Shown here piece by piece: positions 1 through 64,000 of a stretch of 64,000 nt of DNA (the first letter of the stretch is position 1; each line of letters starts with the position of its first letter). Below the pieces are notes generated by a model. The model saw only the letters and a program-made list of their open reading frames with translations. It did not search any database and had not been told where the DNA came from. Source of the DNA: Alphaproteobacteria bacterium (lineage in GTDB: Bacteria; Pseudomonadota; Alphaproteobacteria; MPNO01; UBA830); the NCBI GenBank assembly GCA_964291215.2, contig OZ219791.1, positions 2,336,001 through 2,400,000 on the forward strand, given 5' to 3'. The translations under genes and the position numbers were made by a program.

Positions 1-1313
1 CCGCGTTGTCTTGTCGTCTGTGGCTGAAGGCCGTTGCCCGGCCTTCTCGACAGTGATCTCGTAGTGCCGGGCGACGGTAGAGAAGCGCTGCTTGAGACCG
101 CTCTCCGGCACCTTGTCGTGGCGCCGGCCTTTGGCCGAGAGGTGGAGCTTTGCCGCCTCGAAGCCCTGCGGCTAGGAATGGCGTCCTCGGCCCTCTTCCT
201 GCTCTCCACGCCGCGCCATCCTCGCTGGCAAGGCGCCTGCATCTCGTGGTTGGTGATCAGCCTTGGGCTCACCCTCGGGCGGCCTGGCGCCACAGCTGAC
301 CGCGATCCAGCCGTGCTCGCCACGCGATGTTCGCCTCGGTGCCGGCGTCCATGACTACCGTCGGCTTCGCCGCCCGCCTCCAGCCTCGACAGCGCATCCG
401 TGCCCGGTCACGTTGCCCCGCAAGACCTCGCAACTGCGCGGAAAGCCCGCGCCGCGCAAGCGTGGGGCAATCATTGCGCTTCTGCTTCGAGCGCCCGAAG
501 CGGAGAAGCTTGCCGTCGGCGCGGCCGTGAACATTGGTGAGATCGTAAAAGGCGATGGTGTCGGGGATGCAGCGCGCGCTCGCGGTTGAACAGCTCCTGG
601 CGGCCCGGTGACGCAGGTCGCCGATGCGGTACAACGACTTGCGCGCCTTGCGCTCCAGATCCGGAAGCTCCGCGGTCGCGCTGTCATGGCGCAGCCAGCG
701 CTCGCTGGCGGATCATCCTGGCGACGATCAGCGCACTCGCGATGCTGAGGTCGTGAAGCCGAGATCGTGCCTCGAGGCACAGGCAGCCGACCGAGCGCGG
801 GTTCTCGAGGCTGTCGAGGTTGACGGTCGCAATTTGCGTGCGTCTTCCTCCGGAGCGTCGGCGCGGAACCTCCGGGCCCCTGTTGACGATGTCCTGCGGC
901 CTGCACGCGGCTTCGAACAGCGGCCGTGGAGCAGCGCTTCGGCGGCAACCTCCTTCCAGTTCTTGCGCGCCACCGGACAGTCGGTGCCGAGGCAGGGTGC
1001 GCTGCCTGACCTTGTCGCCGATGCGCTGAGAAAGCACGAGCCGGTGGACGGGTTTGCCGTCTGCGGTGCTGCGGGTTTTGGTTGCCCTGATGAACATGTT
1101 GTCTGGAGCCTTTTGTATTGACGAGGCTCCGGATATACCGGGTTTGGCGGCGGGGTCGAGCGAATCGGCAACATTCTGGCACTACAGTGGCCATCCTAGG
1201 CAGGGAATCGCAAATACCGTGGGGAACCGGAAAATATACCCCAACATATGGTGTCTCTGACGGGGTGCCGCATAAATTTCGCCTTCAACTGACGCAAAAA
1301 GTGCCAACTTGGG
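1..1313 (-). mobile_element. Degenerate IS1634-family element (runs off the left edge of the window)
   Basis: Fragmented transposase starting MFIRATKTRS...HRLVLSQRIGDKVRQRTL; near-identical inverted copy at 16846-18160; end sequence GCAAAAAGTGCCAACTTGG at ~1294-1312 matches the TIR at 16846 and 19907. Confidence 0.8.
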
Positions 1314-2100
1314 GGAAGAAGGGTGCCGACCAAGCATTCCGCAACGATGTCGGTCTCTCTTGGCAGCCCGGAGACATGCTGCCGGACTTCGAATCGTCGT
1401 AGGACGACAGGAACTCTGAGCCGTCAGAACTCACCGCGCAAACCATAGCCGCGGTATGGAAGGCCTGCTGATCCGGAAGATACCGGTACTCGGGCCCGAC
1501 GGGACAGGCTCGCCGCGCCATGCAGCCGCGCAGACGGCAGTTTTCTCCCTCGTCGCTCCCCACGTGAGTGACGCAGGAAACCGCATCGAACCGATCCGGC
1601 AGAAAGGCATCCGCCGGGCATACAGTCAGGCATGGTCTCCGCACGCAACTGTCACACGGGCTCGCAAGGAACTCGCACTCTGGAAGTTCGACTCGTTCCC
1701 GAAACAATAGCGCCGCCCGATAGACGTGCCACAATCCGAAATCCGGGTGGATCAGTATGCCGATCGGTGATCGGTGGACAGGTTCCGCCCTCATGGCCCA
1801 GTCCTGGAGCGGCGGATAAGACGGCCCGTCCTCTGGAAAAATCACACCATCGGCGCCGACCTCCCGGGCGGCTTCCCTGATCTTCGGGCGAATCCACCGG
1901 TTGAGGGGATGGGCTATGGCCATATCGGCACCGGCGGTAAACGAGTGCCAGAGATCCGGTCCGGCATTGCCGACGAGCACTAGCGTTCCTGCGGACGTGC
2001 CATCCTCTAGATCCGGCACGAGGTCCGACTCCTCGGGATAAAAGCCACCGCGGACGCAGAGTCCATCAGGCCTGAGCATGTCGTCCAATACGTCCAGCAT
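1285..2100 (-). CDS. 4Fe-4S ferredoxin-like protein (distant QueG-like fold); C-terminus reads on into the IS1634 end
   Basis: MLDVLDDMLRPDGL...LVLVGNAG...SPIGILIHPDFGLWHVYRAAL...PCDSCVRRPCLTVCP...GCMARRACPVG; start set at ATG 2100. Confidence 0.75.
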   Translation of the reverse strand: MLDVLDDMLRPDGLCVRGGFYPEESDLVPDLEDGTSAGTLVLVGNAGPDLWHSFTAGADMAIAHPLNRWIRPKIREAAREVGADGVIFPEDGPSYPPLQDWAMRAEPVHRSPIGILIHPDFGLWHVYRAALLFRERVELPECEFLASPCDSCVRRPCLTVCPADAFLPDRFDAVSCVTHVGSDEGENCRLRGCMARRACPVGPEYRYLPDQQAFHTAAMVCAVSSDGSEFLSSYDDSKSGSMSPGCQERPTSLRNAWSAPFFPQVGTFCVS

Positions 2101-2200
2101 CCGTTCCCGACCGGGGGGCGGCAGCCCTCCATGAGCCGCCAGACCCGGATTTGTCCCCTGGAAATTTTTGTCCGGCGCAACAATGCGGTACTCTTCCGGA

Positions 2201-3016
2201 ATGCTCAAGCGCACCATCCAGTCATCCGGCGAGGAAATAGGTGTTGTCGGGGTCGGAACCTGGAATGGATTCGATGTCGGCGGCGACGCAGCGCAGCGGT
2301 GCAGACTACAGGACGTGCTGACGGTCCTGTTCGACGGGAGCGCCAACGTCATTGATTCGTCTCCGATGTACGGGCGGGCGGAGGGCGTAACCGGCGACCT
2401 CCTCGCCGAGACAGGACGTCGCGGATCGGCCTTCGTCGCGACCAAGGTCTGGACACGCGGCGGATCCGAGGGAATCCGACAGATGGAGGAATCTCTTTCC
2501 CTCCTCCGCACCGATACGATCGACCTGATGCAGATCCATAACCTTGTCGACTGGCGCATCCATATCCGGACACTGCGCCGGTGGAGGGAGGAGGGACGGG
2601 TACGCCACATCGGCTATACCCATTACCGGCCGCATGCCTTCACCGACCTCATGAAGGCGGCGCGGGTGGAACCCGTGGACTTTCTCCAGTTCTGTCATTC
2701 CATCGACGAACCTGCTGCTGAAAACAAACTGCTACCGTTCTGCGCGGACAAGGGGATTGCGACGCTGATCAATCGCCCCTTCGGCGGCGGATCCCTGCTG
2801 TCTCGACTTGCCACCCGACCCCTGCCGGGACTGGCAGAGGATCTGGGATGCCGGACCTGGGCGCAGTTTTGCCTCAAATACGTGATTTCGCATCCGGCCG
2901 TCACATGCGCCATTCCCGGTACCAGCAACCCGTCGCACATGGCCGACCTGCTTGCCGCTGCTGCCGGGCCAATGCCGGACGAAGCGACGCGTCGCCGGAT
3001 GGCGGCAATTGTCTGA
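2201..3016 (+). CDS. Aldo/keto reductase
   Basis: VGVGTW, IDSSPMYGRAE, FVATKV, DTIDLMQIHN, AIPGTSNPSH motifs. Confidence 0.9.
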   Translation: MLKRTIQSSGEEIGVVGVGTWNGFDVGGDAAQRCRLQDVLTVLFDGSANVIDSSPMYGRAEGVTGDLLAETGRRGSAFVATKVWTRGGSEGIRQMEESLSLLRTDTIDLMQIHNLVDWRIHIRTLRRWREEGRVRHIGYTHYRPHAFTDLMKAARVEPVDFLQFCHSIDEPAAENKLLPFCADKGIATLINRPFGGGSLLSRLATRPLPGLAEDLGCRTWAQFCLKYVISHPAVTCAIPGTSNPSHMADLLAAAAGPMPDEATRRRMAAIV

Positions 3017-3052
3017 CTGTGGAGGCCGGCCGATGCCGCACAGGCTGCAGAG

Positions 3053-3520
3053 TTACTCCCGACGCTCGTCGAGGACGTCGAGGATCGCGTCAACGATTCC
3101 GACATATCCGGTGCACCGGCACAGGTTTCCGGCAAGCTCGAGCCGCACCCGCGCCTCGTCGGCATCGGGCAACCGCAGGACGATGTCGCGCGCCGCCACG
3201 AGCATGCCCGGCGTGCAGTAACCGCACTGCAGCGCGTGGTTTTCATGGAAGGCCTTTCGGAGCTGCGCCATCGCCTCGTCGTCGTCGAAACCCTCAATGG
3301 TGGTTATCTCGGCACTGTCGGCCACGACTGCAAAGGTGATGCAGGAACGGATGGGCTCGCCGTCCATGAGAACCGTGCACGCTCCACAAACGCCGTGTTC
3401 GCAGCCCAGATGGGTGCCGGTCAGGCGCCGGTGGTCCCGAATGAAGTCCGCGAGCGACAGGCGCGGTTCCACGTCTGCAGAAACGGTTTCGCCGTTTATC
3501 GTCAGCGCCAGTCGAGTCAT
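3053..3520 (-). CDS. (2Fe-2S)-binding small subunit of xanthine dehydrogenase/CoxS family
   Basis: GCEHGVCGACTV and QCGYCTPG...NLCRCTGY motifs; overlaps the stop of the FAD subunit. Confidence 0.92.
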   Translation of the reverse strand: MTRLALTINGETVSADVEPRLSLADFIRDHRRLTGTHLGCEHGVCGACTVLMDGEPIRSCITFAVVADSAEITTIEGFDDDEAMAQLRKAFHENHALQCGYCTPGMLVAARDIVLRLPDADEARVRLELAGNLCRCTGYVGIVDAILDVLDERRE

Positions 3521-4332
3521 GCGAAGGCTCTCCCGATGGCGCGGCTCAACGCCACGGCATGGATCTGCAATTCGTAATCGTCGAATCCGGGATCGAGTGC
3601 GGCGAGAATTTTCCGCCCATCCGGAATCGAAAGCTCGCGGGCGCCGCCGACAAGCCTTTCCTCGACCGCCGTAATACGGAACGGCGCCGCACCGGTAGCT
3701 CCGCATACAGCCCGCGGCTCGGACCCGACGGTTATCGCACCGATGGCATCGGCGAACTCGCCCGGCTTGCGGCAGACCTTGTAGTATCCCCAGGGAGTCT
3801 CGCTTCCTAGTTGCGGAATCTCGACCCCAACGATTATCTCATCGTAACCGAGGGCCGTCGTGAAGGGCCCGGTCTGGAACCCGTCGAGCGACAGCTTCCG
3901 TTCCCCGGCAGCGCCGACGGCAACGATGTTGCCCCCGATCGCAAGGAGTGCCGACGGCCAGTCGGCCGACGGGTCGGCGTGCGCAAGCGACCCGCCTATG
4001 GTGCCCCGATTGCGGACCGACCGGTAGGAGATACCGGCAGCCACCGATCGCATGTAGAGCCCGGTCGGGCCGGGCACCGCACCATCCTCTATCCTGGCAT
4101 GGGTTACTCGCGCCCCAATTCGTATTTGGCCGCCCTCGGTTTCGACTCCGTCGAGTCCCCCAACCCTGCCGAGATCGACCAGCCTGTCGGGCTGGGCCAG
4201 ACGCAGGTTCATCATCGGTCCAAGGGACTGTCCGCCCCCGAGAACGCGAACCTCACTGTCAGGACTGACCAGCATCCGCAGTGCGTCGTGAAGCGACGAT
4301 ACGCGGTCGTATTCGAATTTTGCAGGCTTCAT
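3517..4332 (-). CDS. FAD-binding medium subunit (CoxM-like)
   Basis: MKPAKFEY, GGGQSLGPMMNLR, RNRGTIGGSLAHADP. Confidence 0.92.
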   Translation of the reverse strand: MKPAKFEYDRVSSLHDALRMLVSPDSEVRVLGGGQSLGPMMNLRLAQPDRLVDLGRVGGLDGVETEGGQIRIGARVTHARIEDGAVPGPTGLYMRSVAAGISYRSVRNRGTIGGSLAHADPSADWPSALLAIGGNIVAVGAAGERKLSLDGFQTGPFTTALGYDEIIVGVEIPQLGSETPWGYYKVCRKPGEFADAIGAITVGSEPRAVCGATGAAPFRITAVEERLVGGARELSIPDGRKILAALDPGFDDYELQIHAVALSRAIGRAFA

Positions 4333-6692
4333 GCCCCGCTCCCTTGAGCTTCCGACTCGCGCAACGCGGCAAGAACCCGTTGCGGCGTGAACGGTGTCTG
4401 CCTGACCTCGCCGCTGACGGAACTCAATGCATCGTTGATGGCATTGCCTATCGCCGCCGGGGTCGGAATCGTGCCGCCTTCGCCCATGCCCTTGATTCCG
4501 AATTCGGTGAAGGGCGACGGCGTCTCCGTGTGCGTGATCCGATAGCGCGGCGCTTCGCCGGTTCCGGGCATCATATAGTCGGCAAAGGTGGACGCCAGTG
4601 GTTGGCCAGATTCGTCATAACCCGATTCCTCGAGAAGTGCAGTCCCGATTCCCTGGGTCGCACCGCCAAAGGTCTGGGCCTCGACAATCATCGGATTGAC
4701 CATCGTCCCGCAGTCCTCGACGATGGCGTAGTCGAGCACATCGACTTGGCCGGTATCCGGATCGACGCCAACCACGCAGGCATGCGTCGCGTAGGTGAAG
4801 GCCCCGGAATCGGGCTCCGGGCGATAGCCCATTGTAACTTCGACGCCGCCCTGGTCGACATCGTCGGGAAGCTCGTCGGGATTGAGGTACCAGACACGGC
4901 CGATTTCAGCAAAAGACACTTCGCCCCGGCCACTTACGATCTTGCCGTCCCTCACTTGAGCTTCGCTGCGTTCGCACTGCATGAGGTGGGCACCGATCAG
5001 TTCCATCCGTTCTGCCAGCACCCGACAGGCACGTGCCGTCGCGCCCCCAGCCATGACCATGCTCCGGGATGCGTAGGTGCCCGTCGAGTACGGGGTAAGT
5101 CCGGTGTCTCCGTGTGTCACGGAGACATTCGCGGGATCGATGCCAAGGATTTCATGGGCCATCTGCGCCATGGTTGTTTCCATGCCCTGGCCATGGCTCT
5201 GGACGCCGAGGCGCAATTCAAGACCGCCATCCGGGGTAAGGCGGACCGTCGCCTGTTCATATCCCGGAACCATCGAGACACCCCAGCTCGCGAAGACCGA
5301 TGTGCCGTGGGCGGTCTGTTCCACGTACGATCCGAACCCGACGCCGATGAGCCTCCCGTCCGGCTGCCGTTCCTTCTGCCGCCTTCGAACATCCTCGAGC
5401 CCGATCAACTCGGCGGCCTTGTACACCGCAGCGGCATAGTCGCCGCTGTCGAACTGTTTCTTGGCGATCGACATGAACGGCATGGCGTCCGGCCTCACCA
5501 TGTTCATGGCCCGGATCTCGTGGGGCTCGCACCCGACCTCCCGCGCCAGAGCGTCGACGGTCATCTCGACCGCATAGCACACGCCGGGGCGGGCAACGCC
5601 ACGATAGGGCATCAGGGGCGGTTTGTTGGTTGTCATCGTGCGGGTCCGGCACCGATACGCTTCGATGTCGTAGGGCCCCGGAAGGTTGCCGTGCGCCATC
5701 GCGCCCTCGAGCCCGTTGGTAAACGGATAGGCCGAATAGGCCCCGGCATCGACCGTCACGTCGCAATCGAGCCCGAGGATCCGGCCCGCCGGCGTCGCGT
5801 GAACGGTCACGAAATAGTGGTGCTCACGGCAGTTGGCGCCGGCCACCAGATGCTCGCGCCTGTCCTCGACCCAGCGCACGGGTCGCCCCAGGTGCCGCGT
5901 CAGCCATCCGGCAACCACCTCTTCGGGCTGGAGGAGCGCCTTGTAACCGAAACCGCCTCCGACATCAGGCGCAATGACCCGCACTTGGCGCTGTTCAAGA
6001 TCGAGAAACTCGGCCAGTCCGTTGCGGATCAGGTGCGGAACCTGCGTCGCCGTCCACATCACGAGCTGGTCGGTGCGGTCATCCCATTCGGCGAAGACGG
6101 CCTTCCCTTCCATCGGATTCATGGCCTGGCGCGCCATGCGGTATTCGCGCCTGACGACAACGGTCGCCCGATCGGCGATCTTGCCGAAATCGTCGTCGGT
6201 GAAGGTCTCCATGACGATATTGTCGTTCCAGTCCTCGTGGATCAGCGGCGCGTCCTCAGCTGTGGCGGCAAGCATGTCGGTGATTGCGGGCAGGCCTTCG
6301 TATTCGATTTCGACCAGCGCTGCGATGTCCTCGGCCTCGGCTCGGCTGTCGGCGACACAGACCGCGACCGGTTCTCCGACGAAACGGACCCTGTTGATGG
6401 CGAGTGCGGGGTAATCCGCCGACTTGTAGCCCGGGAGGCTGGACGGCGCGCGCATCGGGCGCATGCCAGCCATGTCGGAGGCTGCAAATACCGCGTGTTC
6501 CAGACCTGACGGCTTGCCAATGGAGAGGATACGCGCATGCGCGGCCGAACTCCGGACAAAGGCAAGTTCCTTCTGTCCGGGACGCTGGAAATCGGCTGTG
6601 AACTTGCCGGCGCCGCGAAGGTGCCGGGCGTCTTCCTTGCGAAGCACCCGGGCGCCAATGCCCTTACTTCCGGATGTGCCACCGTCCGCCAT
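4329..6692 (-). CDS. Molybdopterin-binding large subunit, xanthine dehydrogenase family (CoxL-like, not form I CODH)
   Basis: 787 aa; PDVGGGFG, QSHGQG, TYASRS, GIKGMGEGG; active-site loop PYRGVARP. Confidence 0.92.
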   Translation of the reverse strand: MADGGTSGSKGIGARVLRKEDARHLRGAGKFTADFQRPGQKELAFVRSSAAHARILSIGKPSGLEHAVFAASDMAGMRPMRAPSSLPGYKSADYPALAINRVRFVGEPVAVCVADSRAEAEDIAALVEIEYEGLPAITDMLAATAEDAPLIHEDWNDNIVMETFTDDDFGKIADRATVVVRREYRMARQAMNPMEGKAVFAEWDDRTDQLVMWTATQVPHLIRNGLAEFLDLEQRQVRVIAPDVGGGFGYKALLQPEEVVAGWLTRHLGRPVRWVEDRREHLVAGANCREHHYFVTVHATPAGRILGLDCDVTVDAGAYSAYPFTNGLEGAMAHGNLPGPYDIEAYRCRTRTMTTNKPPLMPYRGVARPGVCYAVEMTVDALAREVGCEPHEIRAMNMVRPDAMPFMSIAKKQFDSGDYAAAVYKAAELIGLEDVRRRQKERQPDGRLIGVGFGSYVEQTAHGTSVFASWGVSMVPGYEQATVRLTPDGGLELRLGVQSHGQGMETTMAQMAHEILGIDPANVSVTHGDTGLTPYSTGTYASRSMVMAGGATARACRVLAERMELIGAHLMQCERSEAQVRDGKIVSGRGEVSFAEIGRVWYLNPDELPDDVDQGGVEVTMGYRPEPDSGAFTYATHACVVGVDPDTGQVDVLDYAIVEDCGTMVNPMIVEAQTFGGATQGIGTALLEESGYDESGQPLASTFADYMMPGTGEAPRYRITHTETPSPFTEFGIKGMGEGGTIPTPAAIGNAINDALSSVSGEVRQTPFTPQRVLAALRESEAQGSGA

Positions 6693-6695
6693 GAT

Positions 6696-7223
6696 TCAAA
6701 CCTCTCGAGTCTGCACTACCGGCATCAACGCACGAAACGGTATCAACATCGAGAGGGCAAGCGCAAGCTTGACTGCATAGTCTCCGAGTCCCAGCGTTAC
6801 CCACGGCACTTCCGTGCCGGCGAAGGCGATCGAAAAGAACAGCGCCGTATCTACCGCCGACGCGATGAGCGACGACACGAGCGGCGGCATCCACCATCTG
6901 TCCAAGTGCCGGAAGCGATCGAAGATGCGCACATCGAGCAGCTGTGCCGCGAGAAACGCGAGACCGGAGGCAGCCGCGATTCGCGGAGTGGCAAGCACGG
7001 CCGAGAGCACGACCGCAAGGGCGAACCCGACATAGACCACCTGCCGCGCACGCCGTGGACCGAAAGCCCGATTGGTCAGGTCGGTCACGAGGAACGCTGC
7101 CGGATATGAGAAGGCGCCCCAGGTAAGCCAGCTGTTGATCTGGTACTGCACCAGGACATTGGAGCAGGCAACGACGCCTACCATGGCGACGATGCCGACC
7201 GCCATCCCCCGCGGCATATGCAT
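6696..7223 (-). CDS. yhhQ: Queuosine precursor transporter (VUT/YhhQ family)
   Basis: Hydrophobic; SNVLVQY, LTWGAFSYP, FLVTDLTNR, AQLLDV, VDTALFFSIAF; near que genes. Confidence 0.8.
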   Translation of the reverse strand: MHMPRGMAVGIVAMVGVVACSNVLVQYQINSWLTWGAFSYPAAFLVTDLTNRAFGPRRARQVVYVGFALAVVLSAVLATPRIAAASGLAFLAAQLLDVRIFDRFRHLDRWWMPPLVSSLIASAVDTALFFSIAFAGTEVPWVTLGLGDYAVKLALALSMLIPFRALMPVVQTREV

Positions 7224-7237
7224 GTCTTCGCCGGTCT

Positions 7238-7585
7238 TCAGAGAATGACCAGCACGTTCTCGGGCGGGCGCCCAAGGGCGAACTTCCCGGCATTCTCAAC
7301 CACCGGGCGCTCGATGAGTATGGGGTTCTCTACCAGAGCTTTGATCAGCGCATCCCTGCCGAGGCTCTCCTTGTCGAGGTCAAGCTCCCGGTACGGCGCT
7401 TCCTTCCTGCGCATGAGATCGTGCGGCTCCAGCCCGAGCCCGTCGAGAATTCTGGCGATTTCCGGGGCGCTGGGCGGCGTCTTCAGATATTCGATCACCT
7501 CGGGCTTGATGCCCTTTTCCTTGAGAAGGTTCAGTGTCGCCCGCGATTTCGAACAGCGCGGGTTGTGATAGATCCTGACAGACAT
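7238..7585 (-). CDS. arsC: Arsenate reductase (glutaredoxin), ArsC family
   Basis: IYHNPRCSKSR...PILIERPVV...GRPPE. Confidence 0.9.
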   Translation of the reverse strand: MSVRIYHNPRCSKSRATLNLLKEKGIKPEVIEYLKTPPSAPEIARILDGLGLEPHDLMRRKEAPYRELDLDKESLGRDALIKALVENPILIERPVVENAGKFALGRPPENVLVIL

Positions 7586-7725
7586 GGGGGATCACTCCTG
7601 CAACGCGACAGCGTCAATTGATGCCGACGGGGCCGCCGAAAGTCAACAGGATCCGCCTTCCGCACGTTGAACCGAAACCCAAGAACCTTGCCCTGGATCA
7701 GTGGTGCAAGGCCGCTCGCCCGGCG

Positions 7726-8700
7726 TCATTCCTCAACAAGCGCCGCCGCACGGCGAACGAGACCGCTGTCGGCGCCGGGGTCACGCGCCCCCTCACCGAC
7801 CATGCGCCGCCAAGCTCGCGCTCCGCGCTTGCCACGAAACAGTCCCAGCGTGTGCCGGGTCATTGCGGGAAGCGGTACGCCATCCGCGAGTTCCTGCTCG
7901 ATATAGGTTACATAGCCCTCAAGGGCAATGTGACGCGAATCCGGCGCCGGACCGCCGAATATCTCCGTCTCGACGCTGGCCAGGAACCACGGATTCTCGT
8001 AGGCCGCCCGTCCGATCATGACGCCGTCGACATGGCGGAGGTGCTCGTGCACCTCGTCGATCCGGGTTATTCCGCCGTTGATGATCACCGTCAGTTCCGG
8101 GAATTCTGATTTTAGCCGATAGACGGTGTCGTAGCACAGCGGCGGAATCTCCCGGTTTTCCTTGGGGCTGAGCCCCTGCAGCCATGCCTTGCGCGCATGA
8201 ACGATGAAAACCCGGCAGCCGCCCGCAGCCACGGTGTCCACGAACCCGCGGAAATGCTCCCACGAATCGTTGTCGTCGACGCCGATTCGGGTCTTGACGG
8301 TAACCGGTATATCCACCGCCGACCGCATGACGCGGACGCAAGCCGAGACGAGGCCCGGCTCGTTCATCAGACAGGCGCCGAAACGTGCGTTCTGTACGCG
8401 GTCGCTGGGACAGCCCACATTGAGGTTGACCTCGTCATATCCCCGGGCCACAGCCATCTCCGCGCACCGGGCAAGATCCTCGGGGTCGGCGCCGCCAAGC
8501 TGCAGAGCTACCGGCTTCTCGGCTTCGTTGAAGCGCAGGCATCTCGACCGGTCGCCGTGCAGCAAGGCCCCGGTGGTCGTCATCTCGCTATACAGCAGGA
8601 CCGACGGCGAGATCTGGCGAAGAAAGAAACGGTCATGACGGTCCGTGCGATCCATCATCGGCGCAACGGAAACGCGACGGTCGGTCTCTGGGCAAGGCAT
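7726..8700 (-). CDS. dusA: tRNA-dihydrouridine synthase A
   Basis: SVAPMMDRTDRH, NLNVGCPSDRVQ, HARKAWLQGLSPKENREIPPL. Confidence 0.95.
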   Translation of the reverse strand: MPCPETDRRVSVAPMMDRTDRHDRFFLRQISPSVLLYSEMTTTGALLHGDRSRCLRFNEAEKPVALQLGGADPEDLARCAEMAVARGYDEVNLNVGCPSDRVQNARFGACLMNEPGLVSACVRVMRSAVDIPVTVKTRIGVDDNDSWEHFRGFVDTVAAGGCRVFIVHARKAWLQGLSPKENREIPPLCYDTVYRLKSEFPELTVIINGGITRIDEVHEHLRHVDGVMIGRAAYENPWFLASVETEIFGGPAPDSRHIALEGYVTYIEQELADGVPLPAMTRHTLGLFRGKRGARAWRRMVGEGARDPGADSGLVRRAAALVEE

Positions 8701-8899
8701 GCCGGTGTCCTCGACAGAACGGCGGATCGCACGGACAACGATTTGATCCGATCCGGGAAAAAGTCAACCGAGAACCGCAAAAAGACGCATCATGTCCCGC
8801 CTGACCGCCACCCGGCAGATAGGAGAACCACTCGACCGCGCGGCATTGGATGCCGACATGGCGGCCGGGGCCCGTCTCCCGGCAACCTGCCGTGCAGAC

Positions 8900-9608
8900 T
8901 CAGCCGCTGTTTCTCAGACCGGCGGAGATCCCGTTGATGGTAAGCAACAGGCCGCGCAGGACATTCGGATCATCCGGCTGTTCGCGGTACGCCTTCAGCA
9001 GTTCGATCTGCATGTGATTCAGCGGATCGATATATGCGAGGCGGTTGTGGAGCGACAGCGTCAGCAGGAGGCTGCTTGCAAGCAACCGGTCGGTCTTTGA
9101 TATCTCCAGAAGGGCCTGAACCGTCTCCGTTCTCTCGTCGTCAATACGGGAGAAGATCAGGTCGCGAAGTGCCGGGTCGGGAACGAGCGTCACGTAGCGC
9201 GACGCGATCGCCATGTTGGTCTTGGAGAGGACCATGTCCATGTTCGACAGCAAGGTGCGGAAGAACGGCCATTCCCGGTACATCTCGCGCAGAAGCGCGA
9301 TACCGCTGGCGCCGTCTTCGGCAAACCAGCGGGACACGGCGGTCCCGAATCCGAACCATCCGGGCAGCATGACGCGGCACTGGGACCAGTTGAACACCCA
9401 CGGAATCGCGCGCAGGTCCCTGATCTGGCCGCCGGCTTTCCTCGATGCCGGTCGAGAGCCGATGTTCAGCCTCGCGATCTCATTGACCACGGTCGACGCA
9501 CGAAAGAACTCGACGAAGCCCGGCGTGTCGTGAACGAGGCCGCAGTAGCCTGCGTAGGCGTATTCCGAAAGGCCGTCCATTGCGTCGACATAGGAATCCG
9601 GAACCTTA
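8900..9608 (-). pseudogene. ppc: Phosphoenolpyruvate carboxylase, 3' remnant (~235 codons)
   Basis: [38 protein letters not shown]-terminal signature; cut by an IS end at 9609. Confidence 0.9.
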
Positions 9609-10766
9609 GGGATATCGCCAAAATCAATTGATTGTTATGTCCGTGGTGTGAGGGTGTAGTTCCACTCGCCGTGGAACGGGTCTCTGCGGATGGCGAGGCC
9701 GTCCATCTGATCGTCGTTGACCTTGACCCCGAGCGGATAGCTGTTCTCGTCGAGGTGCGAGCGTATGGTGAGGCCGGTGGTGGTCGCGGCGATCAGCTTG
9801 ACGATCACCTGATAGCTGACGAGGGGCCGGCCGCGCCAGTTCCGGGTGATATGGCAGAACATCCGGTGCTCGATCTTGTTCCACTTTCCGGGCGGGAAGC
9901 GGGCCACCGACACCTTCAACCCGAGTTCGTCGGCGAGGTGCTGCAGCTTCCACAGCCGGTTGCGGCTGCTTTTGGAGCCGTCGGCGGTGATCAGCAGGCA
10001 TCGGGATAGAGCGGCCGGCCCATCTGCCGCCACCAGCGGCCTCGACCGCGAACGCCGCCGTGTCGTGCCCGACGCTGACCCGGCCGGCGTTGGCGGTGAG
10101 ATCGTAGACCCCGCAGGGGATCCGAGCTCCGGATCGGGGAAGTCACGCACGTTGACGGCTTCAGGGTCGCCCTCGGGGCCCGGCCGCCATTGCGGTACTG
10201 GATTTCCTTCTTCTTCGTGTCACCACAGGCTGGCCCAGCCTCCGGAACGCGCGCACCCGGCGCGTCGGAACTGCGGTCCGGATGCTGGCGGCCTTCCAGC
10301 GTCTTGCGATTGGCCTGGAGGCTGTACCCCGGATCGTGGAGCAGCCGGTTCACCGTGCGCTCGCTGACGCCCTCGACCGCAAGACGGTCCGCCAGCGGCA
10401 CTGTGACACCGCAGCGAACTCTCCGGATCGCCGCGCGTCATCGGTTCAAGCTCGCGCCGCCACCAACTCCGGATCCGTCACCCGCTTGCGCCCGCCGCCG
10501 GGGCGACGCAAACGTCCTGAAGGAATCTCACTCGAAGACTCCGAATCAAGCTCCTCCGGCGTGAACGGTGCCCATCCCCGTCGCCTCGGCCACTCGCCTC
10601 CGCGCCCGATAACACGGGCATCCGTCGCCGCCCACAGGCGCCGCGCACGTTCGTTCAGAACCGGACGCAACACCACAAATTTGGATCGCAGCGTATCGAC
10701 TATCGCTTCCATGACATCATCGACAGCAGATCCACACCAAAAAACAAACTAATTTGGCGAGAGACA
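9609..10766 (-). mobile_element. Degenerate ISAzo13-family element
   Basis: Fragments LNERARRLWAA, YSLQANRKT, KWNKIEHRMFCHITRNWRGRPL, FHGEWNY; imperfect TIRs (TCGCCAAA core); TTA on both flanks; many frameshifts. Confidence 0.85.
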
Positions 10767-10938
10767 TTACGGTAGTGCGGCGTACTTCCTCGATCAGCGC
10801 GAAGGTCAGCTCGCTTTCCTGAACGCGAATCGTCTCGCCGAGAAGCCGTCCCAGATGCCGGACCTGATCGCCGAAAATCCCGTCATCCCCGTCGAGATCC
10901 ACCGGATCTTCGGGAAATACATCCAGCACAGTTTCCAT
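10767..10938 (-). pseudogene. ppc: Phosphoenolpyruvate carboxylase, 5' remnant (~57 codons)
   Basis: DQVRHLGRLLGETIRVQE...FALIEEVRR is typical of the PEPC N-terminus; same strand as the 3' remnant. Confidence 0.75.
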
Positions 10939-11139
10939 GTTCGCTCCCCGTTCACGAACGCCGCTGAACTGCTGCGACGGCAGCGGCCAGAGAGCGGGAA
11001 AAGGCGGCTGTCGATAATACGGACGCGCCGGAAACCGTCAACCGGAGCCGCTGCGCCCGACAACAGGTGGTAGGCCCGTCGGCACGACGTGACCCTGCAG
11101 CAAGCAGAGGTCTGGGCCGGAGAACGCGGCACCTCGTCG

Positions 11140-12267
11140 TCAGCCGGTTCGACAGCCCGATTCCCATTCTGCCCTGACATCCCGGTTTTCTTCATCCGCC
11201 ATGTGGCGGCGGCGAAGGACCCGGAATCTCTCCCGGGGAAGAAGCCGCGAGAGGGCCCACACTGCCATGGCCCGCACGAGCGGCGACGGATCTCCGAGCA
11301 GCGGCTTCGCCGACGAAGCGAGCGAGGGCATGTCGCTGTTGCCGATAGCGATCAGCACGTTCCGCACGAAGCGGTCGCGCCCGAGCCTCTTCACCGGCGA
11401 GCCCGAGAACATCGTACGGAATCCGGCGTCGTCCAGAGCGCAGAATTCTCCCAGCAGGGACCGGGCCGCCCCGCGCGGACGAAACTCCCCGTGAGCGGTG
11501 GCGCTCGCGAACCTGTTCCAGGGGCAAACGGCAAGACAGTCGTCGCAACCATAGATGCGGTTGCCCATGGGGGCGCGAAACTCGCGGGCAATGTGGCCCT
11601 TGTGCTCAATGGTCAGGTACGAGATGCAGCGCGTGGCGTCGAGCTGATAGGGCGCGGGAAAGGCAGCTGTGGGACAGACGTCAACACAGCGCCGACAGCT
11701 TCCGCAATAGTCCGTGCCTCCGGGATCGGGAGAGATGTCGAGGGTGGTGAATATCTCGCCCAGGAACAGCCAGGATCCGAATGTCCGCGAAACCAGATTG
11801 GTGTGCTTGCCCTGCCAGCCCAGGCCGGCGCGCTGGGCAACGGGCTTTTCCATCACCGGCGCGGTGTCGACGAACAGTTTGACCTCGCAGCGCCGGGTTT
11901 CAACCAGCCAGCGCGCGAGACGGCGCAGGCGTTTCGCCATTACATCGTGATAGTCGCGACCGCCCGCATAGACGGAGATCGCACCGCGTCCGCGCTCGCC
12001 GAGCATCTCAAGGGGGTCCCCTTCGGGCCCGTAGTTCATGCCCACGACGATGACGCTCCTAGCCTCCGGCCAGAGGGCCGACGGGGACCGCCGCCGGTCC
12101 CGGGTCGATTCCATCCAGCCCATGTCGCCGTGATAGCCCCGGGACAGATAGGCGGCCAGATTTTCTCCCGCATCAACGGCATCGCAGCCCGCAAAGCCCA
12201 CGGCGTCGAAGCCAAGGCCAAGCGCCTGGTCACGGATGGTCTCGCGAATGCTTCCGGAATCGGTCAT
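11140..12267 (-). CDS. queG: tRNA epoxyqueuosine reductase
   Basis: YHGDMGWM, DYHDV, FVDTAPVMEK, CGSCRRCVDVCPT, CISYLTIE, GCDDCLAVCPWN. Confidence 0.95.
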   Translation of the reverse strand: MTDSGSIRETIRDQALGLGFDAVGFAGCDAVDAGENLAAYLSRGYHGDMGWMESTRDRRRSPSALWPEARSVIVVGMNYGPEGDPLEMLGERGRGAISVYAGGRDYHDVMAKRLRRLARWLVETRRCEVKLFVDTAPVMEKPVAQRAGLGWQGKHTNLVSRTFGSWLFLGEIFTTLDISPDPGGTDYCGSCRRCVDVCPTAAFPAPYQLDATRCISYLTIEHKGHIAREFRAPMGNRIYGCDDCLAVCPWNRFASATAHGEFRPRGAARSLLGEFCALDDAGFRTMFSGSPVKRLGRDRFVRNVLIAIGNSDMPSLASSAKPLLGDPSPLVRAMAVWALSRLLPRERFRVLRRRHMADEENRDVRAEWESGCRTG

Positions 12268-12280
12268 AACCCGCCTGCCG

Positions 12281-13408
12281 TCATGGCGGCTCCAAGTCTC
12301 CTTCGGCTTGTCCGGCATGAAACCCGGAAACGAATTCCTCAACATTCTCCGCCTCGATCGCGGCGCGCAGGCCGCGCATCACCTCCTGATAGTAATGCAG
12401 GTTATGCATCGTCAATAGGATCGGACCGAGCATTTCCCCGGCCTTGAACAGGTGGTGCAGATAGGCGCGGCTCACCTCGCCCACCAGCGGATACCCGCTG
12501 TCCGGATCCAGCGGACGCGTATCGCGGGCATGTCGGGCATTGCGGATATTGACCGTGCCGCGCCGCGTGAAGGCCCGGCCAGTACGCCCGCTCCTCGTCG
12601 GCAGCACGCAATCAAACATGTCGATACCGCGCTGCACCGCGCCGACGATATCGGACGGCGTGCCGACTCCCATGAGATAGCGGGGACGATCTTCCGGAAG
12701 CCGCGGAACCGTGCTGTCGACGACCTCGAACATGACCTCCTGACCTTCGCCGATGGCAAGGCCGCCAACGGCATAGCCGTCGAAACCGGTTCTGACCAGC
12801 GCGTCGGCCGATTCGCGGCGCAGATCCGGAATCGTCCCGCCCTGCACGATCCCGAAGAGCCCGTACCCGGGACGCGGCCGGAACGCCACACGGCACCGTT
12901 CCGCCCAGCGCATGGATAGGCGCATGGATTCGGCCACGGTGCCGTCATCGACGCCATGCGGCGTACATTCATCGAGAACCATCGTGATCGTCGAATCGAG
13001 AAGATCCTGGATCTCGACGGAACGTTCCGGCGTCAATAGATGACGGGTTCCGTCGATGTGCGAACGGAAGGTCACCCCCTCTTCCGAGAGCGTCCTCAAA
13101 TCCGAAAGCGACATGACCTGAAAGCCGCCGGAATCGGTCAGGACCGGGCCGGGCCAGCCCATGAAGGCGCGCAGGCCGCCAAGCGCGGCCACGGTCTCGG
13201 CGCCTGGTCGCAGCATGAGGTGATAGGTGTTTCCGAGAATGATCTTCGCACCGGTCCGTTCCACCGCGTCAACGGTCATGCCCTTCACGGTCCCGGCCGT
13301 TCCCACTGGCATGAATACCGGGGTGTCGATGACACCGTGCGCCGTCGCCAGCTGTCCGCGCCGGGCGCACCCGCTGGTCGACAGGACCTCGAACCCGAAC
13401 GAGGTCAC
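12281..13408 (-). CDS. tgt: tRNA-guanine transglycosylase
   Basis: [45 protein letters not shown]. Confidence 0.97.
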
Positions 13409-14481
13409 GGGTCGTGGGCTCGGTGAAGGAACGTGGCATCGCCGTATGAGTAGAACCTGTAGCCCGTCGCCACGGCATGGGCGTAGGCCGTCGTCATCCT
13501 TTCTAGTCCGGCGAATGCGGCGACCAGCATGAAGAGGGTGGAGCGCGGGAGATGGAAGTTGGTCATCAGCTTGTCGACGGCGCGGAAGCGGTAGCCCGGC
13601 GTGATGAAGAGATCGGTGTCGCCCGCAAACGGCCGAACGACGCCGTTGTCGTCGGCCGCCGTCTCGAGCAGCCTGAGTGAGGTCGTTCCGACCGAAATCA
13701 CGCGGCCGCCGTTCCTGCGGGCCTCATTGATGGCCGCGGCGGCATCGCGGCCGATCTCTCCCCACTCGCTGTGCATTCGGTGCTCGGCAATGCGGGCGGC
13801 CCGGACCGGCAGGAAGGTGCCGGCTCCGACATGAAGCGTCACGGTTGCAACGCGGATACCGGCAGCCCGCACCGCCTGCAGCAGCGCATCGGTAAAATGC
13901 AGTCCGGCCGTCGGGGCCGCAACCGCTCCCCTGCGGGCAGCATAAATGGTCTGGTAGTCGCCGGCATCCTCCCCGGTGGCGCCGTCCGGGCGCGAGATAT
14001 AGGGCGGAAGCGGCATTTCTCCGTGCCGGTCGAGCGCCGCAAACAGGCGTTCCGGCTGGTCGAAAGCCAGTTCAACCTCTCCACCCTCGCCGCGCGAGAC
14101 GACCAGCGCCTCGAAGGCTTCCGCGAATACGATGACATCGTTCTCGGCAAGGCGCCGCGCCGGACGCGCAAACGCCTGCCAGTTGCCTCCCGCTTCCGCC
14201 TTGTGAAGGGTTATTTCGACCTTGGCGCCGCGGCGGCGGCCGCGCAGGCGCGCGGGAATGACCTGCGTATCGTTGACGACAAGGACATCGCCGTCCCGCA
14301 GGAGCGACGGAAGATCCCGCACCCCGAGATCGGCAAGCGCCGCGCCGACTTCCAGCATGCGGGCGCTGTCGCGCGGCCGCACAGGCGCCTGGGCAATGCG
14401 GTCAGGGGGCAGTTCGAAGTCGAACGCATCTGTCGCCGCGTCGTCTCCGACTGCCGGCGCGGCCGCATTCAGTCTTCCCAT
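13405..14481 (-). CDS. queA: S-adenosylmethionine:tRNA ribosyltransferase-isomerase (start uncertain)
   Basis: [51 protein letters not shown]. Confidence 0.97.
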
Positions 14482-14960
14482 AGTTCTCCGACGGCAGCCT
14501 CGACTTTCCTGAAGACCTGGTTGCGCTCCAGTTCCGGATACTCCGCCTCCTCATCGGCATGGGTGCGGTTCAGACCCCATTCGCGCACATATTCGCGCAT
14601 GTCGTCGTCGGACAGAATGACCTTCAGCAGATGGTTCTGGATGTCGACCGGGGGATCACTCTCCCTCGTGACGATATAGATGACGGTCCGGAGATAGGCC
14701 ACCACATCAAGGATGAGCTGCGCTTCTTCCCGGCTCCACAACCGCGACGGCTCGAAATCGTTCTGCCTGAGCTCCCGCATCTGCTCACGGGTAATGGTGC
14801 CCGGGCTCCCGAGCCGCGGCATGGTGCTAGGCTCCGAGGCATCGTCGTTCGTCGCTTCCAGCTGCTGTCTCCGCTTTTGCTCCCTCATCAGCCGCAGGCG
14901 GCGCATGAAAAGGAAAACCGTCAGGCCGACAACGGCCGCGAATATGAGATTCTCTCCCAT
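14469..14960 (-). CDS. Hypothetical membrane-anchored protein
   Basis: N-terminal hydrophobic helix ([15 protein letters not shown]) then acidic domain; overlaps queA start. Confidence 0.6.
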
Positions 14961-15097
14961 GACCGGATATACCCTCTTTTCCGTTGCGTTTATCAACCGA
15001 CGCCATTGACGCATTGATACGCCGTCCGGACCTTCAGGAACAGTCCGCGCCGGAAGAAGTCCCGGCGGCGGCGCACGCGAAGGACCGAACGCCTCCT

Positions 15098-16114
15098 TCA
15101 GGCGGCGTCGGCCGGCGCCTCGGCAAACACCTGAGCCAGAAGCTCGTACGATCTCAGCCGCGCCTCGAAGCGGTCGCAGATGGTCACGACCACAACCTCG
15201 TTGATGCCGTAGGTGCCGGCAAGCGCGGCAACCTCGCGATGCACCTGTTCGAGACTGCCCGCTATGGTGCGCTCGCGATTGTGCATGACAATTGCTTTCT
15301 CCCTTTCCGTATAGGGATAGTTCTTCGCCTCCTCGACGGTTGGCACCGGCGCCGTCCGCCCGGTGTGCAGCCGCAACAGCCACAGATCGCGGCTCCAGCG
15401 CAGGTCGAGCGCCTCTTTCTCGGTGTCGGCGCAAATGACGAAAATGCCGATGGAGCCGACGGGTTCGGAGAACTGTTCAGATGGGCGGAAATGCTGACGA
15501 TAGGCCTCCATCACCATATGGCCGCCGCGGGCATTGATGAAGTGGGCAAAGGAGAACGCGCAGCCGAAATACGCCGCATAGGCCGCCGACTGGTCGCTCG
15601 AGCCGAGAAGCCAGACCTCGGGGATGGTCGCTCCGCTCGGCATGGCATCGACCCGCCGGAACGGATGATCATCAGGCATCTCGCCGGCAAGCCATGCCTG
15701 CAGATCGCGGATCTGGGCCGGGAAGTGCTCGATTCCCAGTGCGCCCGGGCCGTGCGCAAGCGCCTGCGCGGTCAGCCCGTCGGAGCCCGGAGCGCGCCCG
15801 ATCCCGCAATCGATGCGGCCCGGATAGAGCGCTTCGAGCACGCGGAACGTTTCCGCGACCTTGAGCGAGGAGTAGTGGCTGAGCATCACGCCGCCGGAAC
15901 CGACCCGCAGGTTGCGCGTCCGCCGCGCCACCTCGCCGATCATGATCTCGGGAGCCGAGCCCGCAAGGCCGCCGGTGGAATGGTGTTCGGCAAGCCAGTA
16001 GCGATGATACCCGATACGGTCACAGAACTCGGCGAGCGCCAGCGTTTCGGCCAGTGCGTCGGCAGGCGTGCAGCCAGCCCGGATCGGACTCTGGTCAAGA
16101 ACGCTCAATCGCAT
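15098..16114 (-). CDS. LLM-class flavin-dependent oxidoreductase
   Basis: MRLSVLDQSP, YWLAEHH, VGSGGVML, GRIDCGIGRAPG, WLLGSS. Confidence 0.92.
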   Translation of the reverse strand: MRLSVLDQSPIRAGCTPADALAETLALAEFCDRIGYHRYWLAEHHSTGGLAGSAPEIMIGEVARRTRNLRVGSGGVMLSHYSSLKVAETFRVLEALYPGRIDCGIGRAPGSDGLTAQALAHGPGALGIEHFPAQIRDLQAWLAGEMPDDHPFRRVDAMPSGATIPEVWLLGSSDQSAAYAAYFGCAFSFAHFINARGGHMVMEAYRQHFRPSEQFSEPVGSIGIFVICADTEKEALDLRWSRDLWLLRLHTGRTAPVPTVEEAKNYPYTEREKAIVMHNRERTIAGSLEQVHREVAALAGTYGINEVVVVTICDRFEARLRSYELLAQVFAEAPADAA

Positions 16115-16364
16115 CGCATCATGTCTCAATATCGCGGCATCGGCACTGCCGCTCTCCCGCTGCCCGGCCGCATCCCTGTCGACCGACACTACCATGTCCT
16201 ATCATACGAGAAGGACAATCCCATCATCTCCGTTGCGCTTCGAAGTCGGCCCAAGCCCTAGTTTCCGCCGTTCGCGGTCATGACGCGACCGGTGGACACT
16301 GCCCGATGGACATGCCCGCCAGACTTACCGATGAACACTTTAGCTGGTCCGACAGCCGATCCTA

Positions 16365-16545
16365 TCAGTCGGTGGCATAGAGCGTATAGACGGTAACCCT
16401 TTTCTTCCGGCCGCGCGCCTGGATCGAAGCGATGCGCCGGAAGCGTTCGAGACCGGCGGCACGCACGGTCGTTTCAGAGACGAGAAGCCGAGTGTCATGA
16501 GCCTTGCTCTCCGTCTTGATGCGGGCCGCAAGGTTCACGGTGTTG
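16365..16545 (-). pseudogene. Class III adenylate/guanylate cyclase C-terminal remnant
   Basis: NTVNLAARI...LLVSETT...RGRKKRVTVY; upstream catalytic part absent. Confidence 0.6.
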
Positions 16546-16845
16546 AGCGTTAGCACATTTTCTGACGGGGATTCGGTTGGTTCCGCTCGAATTGTTTGAT
16601 GGTCTGGGGTGTGTGCCCCTCAACCAACTTGCAAAAAGTCGGCTGAGGGGCTTGTCTCCGCGATGACAAAACCACAGGAGATAAGTCAATGTCGCACGAT
16701 TCCTTCCCGGGGTCCACGCTTTCCTGCGCCCATGCACGATGATCCCATGCCAATTCGGAGACGCGAAATCCGAATGCGTTGGGGCTCGCGTCATCACAGA
16801 TCGCTCCCTTGATTACAATTTTCATGCCGAGAAGGCCCCATCAAC

Positions 16846-19800
16846 CCAAGTTGGCATTTTTGCGTCAGTTGAAGGGGAAATTTATGCGGCTGCCTCACTA
16901 GATATACCATATGTTGGCATTTTTATGATACTGCCTACTATATTTTGATTGCGTGTCCGGGGTGGGCGCGGTAGTGCCAGAATATTACCGATTCGCTCGA
17001 CCCCGCCGCCAAACCCGGTATATCCGGAGCCTCGTCAACACAAAAGGCTCCAGACAACATGTTCATCAGGGCAACCAAAACCCACAGCACCGCAGACGAC
17101 AAACCCGTCCACCGGCTCGTGCTTTCTCAACGCATCGGCGACAAGGTCAGGCAGCGCACCCTGCCTCGGCACCGACCATCCGGTGGCGCGCAAGAACCGG
17201 AAGGAGGTTGCCGCCGAAGCGCTGGCCGCCCGCCGCTGTTCGAAGCCGCGTGCAGGCCGCAGCCGAGGACATCGTCAACAGGAGCCCGGAGGTTCCGCGC
17301 CGACGCTCTGGAGGAAGACGCACGCAAATTGCGACCGTCAACCTCGACAGCCTCGAGCACGAGAACCCGCGCTCGGTCGGCTGCCTGTGCCTCGAGGCGC
17401 GATCTCGGCTTCACGACCTCGGCATCACGAGTGCGTTGATCGTCGCCAGGATGATCCGGCCAGCGAGCGCGAACTGCGCGATGACAGCGCGACCGCGGAG
17501 CTTCCGGAGGGCAAGTCGCGCAAGACGCTGTACCGCATCGGCGACCTGCGTCACCGGGCCGCCAGGAGCTGTTCAACCACGAGCGCGCGCTGCATCCTCG
17601 ATACCATCGCTTTTTGCGATCTCACCAATGTTCACGGCCGCGCCGACGGCAAGCTCCCCCGCTTCGGGCGCTCGAAGCGCAATGATTGCCCCACGCTTGC
17701 GCGGCGCGGGCTTTCGGCGCAGTTGCGAGGTCTTGCGGGGCAACGTGGCCGGGCACGGATGCGCTGATGAGGCTGGGGGCGGGCGGTGAAGCCGACGGTA
17801 GTCATGGACGCCGGCACCGAGGCGAACATCGCGTGGCGAGCACGGCTGGGTCGCGGGCGGCGCCGCCCGAGGGTGGGCCCGAGGCTGATCACCAACCACG
17901 AGGTGCAGGCGCCAGCGAGGATGGCGCGGCGTGGTCAGCGAGAGCAGGAGGAGGGCCGAAGACGCCATTCCTGGCCGCAGGGCTTCGAGGCGGCAAAGCT
18001 CCACCTCTCGGCCAAAGGCCGGCGCCACGACAAGGTGCCGGAGAGCGGTCTCAAGCAGCGCTTCTCTACCGTCGCCCGGCACTACGAGATCACTGTCGAG
18101 AAGGCCGGGCAACGGCCTTCAGCCACAGACGACAAGACAACGCGGGCGCCTGCGCACCAGCGACCGGGAGACCGTCCTTATATGACCAGGTTTTGTCCCC
18201 TTGATGATGAAATCATCCACAGCAGTTGGGGGCGGGAAAATGTGGATAACCTCGACTATGGGAGAGCTATGGTTGCAGAGAGATTCCGCTCCCCTGTGTG
18301 AGAACATACAGGGGAGCGGGGATCAAACGATCTCCGCGGAGGTTGCCGTTCCGTCCTTGGCTTTATAGAGCCGTTCCCGAGCGTGGCAACCTCCTTTGGC
18401 GTCCCTTGCGTCCTGAATGGATGTTTGAGTTTGAACCGTATCATCATAAGGCGAGGAACGATGGTCAAGGTAGTAGCAGGGGTCAGCCAGTCTGGACATC
18501 TGGGGCGTCGTTTTACGAACGACGCCACGGGCACGTGGCTTCGCAGCCTCGAGGTAACCCGTGTGGTGGGCGATAGGTCGCTATCACCGCAAGGAGTGTC
18601 TTCATGACCGGGGCTTCGAGGTTGTCCTGCCCGTTGAGGGCTTCGCCGAGGCTTTGGGCCAACCGCGTTGACGCCAAGATCGGCACGGTGCGATCTCGAG
18701 CCTGTGGCCCCTCAGGAAGCCTTCCTCAACTGCCTAGGGGATCTCCTGGTATCGCGCTTGTCGACGCCAAGCAAGTGGCAGATGAGGTGGATGGCGAGAC
18801 CGTCACAAGGGCTTCGGCGGCCGACCTCGATGATTGCCGGCGCGGCGATCAAAGCGGTGATCGCCGGTGATCCCGAGCAGAGGTACCCTGACCTCGATCC
18901 AGTGACCGCCGCAGCCCTTCTTTGTTGGATGCCCGAACTCGGCAGTCTCGACCGTCGGCAGGCGGCAGCCTTGATCGGGGTGGCGCCGATGGCCAACGAC
19001 CACGGTGCTCGGCATATCCGAGGCGGGCGCCGGAGGCCACGTGATCTCCTGGCCGCGACCTCGGCAGCACGCTTCAACGCGGATCTGGTGTGCCACAAGG
19101 CCCACAAAGTCGCCATTGTCGCCGTGATGCGCAAGCTCTGGCGAACACCTTGCTGCGACAGCAGCGTTGCTGGTCGACCGAAGCACCGGTGAGTGAGCGA
19201 AGGAGACACGGCCCTGCCGAGAGCGCGATCGGGACTGTCTCGACAGTCTCCCTCTACGACACGACTTGGGGAGAATGTCTGCAGATCATCGTCGAGGCCG
19301 ACATCGAGGAGATCGAACCGCCTTGGGACACCTGGAACCCGGATGGTCACGTGCCCGGGGACGGCAAGGTAGCCGCGTTCACGTGACCAATGGACGGCAA
19401 CCCGCCGCCGGGACCACAAGCTTCATGTCGCCTCGCTCGCAGAGCAAATCCCACACCGCTTGTGGACAACCACAGAAAACATCACCACAGACACCCGCAA
19501 AAACCTTGCCAAGAAACATGGATGCTCGGGACACGGATATCGAGGCCACCTTCCGTTCATTGAAATCCGAGCCCGGATTGCGCCCGGCCAGCGCATCGCC
19601 GCCCACCTGTTGATCGCCGTGCTCGCCGCGGTGCATCTGATCCCCGCGCGGGGCATCGACAAGTGCCGGACATCAATCCGCGCGGAACCAGGGTCACCAC
19701 GCGCCTGCGCGCATTGATCGTCAACCGACAGGACACGCGCCGCCGAGATTGCCGAAATCTCCTCGGCGGCTGGTGTCGAACCCGCCGCATGAGGAGCCGC

Positions 19801-19907
19801 CTCGCAAGCTGACAGAATTCAACAGAATGTAGTGCCATGTTGAAATCGGCCGACAAAAAATCGCGCAGCGTGATAAAAATTCCAGGCCGCAAAAAGTGCC
19901 AACTTGG
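16846..19907 (+). mobile_element. Degenerate IS1634-family element interrupted by a nested IS110-containing element
   Basis: TIRs CCAAGTTGGCATTTTTGCG (16846) / CGCAAAAAGTGCCAACTTGG (19907); N-terminal half 17059-18170; C-terminal DIEATFRSLKSE...HLLIAVLA at ~19535-19630. Confidence 0.85.
18172..19531 (+). mobile_element. Duplicated element with degenerate IS110-family transposase, copy A
   Basis: GVAPMAND...HIRGGRRRPR...AARFN...KVAIVAVMRKL (IS110 C-terminal domain); direct repeat of 20341-21774. Confidence 0.8.
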
Positions 19908-20272
19908 TTGAGGCCGGCGGCTTTCCCGGCGGCGTATTTCGCGCGGTCCGCTGCCCGGCGCTTCTCCAGTCACGGCTCGCAGGACGCGCGGCCATCGGCG
20001 GCCGGCGGCTTGCCGCACCGGATGCAGATCCCGGCTTCGCGGCGCATTTCAGCCTCGCGGCGGGATCGGTCGCGCTCATGAGCGCGGGCCTTGTCGGGGT
20101 CTCTCCGGGGGAGGCCGGTGGTGCGCAGCCTTGCGTCCCTGGCCCGGCTCGCCCGGTTCCGCTTCTCGGCGCAGGGCGCGCACAGGGTCCGCGCGGGCTC
20201 GGGTTCGCGCTTGCCGCACCCGATGCACTTGCCGCGCGCGCGCCGGGCCTCGATATCCTGCTGCTCGCACAT
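19908..20272 (-). pseudogene. Arg-rich tandem CxxC (zinc-binding) repeat protein, internal stop and IS-truncated
   Basis: RRARGKCIGCGK...LCAPC and RREAGICIRCGK...SCEP* repeats; cut by the IS1634 right end. Confidence 0.55.
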
Positions 20273-20340
20273 GGAAGCGTTCTCCTTGCCGTGGGGAAAA
20301 CGGAAGAGGGACGCCCGGCCGACCCGGCCGGGACGGCGGG

Positions 20341-21774
20341 ACGTCCCTTATATGACTAGGTTTTGTCCCCTTGATGATGAAATCATCCACAGCAGTTGGG
20401 GGCGGGAAAATGTGGATAACCTCGACTATGGGAGAGCTATGGTTGCAAAGAGATTCCGCTCCCCTGTGTGAGAACGTACAGGGGAGCGGGGATCAAACGA
20501 TCTCCGCGGAGGTTGCCGTTCCGTCCTTGGCTTTATAGAGCCGTTCCCGAGCGTGGCAACCTCCTTTGGCGTCCCTTGCGTCCTGAATGGATGCTTGGGT
20601 TTGAACCGTATCATCATAAGGCGAGGAACAAGGGACGATTGTTAAGGTAGTAGCAGGGGTCAGCCAGTCTGGACATCTGGGGCGTCGTTTTACGAACGAC
20701 GCCACGGGCACGTGGCTTCGCAGCCTCGAGGTAACCCGTGTGGTGGGCGACAGGCCGCTATCACCGCAAGGTTCACCAGTGTCTTCATGACCGGGGCTTC
20801 GAGGTTGTCCTGCCCGTTGAGGGCTTCGCCGAGGCTTTGGGCCAACCGCGTTGACGCGCTGGCCAAGATCGGCACGGTGCTCGGCGATCTCGAGCCTGTG
20901 GCTCCTCAGGAAGCCTTCCTCAACTGCCTGGGGGATCTCCTAGTATCGCGCGCCGCGCTTGTCGACGTGCGGACCAAGTTGAGGCAAGTGGCAGATGAGG
21001 TGGATGGCGAGACCGTCACAAGGGCTTCGGCGGCCGATCTCGATGACCGCATTGCCGGTGCGGCGATCAAAGCGGTGATCGCCGGTGATCCCGAGCAGAG
21101 GTACCCTGACCTCGATCCCCGGTCCAGTGACCGCCGCAGCCCTTCTTTGTTGGATGCCCGAACTCGGCAGCGTCGGCAGCCTTGATCGGGGTGGCGCCGA
21201 TGGCCAACGACAGTGGCCACGGTGCTCGGCATATCCGAGGCGGGCGCCGGAGGCCACGTGATCTCCTGGCCGCGACCTCGGCAGCACGCTTCAACGCGGA
21301 TCTGGTGTTCGAACGCCACAAGACCGCCGGCAAGGCCCACAAAGTCGCCATTGTCGCCGTGATGCGCAAGCTCTGGCGAACACCTTGCTGCGACAGCAGC
21401 GTTGCTGGTCGACCGAAGCACCGGTGAGTGAGCGAAGGAGACACGGCCCTCACCCCTGCCGAGAGCGCGATCGGGACTGTATCGACAGTCTCCCTACTAC
21501 GACACGACTTGGGGAGAATGTCTGCAGATCATCGTCGAGGCCGACATCGAGGAGATCGAACCGCCTTGGGACACCTGGAACCCGGACGGTCACGTGCCCG
21601 GGGGCGGCAAGGTAGCCGCGTTCACGTGACCAATGGACGGCAACCCGCCGCCGGGACCACAAGCTTCATGTCGCCTCGATCGCAGGGCAAATCCCACACC
21701 GCTTGTGGACAACCACAGAAAACATCACCGCAGACACCCGCAAAAACCTTGCCAGGAAACATGGATGCTCGGGA
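20341..21774 (+). mobile_element. Duplicated element with degenerate IS110-family transposase, copy B
   Basis: Same ends as copy A (GTCC(C)TTATATGA... / ...GATGCTCGGGA) in a different context. Confidence 0.8.
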
Positions 21775-21993
21775 AAGCGCTCAGCCACGCTGCTTGCGGT
21801 CGCACTTGTCGTTGTGGAAGAAGTCCACGCAGATGCTGGCAGCGACCCGCGCCGCGCCCGCCTTGATCGAACCGCGCGCATGGTGCGCATAGCGCGCGAT
21901 CATGTCGATCCTGGCGTGACCCTGCAGCCTGGAGGAGACGGCAACACATGGCGGCCCGGTTGGCGGCGATCAGATCCAGGCACTTGATATTCG

Positions 21994-22008
21994 TAGGCCA
22001 TTGGCCTA
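21994..22008. promoter_or_regulatory. Palindromic operator upstream of the TA operon
   Basis: Perfect inverted repeat TAGGCCA-T-TGGCCTA 11 bp before the toxin ATG, with TTGATA (-35-like) just upstream. Confidence 0.65.
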
Positions 22009-22019
22009 TATGTGCAGGG

Positions 22020-22301
22020 ATGGAGTTTGAATGGGACGAGGCCAAGAACAGTGCCTGTTTCGAGCGTCGCGGTTTCGACTTCGCCTATGCCCTCCGAGCC
22101 TTCCTTGATCCGCACCGGATTGTTGCGCAGGATCGCCGGCGGGACTATGGCGAGGACCGCTACCGGCTGCTCGGCACGGTCGACGGGCGAGCCTATGTCG
22201 TTGTCTACATGGTGCAGGGTTCGGCCGTTCGCATCATTTCGGCCCGCAAGGCCAATCGGAAGGAGGTCGCGGACCATGAGCACAACACGCATCAGGATTG
22301 A
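22020..22301 (+). CDS. brnT: BrnT-family toxin
   Basis: MEFEWDEAKN...RGFDF...DYGEDRY...RIISARKANRKE. Confidence 0.9.
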   Translation: MEFEWDEAKNSACFERRGFDFAYALRAFLDPHRIVAQDRRRDYGEDRYRLLGTVDGRAYVVVYMVQGSAVRIISARKANRKEVADHEHNTHQD

Positions 22302-22611
22302 TCCCGACGATCCGTCCACCCTGCCCGAAGGGCGGTTCGATCCCGCCAGGGTGGACGTCACGACCGAGGCAGAGATCGCGGCTCAGGAGCGGGAGGACGA
22401 GGCCGAGGCCTTGCAGGACATGGCGCGGTATGCCCGCCGGGTCCGGCGACGGCTGGGGCTTTCCCAGACCGAGCTGGCGCGGCGCATCGACGTGCCGCAC
22501 GAGACGATCCGCAATTGGGAGCAGGGGAAGCGCTGCCCGACCGGAGCGGCGCGCGCCCTGTTGCGGGTGCTTGACAAGGCGCCGGAAACCGCGCTCCGCG
22601 TGCTGACCTGA
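22276..22611 (+). CDS. XRE-family HTH antitoxin
   Basis: RRRLGLSQTELARRIDVPHETIRNWEQGKRCPTGAARALL; overlaps the toxin gene. Confidence 0.85.
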   Translation: MSTTRIRIDPDDPSTLPEGRFDPARVDVTTEAEIAAQEREDEAEALQDMARYARRVRRRLGLSQTELARRIDVPHETIRNWEQGKRCPTGAARALLRVLDKAPETALRVLT

Positions 22612-23123
22612 AGGGATGGCAGCGATGCCGCCCGGCGATTTTCTTCGATCATACGCCAGGCGCGGCGTGCCCCCCCTTGCGTCCTCCTAGCTACTCAAGT
22701 ATATGATTCCATGCAGGAAATCCCCTACCGGTGCCGTTTGACATGGCCCAATTACAGGCCCAAATCGACTCCCGGGAACGTAGTGTTGCGGGAGGCGCGA
22801 GGGGATGTCGGACAGGGAACATCGCGGGATTGCCGTCATGCGCGGCGTGGCGGCAAACGACAATTCCGGTTCGGGGACCGGGGCAGGCGGCGGGGCCGAG
22901 GCGCAGATTGCTTCAGCCGTGGCGAGGCTGGCTTGGCTGATCGGCCGGCGCATCGCGTGCGAGGGATGGAAGATCGCGGGCGCGTACAAGGATTCGGCGA
23001 TCTCGGGCGACAGCATGATCTTGCGTCCCGGCATCCAAGCGCTGCTGGAGGATGCGCGGCGGGGGCTGTTCGAGATCCTGGTCGCGGAGGCGCTCGACCG
23101 GGTGAGCCGCGACCAGGCCGACG

Positions 23124-23580
23124 GGGTGCAGTTCTCGTATGACGAACGCCCGTTTCAGGACAGGATTTTGTCACGACCCCCGCGGCATCGACAGGGTGAT
23201 CCGGGCGCTGCGCCACCTTCGCGGCGCCAACGGGCCGACATCGACAGGGAACTGTCCTTCTTCCGCAAGCATCGCCACCGAATGCGCTACCACGCGCTGA
23301 AGCAACAGGGGATTTGCTCGGGAATTGTCGAGGCGGCAAACAAGATCCTTGTCACACAGCGCATGAAACGCTCCGGGATGCGCTGGCGTATCGTCGGCGG
23401 ACAATCACCTTCCGCGCCCTGCTCGAAGCCGGCCGCTTCGAGAGCGCGTGGACGGCCATGATCGGTGCAGACGACGCACCAGCCAACGACAACATCAGCC
23501 CAAATCACACCCCGGCACCGGCCGCATGAGATGAACAAATGGTACTGAGCCTGCAACTGTGCCATACGAAACTCTCACCC
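23124..23580 (+). mobile_element. Internally deleted ISKra4-like element (457 bp, MITE-like)
   Basis: TIRs GGGTGCAGTTCTCGTATG / CATACGAAACTCTCACCC; 8-bp TSD GGCCGACG/GGCCGATG; RMRY...SGIVEAANK...QRMKRSGMRW fragment. Confidence 0.8.
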
Positions 23581-24766
23581 GGCCGATGTGGCGACGCTCT
23601 ACAAGCACCTGCGCTTCGCCGGGGTAATGATCGTTACCCTGTCGGAAGGCGAAATCGACGAGCTCCATGTCGGGCTCAAGGGGACGATGAACGCGCTGTT
23701 TCTGAAGGACCTCGCGGCGAAGACGCACCGGGGCCTCAGGGGCCGGGTCGAGCAGGGCCGCTCCGGCGGCGGGCTCTGCTACGGCTACGATGTGGTGAAG
23801 GCGGTCGACGGAACCGGCGATCCGGTGCGCGGCGAACGCACGATCAACGAGGCCGAAGCCGGAATCGTGCGCCGGGTGTTCCGGGAGTTCGCCGCCGGCG
23901 CGAGCCCTCGCGCGATCGCGCGGCGGCTGAACGGGGAGAACATCCGCGGCCCCTCGGGCAGGCTCTGGACCGATTCCACCATCCGCGGCCACGCGAAGCG
24001 GGGCACCGGCCTGATCAACAACGAACTCTATATTGGTCGGCTGGTGTGGAATCGGCTGCGCTACGTCAAGAACCCGGAGACCGGCAAGCGGGTCTCGCGG
24101 ATCAACCCGCCTGAGTAATGGATCGTCGCGGAGGTTCCGGAGCTCTGTATCGTCGACAACGATCTCTGGCAGGCGGTCAAGCATCGCCAGGGTGAGATCG
24201 CGGAGCAATACGCCACCGTCATCGAGGCCACGCAGAGCGCACGCGCCAACCGGCTGAACGGTGCCCACCGCCCCCGGGGCTGCTTGAGTGCGGCGTCTGT
24301 GGCGGTCCCTATTCCATGCGCGGCCAGGACCGCTACGGCTGCTCGAACCACATCATGGCCGGGACCTGCTCGAACGGCCGGGGCATCCGCCGCGCGGTCA
24401 TCGAGGACGGTGGCTATGTCCGGGGCATGGTGGACCGGCTGCGCGAACTGGAAGCGCGCCAGGACACGCTCAACGAGCGGCTCTCGGCCGCGCCCGCCGA
24501 CCTACCGGACATCCACCCCAACATCGCGGACATCTACCGGCGCAAGGTGGCGCGCCTCGCCGAGGCGCTGAACCACCCCGAAGATCGCGACGCGGCGGCG
24601 TCCGCCATTCGGGGGTTGATCGCGCGTATCGTGCTCACCCCAAGCGAGAAATGGGCCGAGATGGACGCCGTGCTGCACGGCGATCTCGGATCCATCCTCG
24701 AATGGGCAGGAAACGGGGGCGAAAAGGCAAAGACCGACATCTCCATGCCGGAGATGTCGGTCTTGG

Positions 24767-24787
24767 TGGTTGCGGGGGCCCGCAACC
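24767..24787. other. att-like site resembling the tRNA-fMet 3' end, at the recombinase C-terminus
   Basis: TGGTTGCGGGGGCCCGCAACC; reverse complement GCCCCCGCAACCA matches the initiator-tRNA 3' end; preceded by a 14-bp hairpin at 24731-24763. Confidence 0.6.
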
Positions 24788-24816
24788 TCTTTTGTTATAA
24801 CTTGGAGACGTTTTCG

Positions 24817-25083
24817 GCCCCACTTCCAGTCTGAAGTGCAACACCCGGCCCTCATCGCAGTGAGGGCGTAGCCCGAACGGAGATGAGGGCCGGGTGTTGC
24901 ACAAGTTTTCCCCCTCTGCCCCTCTCGATTCCGCCTGGGAACAGCTTCAGTTCCTTCAACATCGAGCTTATGCAACGCCTTTGTCGGCTTCAAGCCACTA
25001 TTCCGCCGTCGCGCGGCATGGACCCTGCTGCACGTTGCGGCTTTGGAACATGGCGCAAATGGTCAGCGCGGTTTCACTTCAAA
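24817..25083 (-). mobile_element. IS30-family right-end fragment with a 21-bp stem
   Basis: Matches 33420-33462 plus 35056-35263; GTGCAACACCCGGCCCTCATC...GATGAGGGCCGGGTGTTGCAC. Confidence 0.65.
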
Positions 25084-25087
25084 GATT

Positions 25088-27569
25088 GGTACTGTAACTT
25101 GATGTCTGGAAATTTGTCTGAGGTTTGCGCTTTGAGGCGTTTCACTGGGGGGCTAGTAGTCCACCGGCATTGTATTGATGGTTTTTTTGTGGGTAATATT
25201 TTCGTGTCGGCGTTCGTTGGAATCTGGACAGTGCCGATATCCACACGGGCAAGATGCCGAACAGGCAGGCAGCCGCAGCCCCATGTGCAGGTCCGGACAA
25301 CGGGAGCGGCGCAATGACAGGAGCAACGTATATGGCCAACTCTCGGGGCAGGAAGCTCTACCGCGTGACCCTTTCGGCGCAGGAGCGCCGGGATCTGAAG
25401 GCGATCGGGCACCGGGGCTGCCTGGCGCCGGGCACAAATCCTGATGCTGAGGGGGCGCTTGTCGATGCCGACATTGCGCAAGGGCTGGGCATCGGCACGG
25501 CGACGGTCGAGCGTTTGCGCAAGCGCTGCGTCCTGGAGGGGCTGGACGCCGCCCTCAGCCGCAAGGAGCAGGTGAACCGTCGGCCGAAACGGGGCGATGG
25601 AGGCGAAGTTGGTCGCCCTGTTCGTCCCCGCCCGAGGGCTGTGGACGCTGAAGCTGCTCGCCGGCCGTCTGGTGGAGATGGAAATCGTCGAGCGCATTTC
25701 GGAAGAAACGGTCAGGAAGACGCTAAAAAAAGAGATCAAGCCGTGGCTGAAGCAGTACTGGTGCATTCCACCGCACCGGAGCGCACAGTTCGTGGCGGCA
25801 GATGTGCTTGACATTTATCAGCGGGACTTTGCCAAGGACGAGGTGCTGAGACCAGCCGGCAGCAGACGAAGGAAACCCGCATCCCCCGTCCTCCGGTCAG
25901 CCGGAGGTGGTCGACTATGAATATGAGCGCAACGGCACGGCCAACCTCTTCATGGCCTTTGCGCCCAACGAGAACTGGCGCACGGTGAAAGTCACCGATC
26001 GCCGCGGGACCGGGCACACTTCATCCGGGAGCTTGCCGACGACCATTTCCCCGACAGGAAGATCGTGCTGGACAATCTGAACACGCACAGTCGCTGTATG
26101 AAGCCTTCGAGCCCGAGGAGGCGAGGCGGGTGCGAAAGCGGTTCGAGTTTCGCTATACGCCGAAGCACGGAAGCTGGCTCAACATGGCCGAGATCGGTGC
26201 GCTGTCGCGGCAGTGCCTTCGGCGACGCATTCCCGACCGCGACACCATGCTGCGGGAGACGGCGGCGTGGGTGGAACGGCGCAATGCGGCCGATGTCACT
26301 GTCGACTGGCGTTTCACGACGAAGGATACCCGAACGAAACTGAAGTCTCTATATCCGTCAATCCAATAATGCCAGACTACTAGCCCCCCAGTGAAACGCG
26401 GCGCCATCGTGCTATCCCATGGAGTTGTAAAACCTTCATGGAGGAAGCGAATAGACCTGCGACACACTACGACGATTGAGGCCGTTTTGGAATATCTGAT
26501 CGCAAACGGAGCAACGGATCTGGGGCGGGTCTTTGGCCAGCTCTTCGAGCTTGCGATGCAAATCGAGCGCGAGCAGCACTTGAAAGCGGGCCACCGGACG
26601 CCGGAGCGACAGGGCTATGCCAACGGCTACAAGCGGATCGACACCCCCACTGTTACCGTTCAGGTGCCAAACGGTCACGGGGACGACCCGTCCCCAGTCG
26701 CTTGAACGCGGCCAGCGATCTTCTCGCGCCGTAGCCGAGATGTACATCAAGGGTGTTTCCACACGGCAGGATGTAATGCGCGAGTTCGGGAGCCTGTCCT
26801 CTTCTCAGGTCAGCCGGGCCACCAGGTTGCTCGATGAAGAACTCACCGCCTGGCGCAACCGGCCCCTGATGAAATACCTGATCCTGGATGCGCGCTACGA
26901 AAAAGCCCGCCATGACGGCGTTGTGCGCGATGTCGCAGTGCTCTCGGCCATCGGAATAGGGGCTGCAGGCACGTTCTGGGGCTTTCTGTGGCGCTCTCCG
27001 AGGCCGAGGTCCATTGGAGAGCCTTCCTGGAAAGCTTGCTAGCCCTGCATGGTACGACCTTCATCGTCTCGGATGCCGGGCTGAAAGCGGCACGACGCGC
27101 GGTGCTGGGCGCGGCGACGTGGCAGCGCTGCCAGTTCCACCTGGCACAAAACGCCGTGCACCGAACAACGACATCAGGAAACGTATTGGAAAACAGCTCG
27201 GAGCCACGCCTCCTCACCCCAAACCGCCGAGGCCGAACTGGGCGCCCTCGTGGCCAGCTATCGCGACAAGCATCCAGGCTTCCTGGCTGGAAAAGAATGC
27301 GGGGCTCGCTGTCTTCACCTTGCCCGATGCTCACCACAAGCGTATGCGAACCTCGAACGGCATCGAGCGACCGATCCAGCAAGAGCTCAAGCGGCGCACC
27401 TCCAAAGTCAGGGTCTTTCCGAACCTCGCCTCGTTGGAGCGCCTCTCAACCGCGGTCCTTGTCGAGATCGACGAAAAATGGGAAACCGAAACCAAGGCAT
27501 ACATCAAATGGGAACAGCTCGATGACTGAGAGCTTCACGACAATTTCCAGACATCAGGTTGCGTAATCT
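25088..27569 (+). mobile_element. Degenerate IS256-family element, copy 1 (carries a nested IS630)
   Basis: EMYIKGVSTR, YLILDARYEK, WQRCQFH, MRTSNGIER...KRRTSKVRVFPN; TIRs with core TGATGTCTGGAAATT; no matching TSD. Confidence 0.88.
25156..26380 (+). mobile_element. Degenerate IS630-family element
   Basis: WTLKLLA, DYEYERNGTANLF, LDNLNTH, YTPKHGSWLNMAEI, KLKSLYPS; TIRs GTAGTC...GACTAC; TA duplication. Confidence 0.88.
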
Positions 27570-27919
27570 GACGAGGACGCGGATCACGGCCTCTTCCGCC
27601 ACCTTGCCGGCAGCGCCGCGGTCTTGGCCGCTTCGAACTCCTCGCGCGCCGCGTTGACCGTCGCCATCACCCGGCCTTGCGCTTCATCAGCGCGCCGCTT
27701 CCGAGATGCGTTTCCACATACAGATCATGCGGAGGCTGGAGCCCCGGAAGCAGCTGGCACAGCCCGCTCGTCGCCTTCGATCCAAAGTAGCCCACTGGCG
27801 ATCCTCGTCGTTCTCGATGACCACCACTAAACGAATCGGCCTGCAGTGTCAAATCTCCACGAAAACCCGTTCGTTGCTCTACCCCGACATCAAGCCGGAA
27901 CCAGGGGGTGAGCAGTTAC
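27570..27919 (-). mobile_element. IS66-family left-end fragment (copy of 39708-40050), truncated by IS256
   Basis: GTAACTGCTCACCCC end; same GYFGSKATSGLCQ... ORF as in the full copy. Confidence 0.8.
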
Positions 27920-27989
27920 AAAGCCGCCAAGATTCTGGTTTGGACGAAGGCTGCTTCGCGGCCATGGGTGCTTGTGATCGAGCACTGTG

Positions 27990-30230
27990 CTGAGCGATCG
28001 ATGTGAGTGGTTGTGTTGAGAGATCGACGTTCCTGATGTTTCAATGATCTGATCGAGGCACCACACTTCCTGGTCTCCCGACTGTTCGGGAGGACCATCA
28101 ACCAGGGAGTGAGAGGCAAAGGAAGTTTCGCCTCTGCGCCAGAAGACGATCGAGACGATGAAGGGTCTGTCGCACGCAGGAGAACTATCTGCGTGAGATT
28201 ACGATGTTCGACCTCCATACCGGACATCAGCTGGAGAGTCAGACGGGCGAGGCCTGGATCCTGGAGCGGAGGGTCTGGCGCCGCGCACGACCAACGTCAC
28301 GGCGATCCGCCTGTTCTATGATAGTGTGCTCGGTCAGCCCGAGAAGGTCCTGCGTTGCCGCCGGGTTCCCGACCGCCTGCCGCGGACGATCCCGGAAGAG
28401 GATGTCGAGCACCTGATCCAGGCGATCACCGACGTACGCACGGCAACCGTTGTTGCCTACGGCGCTGCGCATCTCGGAAGTGGTGTCGCTGCAGGTCACG
28501 GACATCCGCCGTGAGCAAGGTCTCCTGCACATCCGCGAGGGCAAGGGCCACCACGAGCGCATGCCTGCCGTGCTCAAGGAACTGGAGCGCTACTGGAACT
28601 GGCCACGTCCCCAAAGCTGGCTCTTCTACAGCCACACGCCCGATACGCCGATCACCGTGAAAGGACTGCAGGCCGCCTTTCGAAGGACCAGGTCGGCCTC
28701 GATCACGGGGTCACCTTTCACAGTCTGCGGCACGCAACACATCTTCTCGAAAGAGGTGCGCCGCAGAGTGTCGTGCAGGATGTCCTGGGACACAAGTCCC
28801 CGGAGACAACAAGGGCCCGCACCACGGATGTTCCGCAACCACCCGGTGGAGGGGTTCCTGGCCGCCCCTTGACCCGTCCCCGGCGTGGCGGACATCATTC
28901 GCCACGCCCGGCTTCCGCGTCACCCACGCCGGACGCGCGCTCTCGTGCGAGGTGCTTGACCGCATCGCATCCTGTCTCGGCGGTCACCTCTACCAGTGCA
29001 CCCGCGCTTCCATGTCGCCTGGCACTCACCGTCACTGCCCCCAGGGCGCCGCGGCGCAGGCGGCGCGGCAGGCAGACCAGGTCCTGCCCTACTTCCACAT
29101 CGTCTTCACCCTGCCCAGATCGCCTTCCAGAACCGAAAGACTGCGTTCGACATCCTGTTCCGTTGTGCCGCCGACACCCTCAAGACCATCAGCGCCGACC
29201 CCCGACGCTTCGCCGCTCACGTCGGCGGCACCGCCGTGCTCCATACCTGGAACCAGAAGATGGAGTAGCATCCCCACCTCCACTGCCTCGTTCCCAACGG
29301 CGGCTTCGATATCAACTCCGGAGCGTGGAAGGCGGGGTCCTCCCACTTCTTCGCACCAGTCCTCGCATGCTTCTTCCGCAACCGCTTCCTCGAAGAACTG
29401 GCCAAGCTCACCTTCCACGGCTCCATCGCCGACCGCAAGACCTTCGAGAAGGTGAAGCACGCACGATCGCCTGGAACGTCTACGCGGCCCTTCAACGGAC
29501 CCAAGGCCGTCATCCGATACCTCTCCCGATACACCCTCGCCATCTCCGACGCCCGCATCATCGCCTTCGACGGCTCAACCGTCACCATGCGTCACCGCAA
29601 GCCCGCCGAGAAGCCCACCTACGGCGCCATGCAACTCTCCGCCGACGCCTTCATCAGACGCTTCCTCCTGCATCGCCTGCCCAAAGGACTGCACCGCATC
29701 CGGCACTTCGGCATCCTCGCCAACGGAGCCAAGACCCTCGACGCCGTGCGCTCGCTCATCAGCCCGACACCACCGACGACGACACTACCACCGACACCAG
29801 GGTCTGCACCCACTGCGGCGCCCCCTTGCGGCTCGTTCTCGACTTCGGACGCAAGAGCCTCTCCCCCGAAAAACGCGCCCTTCTCGACGCCCTGCTCCGC
29901 CAACGCGGGCCTCCAACACCACAGCCGCCGCCATGACCGCACCGACATCCCCGCAGCACAAACGGTGGGCGTACCGCCGCTCTGTGTCCTCATGACAGCA
30001 GACTGTCGTCCACAGCCCTCCAGAACCCCATGCCAGGGTGACCGCACGCATCCCGCAGGCCCCTTCGTCACAGGCCGAACATCACGCCCCGACGTCGGAC
30101 AACACGCATCCTCGCGCGTCCGTAAACAACACCTCCTTCACACTTTCTGCATGTCGACACCGGGGCGGCGCGGCCTTCGTCCAAACCCGCTTAGTGACGG
30201 CGCTCCGGCCGTCACTAACCAGAATCTTTC
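27990..30230 (+). mobile_element. Degenerate IS91-family element: tyrosine integrase pseudogene plus HUH transposase pseudogene (ends approximate)
   Basis: LRISEVVSLQVTDI...IREGKG...LGHKSPETT; HIVFTLP, LHTW...HPHLHCLVPNGG, YLSRYT, FIRRFLLH.LPKG...IRHFG. Confidence 0.8.
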
Positions 30231-30288
30231 GGCGTTCATACCGTTCTTAAAGGAGAACAAGTCGCAAGGTTCTTCTCGGTCCAGTCGT

Positions 30289-31311
30289 TCATTCCTCGCC
30301 CCCCTTCTTCCCCTCAAGCTCTTTGGCTATCTGTTCAAGAGCAGCGATATCTTCTTCATCGGCCCGTAACGCCTCTGCCTGCTTCCGCTTGGCATCGAAT
30401 GCTTCGTACCGCTCAGCGGCAAGGTTTTGCGCCACTTCCATTTTGATCTTGCCTGCATGGCTGAGCAGGTCGCGTTCGTTGAAGGACAGGAAGGCGTCGA
30501 GCTTGTCCGCCCACTGCGCCATGGTTACGGGCGAGCGGCGCTTGGCCTGATCCTCCGCATAGTCGAGATACATGGTGACGATGCGGTTCAGCTCTTCGAC
30601 TTCCTCCGCATTCAGGTAGTTTTTCGCCGTGCCGACATCCCCCTTGCGCACGATCGACCCTTTCCAGGACATGACGCCCATGTTCGGCTTGTCCGCGTCG
30701 GCGCGCGCGGCGATCAGCTCCGCCGCCGTATGACCGGTGACGGCCCAAAGCATCTTGTTCTGCACCTTTTTGAAAAACACCTGCGCCGCTTCGGCCTTGG
30801 AGTCGTAATCGACGGCCGTCGCGTAGAGGTCTTTGACCTTTTGGTAAAATCGCTTTTCCGATGCGCGGATGTCGCGGATGCGGGCCAGCCATTCGTCGAA
30901 ATAGTCCCAACGCTCGGCCTGTTTCAGCCGCGCGTCGTCCATGGCAAAACCCTTGACGAGATACTCCTTGAGAACGGTATTTGCCCAACGGCGAAACTGG
31001 ACACCGCGCGGCGACCGCACACGGTAGCCGATGGCGAGGATCGCGTCGAGATTATAGATCTTGGTATTGTAACGCTTTCCGTCCGAGGCAGTTGTCAAGG
31101 ATTCCTTGACAACTGTGCCTTCCTCCAACTCATTGTCTTCGAATATGTTTTTGAGATGCAGGCTGACGTTCTGCTTGGACGTGTCGAAAAGCTCAGCCAG
31201 TTCCATCTGTGAAAGCCACACCGTTCCACCGATGGCGCGCAAACCGATCTCGGCCTTGCCGTCTTCGGTCTGGTAGAGGATCATCTCGCCTTTCCGGGGA
31301 TCGATGCTCAT
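30289..31311 (-). CDS. RhuM-family (virulence RhuM) protein
   Basis: TVWLSQMELAELF, YNLDAILAIGYRVRSPRGVQFRRWA, RIRDIRASEKRFYQK, AKNYLNAEE. Confidence 0.88.
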   Translation of the reverse strand: MSIDPRKGEMILYQTEDGKAEIGLRAIGGTVWLSQMELAELFDTSKQNVSLHLKNIFEDNELEEGTVVKESLTTASDGKRYNTKIYNLDAILAIGYRVRSPRGVQFRRWANTVLKEYLVKGFAMDDARLKQAERWDYFDEWLARIRDIRASEKRFYQKVKDLYATAVDYDSKAEAAQVFFKKVQNKMLWAVTGHTAAELIAARADADKPNMGVMSWKGSIVRKGDVGTAKNYLNAEEVEELNRIVTMYLDYAEDQAKRRSPVTMAQWADKLDAFLSFNERDLLSHAGKIKMEVAQNLAAERYEAFDAKRKQAEALRADEEDIAALEQIAKELEGKKGGEE

Positions 31312-32821
31312 ACGGCATACCCCAGTTCTTTGAGGTAGCCGACCATCTTCTCTTCCAGGTTGGCCAGTTCGGCCTTTAGCTTTTGGCGCTCGACACGCAC
31401 CGCCATCAGGTCAATCTCTTCTTCCTCCTCGAACGTATCCACATAGCGGGGGATGTTGAGATTGAAATCGTTCTCCTTGAGTTCCTGCGGGGTCGCGAGA
31501 TAGGCGTATTTATCGACACTCTTGCGCGCCTGATATGTCTCAATAATCTTCTTGATGTTCTCATCTGAAAGCTGGTTCTGGTTTTTCCCAGACAGGAACT
31601 CGCGGGCAGCGTCGATGAAGAGAATGTTCTTATCCGCCTTGTTCCGACGGAGCATCAGAATGGCGGCCGGGATGCCGATCCCGTAAAAAAGCTTCTCCGG
31701 CAATCCGATCACCGCGTCGATCAGGTTCTCCTCAACCAGCTTCTGACGGATTTTTCCCTCCGCCGCGCCACGGAACAGAACGCCGTGCGGCGCAACAACC
31801 GCCATGCGTCCGGTCTTTGGTTTCATCGTTTCGACCATGTGCAGGACGAAGGCGTAATCGCCTTTGGTTTTTGGCGGAATGCCGCGACGGAACCGACCGA
31901 ATTTGTCACCTTCCGCCTTCTCATGGCCCCATTTTTCAAGGCTGAACGGCGGATTGGCGACCACTACGTCGAAATGCTTAAGGGTATCTTCGCTACCCAG
32001 CAGCTTGGGGTTGCGGATGGTGTCGCCCCATTCGATGCGGTGATTATCCTCGCCGTGCAGGAACATGTTCATCTTGGCGAGCGCCCAGGTGCTGCCAATC
32101 GCCTCCTGCCCATACAGGGCATATTTGCGGGAGCCGTTGTGCTTCGCCTGAACCTGGCGCCCGCATTTCATGAGCAGCGAGCCGGACCCGCAGGTGGGGT
32201 CGCAAATCTCGTAACCTTCTTCCGGCGCGACAAGCTCGACCATCAACTCGGAAATTTCTGGCGGAGTGTAGAATTCACCGGCCTTCTTGCCGCTCGTCGC
32301 CGCAAAATTCTTGATCAGATACTCATAAGCATTGCCGATGATATCAAGCTTACCGATCCGGCTCGGGCGCAGGTTTAGGTCAGCCTTGTTAAAGTCCTCC
32401 AGCACATGCCGCAGAATGTCGTTTTTCTGCGCCTCGTCACCTAGGCGCGTGCTGTTGAAAGTAATGTCCTGAAAAACATCCCGAAGCTTATGAATATTCG
32501 TCTCTTCGATGGCATGCAGCGCTTTGTCGATGCGTTCGCCATTCCCTGCCTCGAAACGGCGCCCATGCAGGGCGTAGAAACTGGCGTCCTTGGGAAGAAC
32601 GAAACGCTCGTTCTTCAGGAGTTCCTCAATGAGTTCCGGATGATCGCCATGCTCCCTCTTGTACTGATCGTAATGATCCTGCCAGACATCCGAAATGTAT
32701 TTCAGGAACAGCATGGTCAGGACATAATCCTTATAGATGCTCGGGTCGACGACGCCCCGGAAGCTGTCACACGCCTCCCAAACAGCCTGATTGATTTCCC
32801 CTGGTCAATGCGATCATTCAT
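31308..32821 (-). pseudogene. hsdM: Type I R-M methyltransferase subunit with a -1 frameshift near codon 8
   Basis: AGEFYTP, DPTCGSGSLL, VVANPPFS, PHGVLFRG; N-terminal MNDRIDQ and EINQAVWEACDSFRG are in different frames across a G4 run (32798-32801). Confidence 0.85.
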
Positions 32822-32825
32822 TGGA

Positions 32826-33413
32826 TCAGCCCTTCAGTGAGTCGCCTAGCGCAATACCAGCCAAGGACCGCATCTGGCGATTTCGATTTTCAATTAATTC
32901 AAGAAGCAGATGCCTTTCACGCATAGCCGCGCCATTGAACGCGACGATGGTTCTCTGCTCTTCGAGCGGCGGCATGACGATTGGCAAGTCTTCCAGTACC
33001 TGGCGCCGGATGCTGGTGATATAGGAACCCGTCGCAGAGGTGGACAGATAGCGCTGTATCGGCTCCTGATTGATCTGCCAAGCCACGAAAGCCGGCAGCA
33101 ACTTGCCGACATCCTCCACCCGTATAAGAAAGAAATGCGGAGAACAGACCGCTTGACCAGGAACCACCCCAACCAACGCCGCGACATTTCTGTTTCCACG
33201 CGCGGAAAACAAAATATCGCCCTGCCCCAACCAATCCGGTTTGCGGCGCCCCGTGAGTTGCGTGCGGGAAACGCTTGGCCAGTCGATACCCATATCGGCA
33301 TCAATGTTACGGATTTGCACAACCGCCACATCGCCCTCGGGCGCATCTTCGATGCTGCCCCTGAAGGGGTAACCGGCACCAATGCCCGCCACATCCGCCA
33401 AACATACCCTCAT
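32826..33413 (-). CDS. HsdS-like single-TRD specificity subunit
   Basis: GYPFRG...GDILFSARG...LEDLPIVMPPLEEQRTIV; directly upstream of hsdM. Confidence 0.8.
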   Translation of the reverse strand: MRVCLADVAGIGAGYPFRGSIEDAPEGDVAVVQIRNIDADMGIDWPSVSRTQLTGRRKPDWLGQGDILFSARGNRNVAALVGVVPGQAVCSPHFFLIRVEDVGKLLPAFVAWQINQEPIQRYLSTSATGSYITSIRRQVLEDLPIVMPPLEEQRTIVAFNGAAMRERHLLLELIENRNRQMRSLAGIALGDSLKG

Positions 33414-33419
33414 ATTGTA

Positions 33420-36020
33420 CCCCACTTCCAGTCTGAAGTGCAACACCCGGCCCTCATCGCAGCATGGCGATCCCACGCTAGGTTTGTTGGAAGGGTCGGT
33501 TTCGCTTGTTCAGGATGATTCGCATTTTCGCTGGCTTTTTGTGAAGCGGCGTAGTATCCGTTGTCGTGGGGGCAGCGGATTTTTTTGAGACGACTCCGGA
33601 GGGTTTTGAGCTCCGGGATGTGGTTGTGCGCCTTGCGCGGCCTGATGTCGCTGGAACCGTGTTGTTGACCGTATCTTGGTTTCAAGCAGTTTGCCGGTCG
33701 AGGTCTGCGTGTTCACCTGGCGCGGGCGGTGGATTGGCACTGCGGGCTGGCAGACGGGCGCCCTCAGCTGCGCACCCGTTGGCTGGCGCCGCGAGGAACA
33801 GTTCAGGCGGTTGCCGGGAACAACACGAGGTTTGTTGTTCCTGGTGGTCGTTTCCGGGCCTTGCCTCGTTTGCGTTGTCGCGGATGGTGCGGCGGCGACC
33901 GGGAGGCTGCCGTTGCTTGTTGCGGAGTCGTTTGTCTTGCCGACGAAGTTCAGCGGCACCATGTACAAGGCGGCGAACCGGGAGTGCGTTGGCAGGAGCT
34001 ATGCGCGCGCCAGCGGGCGCTATACCGACCGGGGAGGCGAAGGATCTTTACGTGTTTCCGCTGCGTCGCGATGTCGGCTGCGGGATCGTTCGCCGCTTCC
34101 TGTGGCGTGGGAGTTGCGGGCGCCGCTGGTCGGCGCAGGAGTTGCGCTCGATTTATCAGCGGCGCTTTCCGGCGCGCGCAGGGGCACCGCATCGCCTCGG
34201 TGCTGTGCGTGATTTTGCTGGCTTGCGAACCGGCACGGTGCGGTTGCGGCGGCGCACTACGACGCAGAAGGAGCTGGAGCAGCATGGAAGAACAGGGACA
34301 AGCCGGTCTTCAAATCGACCGTGCACCGGGTGCTGCAGAACACCGACCCGGGATGGATCGAGGATGCTCTGCGGCGCTGGGCGCAGCCGCGCCTGGAGGT
34401 CGGCAACGCGATCGCGGTCGACGGCAAGCGCATCCGCGGCGCCAACCGCACCGGCGAGGATCATTACGAGACAGTCTCGCTGGCACGGGACCGGTATGCC
34501 GGTTTCGATCCTCAACTATTCTTCCGCGTTACCCGGCGCGTCGAATTCAAGAAATCCAGAAAACGGACAACCGAATACGCCATGACCTCGGTCAAGCGCG
34601 CCTCGCCGCAACAGCTGCTCGCATGGAATCGTGGACACTGGGTAGTCGAGAGCCATCATCATGTCCGTGATGCCACCTTCCGCGAAGACGACTCCATGCT
34701 CCGAACGCGCCCGCAAACAACGCGATCACCCTCGCAATCATCATCCGCAACAAACGCAAGCTGCCCAAACCCTTCAACAGCTTCGTCGACGCCCGCCACC
34801 ACTATGCCGACAAGCGCAAGCAGGTCCTGCACGCAATCACAAGACCAGGCTGACCGCGCCTCTCTCCCCGACAGAAACTGCAAGCTTTCGAGCCCGGCAA
34901 CCAAGGCCTCTCGCTCGCCCCGGATACGCCGACCAATCGCGCTCCGCGCCGCAACAGCGCGTCAGCAAATCTCAAAATCGCAGCCTCGAACGCGTCGACC
35001 CGCGCCACGATCAGGACTCCGATCACATCACATCAACAAGCATGGGATCACCTTGCTCATCGCAGTGAGGGCCGGGTGTTGCGCAAATTTTTCCCCTCTG
35101 CCCCTCTCGATTCCGCCTGGAAACAGCTTCAGTTCCTTCAATATCGAGCTTATGCAACGCCTTTGTCGGCTTCAAGCCGCTATTTCGCCGTCGCGCGGCA
35201 TGGACCCTGCTGCACGTTGCGGCTTTGGAACATGGCGCAGATGGTCAGGGCGGTTTCACTTCAAGGTCGAACATTACCTCCGTCGGCGATCCCAAAACTT
35301 TCCGAGTGTTGAGCCGATCCTGTACCTTCTGAACATCTTCGTTGCATATCGCGCGAAAGTCCGTGCCCTTCGGGAAGTACTCCCGCACCAGGCCGTTGGT
35401 GTGCTCATTCAAGCCGCGCTCCCAAGAATGGAAAGGCTTGGCGAAGAAGAAATCTGCGTCAAGTGCTTCAGCGACACGCCTGTGGTCTGCGAGCTCTTTG
35501 CCGTTGTGATTGTGTGGACCAATAGCGCACCAGAGCCGAGCAGGCGGATCATGACCGAACCGACCGTGTCTTTCTGCCCACCCGGCAAGGCGTATTTCGT
35601 GGCACGATCAACCAGCGACACGACAGCTCCACTGTGAGCTTTGCCGATGATGGTTCCCAGTCGCCGACCCGTTTTTTTGCCTCCGCAGGGCACTCGGAAA
35701 TGTCCACAGGGACCCGGCCGGAATGGCATCCACCCTTCCAGTTCGGCTTCTTGCCGCGCCGCCGAAGCTTCTTCCACAAGACGCCCCCGGCTCTCTGATC
35801 TTCATGAATGCGATCATGGATCCGTTGCCGACCCACGGCCCTCCAGTCGAAAACGGCCGCTGATCTGCTCGGGGCCCTCCCGCAGCTTTTTCTGAGCTTC
35901 AGCCCATCGTTGAGGCGTCAACCGCCAAGAAACAGACGAGGCGGCCCTGTGTTTCTGCCATCCTTTGCGCCTGCTTGTGACGGTAACCCCGTCCCCCGGT
36001 GTTGCGCTTGATCTCCCGGA
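33420..36020 (-). mobile_element. Degenerate IS30-family element (interrupted by ISAs1)
   Basis: REIKRN, LRRRGKK, VDISE...RVGDWE, VVSLVDRATKY, GVALQTG end; left boundary approximate. Confidence 0.78.
33463..35055 (+). mobile_element. Degenerate ISAs1-family element with an N-terminal DUF4338-like region
   Basis: TIRs CATGGCGATCCCA / TGGGATCACCTTG; exact 10-bp TSD CTCATCGCAG; IAVDGKRIRGA, RGHWVVE.HHHVRDATFRED. Confidence 0.88.
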
Positions 36021-36113
36021 AAATTGTTGATCGGTCACGGCCCGGCTGCCGAGCAATCGCACCTTGTGAAAGACCGCTTTTCTGTAACGCCTCAATCTGA
36101 CATCGCTTCGTAG

Positions 36114-39100
36114 GTACTGTAACTTGATGTCTGGAAATTTGTCTGAGGTTTGCGCTTTGAGGCGTTTCACTGGGGGGCTAGCCCTGCCGTGTAGCCACAA
36201 GTTTGCTACCCAACATGTTTTTGCACCTGTTCGAGCATGTATCGCTTGCCGTCCTCGAAGCCGAATTGGTGTCCGATTCTGTGGCCGATGGTGGCTTTCG
36301 TGAGGGTTCCGTAGCCCTGCCACATGATCTGGTTTCCGGGGTCGGGCGTTCGCCCGCGGTATCCGCCGAGATGGGCGACGAGGCGGACGGCGTTCCCGAG
36401 CGTGTCGGGAGCATCGAGCCGGCTGTTGAGGGCGTAGTGACGCAGGAAGCTGAGTTCGTGATCGGTGAACAGCAGTTCGGGCTCGCACTCGGGGACCTGC
36501 CGCAGGGTCATGACCATGATGCGCGATGACGGCGGCGCGTTGCAGGCGGTGCGGAACATGAGGAACTCGGTTCGGCAGCCGGACTTGAGGACTCTGAAGA
36601 AGTCCTCGACGCCTTTGGAGGTAATATCCGATCATCTCGGCGGCGGTTGCGGCGTGGTCGACGGTGGTGAGCAGGAACCACTGGATCGGGTCCTCGTTGC
36701 CGGGCGGGTTGCGCTCGATGAGGTGGACGGCCGAGACCGGCTTCTTGACAGTGGCCGGCAGGGTGGCCTTGCAAAAGCGCAACTCGCTTTGCGCGCGCGG
36801 CTTGACCTTGCTCGACTTCCTGCGCTCGCCGAGGCGCTCGACCCGGCTCGCGGCGGGGCTGACGGTCGCGAACAGCTTCCGTTCGCCGGCCAGGCAGCGG
36901 TCGTCCGCACCAGCAGTTCGACCCCCGGCGCTGGGCATCGAACAGACAGTCGGCCTCGCACACCGCGATCACCCGCGTCAGCGCGCGCGTCGCCCGGAGC
37001 GTGTCCTCAAGCGCCGGGTCTTGCACGTGCGGTGACCGAGGCGCAGCACGCGGCAGCCCGTTCACCGCAAGCGTCAGGTGCAATCCCAGGGCGCCGGTTT
37101 GGTTCTTGCCGATGATCTGCAGGCCATCGGTGTACGGACGACGCGTGAAGTTCAGATCGGTGCCATCGCGAGCACCGTCGACTGTCCGCGCATGCCCGTG
37201 CGCTCGCGGCGCGAGGATGTTCTCGACCGTCACGTCCGCAGGATGCTCGATCAGTCGGTAGAAACCGTTCACCGCAGCTTCGTCGCTCTCGACATTGCGC
37301 GCGCCCTGGATACGCCAGCGTCGCGCTCTTGACCAGCCGTCAACCGCTTGTCGCCCAACTGCGCACCTCCAAACTCGTTCACCGCCCACACGCCAAGCCC
37401 CTCGCCCGGATCAAGCGCCGGCGCCGCCTCCGGAACCCCCAGACGCCGCCGCGTACATGAATTCACCGGCCGCGGTTCTCGCGATCCTGACGGCCGCGCC
37501 CCGCCGTCGCGCCAAGAAGTTCGCCGCACGCAGGCACGCCCCCTGATCCTCGAGAAACGTCTCGACAAGCCACGGCTGAAAACCGTAACGCGCCTCGAAG
37601 TCCCCCGCCGCAGAACACGCCCCAGCACATGGCTGGCAAGGTTGGCAACACCCGGCCGGATCAGGAAACGGCTCAGAACCCGGTCAAGATTGTCCCGCCG
37701 CTGCGCTTCGTCCCACCCCCGGTCGCGCGCCGACAACCGCAGCGGCAGAAAACCCCGCGGCGCCCAAAAGACCATGCTCGGAGCCAACGAGATAGCGCAG
37801 CCGGCAAACGTCGTCACGCGGATGCTCGTATGCCATCAGCGTGTTCCACACCCGGCGGCCGGCGCGCGTGCCGCAATCTCAAACCTCCGAAAGCCGGTCC
37901 GGAACTCCCTCCGCAGGCGCTATCGGCGTCCCCAGAAGCGACGGCCGCACCGCCGCGGCGGTGGAAGGACAATCACTTCCGAGCGCGCCTCCAGAGCCCG
38001 CAAAGCCTTCAGACAACCGGCCCCGCCGGTCCCTGAATCCTCGCACAGACGGCGGCGCGTGGCGGCTGCCAAACCGCTCCCGCGCCAGAATCGCGGCAAT
38101 CCGGGGCTCCGCCGCGCGTGGACTGGATCTGTGACTGTGCCATGCCGCGACTCTTCGCGCCGGAGTTGTCCAGTGGGTCTTTTGCTACCCGAGCCGCTGC
38201 ACCCGCGCTGGCTGCTCAAGCCGGCGACAACAGCCAGACCGTGCCCAAAATCCCGCCAACATGGTAGGCGCGGCGGGCATCGCCAAAACCATTGCTTGGT
38301 AGATTTATGTCTACACGGCAGGGCTAGCCCCCCCCAGTGAAACGCGGCGCCATCGTGCTATCCCATGGAGTTGAAAAACATTCATGGAGGAAGCGAATGG
38401 AGCTGCGACACACTACGACGATTGAGGCCGTTTTGGAACATCTGATCGCAAACGGAGCAACGGATCTGGGGCGGGTCTTTGGTCAGCTCTTCGAGCTTGC
38501 GATGCAAATCGAGCGCGAGCAGTACTTGAAAGCGGGCCACCGGACACCGGAACGACAGGGCTATGCCAACGGCTACAAGCGGATCGACACCCCCCTGTTG
38601 CCGTTCAGGTGCCAAAGACGGCCGGTCACGGGGACGATCCGTTCTATCCCCAGTCGCTTGAACGCGGCCAGCGATCTTCTCGCGCCGTAGCCGAGATGTA
38701 CATCAAGGGTGTTTCCACGCGGCAGGATGTAATGCGCGAGTTCGGGAGCCTGTCCTCTTCTCAGGGGGCCACCAGGTTGCTCGATGAAGAACTCGCCGCC
38801 TGGCGCAACCGGCTCCTTGGGCTGATGAAATACCTGATCCTGGATGCGCGCTACGAAAAAGCCCGCCATGACGGCGTTGTGCGCGATGTTGCAGTGCTCT
38901 CGGCCATCGGAATAGGGGCTGCAGGCACGTTCTGGGGCTCTCTGTGGCGCTCTCCGAGGCCGAGGTCCATTGGAGAGCCTTCCTGGAAAGCTTGCTAGCC
39001 CTGCATGGTACGACCTTCATCGTCTCGGATGACCATGCTGGGCTGAAAGCAGCACGACGCGCGGTGCTGGGCGCGGCGACATGGCAGCGCTGCCAGTTCC

Positions 39101-39525
39101 ACTTGGCGCAAAACGCCGTGCACCGAACAACGACATCAGGAAACGTATTGGAAAACAGCTCGGAGCCATGCGTCCTCACTCCAAACCGCCGAGGCTGAAC
39201 TGGGCGCCCTCGTGGCCAGCTATCGCGACAAGCATCCAGGCTTCCTGGCTGGAAAAGAATGCGGGGCTCGCTGTCTTCACCTTGCCCGATGCTCACCGCA
39301 AACGTATGCGAACCTCGAACGGCATCGAGCGGCCGATCCAGCAAGAGCTCAAGCGGCGCACCTCCAAAGTCAGGGTCTTTCCAAACCTCGCCTCGTTGGA
39401 GCGCCTCTCAACCGCGGTCCTCATCGACGAAAAATGGGAAACCGAAACCAAGGCATACATCAAATGGGAACAGCTCGATGACTGAGAGCTTCACGACAAT
39501 TTCCAGACATCAGGTTGCGTAATCT
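36114..39525 (+). mobile_element. Degenerate IS256-family element, copy 2 (carries a nested IS4)
   Basis: Direct repeat of 25088-27569; flanked by CTTCGTAG(G) duplication at 36106 and 39526. Confidence 0.88.
36184..38321 (-). mobile_element. Degenerate IS4-family (Tn5-like) element with a DUF4338-like region
   Basis: TIRs CTGCCGTGTAG; palindromic TSD GGCTAGCC; SRFLIRPGVANLASHVLG, EFGGAQLGDKRL, IQWFLLTT, EDFFRVLKSGC, VAHLGGY. Confidence 0.82.
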
Positions 39526-39707
39526 CTTCGTAGGCCAGGTGACGGTAGCCTTTGGACATGAACAAGCTCCCTCCATCTTGTACAGGAACTCTCACCGCTA
39601 CCGCTCCGCAACATCATGCGTCTAAAAACACATGGCCACAGCCCATCATGTGTTGCACTTCACTATGGAACGGGGGGGGGGGGTATTATATCTCACATTC
39701 TATCGAG

Positions 39708-41231
39708 GTAACTGCTCACCCCTTGGTTCCGGCTTGATGTCGGGGTAGAGTAATGAACGGGTTTTCGTGGAGATTTGACACTGCAGGCCGATTCGTTTAG
39801 TGGTGGTCATCGAGAACGACGGGGACCGCCAGTGGGCTACTTTGGATCGAAGGCGACGAGCGGGCTGTGCCAGCTGCTTCCGGGGCTCCAGCCTCCGCAT
39901 GATCTGTATGTGGAAACGCATCTCGGAGGCGGCGCGCTGATGAAGCGCAAGGCCGGGTGATGGCGACGGGCGGCGCGCGAGGAGTTCGAAGCGGCCAAGA
40001 CCGCGGCGCTGCCGGCAAGGTGGCGGAAGAGGCCGTGATCCGCGTCCTCGTCATCCTGCTCGACATCATCATCGTCGTCCTTCTGGAGAAGACCACGCAC
40101 GAGCCGGAACTCCGGTCTGCCGCCGTCACAGACGGACGAGAGCGTGCCGGGAGCAACGGCCCGAAGCCGAACCGGCAGATGGGCGACAACCTGCGCAAGA
40201 CCATCGTCGAGGAGACGGTCGCGGCCTGCGACGCCTGCGGCGCTGACATCGACGGCCCCGTCGATCGGGAGCGCCGCGTCCTCTATGACATCGTGTTCGA
40301 GGTCGTCGAGCGCCGCGCCGAGATCAAGGAATGCCCGAAGTGCAAGGCCCGGGGCCGGTTCCCCGACAACATCCCGTGCAGTACGGCATTCAGGCCCTCG
40401 TCATCAACCTGCTGGTCGCCCAGATGCTGTCCCTGCACCGTCGCGCTCGTGCAGGCGATCTCCGGCATCAAGCTCTCCGAGGCAACCTGCCTCGGCTATG
40501 CTTTCACGATGTGTCATGGGAGGAGGCCGCCGTGGCGTACCTCCTGCAACGCCCGATGTCGACGATTTCGGATCAACAGTAAGTGGCTCCATGTCGTGGG
40601 ACCCTGACGTGTAAGTTCCCGCACCGCAAGCGCGGGCAAGAGATCGGCATCATCCCGTGTTACAAGGGCGTCCTGACTGCTGGGCCTCGTACATGGGCTA
40701 TGACCAATGTAGCCACCAGCTGTGCGGCAGCCACCTGCTGCGCGAACTGACCTTTGTCGTCGAGGCTACCGCGCGACTGATGAAGAGCCTGCTCCGCGAG
40801 GTCTGCCACAAGGTCAACAAGAGCGCATCCAGGACCCTGAACGACGCCGGGCCGGGCGCAAGCGCTACCGCACCATCAGGGCGCCAGGGAACTGCCCGAC
40901 ATCCCGACGAAAGGAAAACGTGGACGCAAGTCCGACGCGCACAACCTGCACGAACGTCTCGTGAAACACGAAAACCTGCGCTTCACAGACGACCCTGATG
41001 TCAGCTTCACCAACAATGCCGGAGAACAGAAAATCAGGATGGCAAAGGTCAAGGTGTCCGGATGCTTCCGCTCCACGCAAAAGCATGGTGCCGGAGCTCA
41101 AGCTACCTCACCTCCATGGCCGCACTCGGCTACAACCCACTCGTCGCCACCCAGATCGCCCTCGATGGAAAAGCCGCAGACATCATCAACGAGCACTATG
41201 AATCAGAACCCAACAAGGGGTGAGTAGATAC
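39708..41231 (+). mobile_element. Degenerate IS66-family element
   Basis: TIRs GTAACTGCTCACCCC / GGGGTGAGTAGATAC; exact 8-bp TSD CTATCGAG; CDACG...CPKC, QLCGSHLLREL, FTNNAGEQKIRMAKVKVSGCFRS. Confidence 0.9.
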
Positions 41232-41250
41232 CTATCGAGTTATAACGAAA

Positions 41251-41307
41251 GTGGTTGCGGGGGCAGGCAACCACCGAGACCGACATCTGATCGAAATCCC
41301 GGTCTGA
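41251..41307 (+). other. Second tRNA-fMet-like att/recombinase tail
   Basis: GTGGTTGCGGGGGCAGGCAACC, reading VVAGAGNHRDRHLIEIPV*; homologous to 24766-24787. Confidence 0.55.
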
Positions 41308-41343
41308 TCCGCCGCAACCCTTTGATCTAAAGAGGTATATGTA

Positions 41344-42512
41344 ATACCAGCGGTTGAGGGTTGAGACTCATTGAGGGGATTCCCAAGGTTATCGAGTTCT
41401 GACTCAATAGCGATTCTGCGATTGGAGGGTCGTTATGAGGGCAGCAATCCCCTTGAGGGAGGATTTTGATGCGGCGCAGTTGCGCGGCTTGGCGCAGCGG
41501 AGCCGGGATGGTGCGCAGAACCGTCGCCTTCTTGCGCTTGCGGTGATTTACGACGGTTACCGTCGTTCGGATGCGGCGCGTTTTGCGGGGGTGGGCTTGC
41601 AGATCATCCGGGACTGGGTTCTTCGCTTCAACGCGGAAGGCCCGGAGGGATTGAAGGATCGCAAGGCCTCAGGTCCACCGCGCAAGTTGAACGGGGAGCA
41701 GCGCGCGGCGCTGGCGGCGGTTGTGGAGAGCGGTCCGGACCCGGCGGTCCACGGCGTGGTGCGGTGGCGGCGCTGCGACCTGGCGGCATGGCTCAGCGAG
41801 CAGTTCGGCATCTCGTTGGCGGAGACGACGGTCGGGCGGGAGTTGCGCCGGATGGGCTACGCCAGGCTGTCTGCGCGCCCGCGCCACCATGCCCAGGACG
41901 AAGCCGCGCTGGCGGCGTTCAAAAAAACTTCCCAGACCGCCTGAAGGAGATCCGCGCTGCACTCGGCGACGGCGTCGAGGTCGAAGTCTGGTGGCAGGAC
42001 GAGGCGCGCGTCGGGCAGAAGAACAAGATCACCCGGCGATGGGCGAAACGCGGCACCCGACCGTCAGCGCCCAAGGACCAGAGAACGACATCGGCCTACA
42101 TCTTCGGCGCCATATGCCCGCAGAAGGGCAAGGCCGCCGGCCTCGTCATGCCCCACGCCAACACGGAGGCACTCAACGCCCACCTCGCCGAGGTCGCCCT
42201 CACCGTTGAACCCGGAGCCCATGCCCTCGTCATGCTCGACCGGGCCGGATGGCACACATCCCCGGCCCTCAAAGTCCCCGACAACATAACCCTGATGCCG
42301 CTCCCGCCCCGGTCCCCCGAACTCAATCCCGTCGAGAATGTCTGGCAGTTCATGCGCGAAAATTGGCTCTCGAACCGCGTCTTCAAAAGCTACGACGACA
42401 TACTCGATCACTGCTGCCAAGCCTGGAACAATCTCGTCTCACAACCAGAACGCATCGCCTCCATCGGAACCCGAAAATGGGCCAATGGGTTCTGAACTAC
42501 GCCCGCTGGTAT
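41344..42512 (+). mobile_element. Apparently intact IS630-family element
   Basis: TIRs (A)TACCAGCGG / CCGCTGGTA(T), TA flanks; two overlapping open frames. Confidence 0.9.
41435..42495 (+). CDS. IS630 transposase (programmed frameshift at TTCAAAAAAAC, ~41918-41928)
   Basis: HTH ORF ending FKKTS; DDE ORF WWQDEARVG, LDRAGWH, PPRSPELNPVENVW. Confidence 0.88.
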
Positions 42513-42559
42513 AAATCCGTAGCTTGCCGTCCGCTAGTGGCAAAGCGCGAGGCACCTGA

Positions 42560-42934
42560 TTGGCAGCGGTCCTTCAGCCGGTCGAACAGCGTCCGGTCGT
42601 TCTCGGCGACTGCGGCCAGCGCCGGCCCTCGGCCTCGCCGATGATCTGCAGGCCGAAGCTGTGGAAGGTGCGCACCGTCAAGCCGTCCGCGACCCCGGAT
42701 TCAAGACGATTGCGGAGGCGTTCCTCCATCTCCTTGCGGGCGTCGCGGGCGAAGGCAAGGAGCAACAGTTCGGACTGTTTGCGCTCCATCCTGCGGACGA
42801 GCCATCCGGCCTTGGCGACGATGACCGAGGTCTTGCCGCTGCCGGCCGCCGCGACCACGAGATTGCGGCAAGCGTCCACCACCACCGCCTAGCGCTGCTC
42901 TTCCGTGAGCGGGCGGGCCTCAATCCGGTCGAAC
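42560..42934 (-). pseudogene. UvrD/helicase IV (HelD-like) fragment
   Basis: FDRIEARPLTEEQR*AVVVD...AAAGSGKTSVIVAKAGWL...LAFARDA..EMEER...TFHSFG; truncated at both ends. Confidence 0.8.
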
Positions 42935-42939
42935 ACCTA

Positions 42940-42973
42940 GAACTTCAAGCCCCCGTCAAGCTGAAATCCGGGT
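42940..42973 (+). repeat. 34-bp direct repeat, copy 1
   Basis: GAACTTCAAGCCCCCGTCAAGCTGAAATCCGGGT; 29/34 identical to 56676-56709. Confidence 0.75.
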
Positions 42974-42996
42974 GTTTCGCTCGCATCGCTTACTGT

Positions 42997-45522
42997 CTAC
43001 GTGGGCAGGTACTGCTTCTTGAGATACTTCAAGTCGCCGAGGGCGACCTTGATGGTGCCCCGGTCCGGCGTGTCATCGTCGTGCTTGGCGGGGTTGAGCT
43101 GGCTCCCGACCGAGCGAAGCTTTCCGGGATGCGACGGGTCGGCCGTGAGCAGCGGCTCCACCTTGGGTTCGAGTTGCCCGAGATTCTTGCCATCATGGTC
43201 GCTAAGCGCGGCGGCGCTGTCGCCCTTGGCCCACCGGTCCCTGACCAGCATTTCCTTGCAGAAACGCTCGGCGGCATTGCGCAGCCATTCACCCGCCTGC
43301 TTGCGAAGCTCGATGTGATCGCCCCGTGCTAGCACGTCGGCACGGGCAAGCATCGCCATGAGGTCATCGCCTGTATTGGTGACCGCTGTGCCGTCGGCCC
43401 GGTCGGTAAGGGCCAACTGGAACATGTCGATGTTCTTGTGCAGATATCGATGCTCCAGGTCCTTCCATGTCTTCTGGTCCTGGGTGAGGACGATTGTCTG
43501 GATTCCGGCGCCGGTCAGTTCCTCCAAGACGTCAGTTTTGAAATAGGCCCGGTAATCTTCATCGCTCGCCAAGATCGGGTCGTCCAGCACCATGAAGCCG
43601 GCACCCTCGTGCAGTGCGCGGGCGATGAACAGCGCGAGGCCCAGGCAGTGAAGCTGCGACTGGCTGAATACGGCGATGACGTCGCGCAACTTCGGAGCAG
43701 TTCGGTCGGTGTCAAGGGACAGGCCGGCCTTGAAGTCGACGGTGCGCCGTGCGCCTTTGCGGGGTCTGACAGCGGAGAAGAATGTTGGTTCGTCGGGGCG
43801 GAGCAGGTCCCACCAGTGTTGGATGCTGCCGCTCAGATTCGCAAATTTGTCCTCCAGAACCTTCTCGTTGCCTTTGTCGATCTGGTGCAGCGCCGAATTC
43901 AGCTCCCCATGCATGTCAGCCCGGGCCTGGCGCTCGATCAGGCTCGCGCGAAGCGCGCCCTGATCGCCGGCGAGATCGATGAGCTCCTGCCAGCCGCTGG
44001 TGTCGCTGGCGGCGTCGATGACGACCGTAAGCCTTTCCAGGAGGGCTGTTTCCGCATCGGCGTAGAGCTCCAGCTGGATCGCGAAATTGGAGTAAGCAGT
44101 TGCGGCGTTCCCAAAGCCAGTCCTCAAGGGTTGCGGATCGCGCAGAGTGTCCGGTTTCTCCGCGTAGCCCTCGACTTCCGCCGCGAGAGCGCTGGTGGTG
44201 GCGTCAATGGTCGCCCGCGCGCGGGCGAGGTTGCGTAGCGCCTTCAGCCAAGCATCGATGACGGCAGAGGCATCCGGTTCCAGCAACGTTCGGATGCGCT
44301 CCACGCGGAAACCTTCCTGCCGGCGCTCGCTTGAGTTGATGGTGAGGAAGCGGGGGCAGGCGGAAGCGGCCGCCCGATCGAACCCACGGGCGGATACGGC
44401 CAGGGCGCGCAAGGTGTCAATCGCTGCCGCCTGAGCGGTCTGGAAGTCGTCGGTCTCTTGCGCCCGGGTGCGGATAAAGGCGATGCGCTCCGGCGTCAGG
44501 CTGCCTTCCGTACCACACAGTGGGCAGTCGATGGGCTGCGTCGCGGCATTGACGGCGGGGATGGCCAAGGCCTCCCTGAACAGCGCGATCAGACGGCGCG
44601 TCTCCTCCTCCACCGTTTCGCGCTCGGCTAGGTAGACATCGAGCGTGTCCCATTCTCCTTGGGCAGGTTCGGTCCAGTTGACGAGCGCTCTCCTGGCGAA
44701 CCCGTCAACCGGGAATGTCTTGGCCCGTCGCTCCAGCAACAAGCCTTCGAGCGCAACCAGACGCCCGGCGGGCACTGTCGGCAATGGGTGCTCGGCCGCG
44801 GTCAGGACGGCTGTGATCGCCCCATCGACCGCGGCGGCGAGAACGGCAGGCGCCGGCACAGCCGAACCGAGGGGTGCTAGAAGTGGCTCCGCGTTCTCGA
44901 TGGCTGCGGCAGCAGCAAGCCGGCTTAAGTGGCGGTCGCCGTCATCGGGCTTGAACCCGGCGTCGAGCCCCGCCACCGCGCCTCGCAGTTCTTCCAGATC
45001 CGTGACTTCAAGGATCCTCTTGAAATACGTGGCGCGGTCCTGCGGCCGGGCGGAAAAGAGATAACCGAGCGTGTGCTGAGCGAGGACCGGCGCCGCGAGG
45101 GGCGGTTGCGAGAGCACGATGCCGAGGGTGGCGAGATCGCTTTCATTAGCCTCGACGCCGTCGATCTGCAGGGCTGACTGGCAGTCTTTCCGCTTGGCGT
45201 AGTCCGAGATCAGTGTCCGCCTGACGTTGTGCGTCCGGCCGTCAATGCCGGTGATCTCCGCCTCGACGTATGTGGGTATGGCGGCTGGCATATGGGCGTT
45301 GCGCAGGGCGTCAGCGAATTCGTCCTGGGTGCTGGCCAAGAGCTGGCGACGGACGATCTGTCCGGTCAGCAGGAACTCGAACGCCTCGGCAAGGCTGGTC
45401 TTGCCCTGGCTGTTCGGTGCCCAGATGGCGGCCAGTGACGAGCCGAAGGACAGCGTCTGTGCCTTCCGGCCGAAAGCCCGGAAGCCCTGCATCTCAATCT
45501 TGTTGATCTTCAGTGTTGTCAT
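42997..45522 (-). CDS. SMC/Rad50-like ABC ATPase with zinc hook and possible HEPN-like C-terminus
   Basis: FRAF, Walker A APNSQGKTS, CPLC hook, signature FSQSQ, Walker B MVLDDP, LTQD; C-terminal LRNAAERF...LNPAKH. Confidence 0.8.
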   Translation of the reverse strand: MTTLKINKIEMQGFRAFGRKAQTLSFGSSLAAIWAPNSQGKTSLAEAFEFLLTGQIVRRQLLASTQDEFADALRNAHMPAAIPTYVEAEITGIDGRTHNVRRTLISDYAKRKDCQSALQIDGVEANESDLATLGIVLSQPPLAAPVLAQHTLGYLFSARPQDRATYFKRILEVTDLEELRGAVAGLDAGFKPDDGDRHLSRLAAAAAIENAEPLLAPLGSAVPAPAVLAAAVDGAITAVLTAAEHPLPTVPAGRLVALEGLLLERRAKTFPVDGFARRALVNWTEPAQGEWDTLDVYLAERETVEEETRRLIALFREALAIPAVNAATQPIDCPLCGTEGSLTPERIAFIRTRAQETDDFQTAQAAAIDTLRALAVSARGFDRAAASACPRFLTINSSERRQEGFRVERIRTLLEPDASAVIDAWLKALRNLARARATIDATTSALAAEVEGYAEKPDTLRDPQPLRTGFGNAATAYSNFAIQLELYADAETALLERLTVVIDAASDTSGWQELIDLAGDQGALRASLIERQARADMHGELNSALHQIDKGNEKVLEDKFANLSGSIQHWWDLLRPDEPTFFSAVRPRKGARRTVDFKAGLSLDTDRTAPKLRDVIAVFSQSQLHCLGLALFIARALHEGAGFMVLDDPILASDEDYRAYFKTDVLEELTGAGIQTIVLTQDQKTWKDLEHRYLHKNIDMFQLALTDRADGTAVTNTGDDLMAMLARADVLARGDHIELRKQAGEWLRNAAERFCKEMLVRDRWAKGDSAAALSDHDGKNLGQLEPKVEPLLTADPSHPGKLRSVGSQLNPAKHDDDTPDRGTIKVALGDLKYLKKQYLPT

Positions 45523-45760
45523 GGCTCTGCTTCAGTTCATCGAGACGGTTTGCGGCGACCTCTGCGATGGCATCGGCGGGTGCTGCCTCGCCTGACGCCG
45601 CGTAGGCGGTCACGAGTTTCGCGGCGAGGCTGTCCTCGGGCAGATGCGCGATCAGCCGGTCAAAGTTGGTCTGCGGCGTGGCAGGTTCTCCACCATTGGT
45701 CGCGTCGGCCGGATTGTCGTCATCCGTTTCGGCGCTCGATTCCTTGTTTTCTGTGCTCAT
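45494..45760 (-). CDS. Small acidic hypothetical protein
   Basis: 88-aa ORF overlapping both neighbours on the same strand. Confidence 0.65.
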   Translation of the reverse strand: MSTENKESSAETDDDNPADATNGGEPATPQTNFDRLIAHLPEDSLAAKLVTAYAASGEAAPADAIAEVAANRLDELKQSHDNTEDQQD

Positions 45761-46338
45761 GCTGTTGCCTTTCCGGCGCGGCGACGGCGTCGGACGGATG
45801 GGGGTTTCGCCTCTTCCTCGTCAGGCGGGTCGCTGAGGTCGTGAGCGCCGATCTCGATCATCCGCTGGGCGAGGGAGTTGAAGAAGGTTTCGTTGATTTG
45901 GCCGGCTTCATAGAGTTGGCGCACGACGAGGTAGGGGTTGAAAATCAGGACGTAGCTGATCGGCCCGTTCGGTCCGCTCTTGATATCGATAAAGCCGAGG
46001 TCATTGAGGGTTCGCATGCGCATTGTCCAAGTGCGTACGGCCCGCTCGCCGCTGAACCCTGAGAAGTACGCCATCTCGCGGTCCTTGTTGGCGATAACGA
46101 AGGAGTCGTCGTAAGTCCGGCACCAGAGGTCGAGATAGGTCGAGGAAACCGGCTTACCCTTGGACAGGCTGTCCATGACCTTCATGAGCAGCGGCATCGG
46201 CCGTGGCATGCTGAGCCAGCCGTCCGACCGCTCGCGCGACCACAATCGCGCCTCGTCAAGTTCGGGCCACAGCGTATCGCGCATGCGCAGCTTCTGGCGG
46301 GCGATCTTGCTGAGGCGTTTCTTGCTTTCCGTCGCCAT
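45757..46338 (-). CDS. Hypothetical protein, probable winged-helix DNA-binding protein
   Basis: YLDLWCR...EMAYFSGFSGERAVRTWTMRMRTLNDLGFIDIK; RBS (AGGAG) before the ATG. Confidence 0.7.
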   Translation of the reverse strand: MATESKKRLSKIARQKLRMRDTLWPELDEARLWSRERSDGWLSMPRPMPLLMKVMDSLSKGKPVSSTYLDLWCRTYDDSFVIANKDREMAYFSGFSGERAVRTWTMRMRTLNDLGFIDIKSGPNGPISYVLIFNPYLVVRQLYEAGQINETFFNSLAQRMIEIGAHDLSDPPDEEEAKPPSVRRRRRAGKATA

Positions 46339-47029
46339 GTCTTGCTCCTCTTGGCGTTTGGCCGAAAGATCGGGCCGGGGTGTGGACGCCCGGCCCTGCG
46401 GAACAATCTTGCCCGCACGTGCTTCGCTCCGTGCCGCGCACCGGAATAGGCCGTTTGGAATCGACACATCCGCTGCAAATGTCCGTTGCTGGAAAACATA
46501 ATAGAAAAATACAGTAAATCAAGGGATTAATACTAAATAGGTTTTCCGGCCGGAGGTTTTATTAGATCGATTTGATATATCGATCAGAAAAATATAGTGT
46601 CAATCCAAGATATGAATTGGAATGCGTAGTCGGAAATAATGGCCGGAGATCAAGGGATTGCCACGGGATCGTAGTGTTCCCGGTGCTCCTATGGTCCTGT
46701 GCTCGACGGTGATCCCGGTGCTCCTGGGGTCGCGGGGGAGAAGACCCCTCCGCTTGAGCGTGGATTCGTCCGTCAGGGTGTCCAGGTGCATCGCATCTGT
46801 CGCGGCGGGATCAGGCGATTCCCACGACTGGGCCGTAAGAGGGAATCTTCCTTCGGACGTTGGCTGTGTCTTGCCCGCCGCATTGTCTCGTGACCTGAGC
46901 AAGGGGGTAATACCAACGGTCGTTGATTGGAACCTATAGCAGAGCCGCCCTCCGCAGCTCGCCTCCTGAGCCGAGGCCTCCTACTGCAAGAGGTAATCTC
47001 CGCCGAGAGAGGCTAATCGGTTCTTATCT

Positions 47030-47465
47030 GTGGCCGGTGGTATAAGCGCTTCGGGTGTGCTTGCCCGGGCGGCGGCGGCGGGGCTTTCCTGGCCGCTGCC
47101 GTCCGGGCTCGACGATGAGGCGCTTCGGGCGCGGCTCTACCCGGCGCCGGAGCAGGACAGCGACCGGACGCAGCCCGACTGGGAAGCAATCGTCGAGGCG
47201 CTCGCCGCGCCCCGCAAGCGCCGCCGCGCCCGGCTGACGCGGCGCCAGCTCTGGGTCGAATACCGGGACGAGGCTCTGGCGCAGGGGGGCAAGGCCTATA
47301 CCTACAGTCACTTCTGCGGCCTGCTGAAGGAGCGTCTGCACAACCGGATCGGGCCGGCGCAGATGCGCTTCCACTACGAGCCGGGGCTGTGGGACCTGTC
47401 GGACTTCTCGGGCAAGACGCTGGCGCTGCGCACCGGCCGCGGCGAGAAGGACGTGGAGATCCTCC
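47030..47465 (+). pseudogene. IS21-family transposase (IstA) N-terminal fragment
   Basis: AGLSWPLP...LYP...PDW...LWVEY...YSHFC...MRFHYEPG...DFSG. Confidence 0.8.
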
Positions 47466-47574
47466 TGGAGCCCGAGGAACAGCGCGAAGGAAAAGACAGG
47501 CCAGAGCGCGACGATCACCGCGATATAGGCGAGGATCCTGAGCATCCGACCAGTGGACAGCCACACGTGTGAGC

Positions 47575-48150
47575 ACCGACCGGCCGGTTCCTCCGGCGCC
47601 TGGACCGGGGAGACCGGGACGAGCGTCACTTCGACGATTGCCGGTCTGGCGACGACGGCGACGGCGTTTGGAGTGTATGGCGTGAATTCGGCGGGTGACG
47701 GCACACCGTCCGCCGCCGTGGTGCTGGCAGCGCCGCCGGGGACGGTACAGAACCCAGACGCTGAAGGCTATGAGGTGGCCAGCCTGCTGGGCGGCACCAT
47801 CCGGCTCACCTAGGACGCGGTGACCGGCGCGGCGACCGGCGGCAAGGACATCACCGGCTACGACTACGAGCGGACGCTGGCTGGCAGCAACAGCTTCGGC
47901 AACGCCGGGACCGCGACTGGGACGCAGGTGGACATAGTCAGCCTCGGGAACAACATCGCCTTCGATTTCCGGGTGCGGGCTCGCAACGCGGACCGCGAGG
48001 GCGAGTGGCGGGTGCTCACCGTCTCCGGCCGGCCCCAGGCGCCGGGAAACGACAGGGCGACGGCTTCGACGACCTCGACTGACGTGACGGTGACTTGGGA
48101 CACGGTGACGGCGGGCACGCCGATCGTCTCCTACCGGGTGAAGCACTTCG
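47575..48150 (+). pseudogene. Fibronectin type III repeat protein fragment
   Basis: GVYGVNSAGDGTPS, IRLT*DAV...ITGYDY, FRVRARNADREGEW, VTVTWD...IVSYRV; in-frame TAG; no start. Confidence 0.72.
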
Positions 48151-48166
48151 GTCGAGCCGCGACGCT

Positions 48167-49299
48167 CTACAATATCATCAGCGCGCCGATGGCTTTCCCG
48201 ACCCGTTCCGCGGCGGCTTCGATATCGCGGTCTCCGAGATGGGCATAGCGCAGGGTCATTCGTGTATTGCTGTGACCCAGCATCCGGGAGACGACAGGCA
48301 CCGGCACGCCGTTCATGACGGCATGACTGGCATGCGTATGGCGCAGGTCGTGGAGGCGGACATCCTCGATGCCCGCCTCGCGCCTGATGCGGTACCAGGA
48401 CCGGAGGTCGGGGCCGCGCGGGCGGGCCGGATCGCGCGGCGAGGAAAACACGAACGGGCTGGCGCCTTGCGGCTGCCGGTCGAGAATGGCGCGTGCCTGT
48501 GTGTTGAGCGGCACCGTCCTCGGCCCGGTCTTGCTGTCGCGCAGGAACAGATGGCCTTCCCGGTAGTCGCGCCATTGCAGGGTGAGGAGTTCGCCCTTGC
48601 GGCAGCCGGTCAGCAGCAGAAGCCGGATGATGGCGACCTGGCGGGGGCATCGGGCCTCATGCGCCCTGAGCCTCGCGGACAGGCGGCGGATTCCTCGTCG
48701 GAGACGAACCGTTCACGGCCCTTGCGGCGGTAGCGCCGGATGCCCCGGCATGGGTTGGAGCCCTCCGGCCGCAGGCCCATGGTCTCCGCTTCCCTCATGA
48801 TGACGGACAGCACGGGCACGGACCGGTCCACCGCCGCCGGCGTCGCGCGAAGCGAGGCGAACCAGTTCCTCACCTGCTGCCGGTCGATGTCCGCGATCTG
48901 ACGCCCGGCGAAATGCGGCAGGAGCTGGTTGCGGAGATAGCCCCGGTTCACATGGAGCGTTCCTGCCTTCCAGAGCCGCGCATGGCGCTCGAACACGATC
49001 CCGGCGACGGCCTCGAAAAGCGTCTCGTCGGGACGGTGCAGAACGTCCCCGCCCCGGCGGATGGCGGCAAGCATCCCGGCAGCCAAAGCCCGGGCCTCGT
49101 CGATGCTCATGGTTCCGGCATCGCCCACGATCTTCCAGACGCGCGCGCCGCGATGCTGGCACTGGATGAAGAACCGCTTCCTGCCGCCGGGCGTCACCCG
49201 GACGCCAAACCCCCTGAGTCTGGCGTCGCGGATGTCGAAGGATGTCTTGCGGGGCGTGAGCGCCTCGATGCGGGCCGCGGTAAGGGTAACCCTGGGCAT
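48167..49299 (-). pseudogene. Tyrosine integrase with Arm-binding domain, one frameshift at ~48690
   Basis: DARLRGFGVRVTPGGRK; RERFVSDEE; LLLTGCRKGE; RLHDLRHTHAS...MLGHSN...TLRYAH. Confidence 0.88.
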
Positions 49300-49417
49300 G
49301 TCGTTCTCCCGGTTCCGGTTGCAGCCGGGGAGCCGGAAGGACGAACCGCCGCCCCATCTGCAACTGATTTTCGAGAGAAAAACGACGCTATGTCAGATAA
49401 TTAGCACCCACTGGTGC

Positions 49418-49618
49418 GATGCCGGTGTCGGCACCGTCGAAACCATGCCGCGAGGCGGCCCAGTCGGACCACAGCCGCACCTGCGCGAACCGGTCCCGGT
49501 AGAGCGGATCCTGCGCGAAATACGCCCTCATCAGCCGCTCGAACAGGCGGCCCTTTTCTGCCTCCGTTCCCGCAACCGACCGGATGTGGTCAAGCACGCT
49601 CTGGAAGTCATTGCTCAC
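49418..49618 (-). pseudogene. N-terminal fragment of a type ISP-like restriction-modification enzyme
   Basis: EKGRLFERLMRAYF..DPLY...W..WA...DTGI, breaking off where DTGIDLVA is expected. Confidence 0.7.
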
Positions 49619-49701
49619 TCAAGGTCTCCGTCCGCAGGAGAGCCGCAGGGAAGGCCGACGCAAACATCGGCGAGCAAGGGCGTCCTCCGGTATAATCGGC
49701 T

Positions 49702-50112
49702 TTAGCTATCCCGGGCCCGCCAACTGGCCTCATCCGCCAACTCCTGCGCATGGCGCTTCTGTTCGTCGCGATCCTCGACGGCAGTGTCGGGTAGAATAAT
49801 ATCCGCATGGTAGGGATTGTCTGTTTGCGGCGACGCAGTCACTTGCCGGCCATTCGAGGCGGCCGCATCTGCCTTGACCACGGCCCAACCGAAGAATGGT
49901 TTGCTTCGACCGATTGCCACCCTGTCCGCGATTTCGGTGGCTTCTCCCGGCGAAGCGAAGTCGAGGCGATCGACCGAAAGCCTGGGATCGCCCTCTCTCC
50001 CCAGAAAGACGTTGGGCAGAATCCTGCCGCGATCGGCTCGCCGGGCTTGGCTGCTGGAAAATACATCCCTGCCGAGACTTTCACCCGGTCCGATATCGTC
50101 CTTGACCGTCAC
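49702..50112 (-). CDS. Hypothetical protein, putative ADP-ribosyltransferase-like toxin
   Basis: GTG start overlapping the upstream TGA; LGR...VFL...LSVDRL...NPYHADI pattern. Confidence 0.55.
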   Translation of the reverse strand: MTVKDDIGPGESLGRDVFSSSQARRADRGRILPNVFLGREGDPRLSVDRLDFASPGEATEIADRVAIGRSKPFFGWAVVKADAAASNGRQVTASPQTDNPYHADIILPDTAVEDRDEQKRHAQELADEASWRARDS

Positions 50113-50777
50113 GCAGCCAGTTCGTCCCGCCGTGCCAGCCCCTCCAGTGCCTCTCGGACGAAGCCGTCGGGCAGCAACTCCATATCCGAATAGCGCGCGC
50201 GCCTGTGCCTGCCGTCCATATTGACCAGGCACAGGGCACCGCCATCGGAGTCGCAAAGCAGCAAGACCGAGCGTCCATAGCCGCCTGGAGCGTCGATAGC
50301 GACCTCACCGTCCGGCGTCGGGTAAACCTCGAAACGCCGGGGCGAAAGCTTGTACACGGCCAGCAACAGCCGCCTGGCGTTTTCCAGCGCGAGTGTCGAA
50401 GGGACCGGGAACTCCTCGTTCTGCGCCTCGGCCGGGGCCTCCGCGAGGTCCTCCATCGCGCTGTTCAGCCACCCGTTTTCCTCTGCCTCTCCAGTGACCG
50501 ATGTATTTTGCCGGCGTACCGGGTTCGCCGTGCCGACGTTCACCGGTCCCTGCGGCTGCCTGTCTTCGAAATCGACCTGCCCGGGAAGTGGACGTGGAGG
50601 CCAGCCGATCTGTTGAAATTGCGTTTGCGCTTGCAAGTTTGTGCCGCGGTGCCTGCTGTGCCAATTATCGTCCAATATGTCCGACCGCCTGATCAAACGC
50701 ATGTGCCCGCCAGGGTGACCTATGGACCGAAGTGTTTTTAGTGGAGCCCATGTAGAAAACAGCGCTTCCTGAAGCAT
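50109..50777 (-). CDS. Hypothetical protein (middle gene of a three-gene module)
   Basis: Low-complexity N-terminus; C-terminal PVPSTLALENARRLL...VYPTPDGEVAID domain; start uncertain. Confidence 0.65.
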   Translation of the reverse strand: MLQEALFSTWAPLKTLRSIGHPGGHMRLIRRSDILDDNWHSRHRGTNLQAQTQFQQIGWPPRPLPGQVDFEDRQPQGPVNVGTANPVRRQNTSVTGEAEENGWLNSAMEDLAEAPAEAQNEEFPVPSTLALENARRLLLAVYKLSPRRFEVYPTPDGEVAIDAPGGYGRSVLLLCDSDGGALCLVNMDGRHRRARYSDMELLPDGFVREALEGLARRDELAA

Positions 50778-50780
50778 CGA

Positions 50781-51488
50781 TCAACTCCACTCCAGAGTTA
50801 GACCTAATTTCCCACAAATTGCCTTCACAAGTCTGAGCAAATGCTCCGTCCTATCGTCAAAAGAAACATGGTTTGACCCAAGACCATATTCAGAAGAAAC
50901 ATCAAGGAACAAATCGGCTTCAGGAAGAGCTGATTTATCGAGATAAATACCGGCTGACCAAACTTCTTCTTTGTTCGAAGAGTCGAACTTGGTCACGGAA
51001 TGGGTTGCCGTCGCGCCAATTTCAAATGGATCTCGTTCATTCGGGCACCAGGTTAGCTGGCGAATCATATATTCTGTGGCATCGGCTCCACCTTCAATGA
51101 CCAACCAGAGTGGAGTTCTTAATTTCCATATTGCCGGCTTACCATCTTGCAGAAATCCGCTTGCGGCAGATTCAAAATGTCTTATACACCTTTTCGCATG
51201 CTTTACATTGTCAAGGTTCCTGAGCTCGAAAAAGTGCGCGCGGTACCCGTTCAATCTCGCTTCCATGACACAGTTGGGTGACGCCAAATTCAAAGAAACG
51301 AAAGCACTGTCTATGGTATTACCGTTCTCGACCCTGATCGCCTCGGGAGGAATAATCAATTCTTGGCTCAACGCATCGTGTATCGGTTCGATAATCTGCA
51401 CGAACGAACTGATGCGGCTGAACGCCGGGCGCGAAAATACCACCTCGTAAAACGCGTCGAGTCTCGCAATGCGCGCTTTCATCTTCAC
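50781..51488 (-). CDS. Hypothetical protein (lower GC than flanks)
   Basis: 235-aa ORF, first of three tightly spaced co-oriented genes. Confidence 0.7.
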   Translation of the reverse strand: MKMKARIARLDAFYEVVFSRPAFSRISSFVQIIEPIHDALSQELIIPPEAIRVENGNTIDSAFVSLNLASPNCVMEARLNGYRAHFFELRNLDNVKHAKRCIRHFESAASGFLQDGKPAIWKLRTPLWLVIEGGADATEYMIRQLTWCPNERDPFEIGATATHSVTKFDSSNKEEVWSAGIYLDKSALPEADLFLDVSSEYGLGSNHVSFDDRTEHLLRLVKAICGKLGLTLEWS

Positions 51489-52113
51489 AAGCTCAACCCA
51501 ACCGGAACTTTGTCACAACCGCTTGTCGGCGGCAATGCCGTAGCCATGGTTCAGAAGCCGCAATTCGGGCACCGCGGGATCGGCCTGTTTCGCAACGCTT
51601 CCGGCGGCTTGCGGTTCGTTTGCCGTTCTTTGCGTACTGCCTGGCGGCCTCCGCCATGGTGTGCTCCTACTGTTCAGGAAATATGGAGAAGCCGAGCCCA
51701 TGTGTAAAGGCTTGGCAGTCGTGCCATTCCGGCCGGTAGCGAAAGGTAGGCGAGAACGGATGGGCCATGGGGGCCGATTGCGGTGGCCGGGGTCAATCGG
51801 AGCATTGGCGCAGGCATTGCGTCGACGCCGGGCTTCGCTGTGGCCTGCCGGACGTGGCCCGGAGTGGCTCGACCTGTCGGCCTGACTCGGGGACGTGACC
51901 GATGCGGCCAGCCCCGTCCGCGCGTGCCGGCCTCATTTGAAGCCTCCGCCCTCTCCCTTCCTCCCGACACCGGACTGTTCGGGGTACCGGACAGGTTTTT
52001 TTCACCGCCCTGATGCGGCATGCGGCGCCTGGCGGCGCCAGGGGTATGAAACGCAGGAATTGCCATACCGAAAGCGGTTTGCGTGCCCCTCCGCTGCCAC
52101 TATCTGTCTCCGC

Positions 52114-52869
52114 ATGAAGGGATCGGAGACAGGATCGGCCGGTGGCTTGGCGGCCCGGTTTTTGCGGGCGATAGAGGTCTGGTGCGCCGGGAACGGAACA
52201 AGCGCGGGGACGTTCGGCGCCGCCGTGTACCGCGACCGCGGCTTTGTCGCCTCGCTGCGTGGCGGCCGCAGTCCGCGTCTCGGGACGGTGGACAGGGCGC
52301 TCGCCGTGATGGGCGAGCCGCCGGCCGGCCCCGCCCTCCTGAGAGAGGTGGAGGCGTTTCTCGCGGTGACGGGGGTCAAGCGCTCGCTGCTCGGACGGGA
52401 AGCGACGGGCAACCCTACCTTCGTGGCGCAGCTGCTCGGGGGCGTGTCGCCGAAGCTGGCAACGGTCGAAGCGGTGCGCGCGGCGATGAAGTCGCACGCC
52501 AGCCCTGCCGAGTGGCGCGAGATACGTGCCCGCGCCGGCGCGATGCCGGCGATCCTGACCGGCGCCCCGCTACGGTCTCCGGAGCCGCCCGCCCGGCGCG
52601 AAGACCGTGACCCTGAACCGGAGCCATTGGCCCGGCGCCGCGAGGACCGGGGCTATGTGGACACCCGCGAGGCGGCGGCGCGGCTGGGGCTGTCCCCGGG
52701 CACGCTGGCCCGGTACCGGATCACCGGGACGGGTCCCTGGTATTACCGTTTCGGGGGCTGCGTGCGCTACACGGAGACCGACCTGGAGGCATGGGATGCC
52801 GGCCGCAGGGGACGCCGGAACGGAGGCGTCGGCGCCGGGGGCGGGGCCGCGCGGCGGACATCGCCGTGA
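52114..52869 (+). CDS. Multi-HTH protein with a C-terminal excisionase-like HTH
   Basis: Two repeats (TFGAAVYRDRGFVASLRGGRSPRLGTV / LLGREATGNPTFVAQLLGGVSPKLATV) plus DTREAAARLGLSPGTLARYRITGTGP...VRY. Confidence 0.75.
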   Translation: MKGSETGSAGGLAARFLRAIEVWCAGNGTSAGTFGAAVYRDRGFVASLRGGRSPRLGTVDRALAVMGEPPAGPALLREVEAFLAVTGVKRSLLGREATGNPTFVAQLLGGVSPKLATVEAVRAAMKSHASPAEWREIRARAGAMPAILTGAPLRSPEPPARREDRDPEPEPLARRREDRGYVDTREAAARLGLSPGTLARYRITGTGPWYYRFGGCVRYTETDLEAWDAGRRGRRNGGVGAGGGAARRTSP

Positions 52870-52893
52870 ACCCGGGCGTCCCCGGACGCGGGG

Positions 52894-53688
52894 ATGTCTG
52901 TCATGCCTGACAGAGACATATGGCTCCTGCCGCTGGTGGTCGCCGGGGCCTGCGCCGCCGGCATGGCGGTGCTGGTCGCCGGTATCGCGCTTGCGCTCGG
53001 CACGACCGGACACGACTGGTACGCGGCCTGGAAGTTCACGCTGGTCGAGGCCATGCTTGGCGTCGGCTTCAGCGACTACGGGATTGTCGATTACCGCACG
53101 GCGGCCGGCGAAGCCATTACTGTAGAACGTTATACACTCGCCCATGTCATGGACGAGGCGTGGTGGGCCCGCAGGCGGATATTCTCCCTGACGGTGGATC
53201 GCGCGGTGCTGTGCGCGTGCACGGGGCTTGCCCTGTTCGGGATGTGGATAGGGGTGGGAGCAGCGGTGCGCCTGCGACGGTTCGTGGGCGGGCGCGGGAC
53301 GGTCGTGGAGCCGGCGCCGCGGGTCCGGCGCGGATACGCGGGCCGGACGGAGCACCCGGACGATTGGAGCGACGGCGAACTGATCGCGGCGCTCGCTCGC
53401 CGGAGCGGCAGGGTCGGCGTGCTGTTGGTGTCCCCTGCCGAGGTCGAGCGGCTGTCGGGGGGCGGCGGCGATGCCGGTCGGTCCGCAATGCATCGGGAAT
53501 CGTTGCCGCCGGCATGGGCGCCGGGCCTGCCGTCGCCGGAGAGCGCGGAACCGGCCGGCGATGCCGCAGTCCCGGCCAAAACGGCCCCCGCCGATCCCGA
53601 AAGCCGCCCGGACAGGACGAAGACGGACAAGGCGCCCGGCGGCAAGGCGGTTGCGCGCAGGCGCGAGCCGGGCGAGCAATTCTACTGA
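52894..53688 (+). CDS. Hypothetical membrane protein, coupled to the relaxase gene
   Basis: Two hydrophobic segments; TGATG stop/start overlap with the relaxase. Confidence 0.6.
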   Translation: MSVMPDRDIWLLPLVVAGACAAGMAVLVAGIALALGTTGHDWYAAWKFTLVEAMLGVGFSDYGIVDYRTAAGEAITVERYTLAHVMDEAWWARRRIFSLTVDRAVLCACTGLALFGMWIGVGAAVRLRRFVGGRGTVVEPAPRVRRGYAGRTEHPDDWSDGELIAALARRSGRVGVLLVSPAEVERLSGGGGDAGRSAMHRESLPPAWAPGLPSPESAEPAGDAAVPAKTAPADPESRPDRTKTDKAPGGKAVARRREPGEQFY

Positions 53689-56624
53689 TGGTCGCCTCGA
53701 TCGGCGCCGTCGCCGCGCCGTCCCAGGGCGTGAGCTACTACGAGAGGGACGGCTATTACGCGAAGGACGATCCCGAGCACCGCGATGCCAGCGCCTGGGC
53801 CGGCAAGGGTGCGAAGGCGTTGGGCCTTTCCGGCCCGGTCGATCCGGACGCCTTCACGGCGATCCTTGAAGGCCGGGTGCCGGACGGCCCGCAACTGGGC
53901 CGTCCCGGCAAGGACGGCGATATCGTCCACCGGCCCGGCCGCGACCTCACCCTCTCGGTCCCGAAATCGGTCTCCCTCGCCGCGCTGGTGGGCGGCGACG
54001 CCCGCGTCGCCGAGGCGCACGGCCGGGCGGTGAAGCGGACTCTTGCCTGGGTCGAAAGGAACGTGATCAAGACCCGGATGAAGGCGCCGAACGGCGGGAG
54101 AATGGTCCGCGCCGGGGACCAGAAGGCGGTGATCGCCACCTTCACCCACGAGACCTCGCGCAACCTCGATCCGCAGCTCCACACCCATGCGGTGATCGCC
54201 AACATGGTGCAGGGCGAGGACGGCAAGTGGCGCACCATGGCCAACGAGAAGCTGTATTCCTCGAAGATGCTGATCGGCGCGCTCTACCGGGGCGAACTTG
54301 CGCGGGAACTTGCCTCGCTCGGCTACGGCATTGAGAAGACCCATACCGACGGGCGGTTCGAGATCGCGGGTGTCTCGCGGGAGGTGATCGATACCTTTTC
54401 CACCCGCCGCGCGGAGATCGAGGCGGCGATGGACGGGCGCGGCCTGGGCACGCCGGCGGAGAACCAGCGCGCCGCCCAGCGCGCGGCGCTGATGACACGG
54501 GCGGCGAAGCGCGATGTCGACCGCGCCGAACTGCGCGAGATGTGGCAGCGCCAGGCGGAGGGGCTGGGCTTCGACGCGAGGGCGCTGACGGCCGACGCGG
54601 TGGCGTGGAGTCACGGCGCCGGGGGTAGGGACCGCGAGGCTGGCAGGGACGCAGCACCGGACGGGGCGGCGGTTCGCCAGGGCGACCTGTTCGATCCCCC
54701 GCCGCAATATCCGGTGGACGCGGCGATGGCCTGGGCGGTGGACCACCTGTCCGAGCGCGAGGCGGTGTTCGCGAAGACCGACCTGCTTGCCGCCGCGCTC
54801 GCCTGGAAACCGGGATCGGTCAGCATCGGAGAAGCCGAGGCCGCCGTTGCGCGACTGGAGAAGGAAGGGACCCTGCATCCATGCGGCCTGCCGGCCTGGG
54901 GCGAATCGCTCACCACCGACAAGGCGGTGGCTGACGAAAAGGAGACCATCGCGCTGATGGAACGTGGCCAGGGTGCCTCGCGCCCCGTGATGCGCAGCTG
55001 GATCGCGGGGCCGCTCCTGCACAAGGGCCGCCTCACCGTGGGCCAGAAGGAAGCGGTGAAGACCATCCTGTCCTCGAAGGACCGGGTGGTCGGCGTGCAG
55101 GGCTATGCCGGCACCGGCAAGACCACCATGCTCGACCGCGCCCGACAGCTTGCCGCCAAGAGCGGCTACCGCACGATCGGCGTCGCGCCGTCCGCCTCGG
55201 CGGCGCGCACATTGGCTGCCGAAGCCGGGATCGAGACCGAGACCCTGCAACGCTTCCTCGCCCGCAATGCCGGCATCGCCGAGGGGCGGCTGACCCGCAA
55301 GGGCGCCAGGGAAATGCGTGCAGCCTTCCGCAAGACCGTGCTGGTGGTCGACGAGGGCTCGCTCGCCTCGACCGTCCAGGCCCGTGACCTGCTGCGGATC
55401 GCCGCCGCCATCCGCATCCCCCGCCTGGTGCTGGTCGGCGACCGGAAGCAGCTCGACGCGGTGGATGCGGGCAAGCCCTTCGCGCAGTTGCAGGCGGCGG
55501 GCATGAAGACGGCGGTCATGGACGAGATCCTGCGCCAGAAGGACGCCGACCTGAAGGAGGCGGTGCGCGCCAGCCTCGCGGGCGAGATCCGTAGGGCCTT
55601 CGGAAAGCTCGGCGACCGCATTGCCGAGGTGAAACCGGACAATCTCGCCGGCGCGGCCGCCGCGCGCTGGCTGAGGCTCTCCGCCCGCGAACGCGAAAAC
55701 ACCGGGCTGATGGCGCCGAGCCATGCGCTCCGCCGGGAGATCAACGGCCACATCCGCGAGCGCCTCGCCCGCGACGGCGTCATCCGCGGCCCCGCTTATC
55801 AAGCCGAGCGGCTGGTCTCCCACGGTTATACAAGTGCCGAGAAGGCAGTCGCGGCGAACTATGCTCCCGGCGATGTCGTCGCCTTCCACCGGGCTTATCG
55901 CAGCCTCGGCGTCGCCAAGGGCGACGAGCGCCGCGTCGCCGGGGTCGATCACCGCAAGGGCACGGTGATGCTGGAGGGGCCGGATAGTCAATCCGTCCCC
56001 TGGCGGCCGCGCCAGGTCGGGGCGAAGCGCGGCGGGGTCGAGGTCTACCGGACCGAGGCCCTGGAGCTCCGCGCCGGCGACCGCATCCGCTGGACCCGCA
56101 ACGACACCGGCCTCGGGCTGGTCAACAGCGACACGGTGGAGGTCATGCGAGTCCATGGTGACCGTGTCGCCTTCCGGCTCGGCGACGGCCGGACGCTGGA
56201 ACTCGGCAAGAGCGACCCGCAGCTGCGCCATCTCGACCATGCCTGGGCCTCGACCGTGCATGCATTTCAGGGGCGCACCGTCGATAACGTGATCGCGGTG
56301 ATGGAGGCGAAACACCCGAAACTGTCGACGCAGAAGAGCTTCTACGTCGAGATCAGCCGCGCCCGCCACAATGCGACGCTGGTCACGGACGATGCGAAAA
56401 CGCTCCGCGAGACCCTGGAAGTAGCCACCGGCGAGCGGATCTCAGCGCTTGAAGGGATCGGCGTGGCGGCAGCACTGACGCGCGCAGAGGAGAAATCGGC
56501 TGAACGCGAACGGACGCCGCAAGTAACGCCGCCGATGCGTCCGGGACAGAAAGAACGCGACGACGGGCCGGAGAATGCGCCCGCGCCAAGGCAGAAATCC
56601 GTGGAGATGGAACTCGGCATGTAG
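53688..56624 (+). CDS. trwC: MOBF conjugative relaxase-helicase (TrwC/TraI-like)
   Basis: YYERDGYY, DLTLSVPKSVS, HETSRNLDPQLHTH, FSTRR, QGYAGTGKT, VVDEGS, HAFQGRT. Confidence 0.93.
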   Translation: MVASIGAVAAPSQGVSYYERDGYYAKDDPEHRDASAWAGKGAKALGLSGPVDPDAFTAILEGRVPDGPQLGRPGKDGDIVHRPGRDLTLSVPKSVSLAALVGGDARVAEAHGRAVKRTLAWVERNVIKTRMKAPNGGRMVRAGDQKAVIATFTHETSRNLDPQLHTHAVIANMVQGEDGKWRTMANEKLYSSKMLIGALYRGELARELASLGYGIEKTHTDGRFEIAGVSREVIDTFSTRRAEIEAAMDGRGLGTPAENQRAAQRAALMTRAAKRDVDRAELREMWQRQAEGLGFDARALTADAVAWSHGAGGRDREAGRDAAPDGAAVRQGDLFDPPPQYPVDAAMAWAVDHLSEREAVFAKTDLLAAALAWKPGSVSIGEAEAAVARLEKEGTLHPCGLPAWGESLTTDKAVADEKETIALMERGQGASRPVMRSWIAGPLLHKGRLTVGQKEAVKTILSSKDRVVGVQGYAGTGKTTMLDRARQLAAKSGYRTIGVAPSASAARTLAAEAGIETETLQRFLARNAGIAEGRLTRKGAREMRAAFRKTVLVVDEGSLASTVQARDLLRIAAAIRIPRLVLVGDRKQLDAVDAGKPFAQLQAAGMKTAVMDEILRQKDADLKEAVRASLAGEIRRAFGKLGDRIAEVKPDNLAGAAAARWLRLSARERENTGLMAPSHALRREINGHIRERLARDGVIRGPAYQAERLVSHGYTSAEKAVAANYAPGDVVAFHRAYRSLGVAKGDERRVAGVDHRKGTVMLEGPDSQSVPWRPRQVGAKRGGVEVYRTEALELRAGDRIRWTRNDTGLGLVNSDTVEVMRVHGDRVAFRLGDGRTLELGKSDPQLRHLDHAWASTVHAFQGRTVDNVIAVMEAKHPKLSTQKSFYVEISRARHNATLVTDDAKTLRETLEVATGERISALEGIGVAAALTRAEEKSAERERTPQVTPPMRPGQKERDDGPENAPAPRQKSVEMELGM

Positions 56625-56675
56625 TCGGCACGGCTCCCGGCCATCCGAGCAGCCGTATTGATGAGCCGTCCACTG

Positions 56676-56709
56676 GAACTTCAATCCGCCACCAAGTTGA
56701 AATCCGGGT
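56676..56709 (+). repeat. 34-bp direct repeat, copy 2
   Basis: GAACTTCAATCCGCCACCAAGTTGAAATCCGGGT. Confidence 0.75.
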
Positions 56710-56720
56710 AACTCTCCCGC

Positions 56721-59700
56721 TTACGTTTCAATTCCCATCCAGCATAGCAAGTCTATGTCGTCTCGCTGGATCGGAGGGAGCGGTTCCGGCGGTCTTGCCG
56801 CCTCCAGCCCGGTCGCATGTATCTGCTCGATCAGAAACCGTGAATGAGCGGCGCCAGCATGGTCCGTGTTTTCAAACCACTCGCGTAACAGGATCTCCTC
56901 TCGCCTGGGCCACGGCGCTTCAAGAATATCGACGGCCCCGTCGATCCGGGAGGCAGTCATGTCGGGAGGCGGGTTTTCGCGGATAAACGCGGCAACACGG
57001 TGATTGAGCGGCCTCACCTTCGGCTGCAGGTTGATCGGGTCGGTGCTCCACGTCCACTCGGAATGGATATCCGCCTGTGCGACGGCCCAGAAATCATAAA
57101 CGCGCTCCTGCAGGCTATCCGGAAACCAGACCGGCGTATCCGCTTCGCACTCGATCAACCGCAGACAGGTGCCGATCTCACGGATCACCGATCCTGCCTG
57201 GTCCGAGACGTCCCAGTCCTTGTCCGCCGGCACAAAACGCAGGAAGGTGCGCTCGCCGACAACGGCACAGAAAAAGACGCCCCGGCGTTCGCCCTTCACC
57301 ATGCCCGATCCGATCTTCCACGGGAGACCGATAATGCTCTGGCGATCCTCTTGCAGCGCCTTGCGAAGCGTCTGGCGGTATTCTTCGCCGCTTTGCGCCG
57401 CGCCCGGTGTGGCGCCCCGCTCATAGAGGGAGGCATCCTCCTTCAAGAGCTTCTCGATCTCGTCCCTCGTCTCCGCGAAGACCTGCCGCCCGTGCGCTGC
57501 ACCCTCGATGGGAGCCTCGACACCGACGCTGGCCGCCGCCATGGCCAGCTTGTCGAGGATCCGCTGTTCCAGTTTGAGAAGCCGATCCAGGCGGTCGGCC
57601 GGGAAGATCGTGCGCAGGAACACGCGGTCGTGCGGGCTGCCTATGCGGTCGATGCGCCCGTGCCGCTGCACCAGGCGCATCGGGTTCCAGGGCATATCGA
57701 AATTGACGATGTGCCGGCATTGCTGGAGGTTGACGCCTTCGGCCAGAACATCGGTGGAGATCAGAAGGTCGTACATGTCGGCGTCCCGGCCAGCAGGTGC
57801 CTCCATCGAGACCGGCGCAAAGCCCTGCACAGCCTGTTGCCGGGAGACTTCGGCCAGCTCTCCCGATCCGCTGACGGCGACCATACGCCCGCGATAGGAG
57901 ACAATTTCAGGTTTGCGGTCGAATTCCTCTTCAAGGAAGTTCCGTATCCATTCGACGGTATCCTCGAAGAACGAGAAAACCAGCACCTTGCGTTTCTGTG
58001 CTTCGTCGATGCCGTCGGTTGCCTCGCTTTCAGCTTGAAGCGCGATCGCAACCAGGGCGTCCGCCAGCGCCCTGAGTTTCGGATCCCGGTCTGGCGCGAT
58101 TTCGGCTGCCCGGCCTGCAAGCGCCCGCAACAGGTCCCGGTCGTGCTCAACATCGCGGCGCAGGCGCTCAACATCATAGAGGGCAGCTTCGGTTCGGTGT
58201 TCGGTTCCCAAAAGGACATCCTCGAATACCGCCTCGTCATCGGCAGAAAGTTCCTTCATGAACGCGGTGGTGACCACGTAGCCGGCATCCAGAGCGTCGA
58301 GGAACGCCCCGTGCTCTTCCGCCATCTTCGCCGCGGTCTTGCGGAAGGCGAAGGCCGAGGATTCAAAGCGTTTCAGGAGACCGGAACGCAAAAGCCCCGC
58401 AAGCGCCCGCGCCCGGGCCTCCTCCTCGGGCTCGGCGCCTTCGCGCAGATAGAGGTCAGGCATGTAGCGGGAGAAGGCGATCGCATCGGGGCTCTCCGGA
58501 TCGAGGGCCGCCTCCAGCCGGTCGAAGAAGCCCGGCAGCATTTCGTCGAGGTTGTAGCGGACGCTGACGGCCTGAGGCGCCGGGAACACGATCGGCGTCG
58601 GAGCGCCGTCCGGGCCGGTAATGTTGTCGCCCGCATAGTGTCTTCTGACGAACTCGCGGGTTCGTTTGACCGTGGTGGCGTCGATGATCGGATAGAGCAG
58701 GTCCGGGTTGAGGTTCGCCGGATCCTCACGCATGGCGGCCACGAACCGCTGTCGGATCGAAGTGATGCCCCTGTCAGCGAAGTGGGCATCCTGGCGAACG
58801 AAGAAACGGACAAGGTGGAAAAGGTCCCAGAGCGAGTTGTTCACCGGCGTCGCCGTCATCAGGAGCAGGTCGCGCCGCTGGCCGAACATCAGCCGTCTCA
58901 GCGCCGCCGCGCGGGTCGGCGCATCGGGGTTGCGGTAGTTGTGCGCCTCGTCGACGATTACAAGCTGGTATTCGTCCAAGGGCCGCCGTAGTTTTTGCTG
59001 GTTGGCGTTTGGTCGCTGGGCATCACGTAACTGTTCATCGCTCGCCAGTTCCTCAAAGGAAAGGCATTCGACAAACAGCTGGAACCGGGTCAGGAATTGT
59101 CTCCAGGTGCTGTCGCGCAATGAGGCCGGACAAATGAGCAAGGCCCGTTGTCGGCACTCACGGTAGATCTGCAGTATTTCGCCGGCAATGAAGGTCTTCC
59201 CGAGCCCCACCTCGTCGGCGACGATCGCGCCGCCGGTTTCCCGGATCAGGCGCAAGGCCCGCGCCACGCCGTGTTTCTGAAAGCTGGTAAGGGGCAGGTC
59301 GCCGTCGCTTCCAGCGTCCTCCTCGACCTCCTGGCCGTAGAGTTGCCACAGTACCCGAATGAAAATCTCCCAGGGCGTGCATGGCCGCAGCGCTTCCTCG
59401 AATATGGCGGCGAGGTCGTAGGGTTCGGCCTCCTCCCAGAGATGGTCGAACCACTGTCTCGCCTGCCCGGCAACCGGACGGGCGCAATGACCGAGATTCA
59501 ACTCCAGATTGCCGGTGAGCCCGGCGCTGGTGAGGTTCGACGAGCCGGCAATGATCCCTTCGGGCCCGGCAACGGCTTCGTTTGCTGAAGTGAAGATATA
59601 GGCCTTGGCGTGCAGGAATGCCTGCTCGTAGCGCCGGACCTCCATATTCCCGGCCTGCAGCGCCGCGATCAGCTTGCGCAGCGCCGCTCCGCTGGCCCGC

Positions 59701-60059
59701 GTGAATGGCAGACGGTCCCGCTCCCACAGCAGGGCCTCCTCCATGCGGTTAAGCCCGGTCCGCAGGCGTCGGTGTTCGAAGGCCGACCCGGTCTCGTTCA
59801 GGTGCCGGCGTTCCGGCGGCGTGCGCGCCGCCATGTCCGCCCCCAGCATCAGACGAACCGTGGGGACCCGCCTCAGCCGGTCGGCAATGTGGGCGAAGCC
59901 GGCAGGGCTGAAGAAGGCCGTGGCGATGCGCACCTCGTCGGGTGGTATGTCTACTTCAGCCAAGGCGTGCTCACCGGCCTGCATGCCCCCCAGCACCTGA
60001 TTCAATGCGTGTGCGAGCGTGTTGCCGTCCTGGTTGTCGATGAACTGCGGGTCGGACAT
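56721..60059 (-). CDS. PLD-nuclease / SNF2-like helicase fusion
   Basis: FLHAKAYIF...GSSNLT (PLD); ADEVGLGKT, DEAH, TATP, EGVNLQ, PWNPMRLVQRHGRIDRIG. Confidence 0.9.
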   Translation of the reverse strand: MSDPQFIDNQDGNTLAHALNQVLGGMQAGEHALAEVDIPPDEVRIATAFFSPAGFAHIADRLRRVPTVRLMLGADMAARTPPERRHLNETGSAFEHRRLRTGLNRMEEALLWERDRLPFTRASGAALRKLIAALQAGNMEVRRYEQAFLHAKAYIFTSANEAVAGPEGIIAGSSNLTSAGLTGNLELNLGHCARPVAGQARQWFDHLWEEAEPYDLAAIFEEALRPCTPWEIFIRVLWQLYGQEVEEDAGSDGDLPLTSFQKHGVARALRLIRETGGAIVADEVGLGKTFIAGEILQIYRECRQRALLICPASLRDSTWRQFLTRFQLFVECLSFEELASDEQLRDAQRPNANQQKLRRPLDEYQLVIVDEAHNYRNPDAPTRAAALRRLMFGQRRDLLLMTATPVNNSLWDLFHLVRFFVRQDAHFADRGITSIRQRFVAAMREDPANLNPDLLYPIIDATTVKRTREFVRRHYAGDNITGPDGAPTPIVFPAPQAVSVRYNLDEMLPGFFDRLEAALDPESPDAIAFSRYMPDLYLREGAEPEEEARARALAGLLRSGLLKRFESSAFAFRKTAAKMAEEHGAFLDALDAGYVVTTAFMKELSADDEAVFEDVLLGTEHRTEAALYDVERLRRDVEHDRDLLRALAGRAAEIAPDRDPKLRALADALVAIALQAESEATDGIDEAQKRKVLVFSFFEDTVEWIRNFLEEEFDRKPEIVSYRGRMVAVSGSGELAEVSRQQAVQGFAPVSMEAPAGRDADMYDLLISTDVLAEGVNLQQCRHIVNFDMPWNPMRLVQRHGRIDRIGSPHDRVFLRTIFPADRLDRLLKLEQRILDKLAMAAASVGVEAPIEGAAHGRQVFAETRDEIEKLLKEDASLYERGATPGAAQSGEEYRQTLRKALQEDRQSIIGLPWKIGSGMVKGERRGVFFCAVVGERTFLRFVPADKDWDVSDQAGSVIREIGTCLRLIECEADTPVWFPDSLQERVYDFWAVAQADIHSEWTWSTDPINLQPKVRPLNHRVAAFIRENPPPDMTASRIDGAVDILEAPWPRREEILLREWFENTDHAGAAHSRFLIEQIHATGLEAARPPEPLPPIQRDDIDLLCWMGIET

Positions 60060-63000
60060 TCAGCGCGTCCCGGCCCAGGAACGGTAATGACGCAGCACTG
60101 CGTCCAGGCGGCACTGGTAGTTCCAGCCGTCGTGGAAGGTCTCGAAGACATGAACGAGCTGGGATTCGCTCAACCCGTAGAGATGCGCGGCCACGGCATC
60201 AAGCTCGTGGATCATGTCGTTCTTCTCGTCGGCGGCCAGCGGTCCCCATTCAACGCCGACGGCTTCCGCCCAGCCGGCAAAGCGGTCGTCGGGGCACGCC
60301 AGACGCCCGGCGACTGCGACCACACGTTTCCACCTCGTACAGTCGCGCGGCGGGCGCGGGATGGGGAACGGATTGAAGACGAAATAGTTGACGTGAGTCT
60401 CAACAAAGCGGCGCGCATACCAGTCGAGCGGAATGGAGGAAAGCACGCCGAGAAGGAACGCTTGATCTTGTTTGTCACCGCGAGGCCAGAGCAAATAAGG
60501 TGCTTGGTTGGCGATGAACACCTTCGGAGGAATCAGGCAAGCGATGATGGTTCTGCCATCCGTTGCCCTCGCCACATCGCGGAACGCGATCCGGGGGGCA
60601 AAACACGGCAAGGTTGAACGGTCGCGACGATATTCGGCGTCGAACTCTCGATGAGGGCTGTCGCCTTTCCGGTTTCCGGCTCGTATCCGTTTCCCCAAAA
60701 TCCATTCGATGGCAGGCTCCGGATCGGCCCAAGCGTAATAGATCCCGGTATCCGGGTTCCAGAGATCGAAGGACTCGCCCTTGTAAACCGGCCAGTAGCC
60801 GTCCGCACGATCTTTGCCCGCGAAGGTCATCAGCGGCTTTTGCGCGGTAGCGTGGAGTTCGGTATCCGGCCGGGCGCGCCATTGCGGGCAGTCCGGTCGA
60901 ACGTCATGAGCGCCTTCTGCTGAGTGGCGTCCATTTCCCGGTCGGGACGGGCTCGCCACGTTACCCCCCCCCCCCCGTTCCTGTAATGTTCACATCAAGG
61001 CGCGGAGCCCTGCGGATCTGGGCAAAAACCTCGATGGAATCAGGCTTCGGGAGTAACGGAAGGGACGCGGTGTCGTTCCAGTCCAGGATCTCCTCACGGT
61101 CGAATGCGGCTGCGGTCTGCATGACCCCATCCCGGAAGGAAGGCAGGGAAGCGAAGGGGCCGCGCAAACGGACCGCTTTCTCTTTCGGAGCACCGAGCGC
61201 AATGCAGAGGAGGCCGATGGTGTATTGGGGTGTCACGTTTTCAAACACCCAACCCCGCCGATTCTTCAATGTCACAACATCCATATACGCTGCTTGTTCG
61301 AAAAGCGATTGGCGAAACTCGGTCGACCCCTTGGCGGCCAGCGCACTGCGAGGAAGGACAACACCGATGCGCCCGCCGTCCGCCGCGGTCAGATGCCAGA
61401 AACGCCAACAAAAGGCCTTGTACAGATCGGGGTCGCCGGTCCCCATGCCGGGGTAACCGCCTCCGACCAGGACCTTGCGTACACGGTCCGTCTCGGCGCG
61501 CTCGGCCTCGTACGCCGCGACCAGATCGGGCCTTGCTCCCCGCAACCGCGCCTGTTCCGCTTCGCGCGCCTGGGACGAAAGCCCCCGCAAGCCGGGGAAA
61601 TGACGGGCCCAGAACGCATGCTTTTCAAGCGTCGCTTCCTGCCACGGCGGGTTGCCCAGAATTACATCGAAGCCGGGGCGGTTGCGCAGAAACACTTCCG
61701 GGAAAGCAACCGGGAAATGCAGCGGATGAAGATCGGCAAGTTCCTGGCGTGCGGAGCGAACCGTTCCGTGCGTCTCGAAATCTTCCTTCAGGTCATCCCA
61801 TCGCTCGAAACCGAATCCTACGACTTTTTCGTCAGAGGAGACCGGCGCAGCGGTAATCAGGTCGCAGAGAGCCTCCGTCTGTCCAATTGCCCGGTGCGCC
61901 TCCTGCATGGCCTCGCGGGCGGCTGCAATATCCTGCAGTGTAGCGTCGTTGAGATTGGCAAGCCGTTTGAGGGGTTTTGCCGCTTCCCCCAGCAGGCTTT
62001 CGGCGTCGACCGCAAACAATGTCCCGGCCGCCCTCTCAAACTTCTTCCGGATGTCATCGATCGTGCCGACGCCGACCAGGGCATTGCCGTGAACCAGCGT
62101 GTGGTCGAGCACCGACAGCGGAAGTCCCGGGACAAATGTATGGATCCAGACGGCCAATCTGGCGAGTTGTACGGACAGCGGGTTGAGGTCAACACCGTAA
62201 ACGCAGCGGCGTGCGATCATGCGCCTGAGAAGCTGACCGTCCTCGATGGTTGCCGCTTCGGCCAGTTCGCCGAGTTCCCCAAGCGCAACCCCCCGCAGTT
62301 TGGCCAGTTCCCGACGGACGCCCGGCAGGTCGTGATTCGTAAGATAATCCGCCATGCCCTTCTCGATCCGGTCTATGGCCGCAATCAGGAAATGGCCCGA
62401 GCCCATGGCGATATCCGCCACCCGGAAATCGAAAAACGCCTCCGCTGCTCCGGTATCGTCCATGGCGTCCAACCGGGAGAAATGCTCGGCAAGCGCCGGT
62501 TCCAGCGCCCCGTCCAGCAGATGCTCGACCGCAAACGGCTTGGTGTAGTAACCGCCAGACGATTTGCGCGCGCCGGACCGGTTGTGGAGATAAACCTCTC
62601 CCTTCTTCACCGTGACCGTCGAGCCCGGTCGGGCAGGGAGATAAACACCCTTGTTGTCCAGCGCGAGGTCGCTTGCGGCCAGAGCCAGCTCGGACTCCAG
62701 CAGGCCTTCGTAAATCGTGCCGAACTCGCGCACGCCGAGAGACCGGAAATCGACAGGCCCCGGCGTACCCTCCGGGGTCTCGATGACGAGCAGCGCTCGC
62801 AGCGCCACCTCGAAGACCGCATTCGGCAGGTCGAGCTTCGCCAGATCGGCACCGGCGTGCGATACGTCAGGATTGTCGCTGAACAGGCCGCCATTGTAGG
62901 CGGGCACGCCCCATTCCCCATTTCCGGCGGCCACTGCCTGCCACAGCAGGGTGACTTCCTGCCAGTGCGAGCTTCCCTGGGCGATCTCAATGCCCTTGAT

Positions 63001-64000
63001 CACACATTCGGCGAGTTCCTGCGCCTTCTGCTTCAGCGACCGGCGACGGTAGGCTTCGCTGGATCTGTAGGGCAGCAGATCACGGTCCTCGGCATAGGCG
63101 ATGAACAGCAGACGGAACAGGACCGTCAACGCCATCTCATAGGTGCGTTCCAGCTCAGCCGGGCCGGGATTGTCGAGATTTCGCGCCGCGGCGATTCCTT
63201 TCGCCAGAACCGGCACAACTTCATCGTAGATCCGTTCTCTCAGGCGCGAGGCCAGGTCTCCGGCGAAGCGGCGCGAATTGTCGAGGATCTCATCGAGGCT
63301 GCCTTGCGGCGCCAAAGCGTCGGCGGAGAAGAGCAGCCAGAGACAGGGCAACTGCCCGTCCGGCAGCAGCGCAGGCTGGCACTCGACATAGGTCTTGGTC
63401 CGTCCACGCCGCCCCACGCCGGCCTGGACCGTCGTGGAATAGAGACGAAGACGGTTGCCCTGGACCAGTATGACCCAAGTCAGATTCTCGGCGTCCGCCT
63501 TGGCGAGGGCGTAACTCACCGGAGACAGATTGTTGAAGCGCGCCGCCCCGGCTTCGGGCACTTCCGTCTCGCGCAGCATCACGGCCAAGGCTGTACGCCC
63601 GTGCCGACTCCGCAGCAGGTCGGTCAGGTTGTCGAGCCGCTCGATCTGGAAACCGAGCGCCATAATCAGGTCCCGACCGCTCTTCCCCAGCGTGGCTCGG
63701 GCCTTCCAGCCGGCGTCGGGCCAATCGGGGCGTTCGGGCACGCCATGCTGCAGCTCGTGCAGGGTAAGAAGGCCCTCATTGGCTATCCCCGGCAGGGCGG
63801 TGTCGAGCGACGGCAGGGCTTGGGCGAGAAACCTCAGCGCGGCATGCCGGTTCGGTTGTCCGAGAACCTCATGGCAGAGCCGTTCCAACTGCCCGGGATC
63901 GATTTCGGAATAAACGGGAGGGTCTTCCCCGGAGGCGCCGCACAGCGCCGCGCCGCCCGGATGCAGGACGACCAGGAGCACCGGGGCCGGACGGCCTGCC
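60060..64000 (-). CDS. Large N6-adenine DNA methyltransferase (Eco57I/type IIG-like), currently frameshifted at a G13 tract; start may lie beyond the window
   Basis: RLLFIAYAEDR, YNGGLF, FGTIYEGLL, RKSSGGYYT, DIAMGSGHFL, GNPPW, DLYKAF; C-terminal RIAFRDVA...LSSIPLDW..R in another frame. Confidence 0.88.
60964..60976 (-). repeat. G13 homopolymer inside the methyltransferase (candidate phase-variable tract)
   Basis: 13 consecutive C on the + strand; TAA follows in the current frame. Confidence 0.85.

What the first reader, a model, noticed from the sequence alone, without database searches (positions are those of the whole stretch)
1..41231. Repeat-restricted 5-7 bp microdeletion signature: possible RIP-like silencing of IS elements
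Seen: about ten IS families here are riddled with short deletions, and paired copies carry many copy-specific deletions, most often 6 bp and often between short direct repeats. IS1634: CTCGAAGC[AGAAGC]GCAATG (~474-491 rc vs 17671) and CCTCGAG[CACGAG]AACC (17351 vs ~800 rc). IS256: GGATG[ACCATG]C (39027 vs 27071). IS110: GTTGACGC[GCTGGC]CAAG (20850 vs 18667). Each copy lacks pieces that its partner retains. In contrast, single-copy dead DNA is nearly clean (ppc 3' remnant ~235 open codons, integrase one frameshift), host and defence genes are intact, and one IS630 is pristine. Known: neutral bacterial decay is deletion-biased but should not distinguish multicopy from single-copy pseudogenes. 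Inference: a repeat- or transposon-targeted cut plus microhomology-mediated repair process may be inactivating IS elements.
Basis: partly seen in the sequence, partly recalled or inferred. Interest (0 to 1): 0.82.

Follow-up and report, generated by a model that had tools for sequence, protein, structure and literature searches.

The report
Six-base deletion drive erodes bacterial transposons
In an uncultured alphaproteobacterium, dead jumping-gene copies share hundreds of 5-7-base deletions that become denser the more copies a family has, likely because copies overwrite one another in short patches and the shorter version usually wins, which would let a genome wreck its most abundant parasites without any targeting system.

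Summary
Real, not an assembly artefact, but neither repeat-restricted nor copy-specific. Against intact transposases, IS256 and IS66 copies carry 486 and 539 deletions versus 1 and 7 insertions, nearly all 5-7 bp or multiples. The same peak occurs thinly in single-copy DNA (160 versus 28 against the sister genome), 15-30 times less densely. Copies are fine mosaics of shared alleles. 171 of 330 deletion alleles, but 17 of 335 polarised SNPs, reach half the copies. Indels per 100 SNPs rise from 0.9 to 27.8 with copy number. A drift model with biased conversion reproduces this; unbiased conversion does not. Best reading: a lineage-level ~6-bp deletion mutation amplified by deletion-biased gene conversion between copies. 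No Ku, Piwi, NucS or IS-matching spacer was found; mutS, mutL and recA are intact. A distant congener shows the signature on an unrelated IS66. Closest known: deletion-biased nonallelic conversion in flies and primates; my searches found no bacterial case. The enzyme and the 6±1 size are unexplained. The scan earlier noted only single shared IS deletions elsewhere.

The parts
1..1313 (-). Decayed IS1634-type element (5' part; about 26 copies in the genome)
   Evidence: intact homologue in G004 with a 640-codon frame; this copy 51 gaps, 346 bp lost
8900..9607 (-). Control: single-copy 3' remnant of ppc beside an IS; no 5-7 bp deletion against G001
   Evidence: PF00311; only a 1-bp gap at 8902
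9608..10762 (-). Decayed ISAzo13-family element (about 20 copies); 18 deletions of 5 bp or more against the family union
   Evidence: PF07592
16844..18178 (+). Decayed IS1634-type element; 34 deletions of 5 bp or more against the family union; its 3' end resumes near 19590-19850 after an inserted IS110
18173..19531 (+).
20346..21774 (+). Second decayed IS110-type copy
25153..26379 (.). Decayed IS (55 full copies; family not confirmed); 16 deletions of 5 bp or more
26384..27568 (+). Decayed IS256 (77 full copies); 16 deletions of 5 bp or more
   Evidence: PF00872
27939..30228 (+). Low-copy (3-5) integrase plus IS91-type element with fewer 5-7 bp deletions
   Evidence: PF04986
33463..35055 (.). 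Repeat of about 50 copies, family not identified and not analysed as a full-length family
35066..36115 (.). Decayed IS (46 full copies; family not confirmed); 8 deletions of 5 bp or more
36176..38327 (.). Element with 4 near-identical copies plus more distant paralogues; its private 7-bp deletion is shared with two distant paralogues but not with its 3 siblings
38330..39524 (+). Second decayed IS256; 14 deletions (83 bp by sum of listed gaps 6,6,7,12,6,6,6,7,6,7,7,5,6,6 = 93 bp) against intact 393-aa transposases
39708..41231 (+). Decayed IS66-type transposase element (123 full copies); 34 deletions of 5 bp or more
41344..42512 (+). Control: IS630-family element without the signature; 2-4 diverged copies in the assembly, likely a recent arrival
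   Evidence: PF13358, HTH domains; about 35-fold depth and a joint across the site in runs X12 and X14

Best explanation
Deletions of 5-7 bp occur thinly across this genome and are shared at high frequency among copies of repeated elements, most likely because copies exchange short patches by gene conversion in which the shorter allele usually wins. Steps: (1) Shown: a lineage-level excess of ~6-bp deletions in single-copy DNA. (2) Shown: IS families arrived intact, multiplied and died; their copies are now mosaics with linkage lost within about 25-40 bp. (3) Shown: deletion alleles, unlike SNPs in the same copies, have risen to high frequency, and their density grows with copy number. (4) Inferred: a deletion that arises in any one of n copies is copied to the others with a bias of roughly 0.5-0.9, so the load scales with n. 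(5) Inferred, untested: in a heteroduplex between a long and a short copy, MutS/MutL handles mismatches and loops of up to about 4 nt, while loops of 5 nt or more escape it and are removed from the looped strand, or short single-stranded donors carrying a deletion anneal better than donors carrying the extra bases. The enzyme and the upper limit near 7 bp are not identified.
For: Polarity: 486 deletions and 1 insertion in 31 of 77 IS256 copies, 539 and 7 in 23 of 123 IS66 copies, against intact proteins; 176 and 0 for homologues with 4 or more copies of intact G001/G004 ORFs. Pieces kept by at least one copy cover 393 of 393 IS256 and 486 of 490 IS66 codons, with radical change at only 2 of 193 and 5 of 199 conserved codons. 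Mosaicism: 21-79% of deletion pairs fail a rooted compatibility test; SNP-SNP r2 falls from 0.72 (1-3 bp) to 0.08 (26-40 bp); nearest neighbours differ by a median of 13.5-31 SNPs. Drive: deletion frequencies [75,50,34,45,47,79] versus polarised SNPs [284,20,14,4,6,7], Fisher p 4e-45, sites not fully independent; log-likelihood gain about 190 for strong drive at 5-7 bp but about 3 at 1 bp. Dose: 0.9, 4.7, 9.2, 11.6, 18.3, 22.4, 27.8 indels per 100 SNPs for 2 to 65+ copies at 3-4% SNP divergence. Load 13-16 per kb in IS256/IS66 versus 0.45-0.87 per kb in 31 broken single-copy genes and 0.7 per kb in non-coding DNA. A Moran model with bias 0.5-0.9 gives the observed spectrum and 10-40 per kb; bias 0 gives 0.6-1.3 per kb. 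Deleted copies have lower diversity at nearby SNPs (0.32-0.36 versus 0.39-0.47 within 40 bp, none beyond 80 bp). Common deletions avoid each other within 16 bp (35 versus 60.5 expected). mutS, mutL, recA and recO are intact. Bacterial MMR repairs loops efficiently up to about 4 nt (PMC2504288, passages).
Against: The direction of single conversion events was not observed; that needs orthologous copies in several assembled strains. Deletions are less linked to neighbouring SNPs (r2 0.05 at 4-8 bp) than SNPs are to each other (0.41), which recurrent deletion would also give. Common alleles have more microhomology than rare ones (2.13 versus 1.25 nt), slightly more stable local hairpins (p 0.002, not corrected for GC) and cluster more than random (23 vs 27, 41 vs 51, 31 vs 41 clusters, alignment twins included), so some site preference exists. 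A MutS cut-off alone predicts 5 > 6 > 7 > 8, not a peak at 6 with a steep fall at 8. The 2-4 bp class also favours drive (gain about 21). Low-copy classes include working paralogues, which steepens the dose curve. The model parameters (conversion 500-1500 times mutation, age 1.5-3%) were chosen, not fitted, and a first simulation with slow conversion (150 times mutation, bias up to 0.3) gave only 2-8 per kb. No gene that would cause the bias was found.
Confidence: 0.66

Rival explanations
1. RIP-like defence: repeated DNA is recognised and cut at preferred sites, and each copy is repaired anew with loss of about 6 bp, so shared alleles are recurrences.
For: Strong copy-number dependence; very narrow size; weak linkage of deletions to adjacent SNPs; several overlapping alleles at some sites; microhomology twice expectation; private deletion:SNP ratio in IS (58:1355, 4.3 per 100) somewhat above single-copy estimates (about 1.3-3 per 100, my arithmetic).
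Against: 51 of 110 common alleles have 0-1 nt of microhomology yet identical ends in many copies. No 4-mer enriched after correction. Rare alleles not significantly drawn to common sites. No Ku, Piwi, NucS or EndoV and no matching spacer. SNPs are shuffled too, so conversion is needed in any case. The number of distinct alleles in IS256 (about 40) is about what the private-deletion rate predicts for 77 copies (my arithmetic).
Confidence: 0.16
2. No bias: a past burst of deletion mutation, then spread of already deleted templates by transposition in trans and by unbiased conversion.
For: Young families lack the signature (an IS66 with 10 copies at 99.7-100% identity and no gaps; the window IS630), so age matters. 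Nested composites recur at several loci.
Against: Transposition gives tree-like sharing, but the patterns are mosaic. A burst would hit single-copy dead DNA equally, yet no broken single-copy gene exceeds about 3 per kb. SNPs of the same copies stay rare. Unbiased conversion gives 0.6-1.3 per kb. Strains X13 and X14 hold further deletion alleles of the 36176 element.
Confidence: 0.09
3. Assembly or polishing artefact in repeats.
For: Only contigs, not raw reads, could be laid; exact contigs inside high-copy IS are short.
Against: Both alleles appear in contigs of three runs. Retained pieces rebuild exact protein lengths. The signature occurs in single-copy DNA and in an independently assembled congener on an unrelated element. 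Young repeats in the same assembly and IS1634 copies in G003 are clean. Linkage decays far below read length.
Confidence: 0.04
4. Selection at the cell level: hosts in which more copies carry deletions are favoured because broken transposases do less harm.
For: Established reasoning that active IS are costly (general knowledge).
Against: Copies carry 5-31 deletions, so later ones hit dead genes. In-frame 6-bp alleles are the commonest. 1-bp frameshifts, equally inactivating, look near neutral. Selection would not move an allele between loci.
Confidence: 0.05

Closest known systems
[quoted passage not shown]
   Same: Paralogues copy length differences onto each other, deletions win, and neutral paralogues shrink together.
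   Different: Here it is a bacterium, families have up to 120+ copies, the size window is narrow (5-7 bp), the bias appears much stronger than their 3.4:1, and copies have lost 9-21% of their length at 2-4% SNP divergence. Their direct three-species test could not be run here.
Gene conversion among dead IS copies in Wolbachia wBm (Cordaux 2009; paper not seen, only a reference entry in PMC3205602 and a passage in PMC3196728)
   Same: Non-functional bacterial IS copies exchange sequence by conversion.
   Different: Described as keeping copies highly similar; the passages seen mention no deletion bias, size peak or fine mosaicism.
Repeat-induced point mutation (RIP) of fungi (features recalled)
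   Same: Damage depends on being repeated, affects unrelated element classes, and disables transposons.
   Different: RIP makes new C-to-T changes in each copy through a dedicated methyltransferase-like protein before meiosis. Here the lesions are deletions, shared between copies, with no dedicated gene found.
Short-patch double illegitimate recombination in Acinetobacter baylyi (bioRxiv 10.1101/2023.11.22.568220; abstract, introduction and first results read)
   Same: Short single strands from elsewhere in the genome are built in at the fork and give microindels; a possible route for short-tract transfer. G000 has no dprA match.
   Different: SPDIR products vary widely in size and use heterologous donors, and it is rare when recA and recJ are present, as they are here.
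Ordinary deletion bias in bacterial pseudogenes (PMC6054270; methods section and passages read)
   Same: Deletions exceed insertions and about 40% lie at microhomologies.
   Different: There sizes follow a power law with a 3n excess (3, 6, 9, 12). Here 3 and 9 are scarce, 5 and 7 are common, and density depends on copy number.

Membership tests
Deletion-biased nonallelic gene conversion | Paralogues exchange sequence without reciprocal crossover, giving mosaic copies | tested here: met
   Compatibility test, linkage decay and no near-identical neighbours; non-reciprocity is inferred, not observed
Deletion-biased nonallelic gene conversion | Deleted allele spreads more than the retained allele | tested here: met
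   Frequency spectra of deletions versus SNPs, with polarity from intact proteins
Deletion-biased nonallelic gene conversion | Direct count of conversion gains versus losses in orthologous paralogues across sister genomes | not testable with these tools
   No assembled sister strain with the same insertions; runs X13 and X14 are short contigs only
Deletion-biased nonallelic gene conversion | Conversion much faster than point mutation | tested here: inconclusive
   One composite has 3 SNPs in 1979 bp of core and 50 SNPs plus 13 indels in 1437 bp of arms, but the core may have entered three host copies separately
Deletion-biased nonallelic gene conversion | Cooperative shrinkage of neutral paralogues | tested here: met
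   Mean 105 bp lost from IS256 and 188 bp from IS66 coding regions; about 330 of 1550 bp from IS1634
Fungal RIP | Acts according to repetition, not element type | tested here: met
   Dose curve; DDE, IS110, IS91, group II intron and serine recombinase elements affected
Fungal RIP | New C-to-T mutations made independently in each copy | tested here: not met
   Lesions are deletions shared between copies; private SNPs are about 0.23% per copy
Fungal RIP | Dedicated RID-type protein and sexual-cycle timing | not tested
   Recalled feature; not applicable to a bacterium and not searched
Ku/LigD end joining or microhomology end joining | Ku present | tested here: not met
   0 of 5 genomes; LigD not searched; only a 35-residue AEP-TOTE fragment
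Ku/LigD end joining or microhomology end joining | Junctions mostly at microhomology | tested here: inconclusive
   Mean 1.66 versus 0.81 nt, but 149 of 275 have 0-1 nt; single-copy 1.64 versus 0.89
Guide-directed cutting (Argonaute or CRISPR) | PIWI-domain gene, or spacers matching the elements | tested here: not met
   PF02171 0 of 5 genomes (short Argonautes may be missed); 0 of 126 spacer calls (two arrays, one called twice) hit outside their array; cas1 is present twice
SPDIR | Raised by loss of RecA, ssDNA exonucleases or DprA | tested here: inconclusive
   recA, recJ, xseA, recO intact; dprA not found in G000, but congener copies are non-syntenic, about 30% identical between G001 and G003, and mostly under the TIGR00732 cut-off
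SPDIR | Microindels of highly variable size and sequence | tested here: not met
   Clean deletions of 5-7 bp and multiples
MutS loop-size escape | Intact mutS and mutL, scarcity of 2-4 nt events, onset at 5 nt | tested here: met
   limit of about 4 nt from PMC2504288
MutS loop-size escape | Steady decline with size above the cut-off | tested here: not met
   Peak at 6, steep fall at 8, second peak at 12-14

The most novel reading that the evidence does not exclude
This genus has a homology-dependent genome defence, a bacterial counterpart of RIP: an unknown nuclease measures and removes about 6 nt at loops or pairing intermediates between repeated sequences, both creating the deletions and driving them through every multi-copy element, so that any element that multiplies is erased in proportion to its success.
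Probability: 0.17. Interest if true: 0.93.

Novelty: new variant of a known kind. Interest (0 to 1): 0.76.

Why it matters
Repeats make up 36% of this 6.15-Mb genome, and only 35 of 569 long high-copy segments keep a plausible reading frame of 300 codons. A copy-number-dependent deletion drive gives negative feedback on transposon blooms: the more an element multiplies, the faster its whole family is ruined. That bears on how IS expansions in symbiont-like genomes end and on the source of bacterial deletion bias. It also shows that pseudogene indel spectra can reflect conversion rather than mutation. The 6±1 size is a sharp fingerprint that can be scanned for in any complete genome and points to an unidentified loop-processing activity; the proteins of large-loop repair in E. 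coli were stated to be unknown in 2008 (PMC2504288).

Tried and rejected
Gene candidates: Ku, NucS, EndoV and Piwi not found in G000; comM not found in any of the 5 genus genomes; recJ, xseA, recO, polA, uvrD and five DEDD exonuclease matches intact. dprA absence is a weak lead only (9 of 25 family genomes also lack a match). The AEP-TOTE hit is a 35-residue fragment. Pfam scan of 91 of 259 G001 proteins missing from G000, from about a quarter of G001, showed no repair gene; the other 168 were not scanned. None of the 15 longest of 92 reverse-transcriptase loci looked intact. No motif and no link to SNP-rich sites. No strict periodicity, only under-representation below 16 bp. Single-copy deletions are not closer to repeats than background. 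Copies near each other are not more alike. The window IS DNA found no match at E 1e-30 in 25 family genomes, with 11 or fewer candidates scored each. The three-copy composite was first read as proof of in-place conversion and then downgraded. G003 (7 pairs, 184 SNPs), G004 (6 pairs) and G001 (4 pairs) showed 0, 0 and 1 indels of 5-7 bp, but these are small samples of mostly intact repeats. Literature searches found no report of a 5-7 bp deletion drive in bacterial IS; searches gave no direct source on oligo-recombination bias, so that point is recalled. The library lacks most subscription papers, and no supplements were read.


Full report
Setting. The window lies in G000, 6.15 Mb in 2 contigs, 64% GC, with one 16S gene and a two-piece tmRNA. 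The best of 80 named relatives of its tgt gene are Rhodospirillales-type alphaproteobacteria at 65-71% identity. A strain about 96-97% identical is present in one run labelled sponge metagenome (X1). 36.5% of the genome is repeated and 28% is in five or more copies. Four congeners are held; G001 is about 93% identical in DNA. At 17 places G001 has an empty or near-empty site where G000 has repeat DNA, so at least these insertions followed the split.

The observation. Across 11 window families the distinct deletion alleles number 88, 32, 22, 18, 74, 133, 68, 25 and 14 for sizes 1-9, with a second bump at 12-13. Published bacterial pseudogenes follow a power law with a 3n excess (PMC6054270, passages); here 3 and 9 are scarce. 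A frameshift-aware alignment to intact proteins gave 486 deletions and 1 insertion in 31 of 77 IS256 copies (5:57, 6:295, 7:101, 8:5, 12:21) and 539 and 7 in 23 of 123 IS66 copies; each set was the 8 longest copies plus an even sample. All 19 IS1634 copies lack 136-461 bp against the intact G004 element (79% identity, so small gaps are noisy). Contigs of runs X12-X14 carry both alleles at IS sites at 20-100 times single-copy depth, and X12 matches the window flanks without difference. Raw reads were not available.

Not repeat-restricted. In 958 kb of single-copy alignment (66,372 SNPs, from 1.61 of about 5 Mb of G001), G000 lacks 37, 88 and 35 pieces of 5, 6 and 7 bp, and G001 lacks 17, 6 and 5; sizes 1-4 are nearly balanced. 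In a 1.27-Mb subset, non-coding DNA gave 65 versus 15 in 91.6 kb, and 31 of 38 candidate broken genes (7 dropped as partly repeated; some may be false calls) gave 13 deletions of 5-7 bp, or 25 of 5 bp or more, in 28.8 kb. Their second-position divergence exceeds the average by about 2 points, similar to the 1.6-3.7% SNP spread of the IS families. IS256 and IS66 carry 13-16 deletions per kb, 15-30 times more.

Not copy-specific. Each copy holds its own mix of a limited set of shared alleles. 21-79% of deletion pairs are incompatible with a tree, also under 200 bp apart. SNPs are shuffled as well: r2 is 0.72, 0.41, 0.21, 0.16 and 0.08 at 1-3, 4-8, 9-15, 16-25 and 26-40 bp (4 families). Nearest neighbours differ by a median of 13.5-31 SNPs, so there is little recent transposition. 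This needs exchange between copies in short tracts (inference). One example: the window copy of the 36176 element has a 7-bp deletion absent from its three near-identical siblings but present in two distant paralogues, and a contig of strain X13 carries two more deletions that map to those paralogues' alleles without a third one between them (my coordinate mapping).

Deletions are driven. Pieces kept by at least one copy cover 393 of 393 IS256 and 486 of 490 IS66 codons, and only 2 of 193 and 5 of 199 conserved codons are radically changed in the majority. The founders were therefore intact and the families are young. Only 4 of 114 rare 5-7 bp insertions are tandem duplications, so they are retained ancestral sequence; this polarity is what separates drive from a folded neutral spectrum. 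Unfolded frequencies of 330 deletion alleles in 8 families are 75, 50, 34, 45, 47 and 79 in bins from under 0.1 to over 0.9. 335 SNPs polarised by protein conservation in 3 of those families give 284, 20, 14, 4, 6 and 7. Strong drive beats neutrality by about 190 log units for 5-7 bp, 21 for 2-4 bp, 12 for 8-14 bp and 3 for 1 bp. Genome-wide, in 435 sampled repeat segments, 5-7 bp indels per 100 SNPs rise from 0.9 (2 copies) to 27.8 (65 or more) at steady SNP divergence. Against intact G001/G004 ORFs the counts are 3 deletions and 1 insertion in 25.6 kb (single copy, mostly working genes), 23 and 6 in 17.0 kb (2-4 copies) and 176 and 0 in 15.7 kb (more copies). Exceptions are young or sparsely converting families: an IS66 with 10 copies at 99.7-100% identity and no gap, an IS1182-type element with few, and the window IS630. 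The IS630 has about 35-fold depth and a joint across its site in X12 and X14, which fits a recent arrival. A Moran model using the private deletion:SNP ratio of 4.3 per 100 gives 0.6-1.3 per kb without bias; with bias 0.5-0.9 and conversion 500-1500 times mutation it gives 10-40 per kb at 48 copies and a spectrum near 0.25, 0.15, 0.09, 0.09, 0.14, 0.26, close to the observed 0.23, 0.15, 0.10, 0.14, 0.14, 0.24. These parameters were chosen, not fitted; slower conversion does not reach the observed load.

Against targeted cutting, and what still favours it. Microhomology is doubled but absent or 1 nt in 149 of 275 alleles. No motif stands out. After removing alignment twins, 26 of 65 rare alleles touch a common one versus 19.7 expected. 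Ku, NucS, EndoV and Piwi were not found and no spacer matches an IS. DDE transposons, IS110, IS91, group II intron and serine recombinase elements are all affected. On the other side, deletions are more loosely linked to adjacent SNPs than SNPs are to each other, common alleles have more microhomology, and raw allele clusters are fewer than random. Repeated short-tract transfer during a sweep would erode linkage, but recurrence is not excluded.

Mechanism. mutS, mutL, recA, recO, recJ, xseA, polA and uvrD are intact. Bacterial MMR repairs loops well up to about 4 nt and less well at 5-8 nt, and a separate large-loop pathway exists in E. coli (PMC2504288, passages). That fits the onset at 5 nt and the near-neutral 1-bp class. 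I infer that longer loops in heteroduplexes between copies are resolved by removing the looped strand, or that short single-stranded donors with a deletion pair better than those with extra bases (the latter recalled from recombineering, no source found). Under-representation of common deletions within 16 bp of each other fits a need for paired arms. Neither route explains the peak at 6 and the fall at 8, which is also visible, more broadly, in single-copy DNA; an enzyme with a fixed footprint remains possible.

Breadth. G002, a distant congener (tgt 78% identical, 6.1 Mb), shows the same signature in degraded IS66 copies that have no match at E 1e-20 in G000: in 28 pairs, 72, 112 and 11 indels of 5, 6 and 7 bp versus 33 of 2-4 bp (pairs share copies, so counts are not independent). 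Four copies only lack pieces relative to the longest and are mosaic. G003, G004 and G001 showed almost none in small samples of mostly intact repeats. The process is thus present in at least two IS-rich lineages of the genus.

Comparison and verdict. It works like deletion-biased nonallelic gene conversion, described in flies and primates (PMC3280953), and has the outcome of RIP without being RIP. Conversion among dead IS is known from Wolbachia, seen here only second-hand. Searches found no bacterial case with a deletion bias or this size peak; the library is incomplete. I file it as a new variant of a known kind, interest 0.76: the pattern is strong, quantified and repeated in a second genome, while the enzyme is unknown and the direction of single events has not been observed.

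Noticed in passing
window 60060-63981 (-): A type IIG restriction-modification gene is in two ORFs that match positions 114-1091 and 1094-1370 of one PADLOC model; split or broken, so not all defence genes here are plainly intact.
   Followed up: no
window 41344-42512: The IS630 has 2-4 diverged copies in the assembly but contigs at about 35-fold (X12) to several hundred-fold (X14) single-copy depth, and it interrupts a UvrD-like gene fragment (C2:2378634); probably active elsewhere in the community.
   Followed up: partly
window 16844-19910: The IS110 sits inside IS1634 at the same place at about ten loci, which suggests site-specific targeting or movement as a unit.
   Followed up: no
G000 C1:204086-207517, C1:1652104-1655627, C2:1606978-1610615: Three copies of a ~60-copy group II intron reverse-transcriptase element carry the same 2-kb serine-recombinase-like insert (insert label read from its translation, not scanned).
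   Followed up: partly
G001 C160 (L111) and C7 (L024): The sister genome has photosynthesis-cluster genes (PucC, protochlorophyllide reductase subunits) and a squalene-hopene cyclase/P450 cluster not found in G000.
   Followed up: no
G001 C183:34681-36220 (L146): An accessory DprA gene followed by a HAD hydrolase, in a block missing from G000; canonical dprA and comM seem absent from the genus.
   Followed up: partly
G001 L062 and L122; G000 C2:3006093-3007458: Transposases fused to a DruA-like domain; the G000 homologue has 43 deletions of 4 bp or more in 1360 aligned bp with only 8 copies.
   Followed up: partly
IS families genome-wide: Private SNPs run toward AT 681:201 and common minor alleles 163:93; polarised AT-to-GC changes reach 10% or more in 23 of 95 cases versus 20 of 211 for GC-to-AT, a hint of mild GC-biased conversion.
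   Followed up: partly
G000 C1:574247-581180 and C2:2068487-2069543: Two CRISPR arrays (95 and about 16 spacers) near cas1 genes; none matches the genome outside the arrays.
   Followed up: yes
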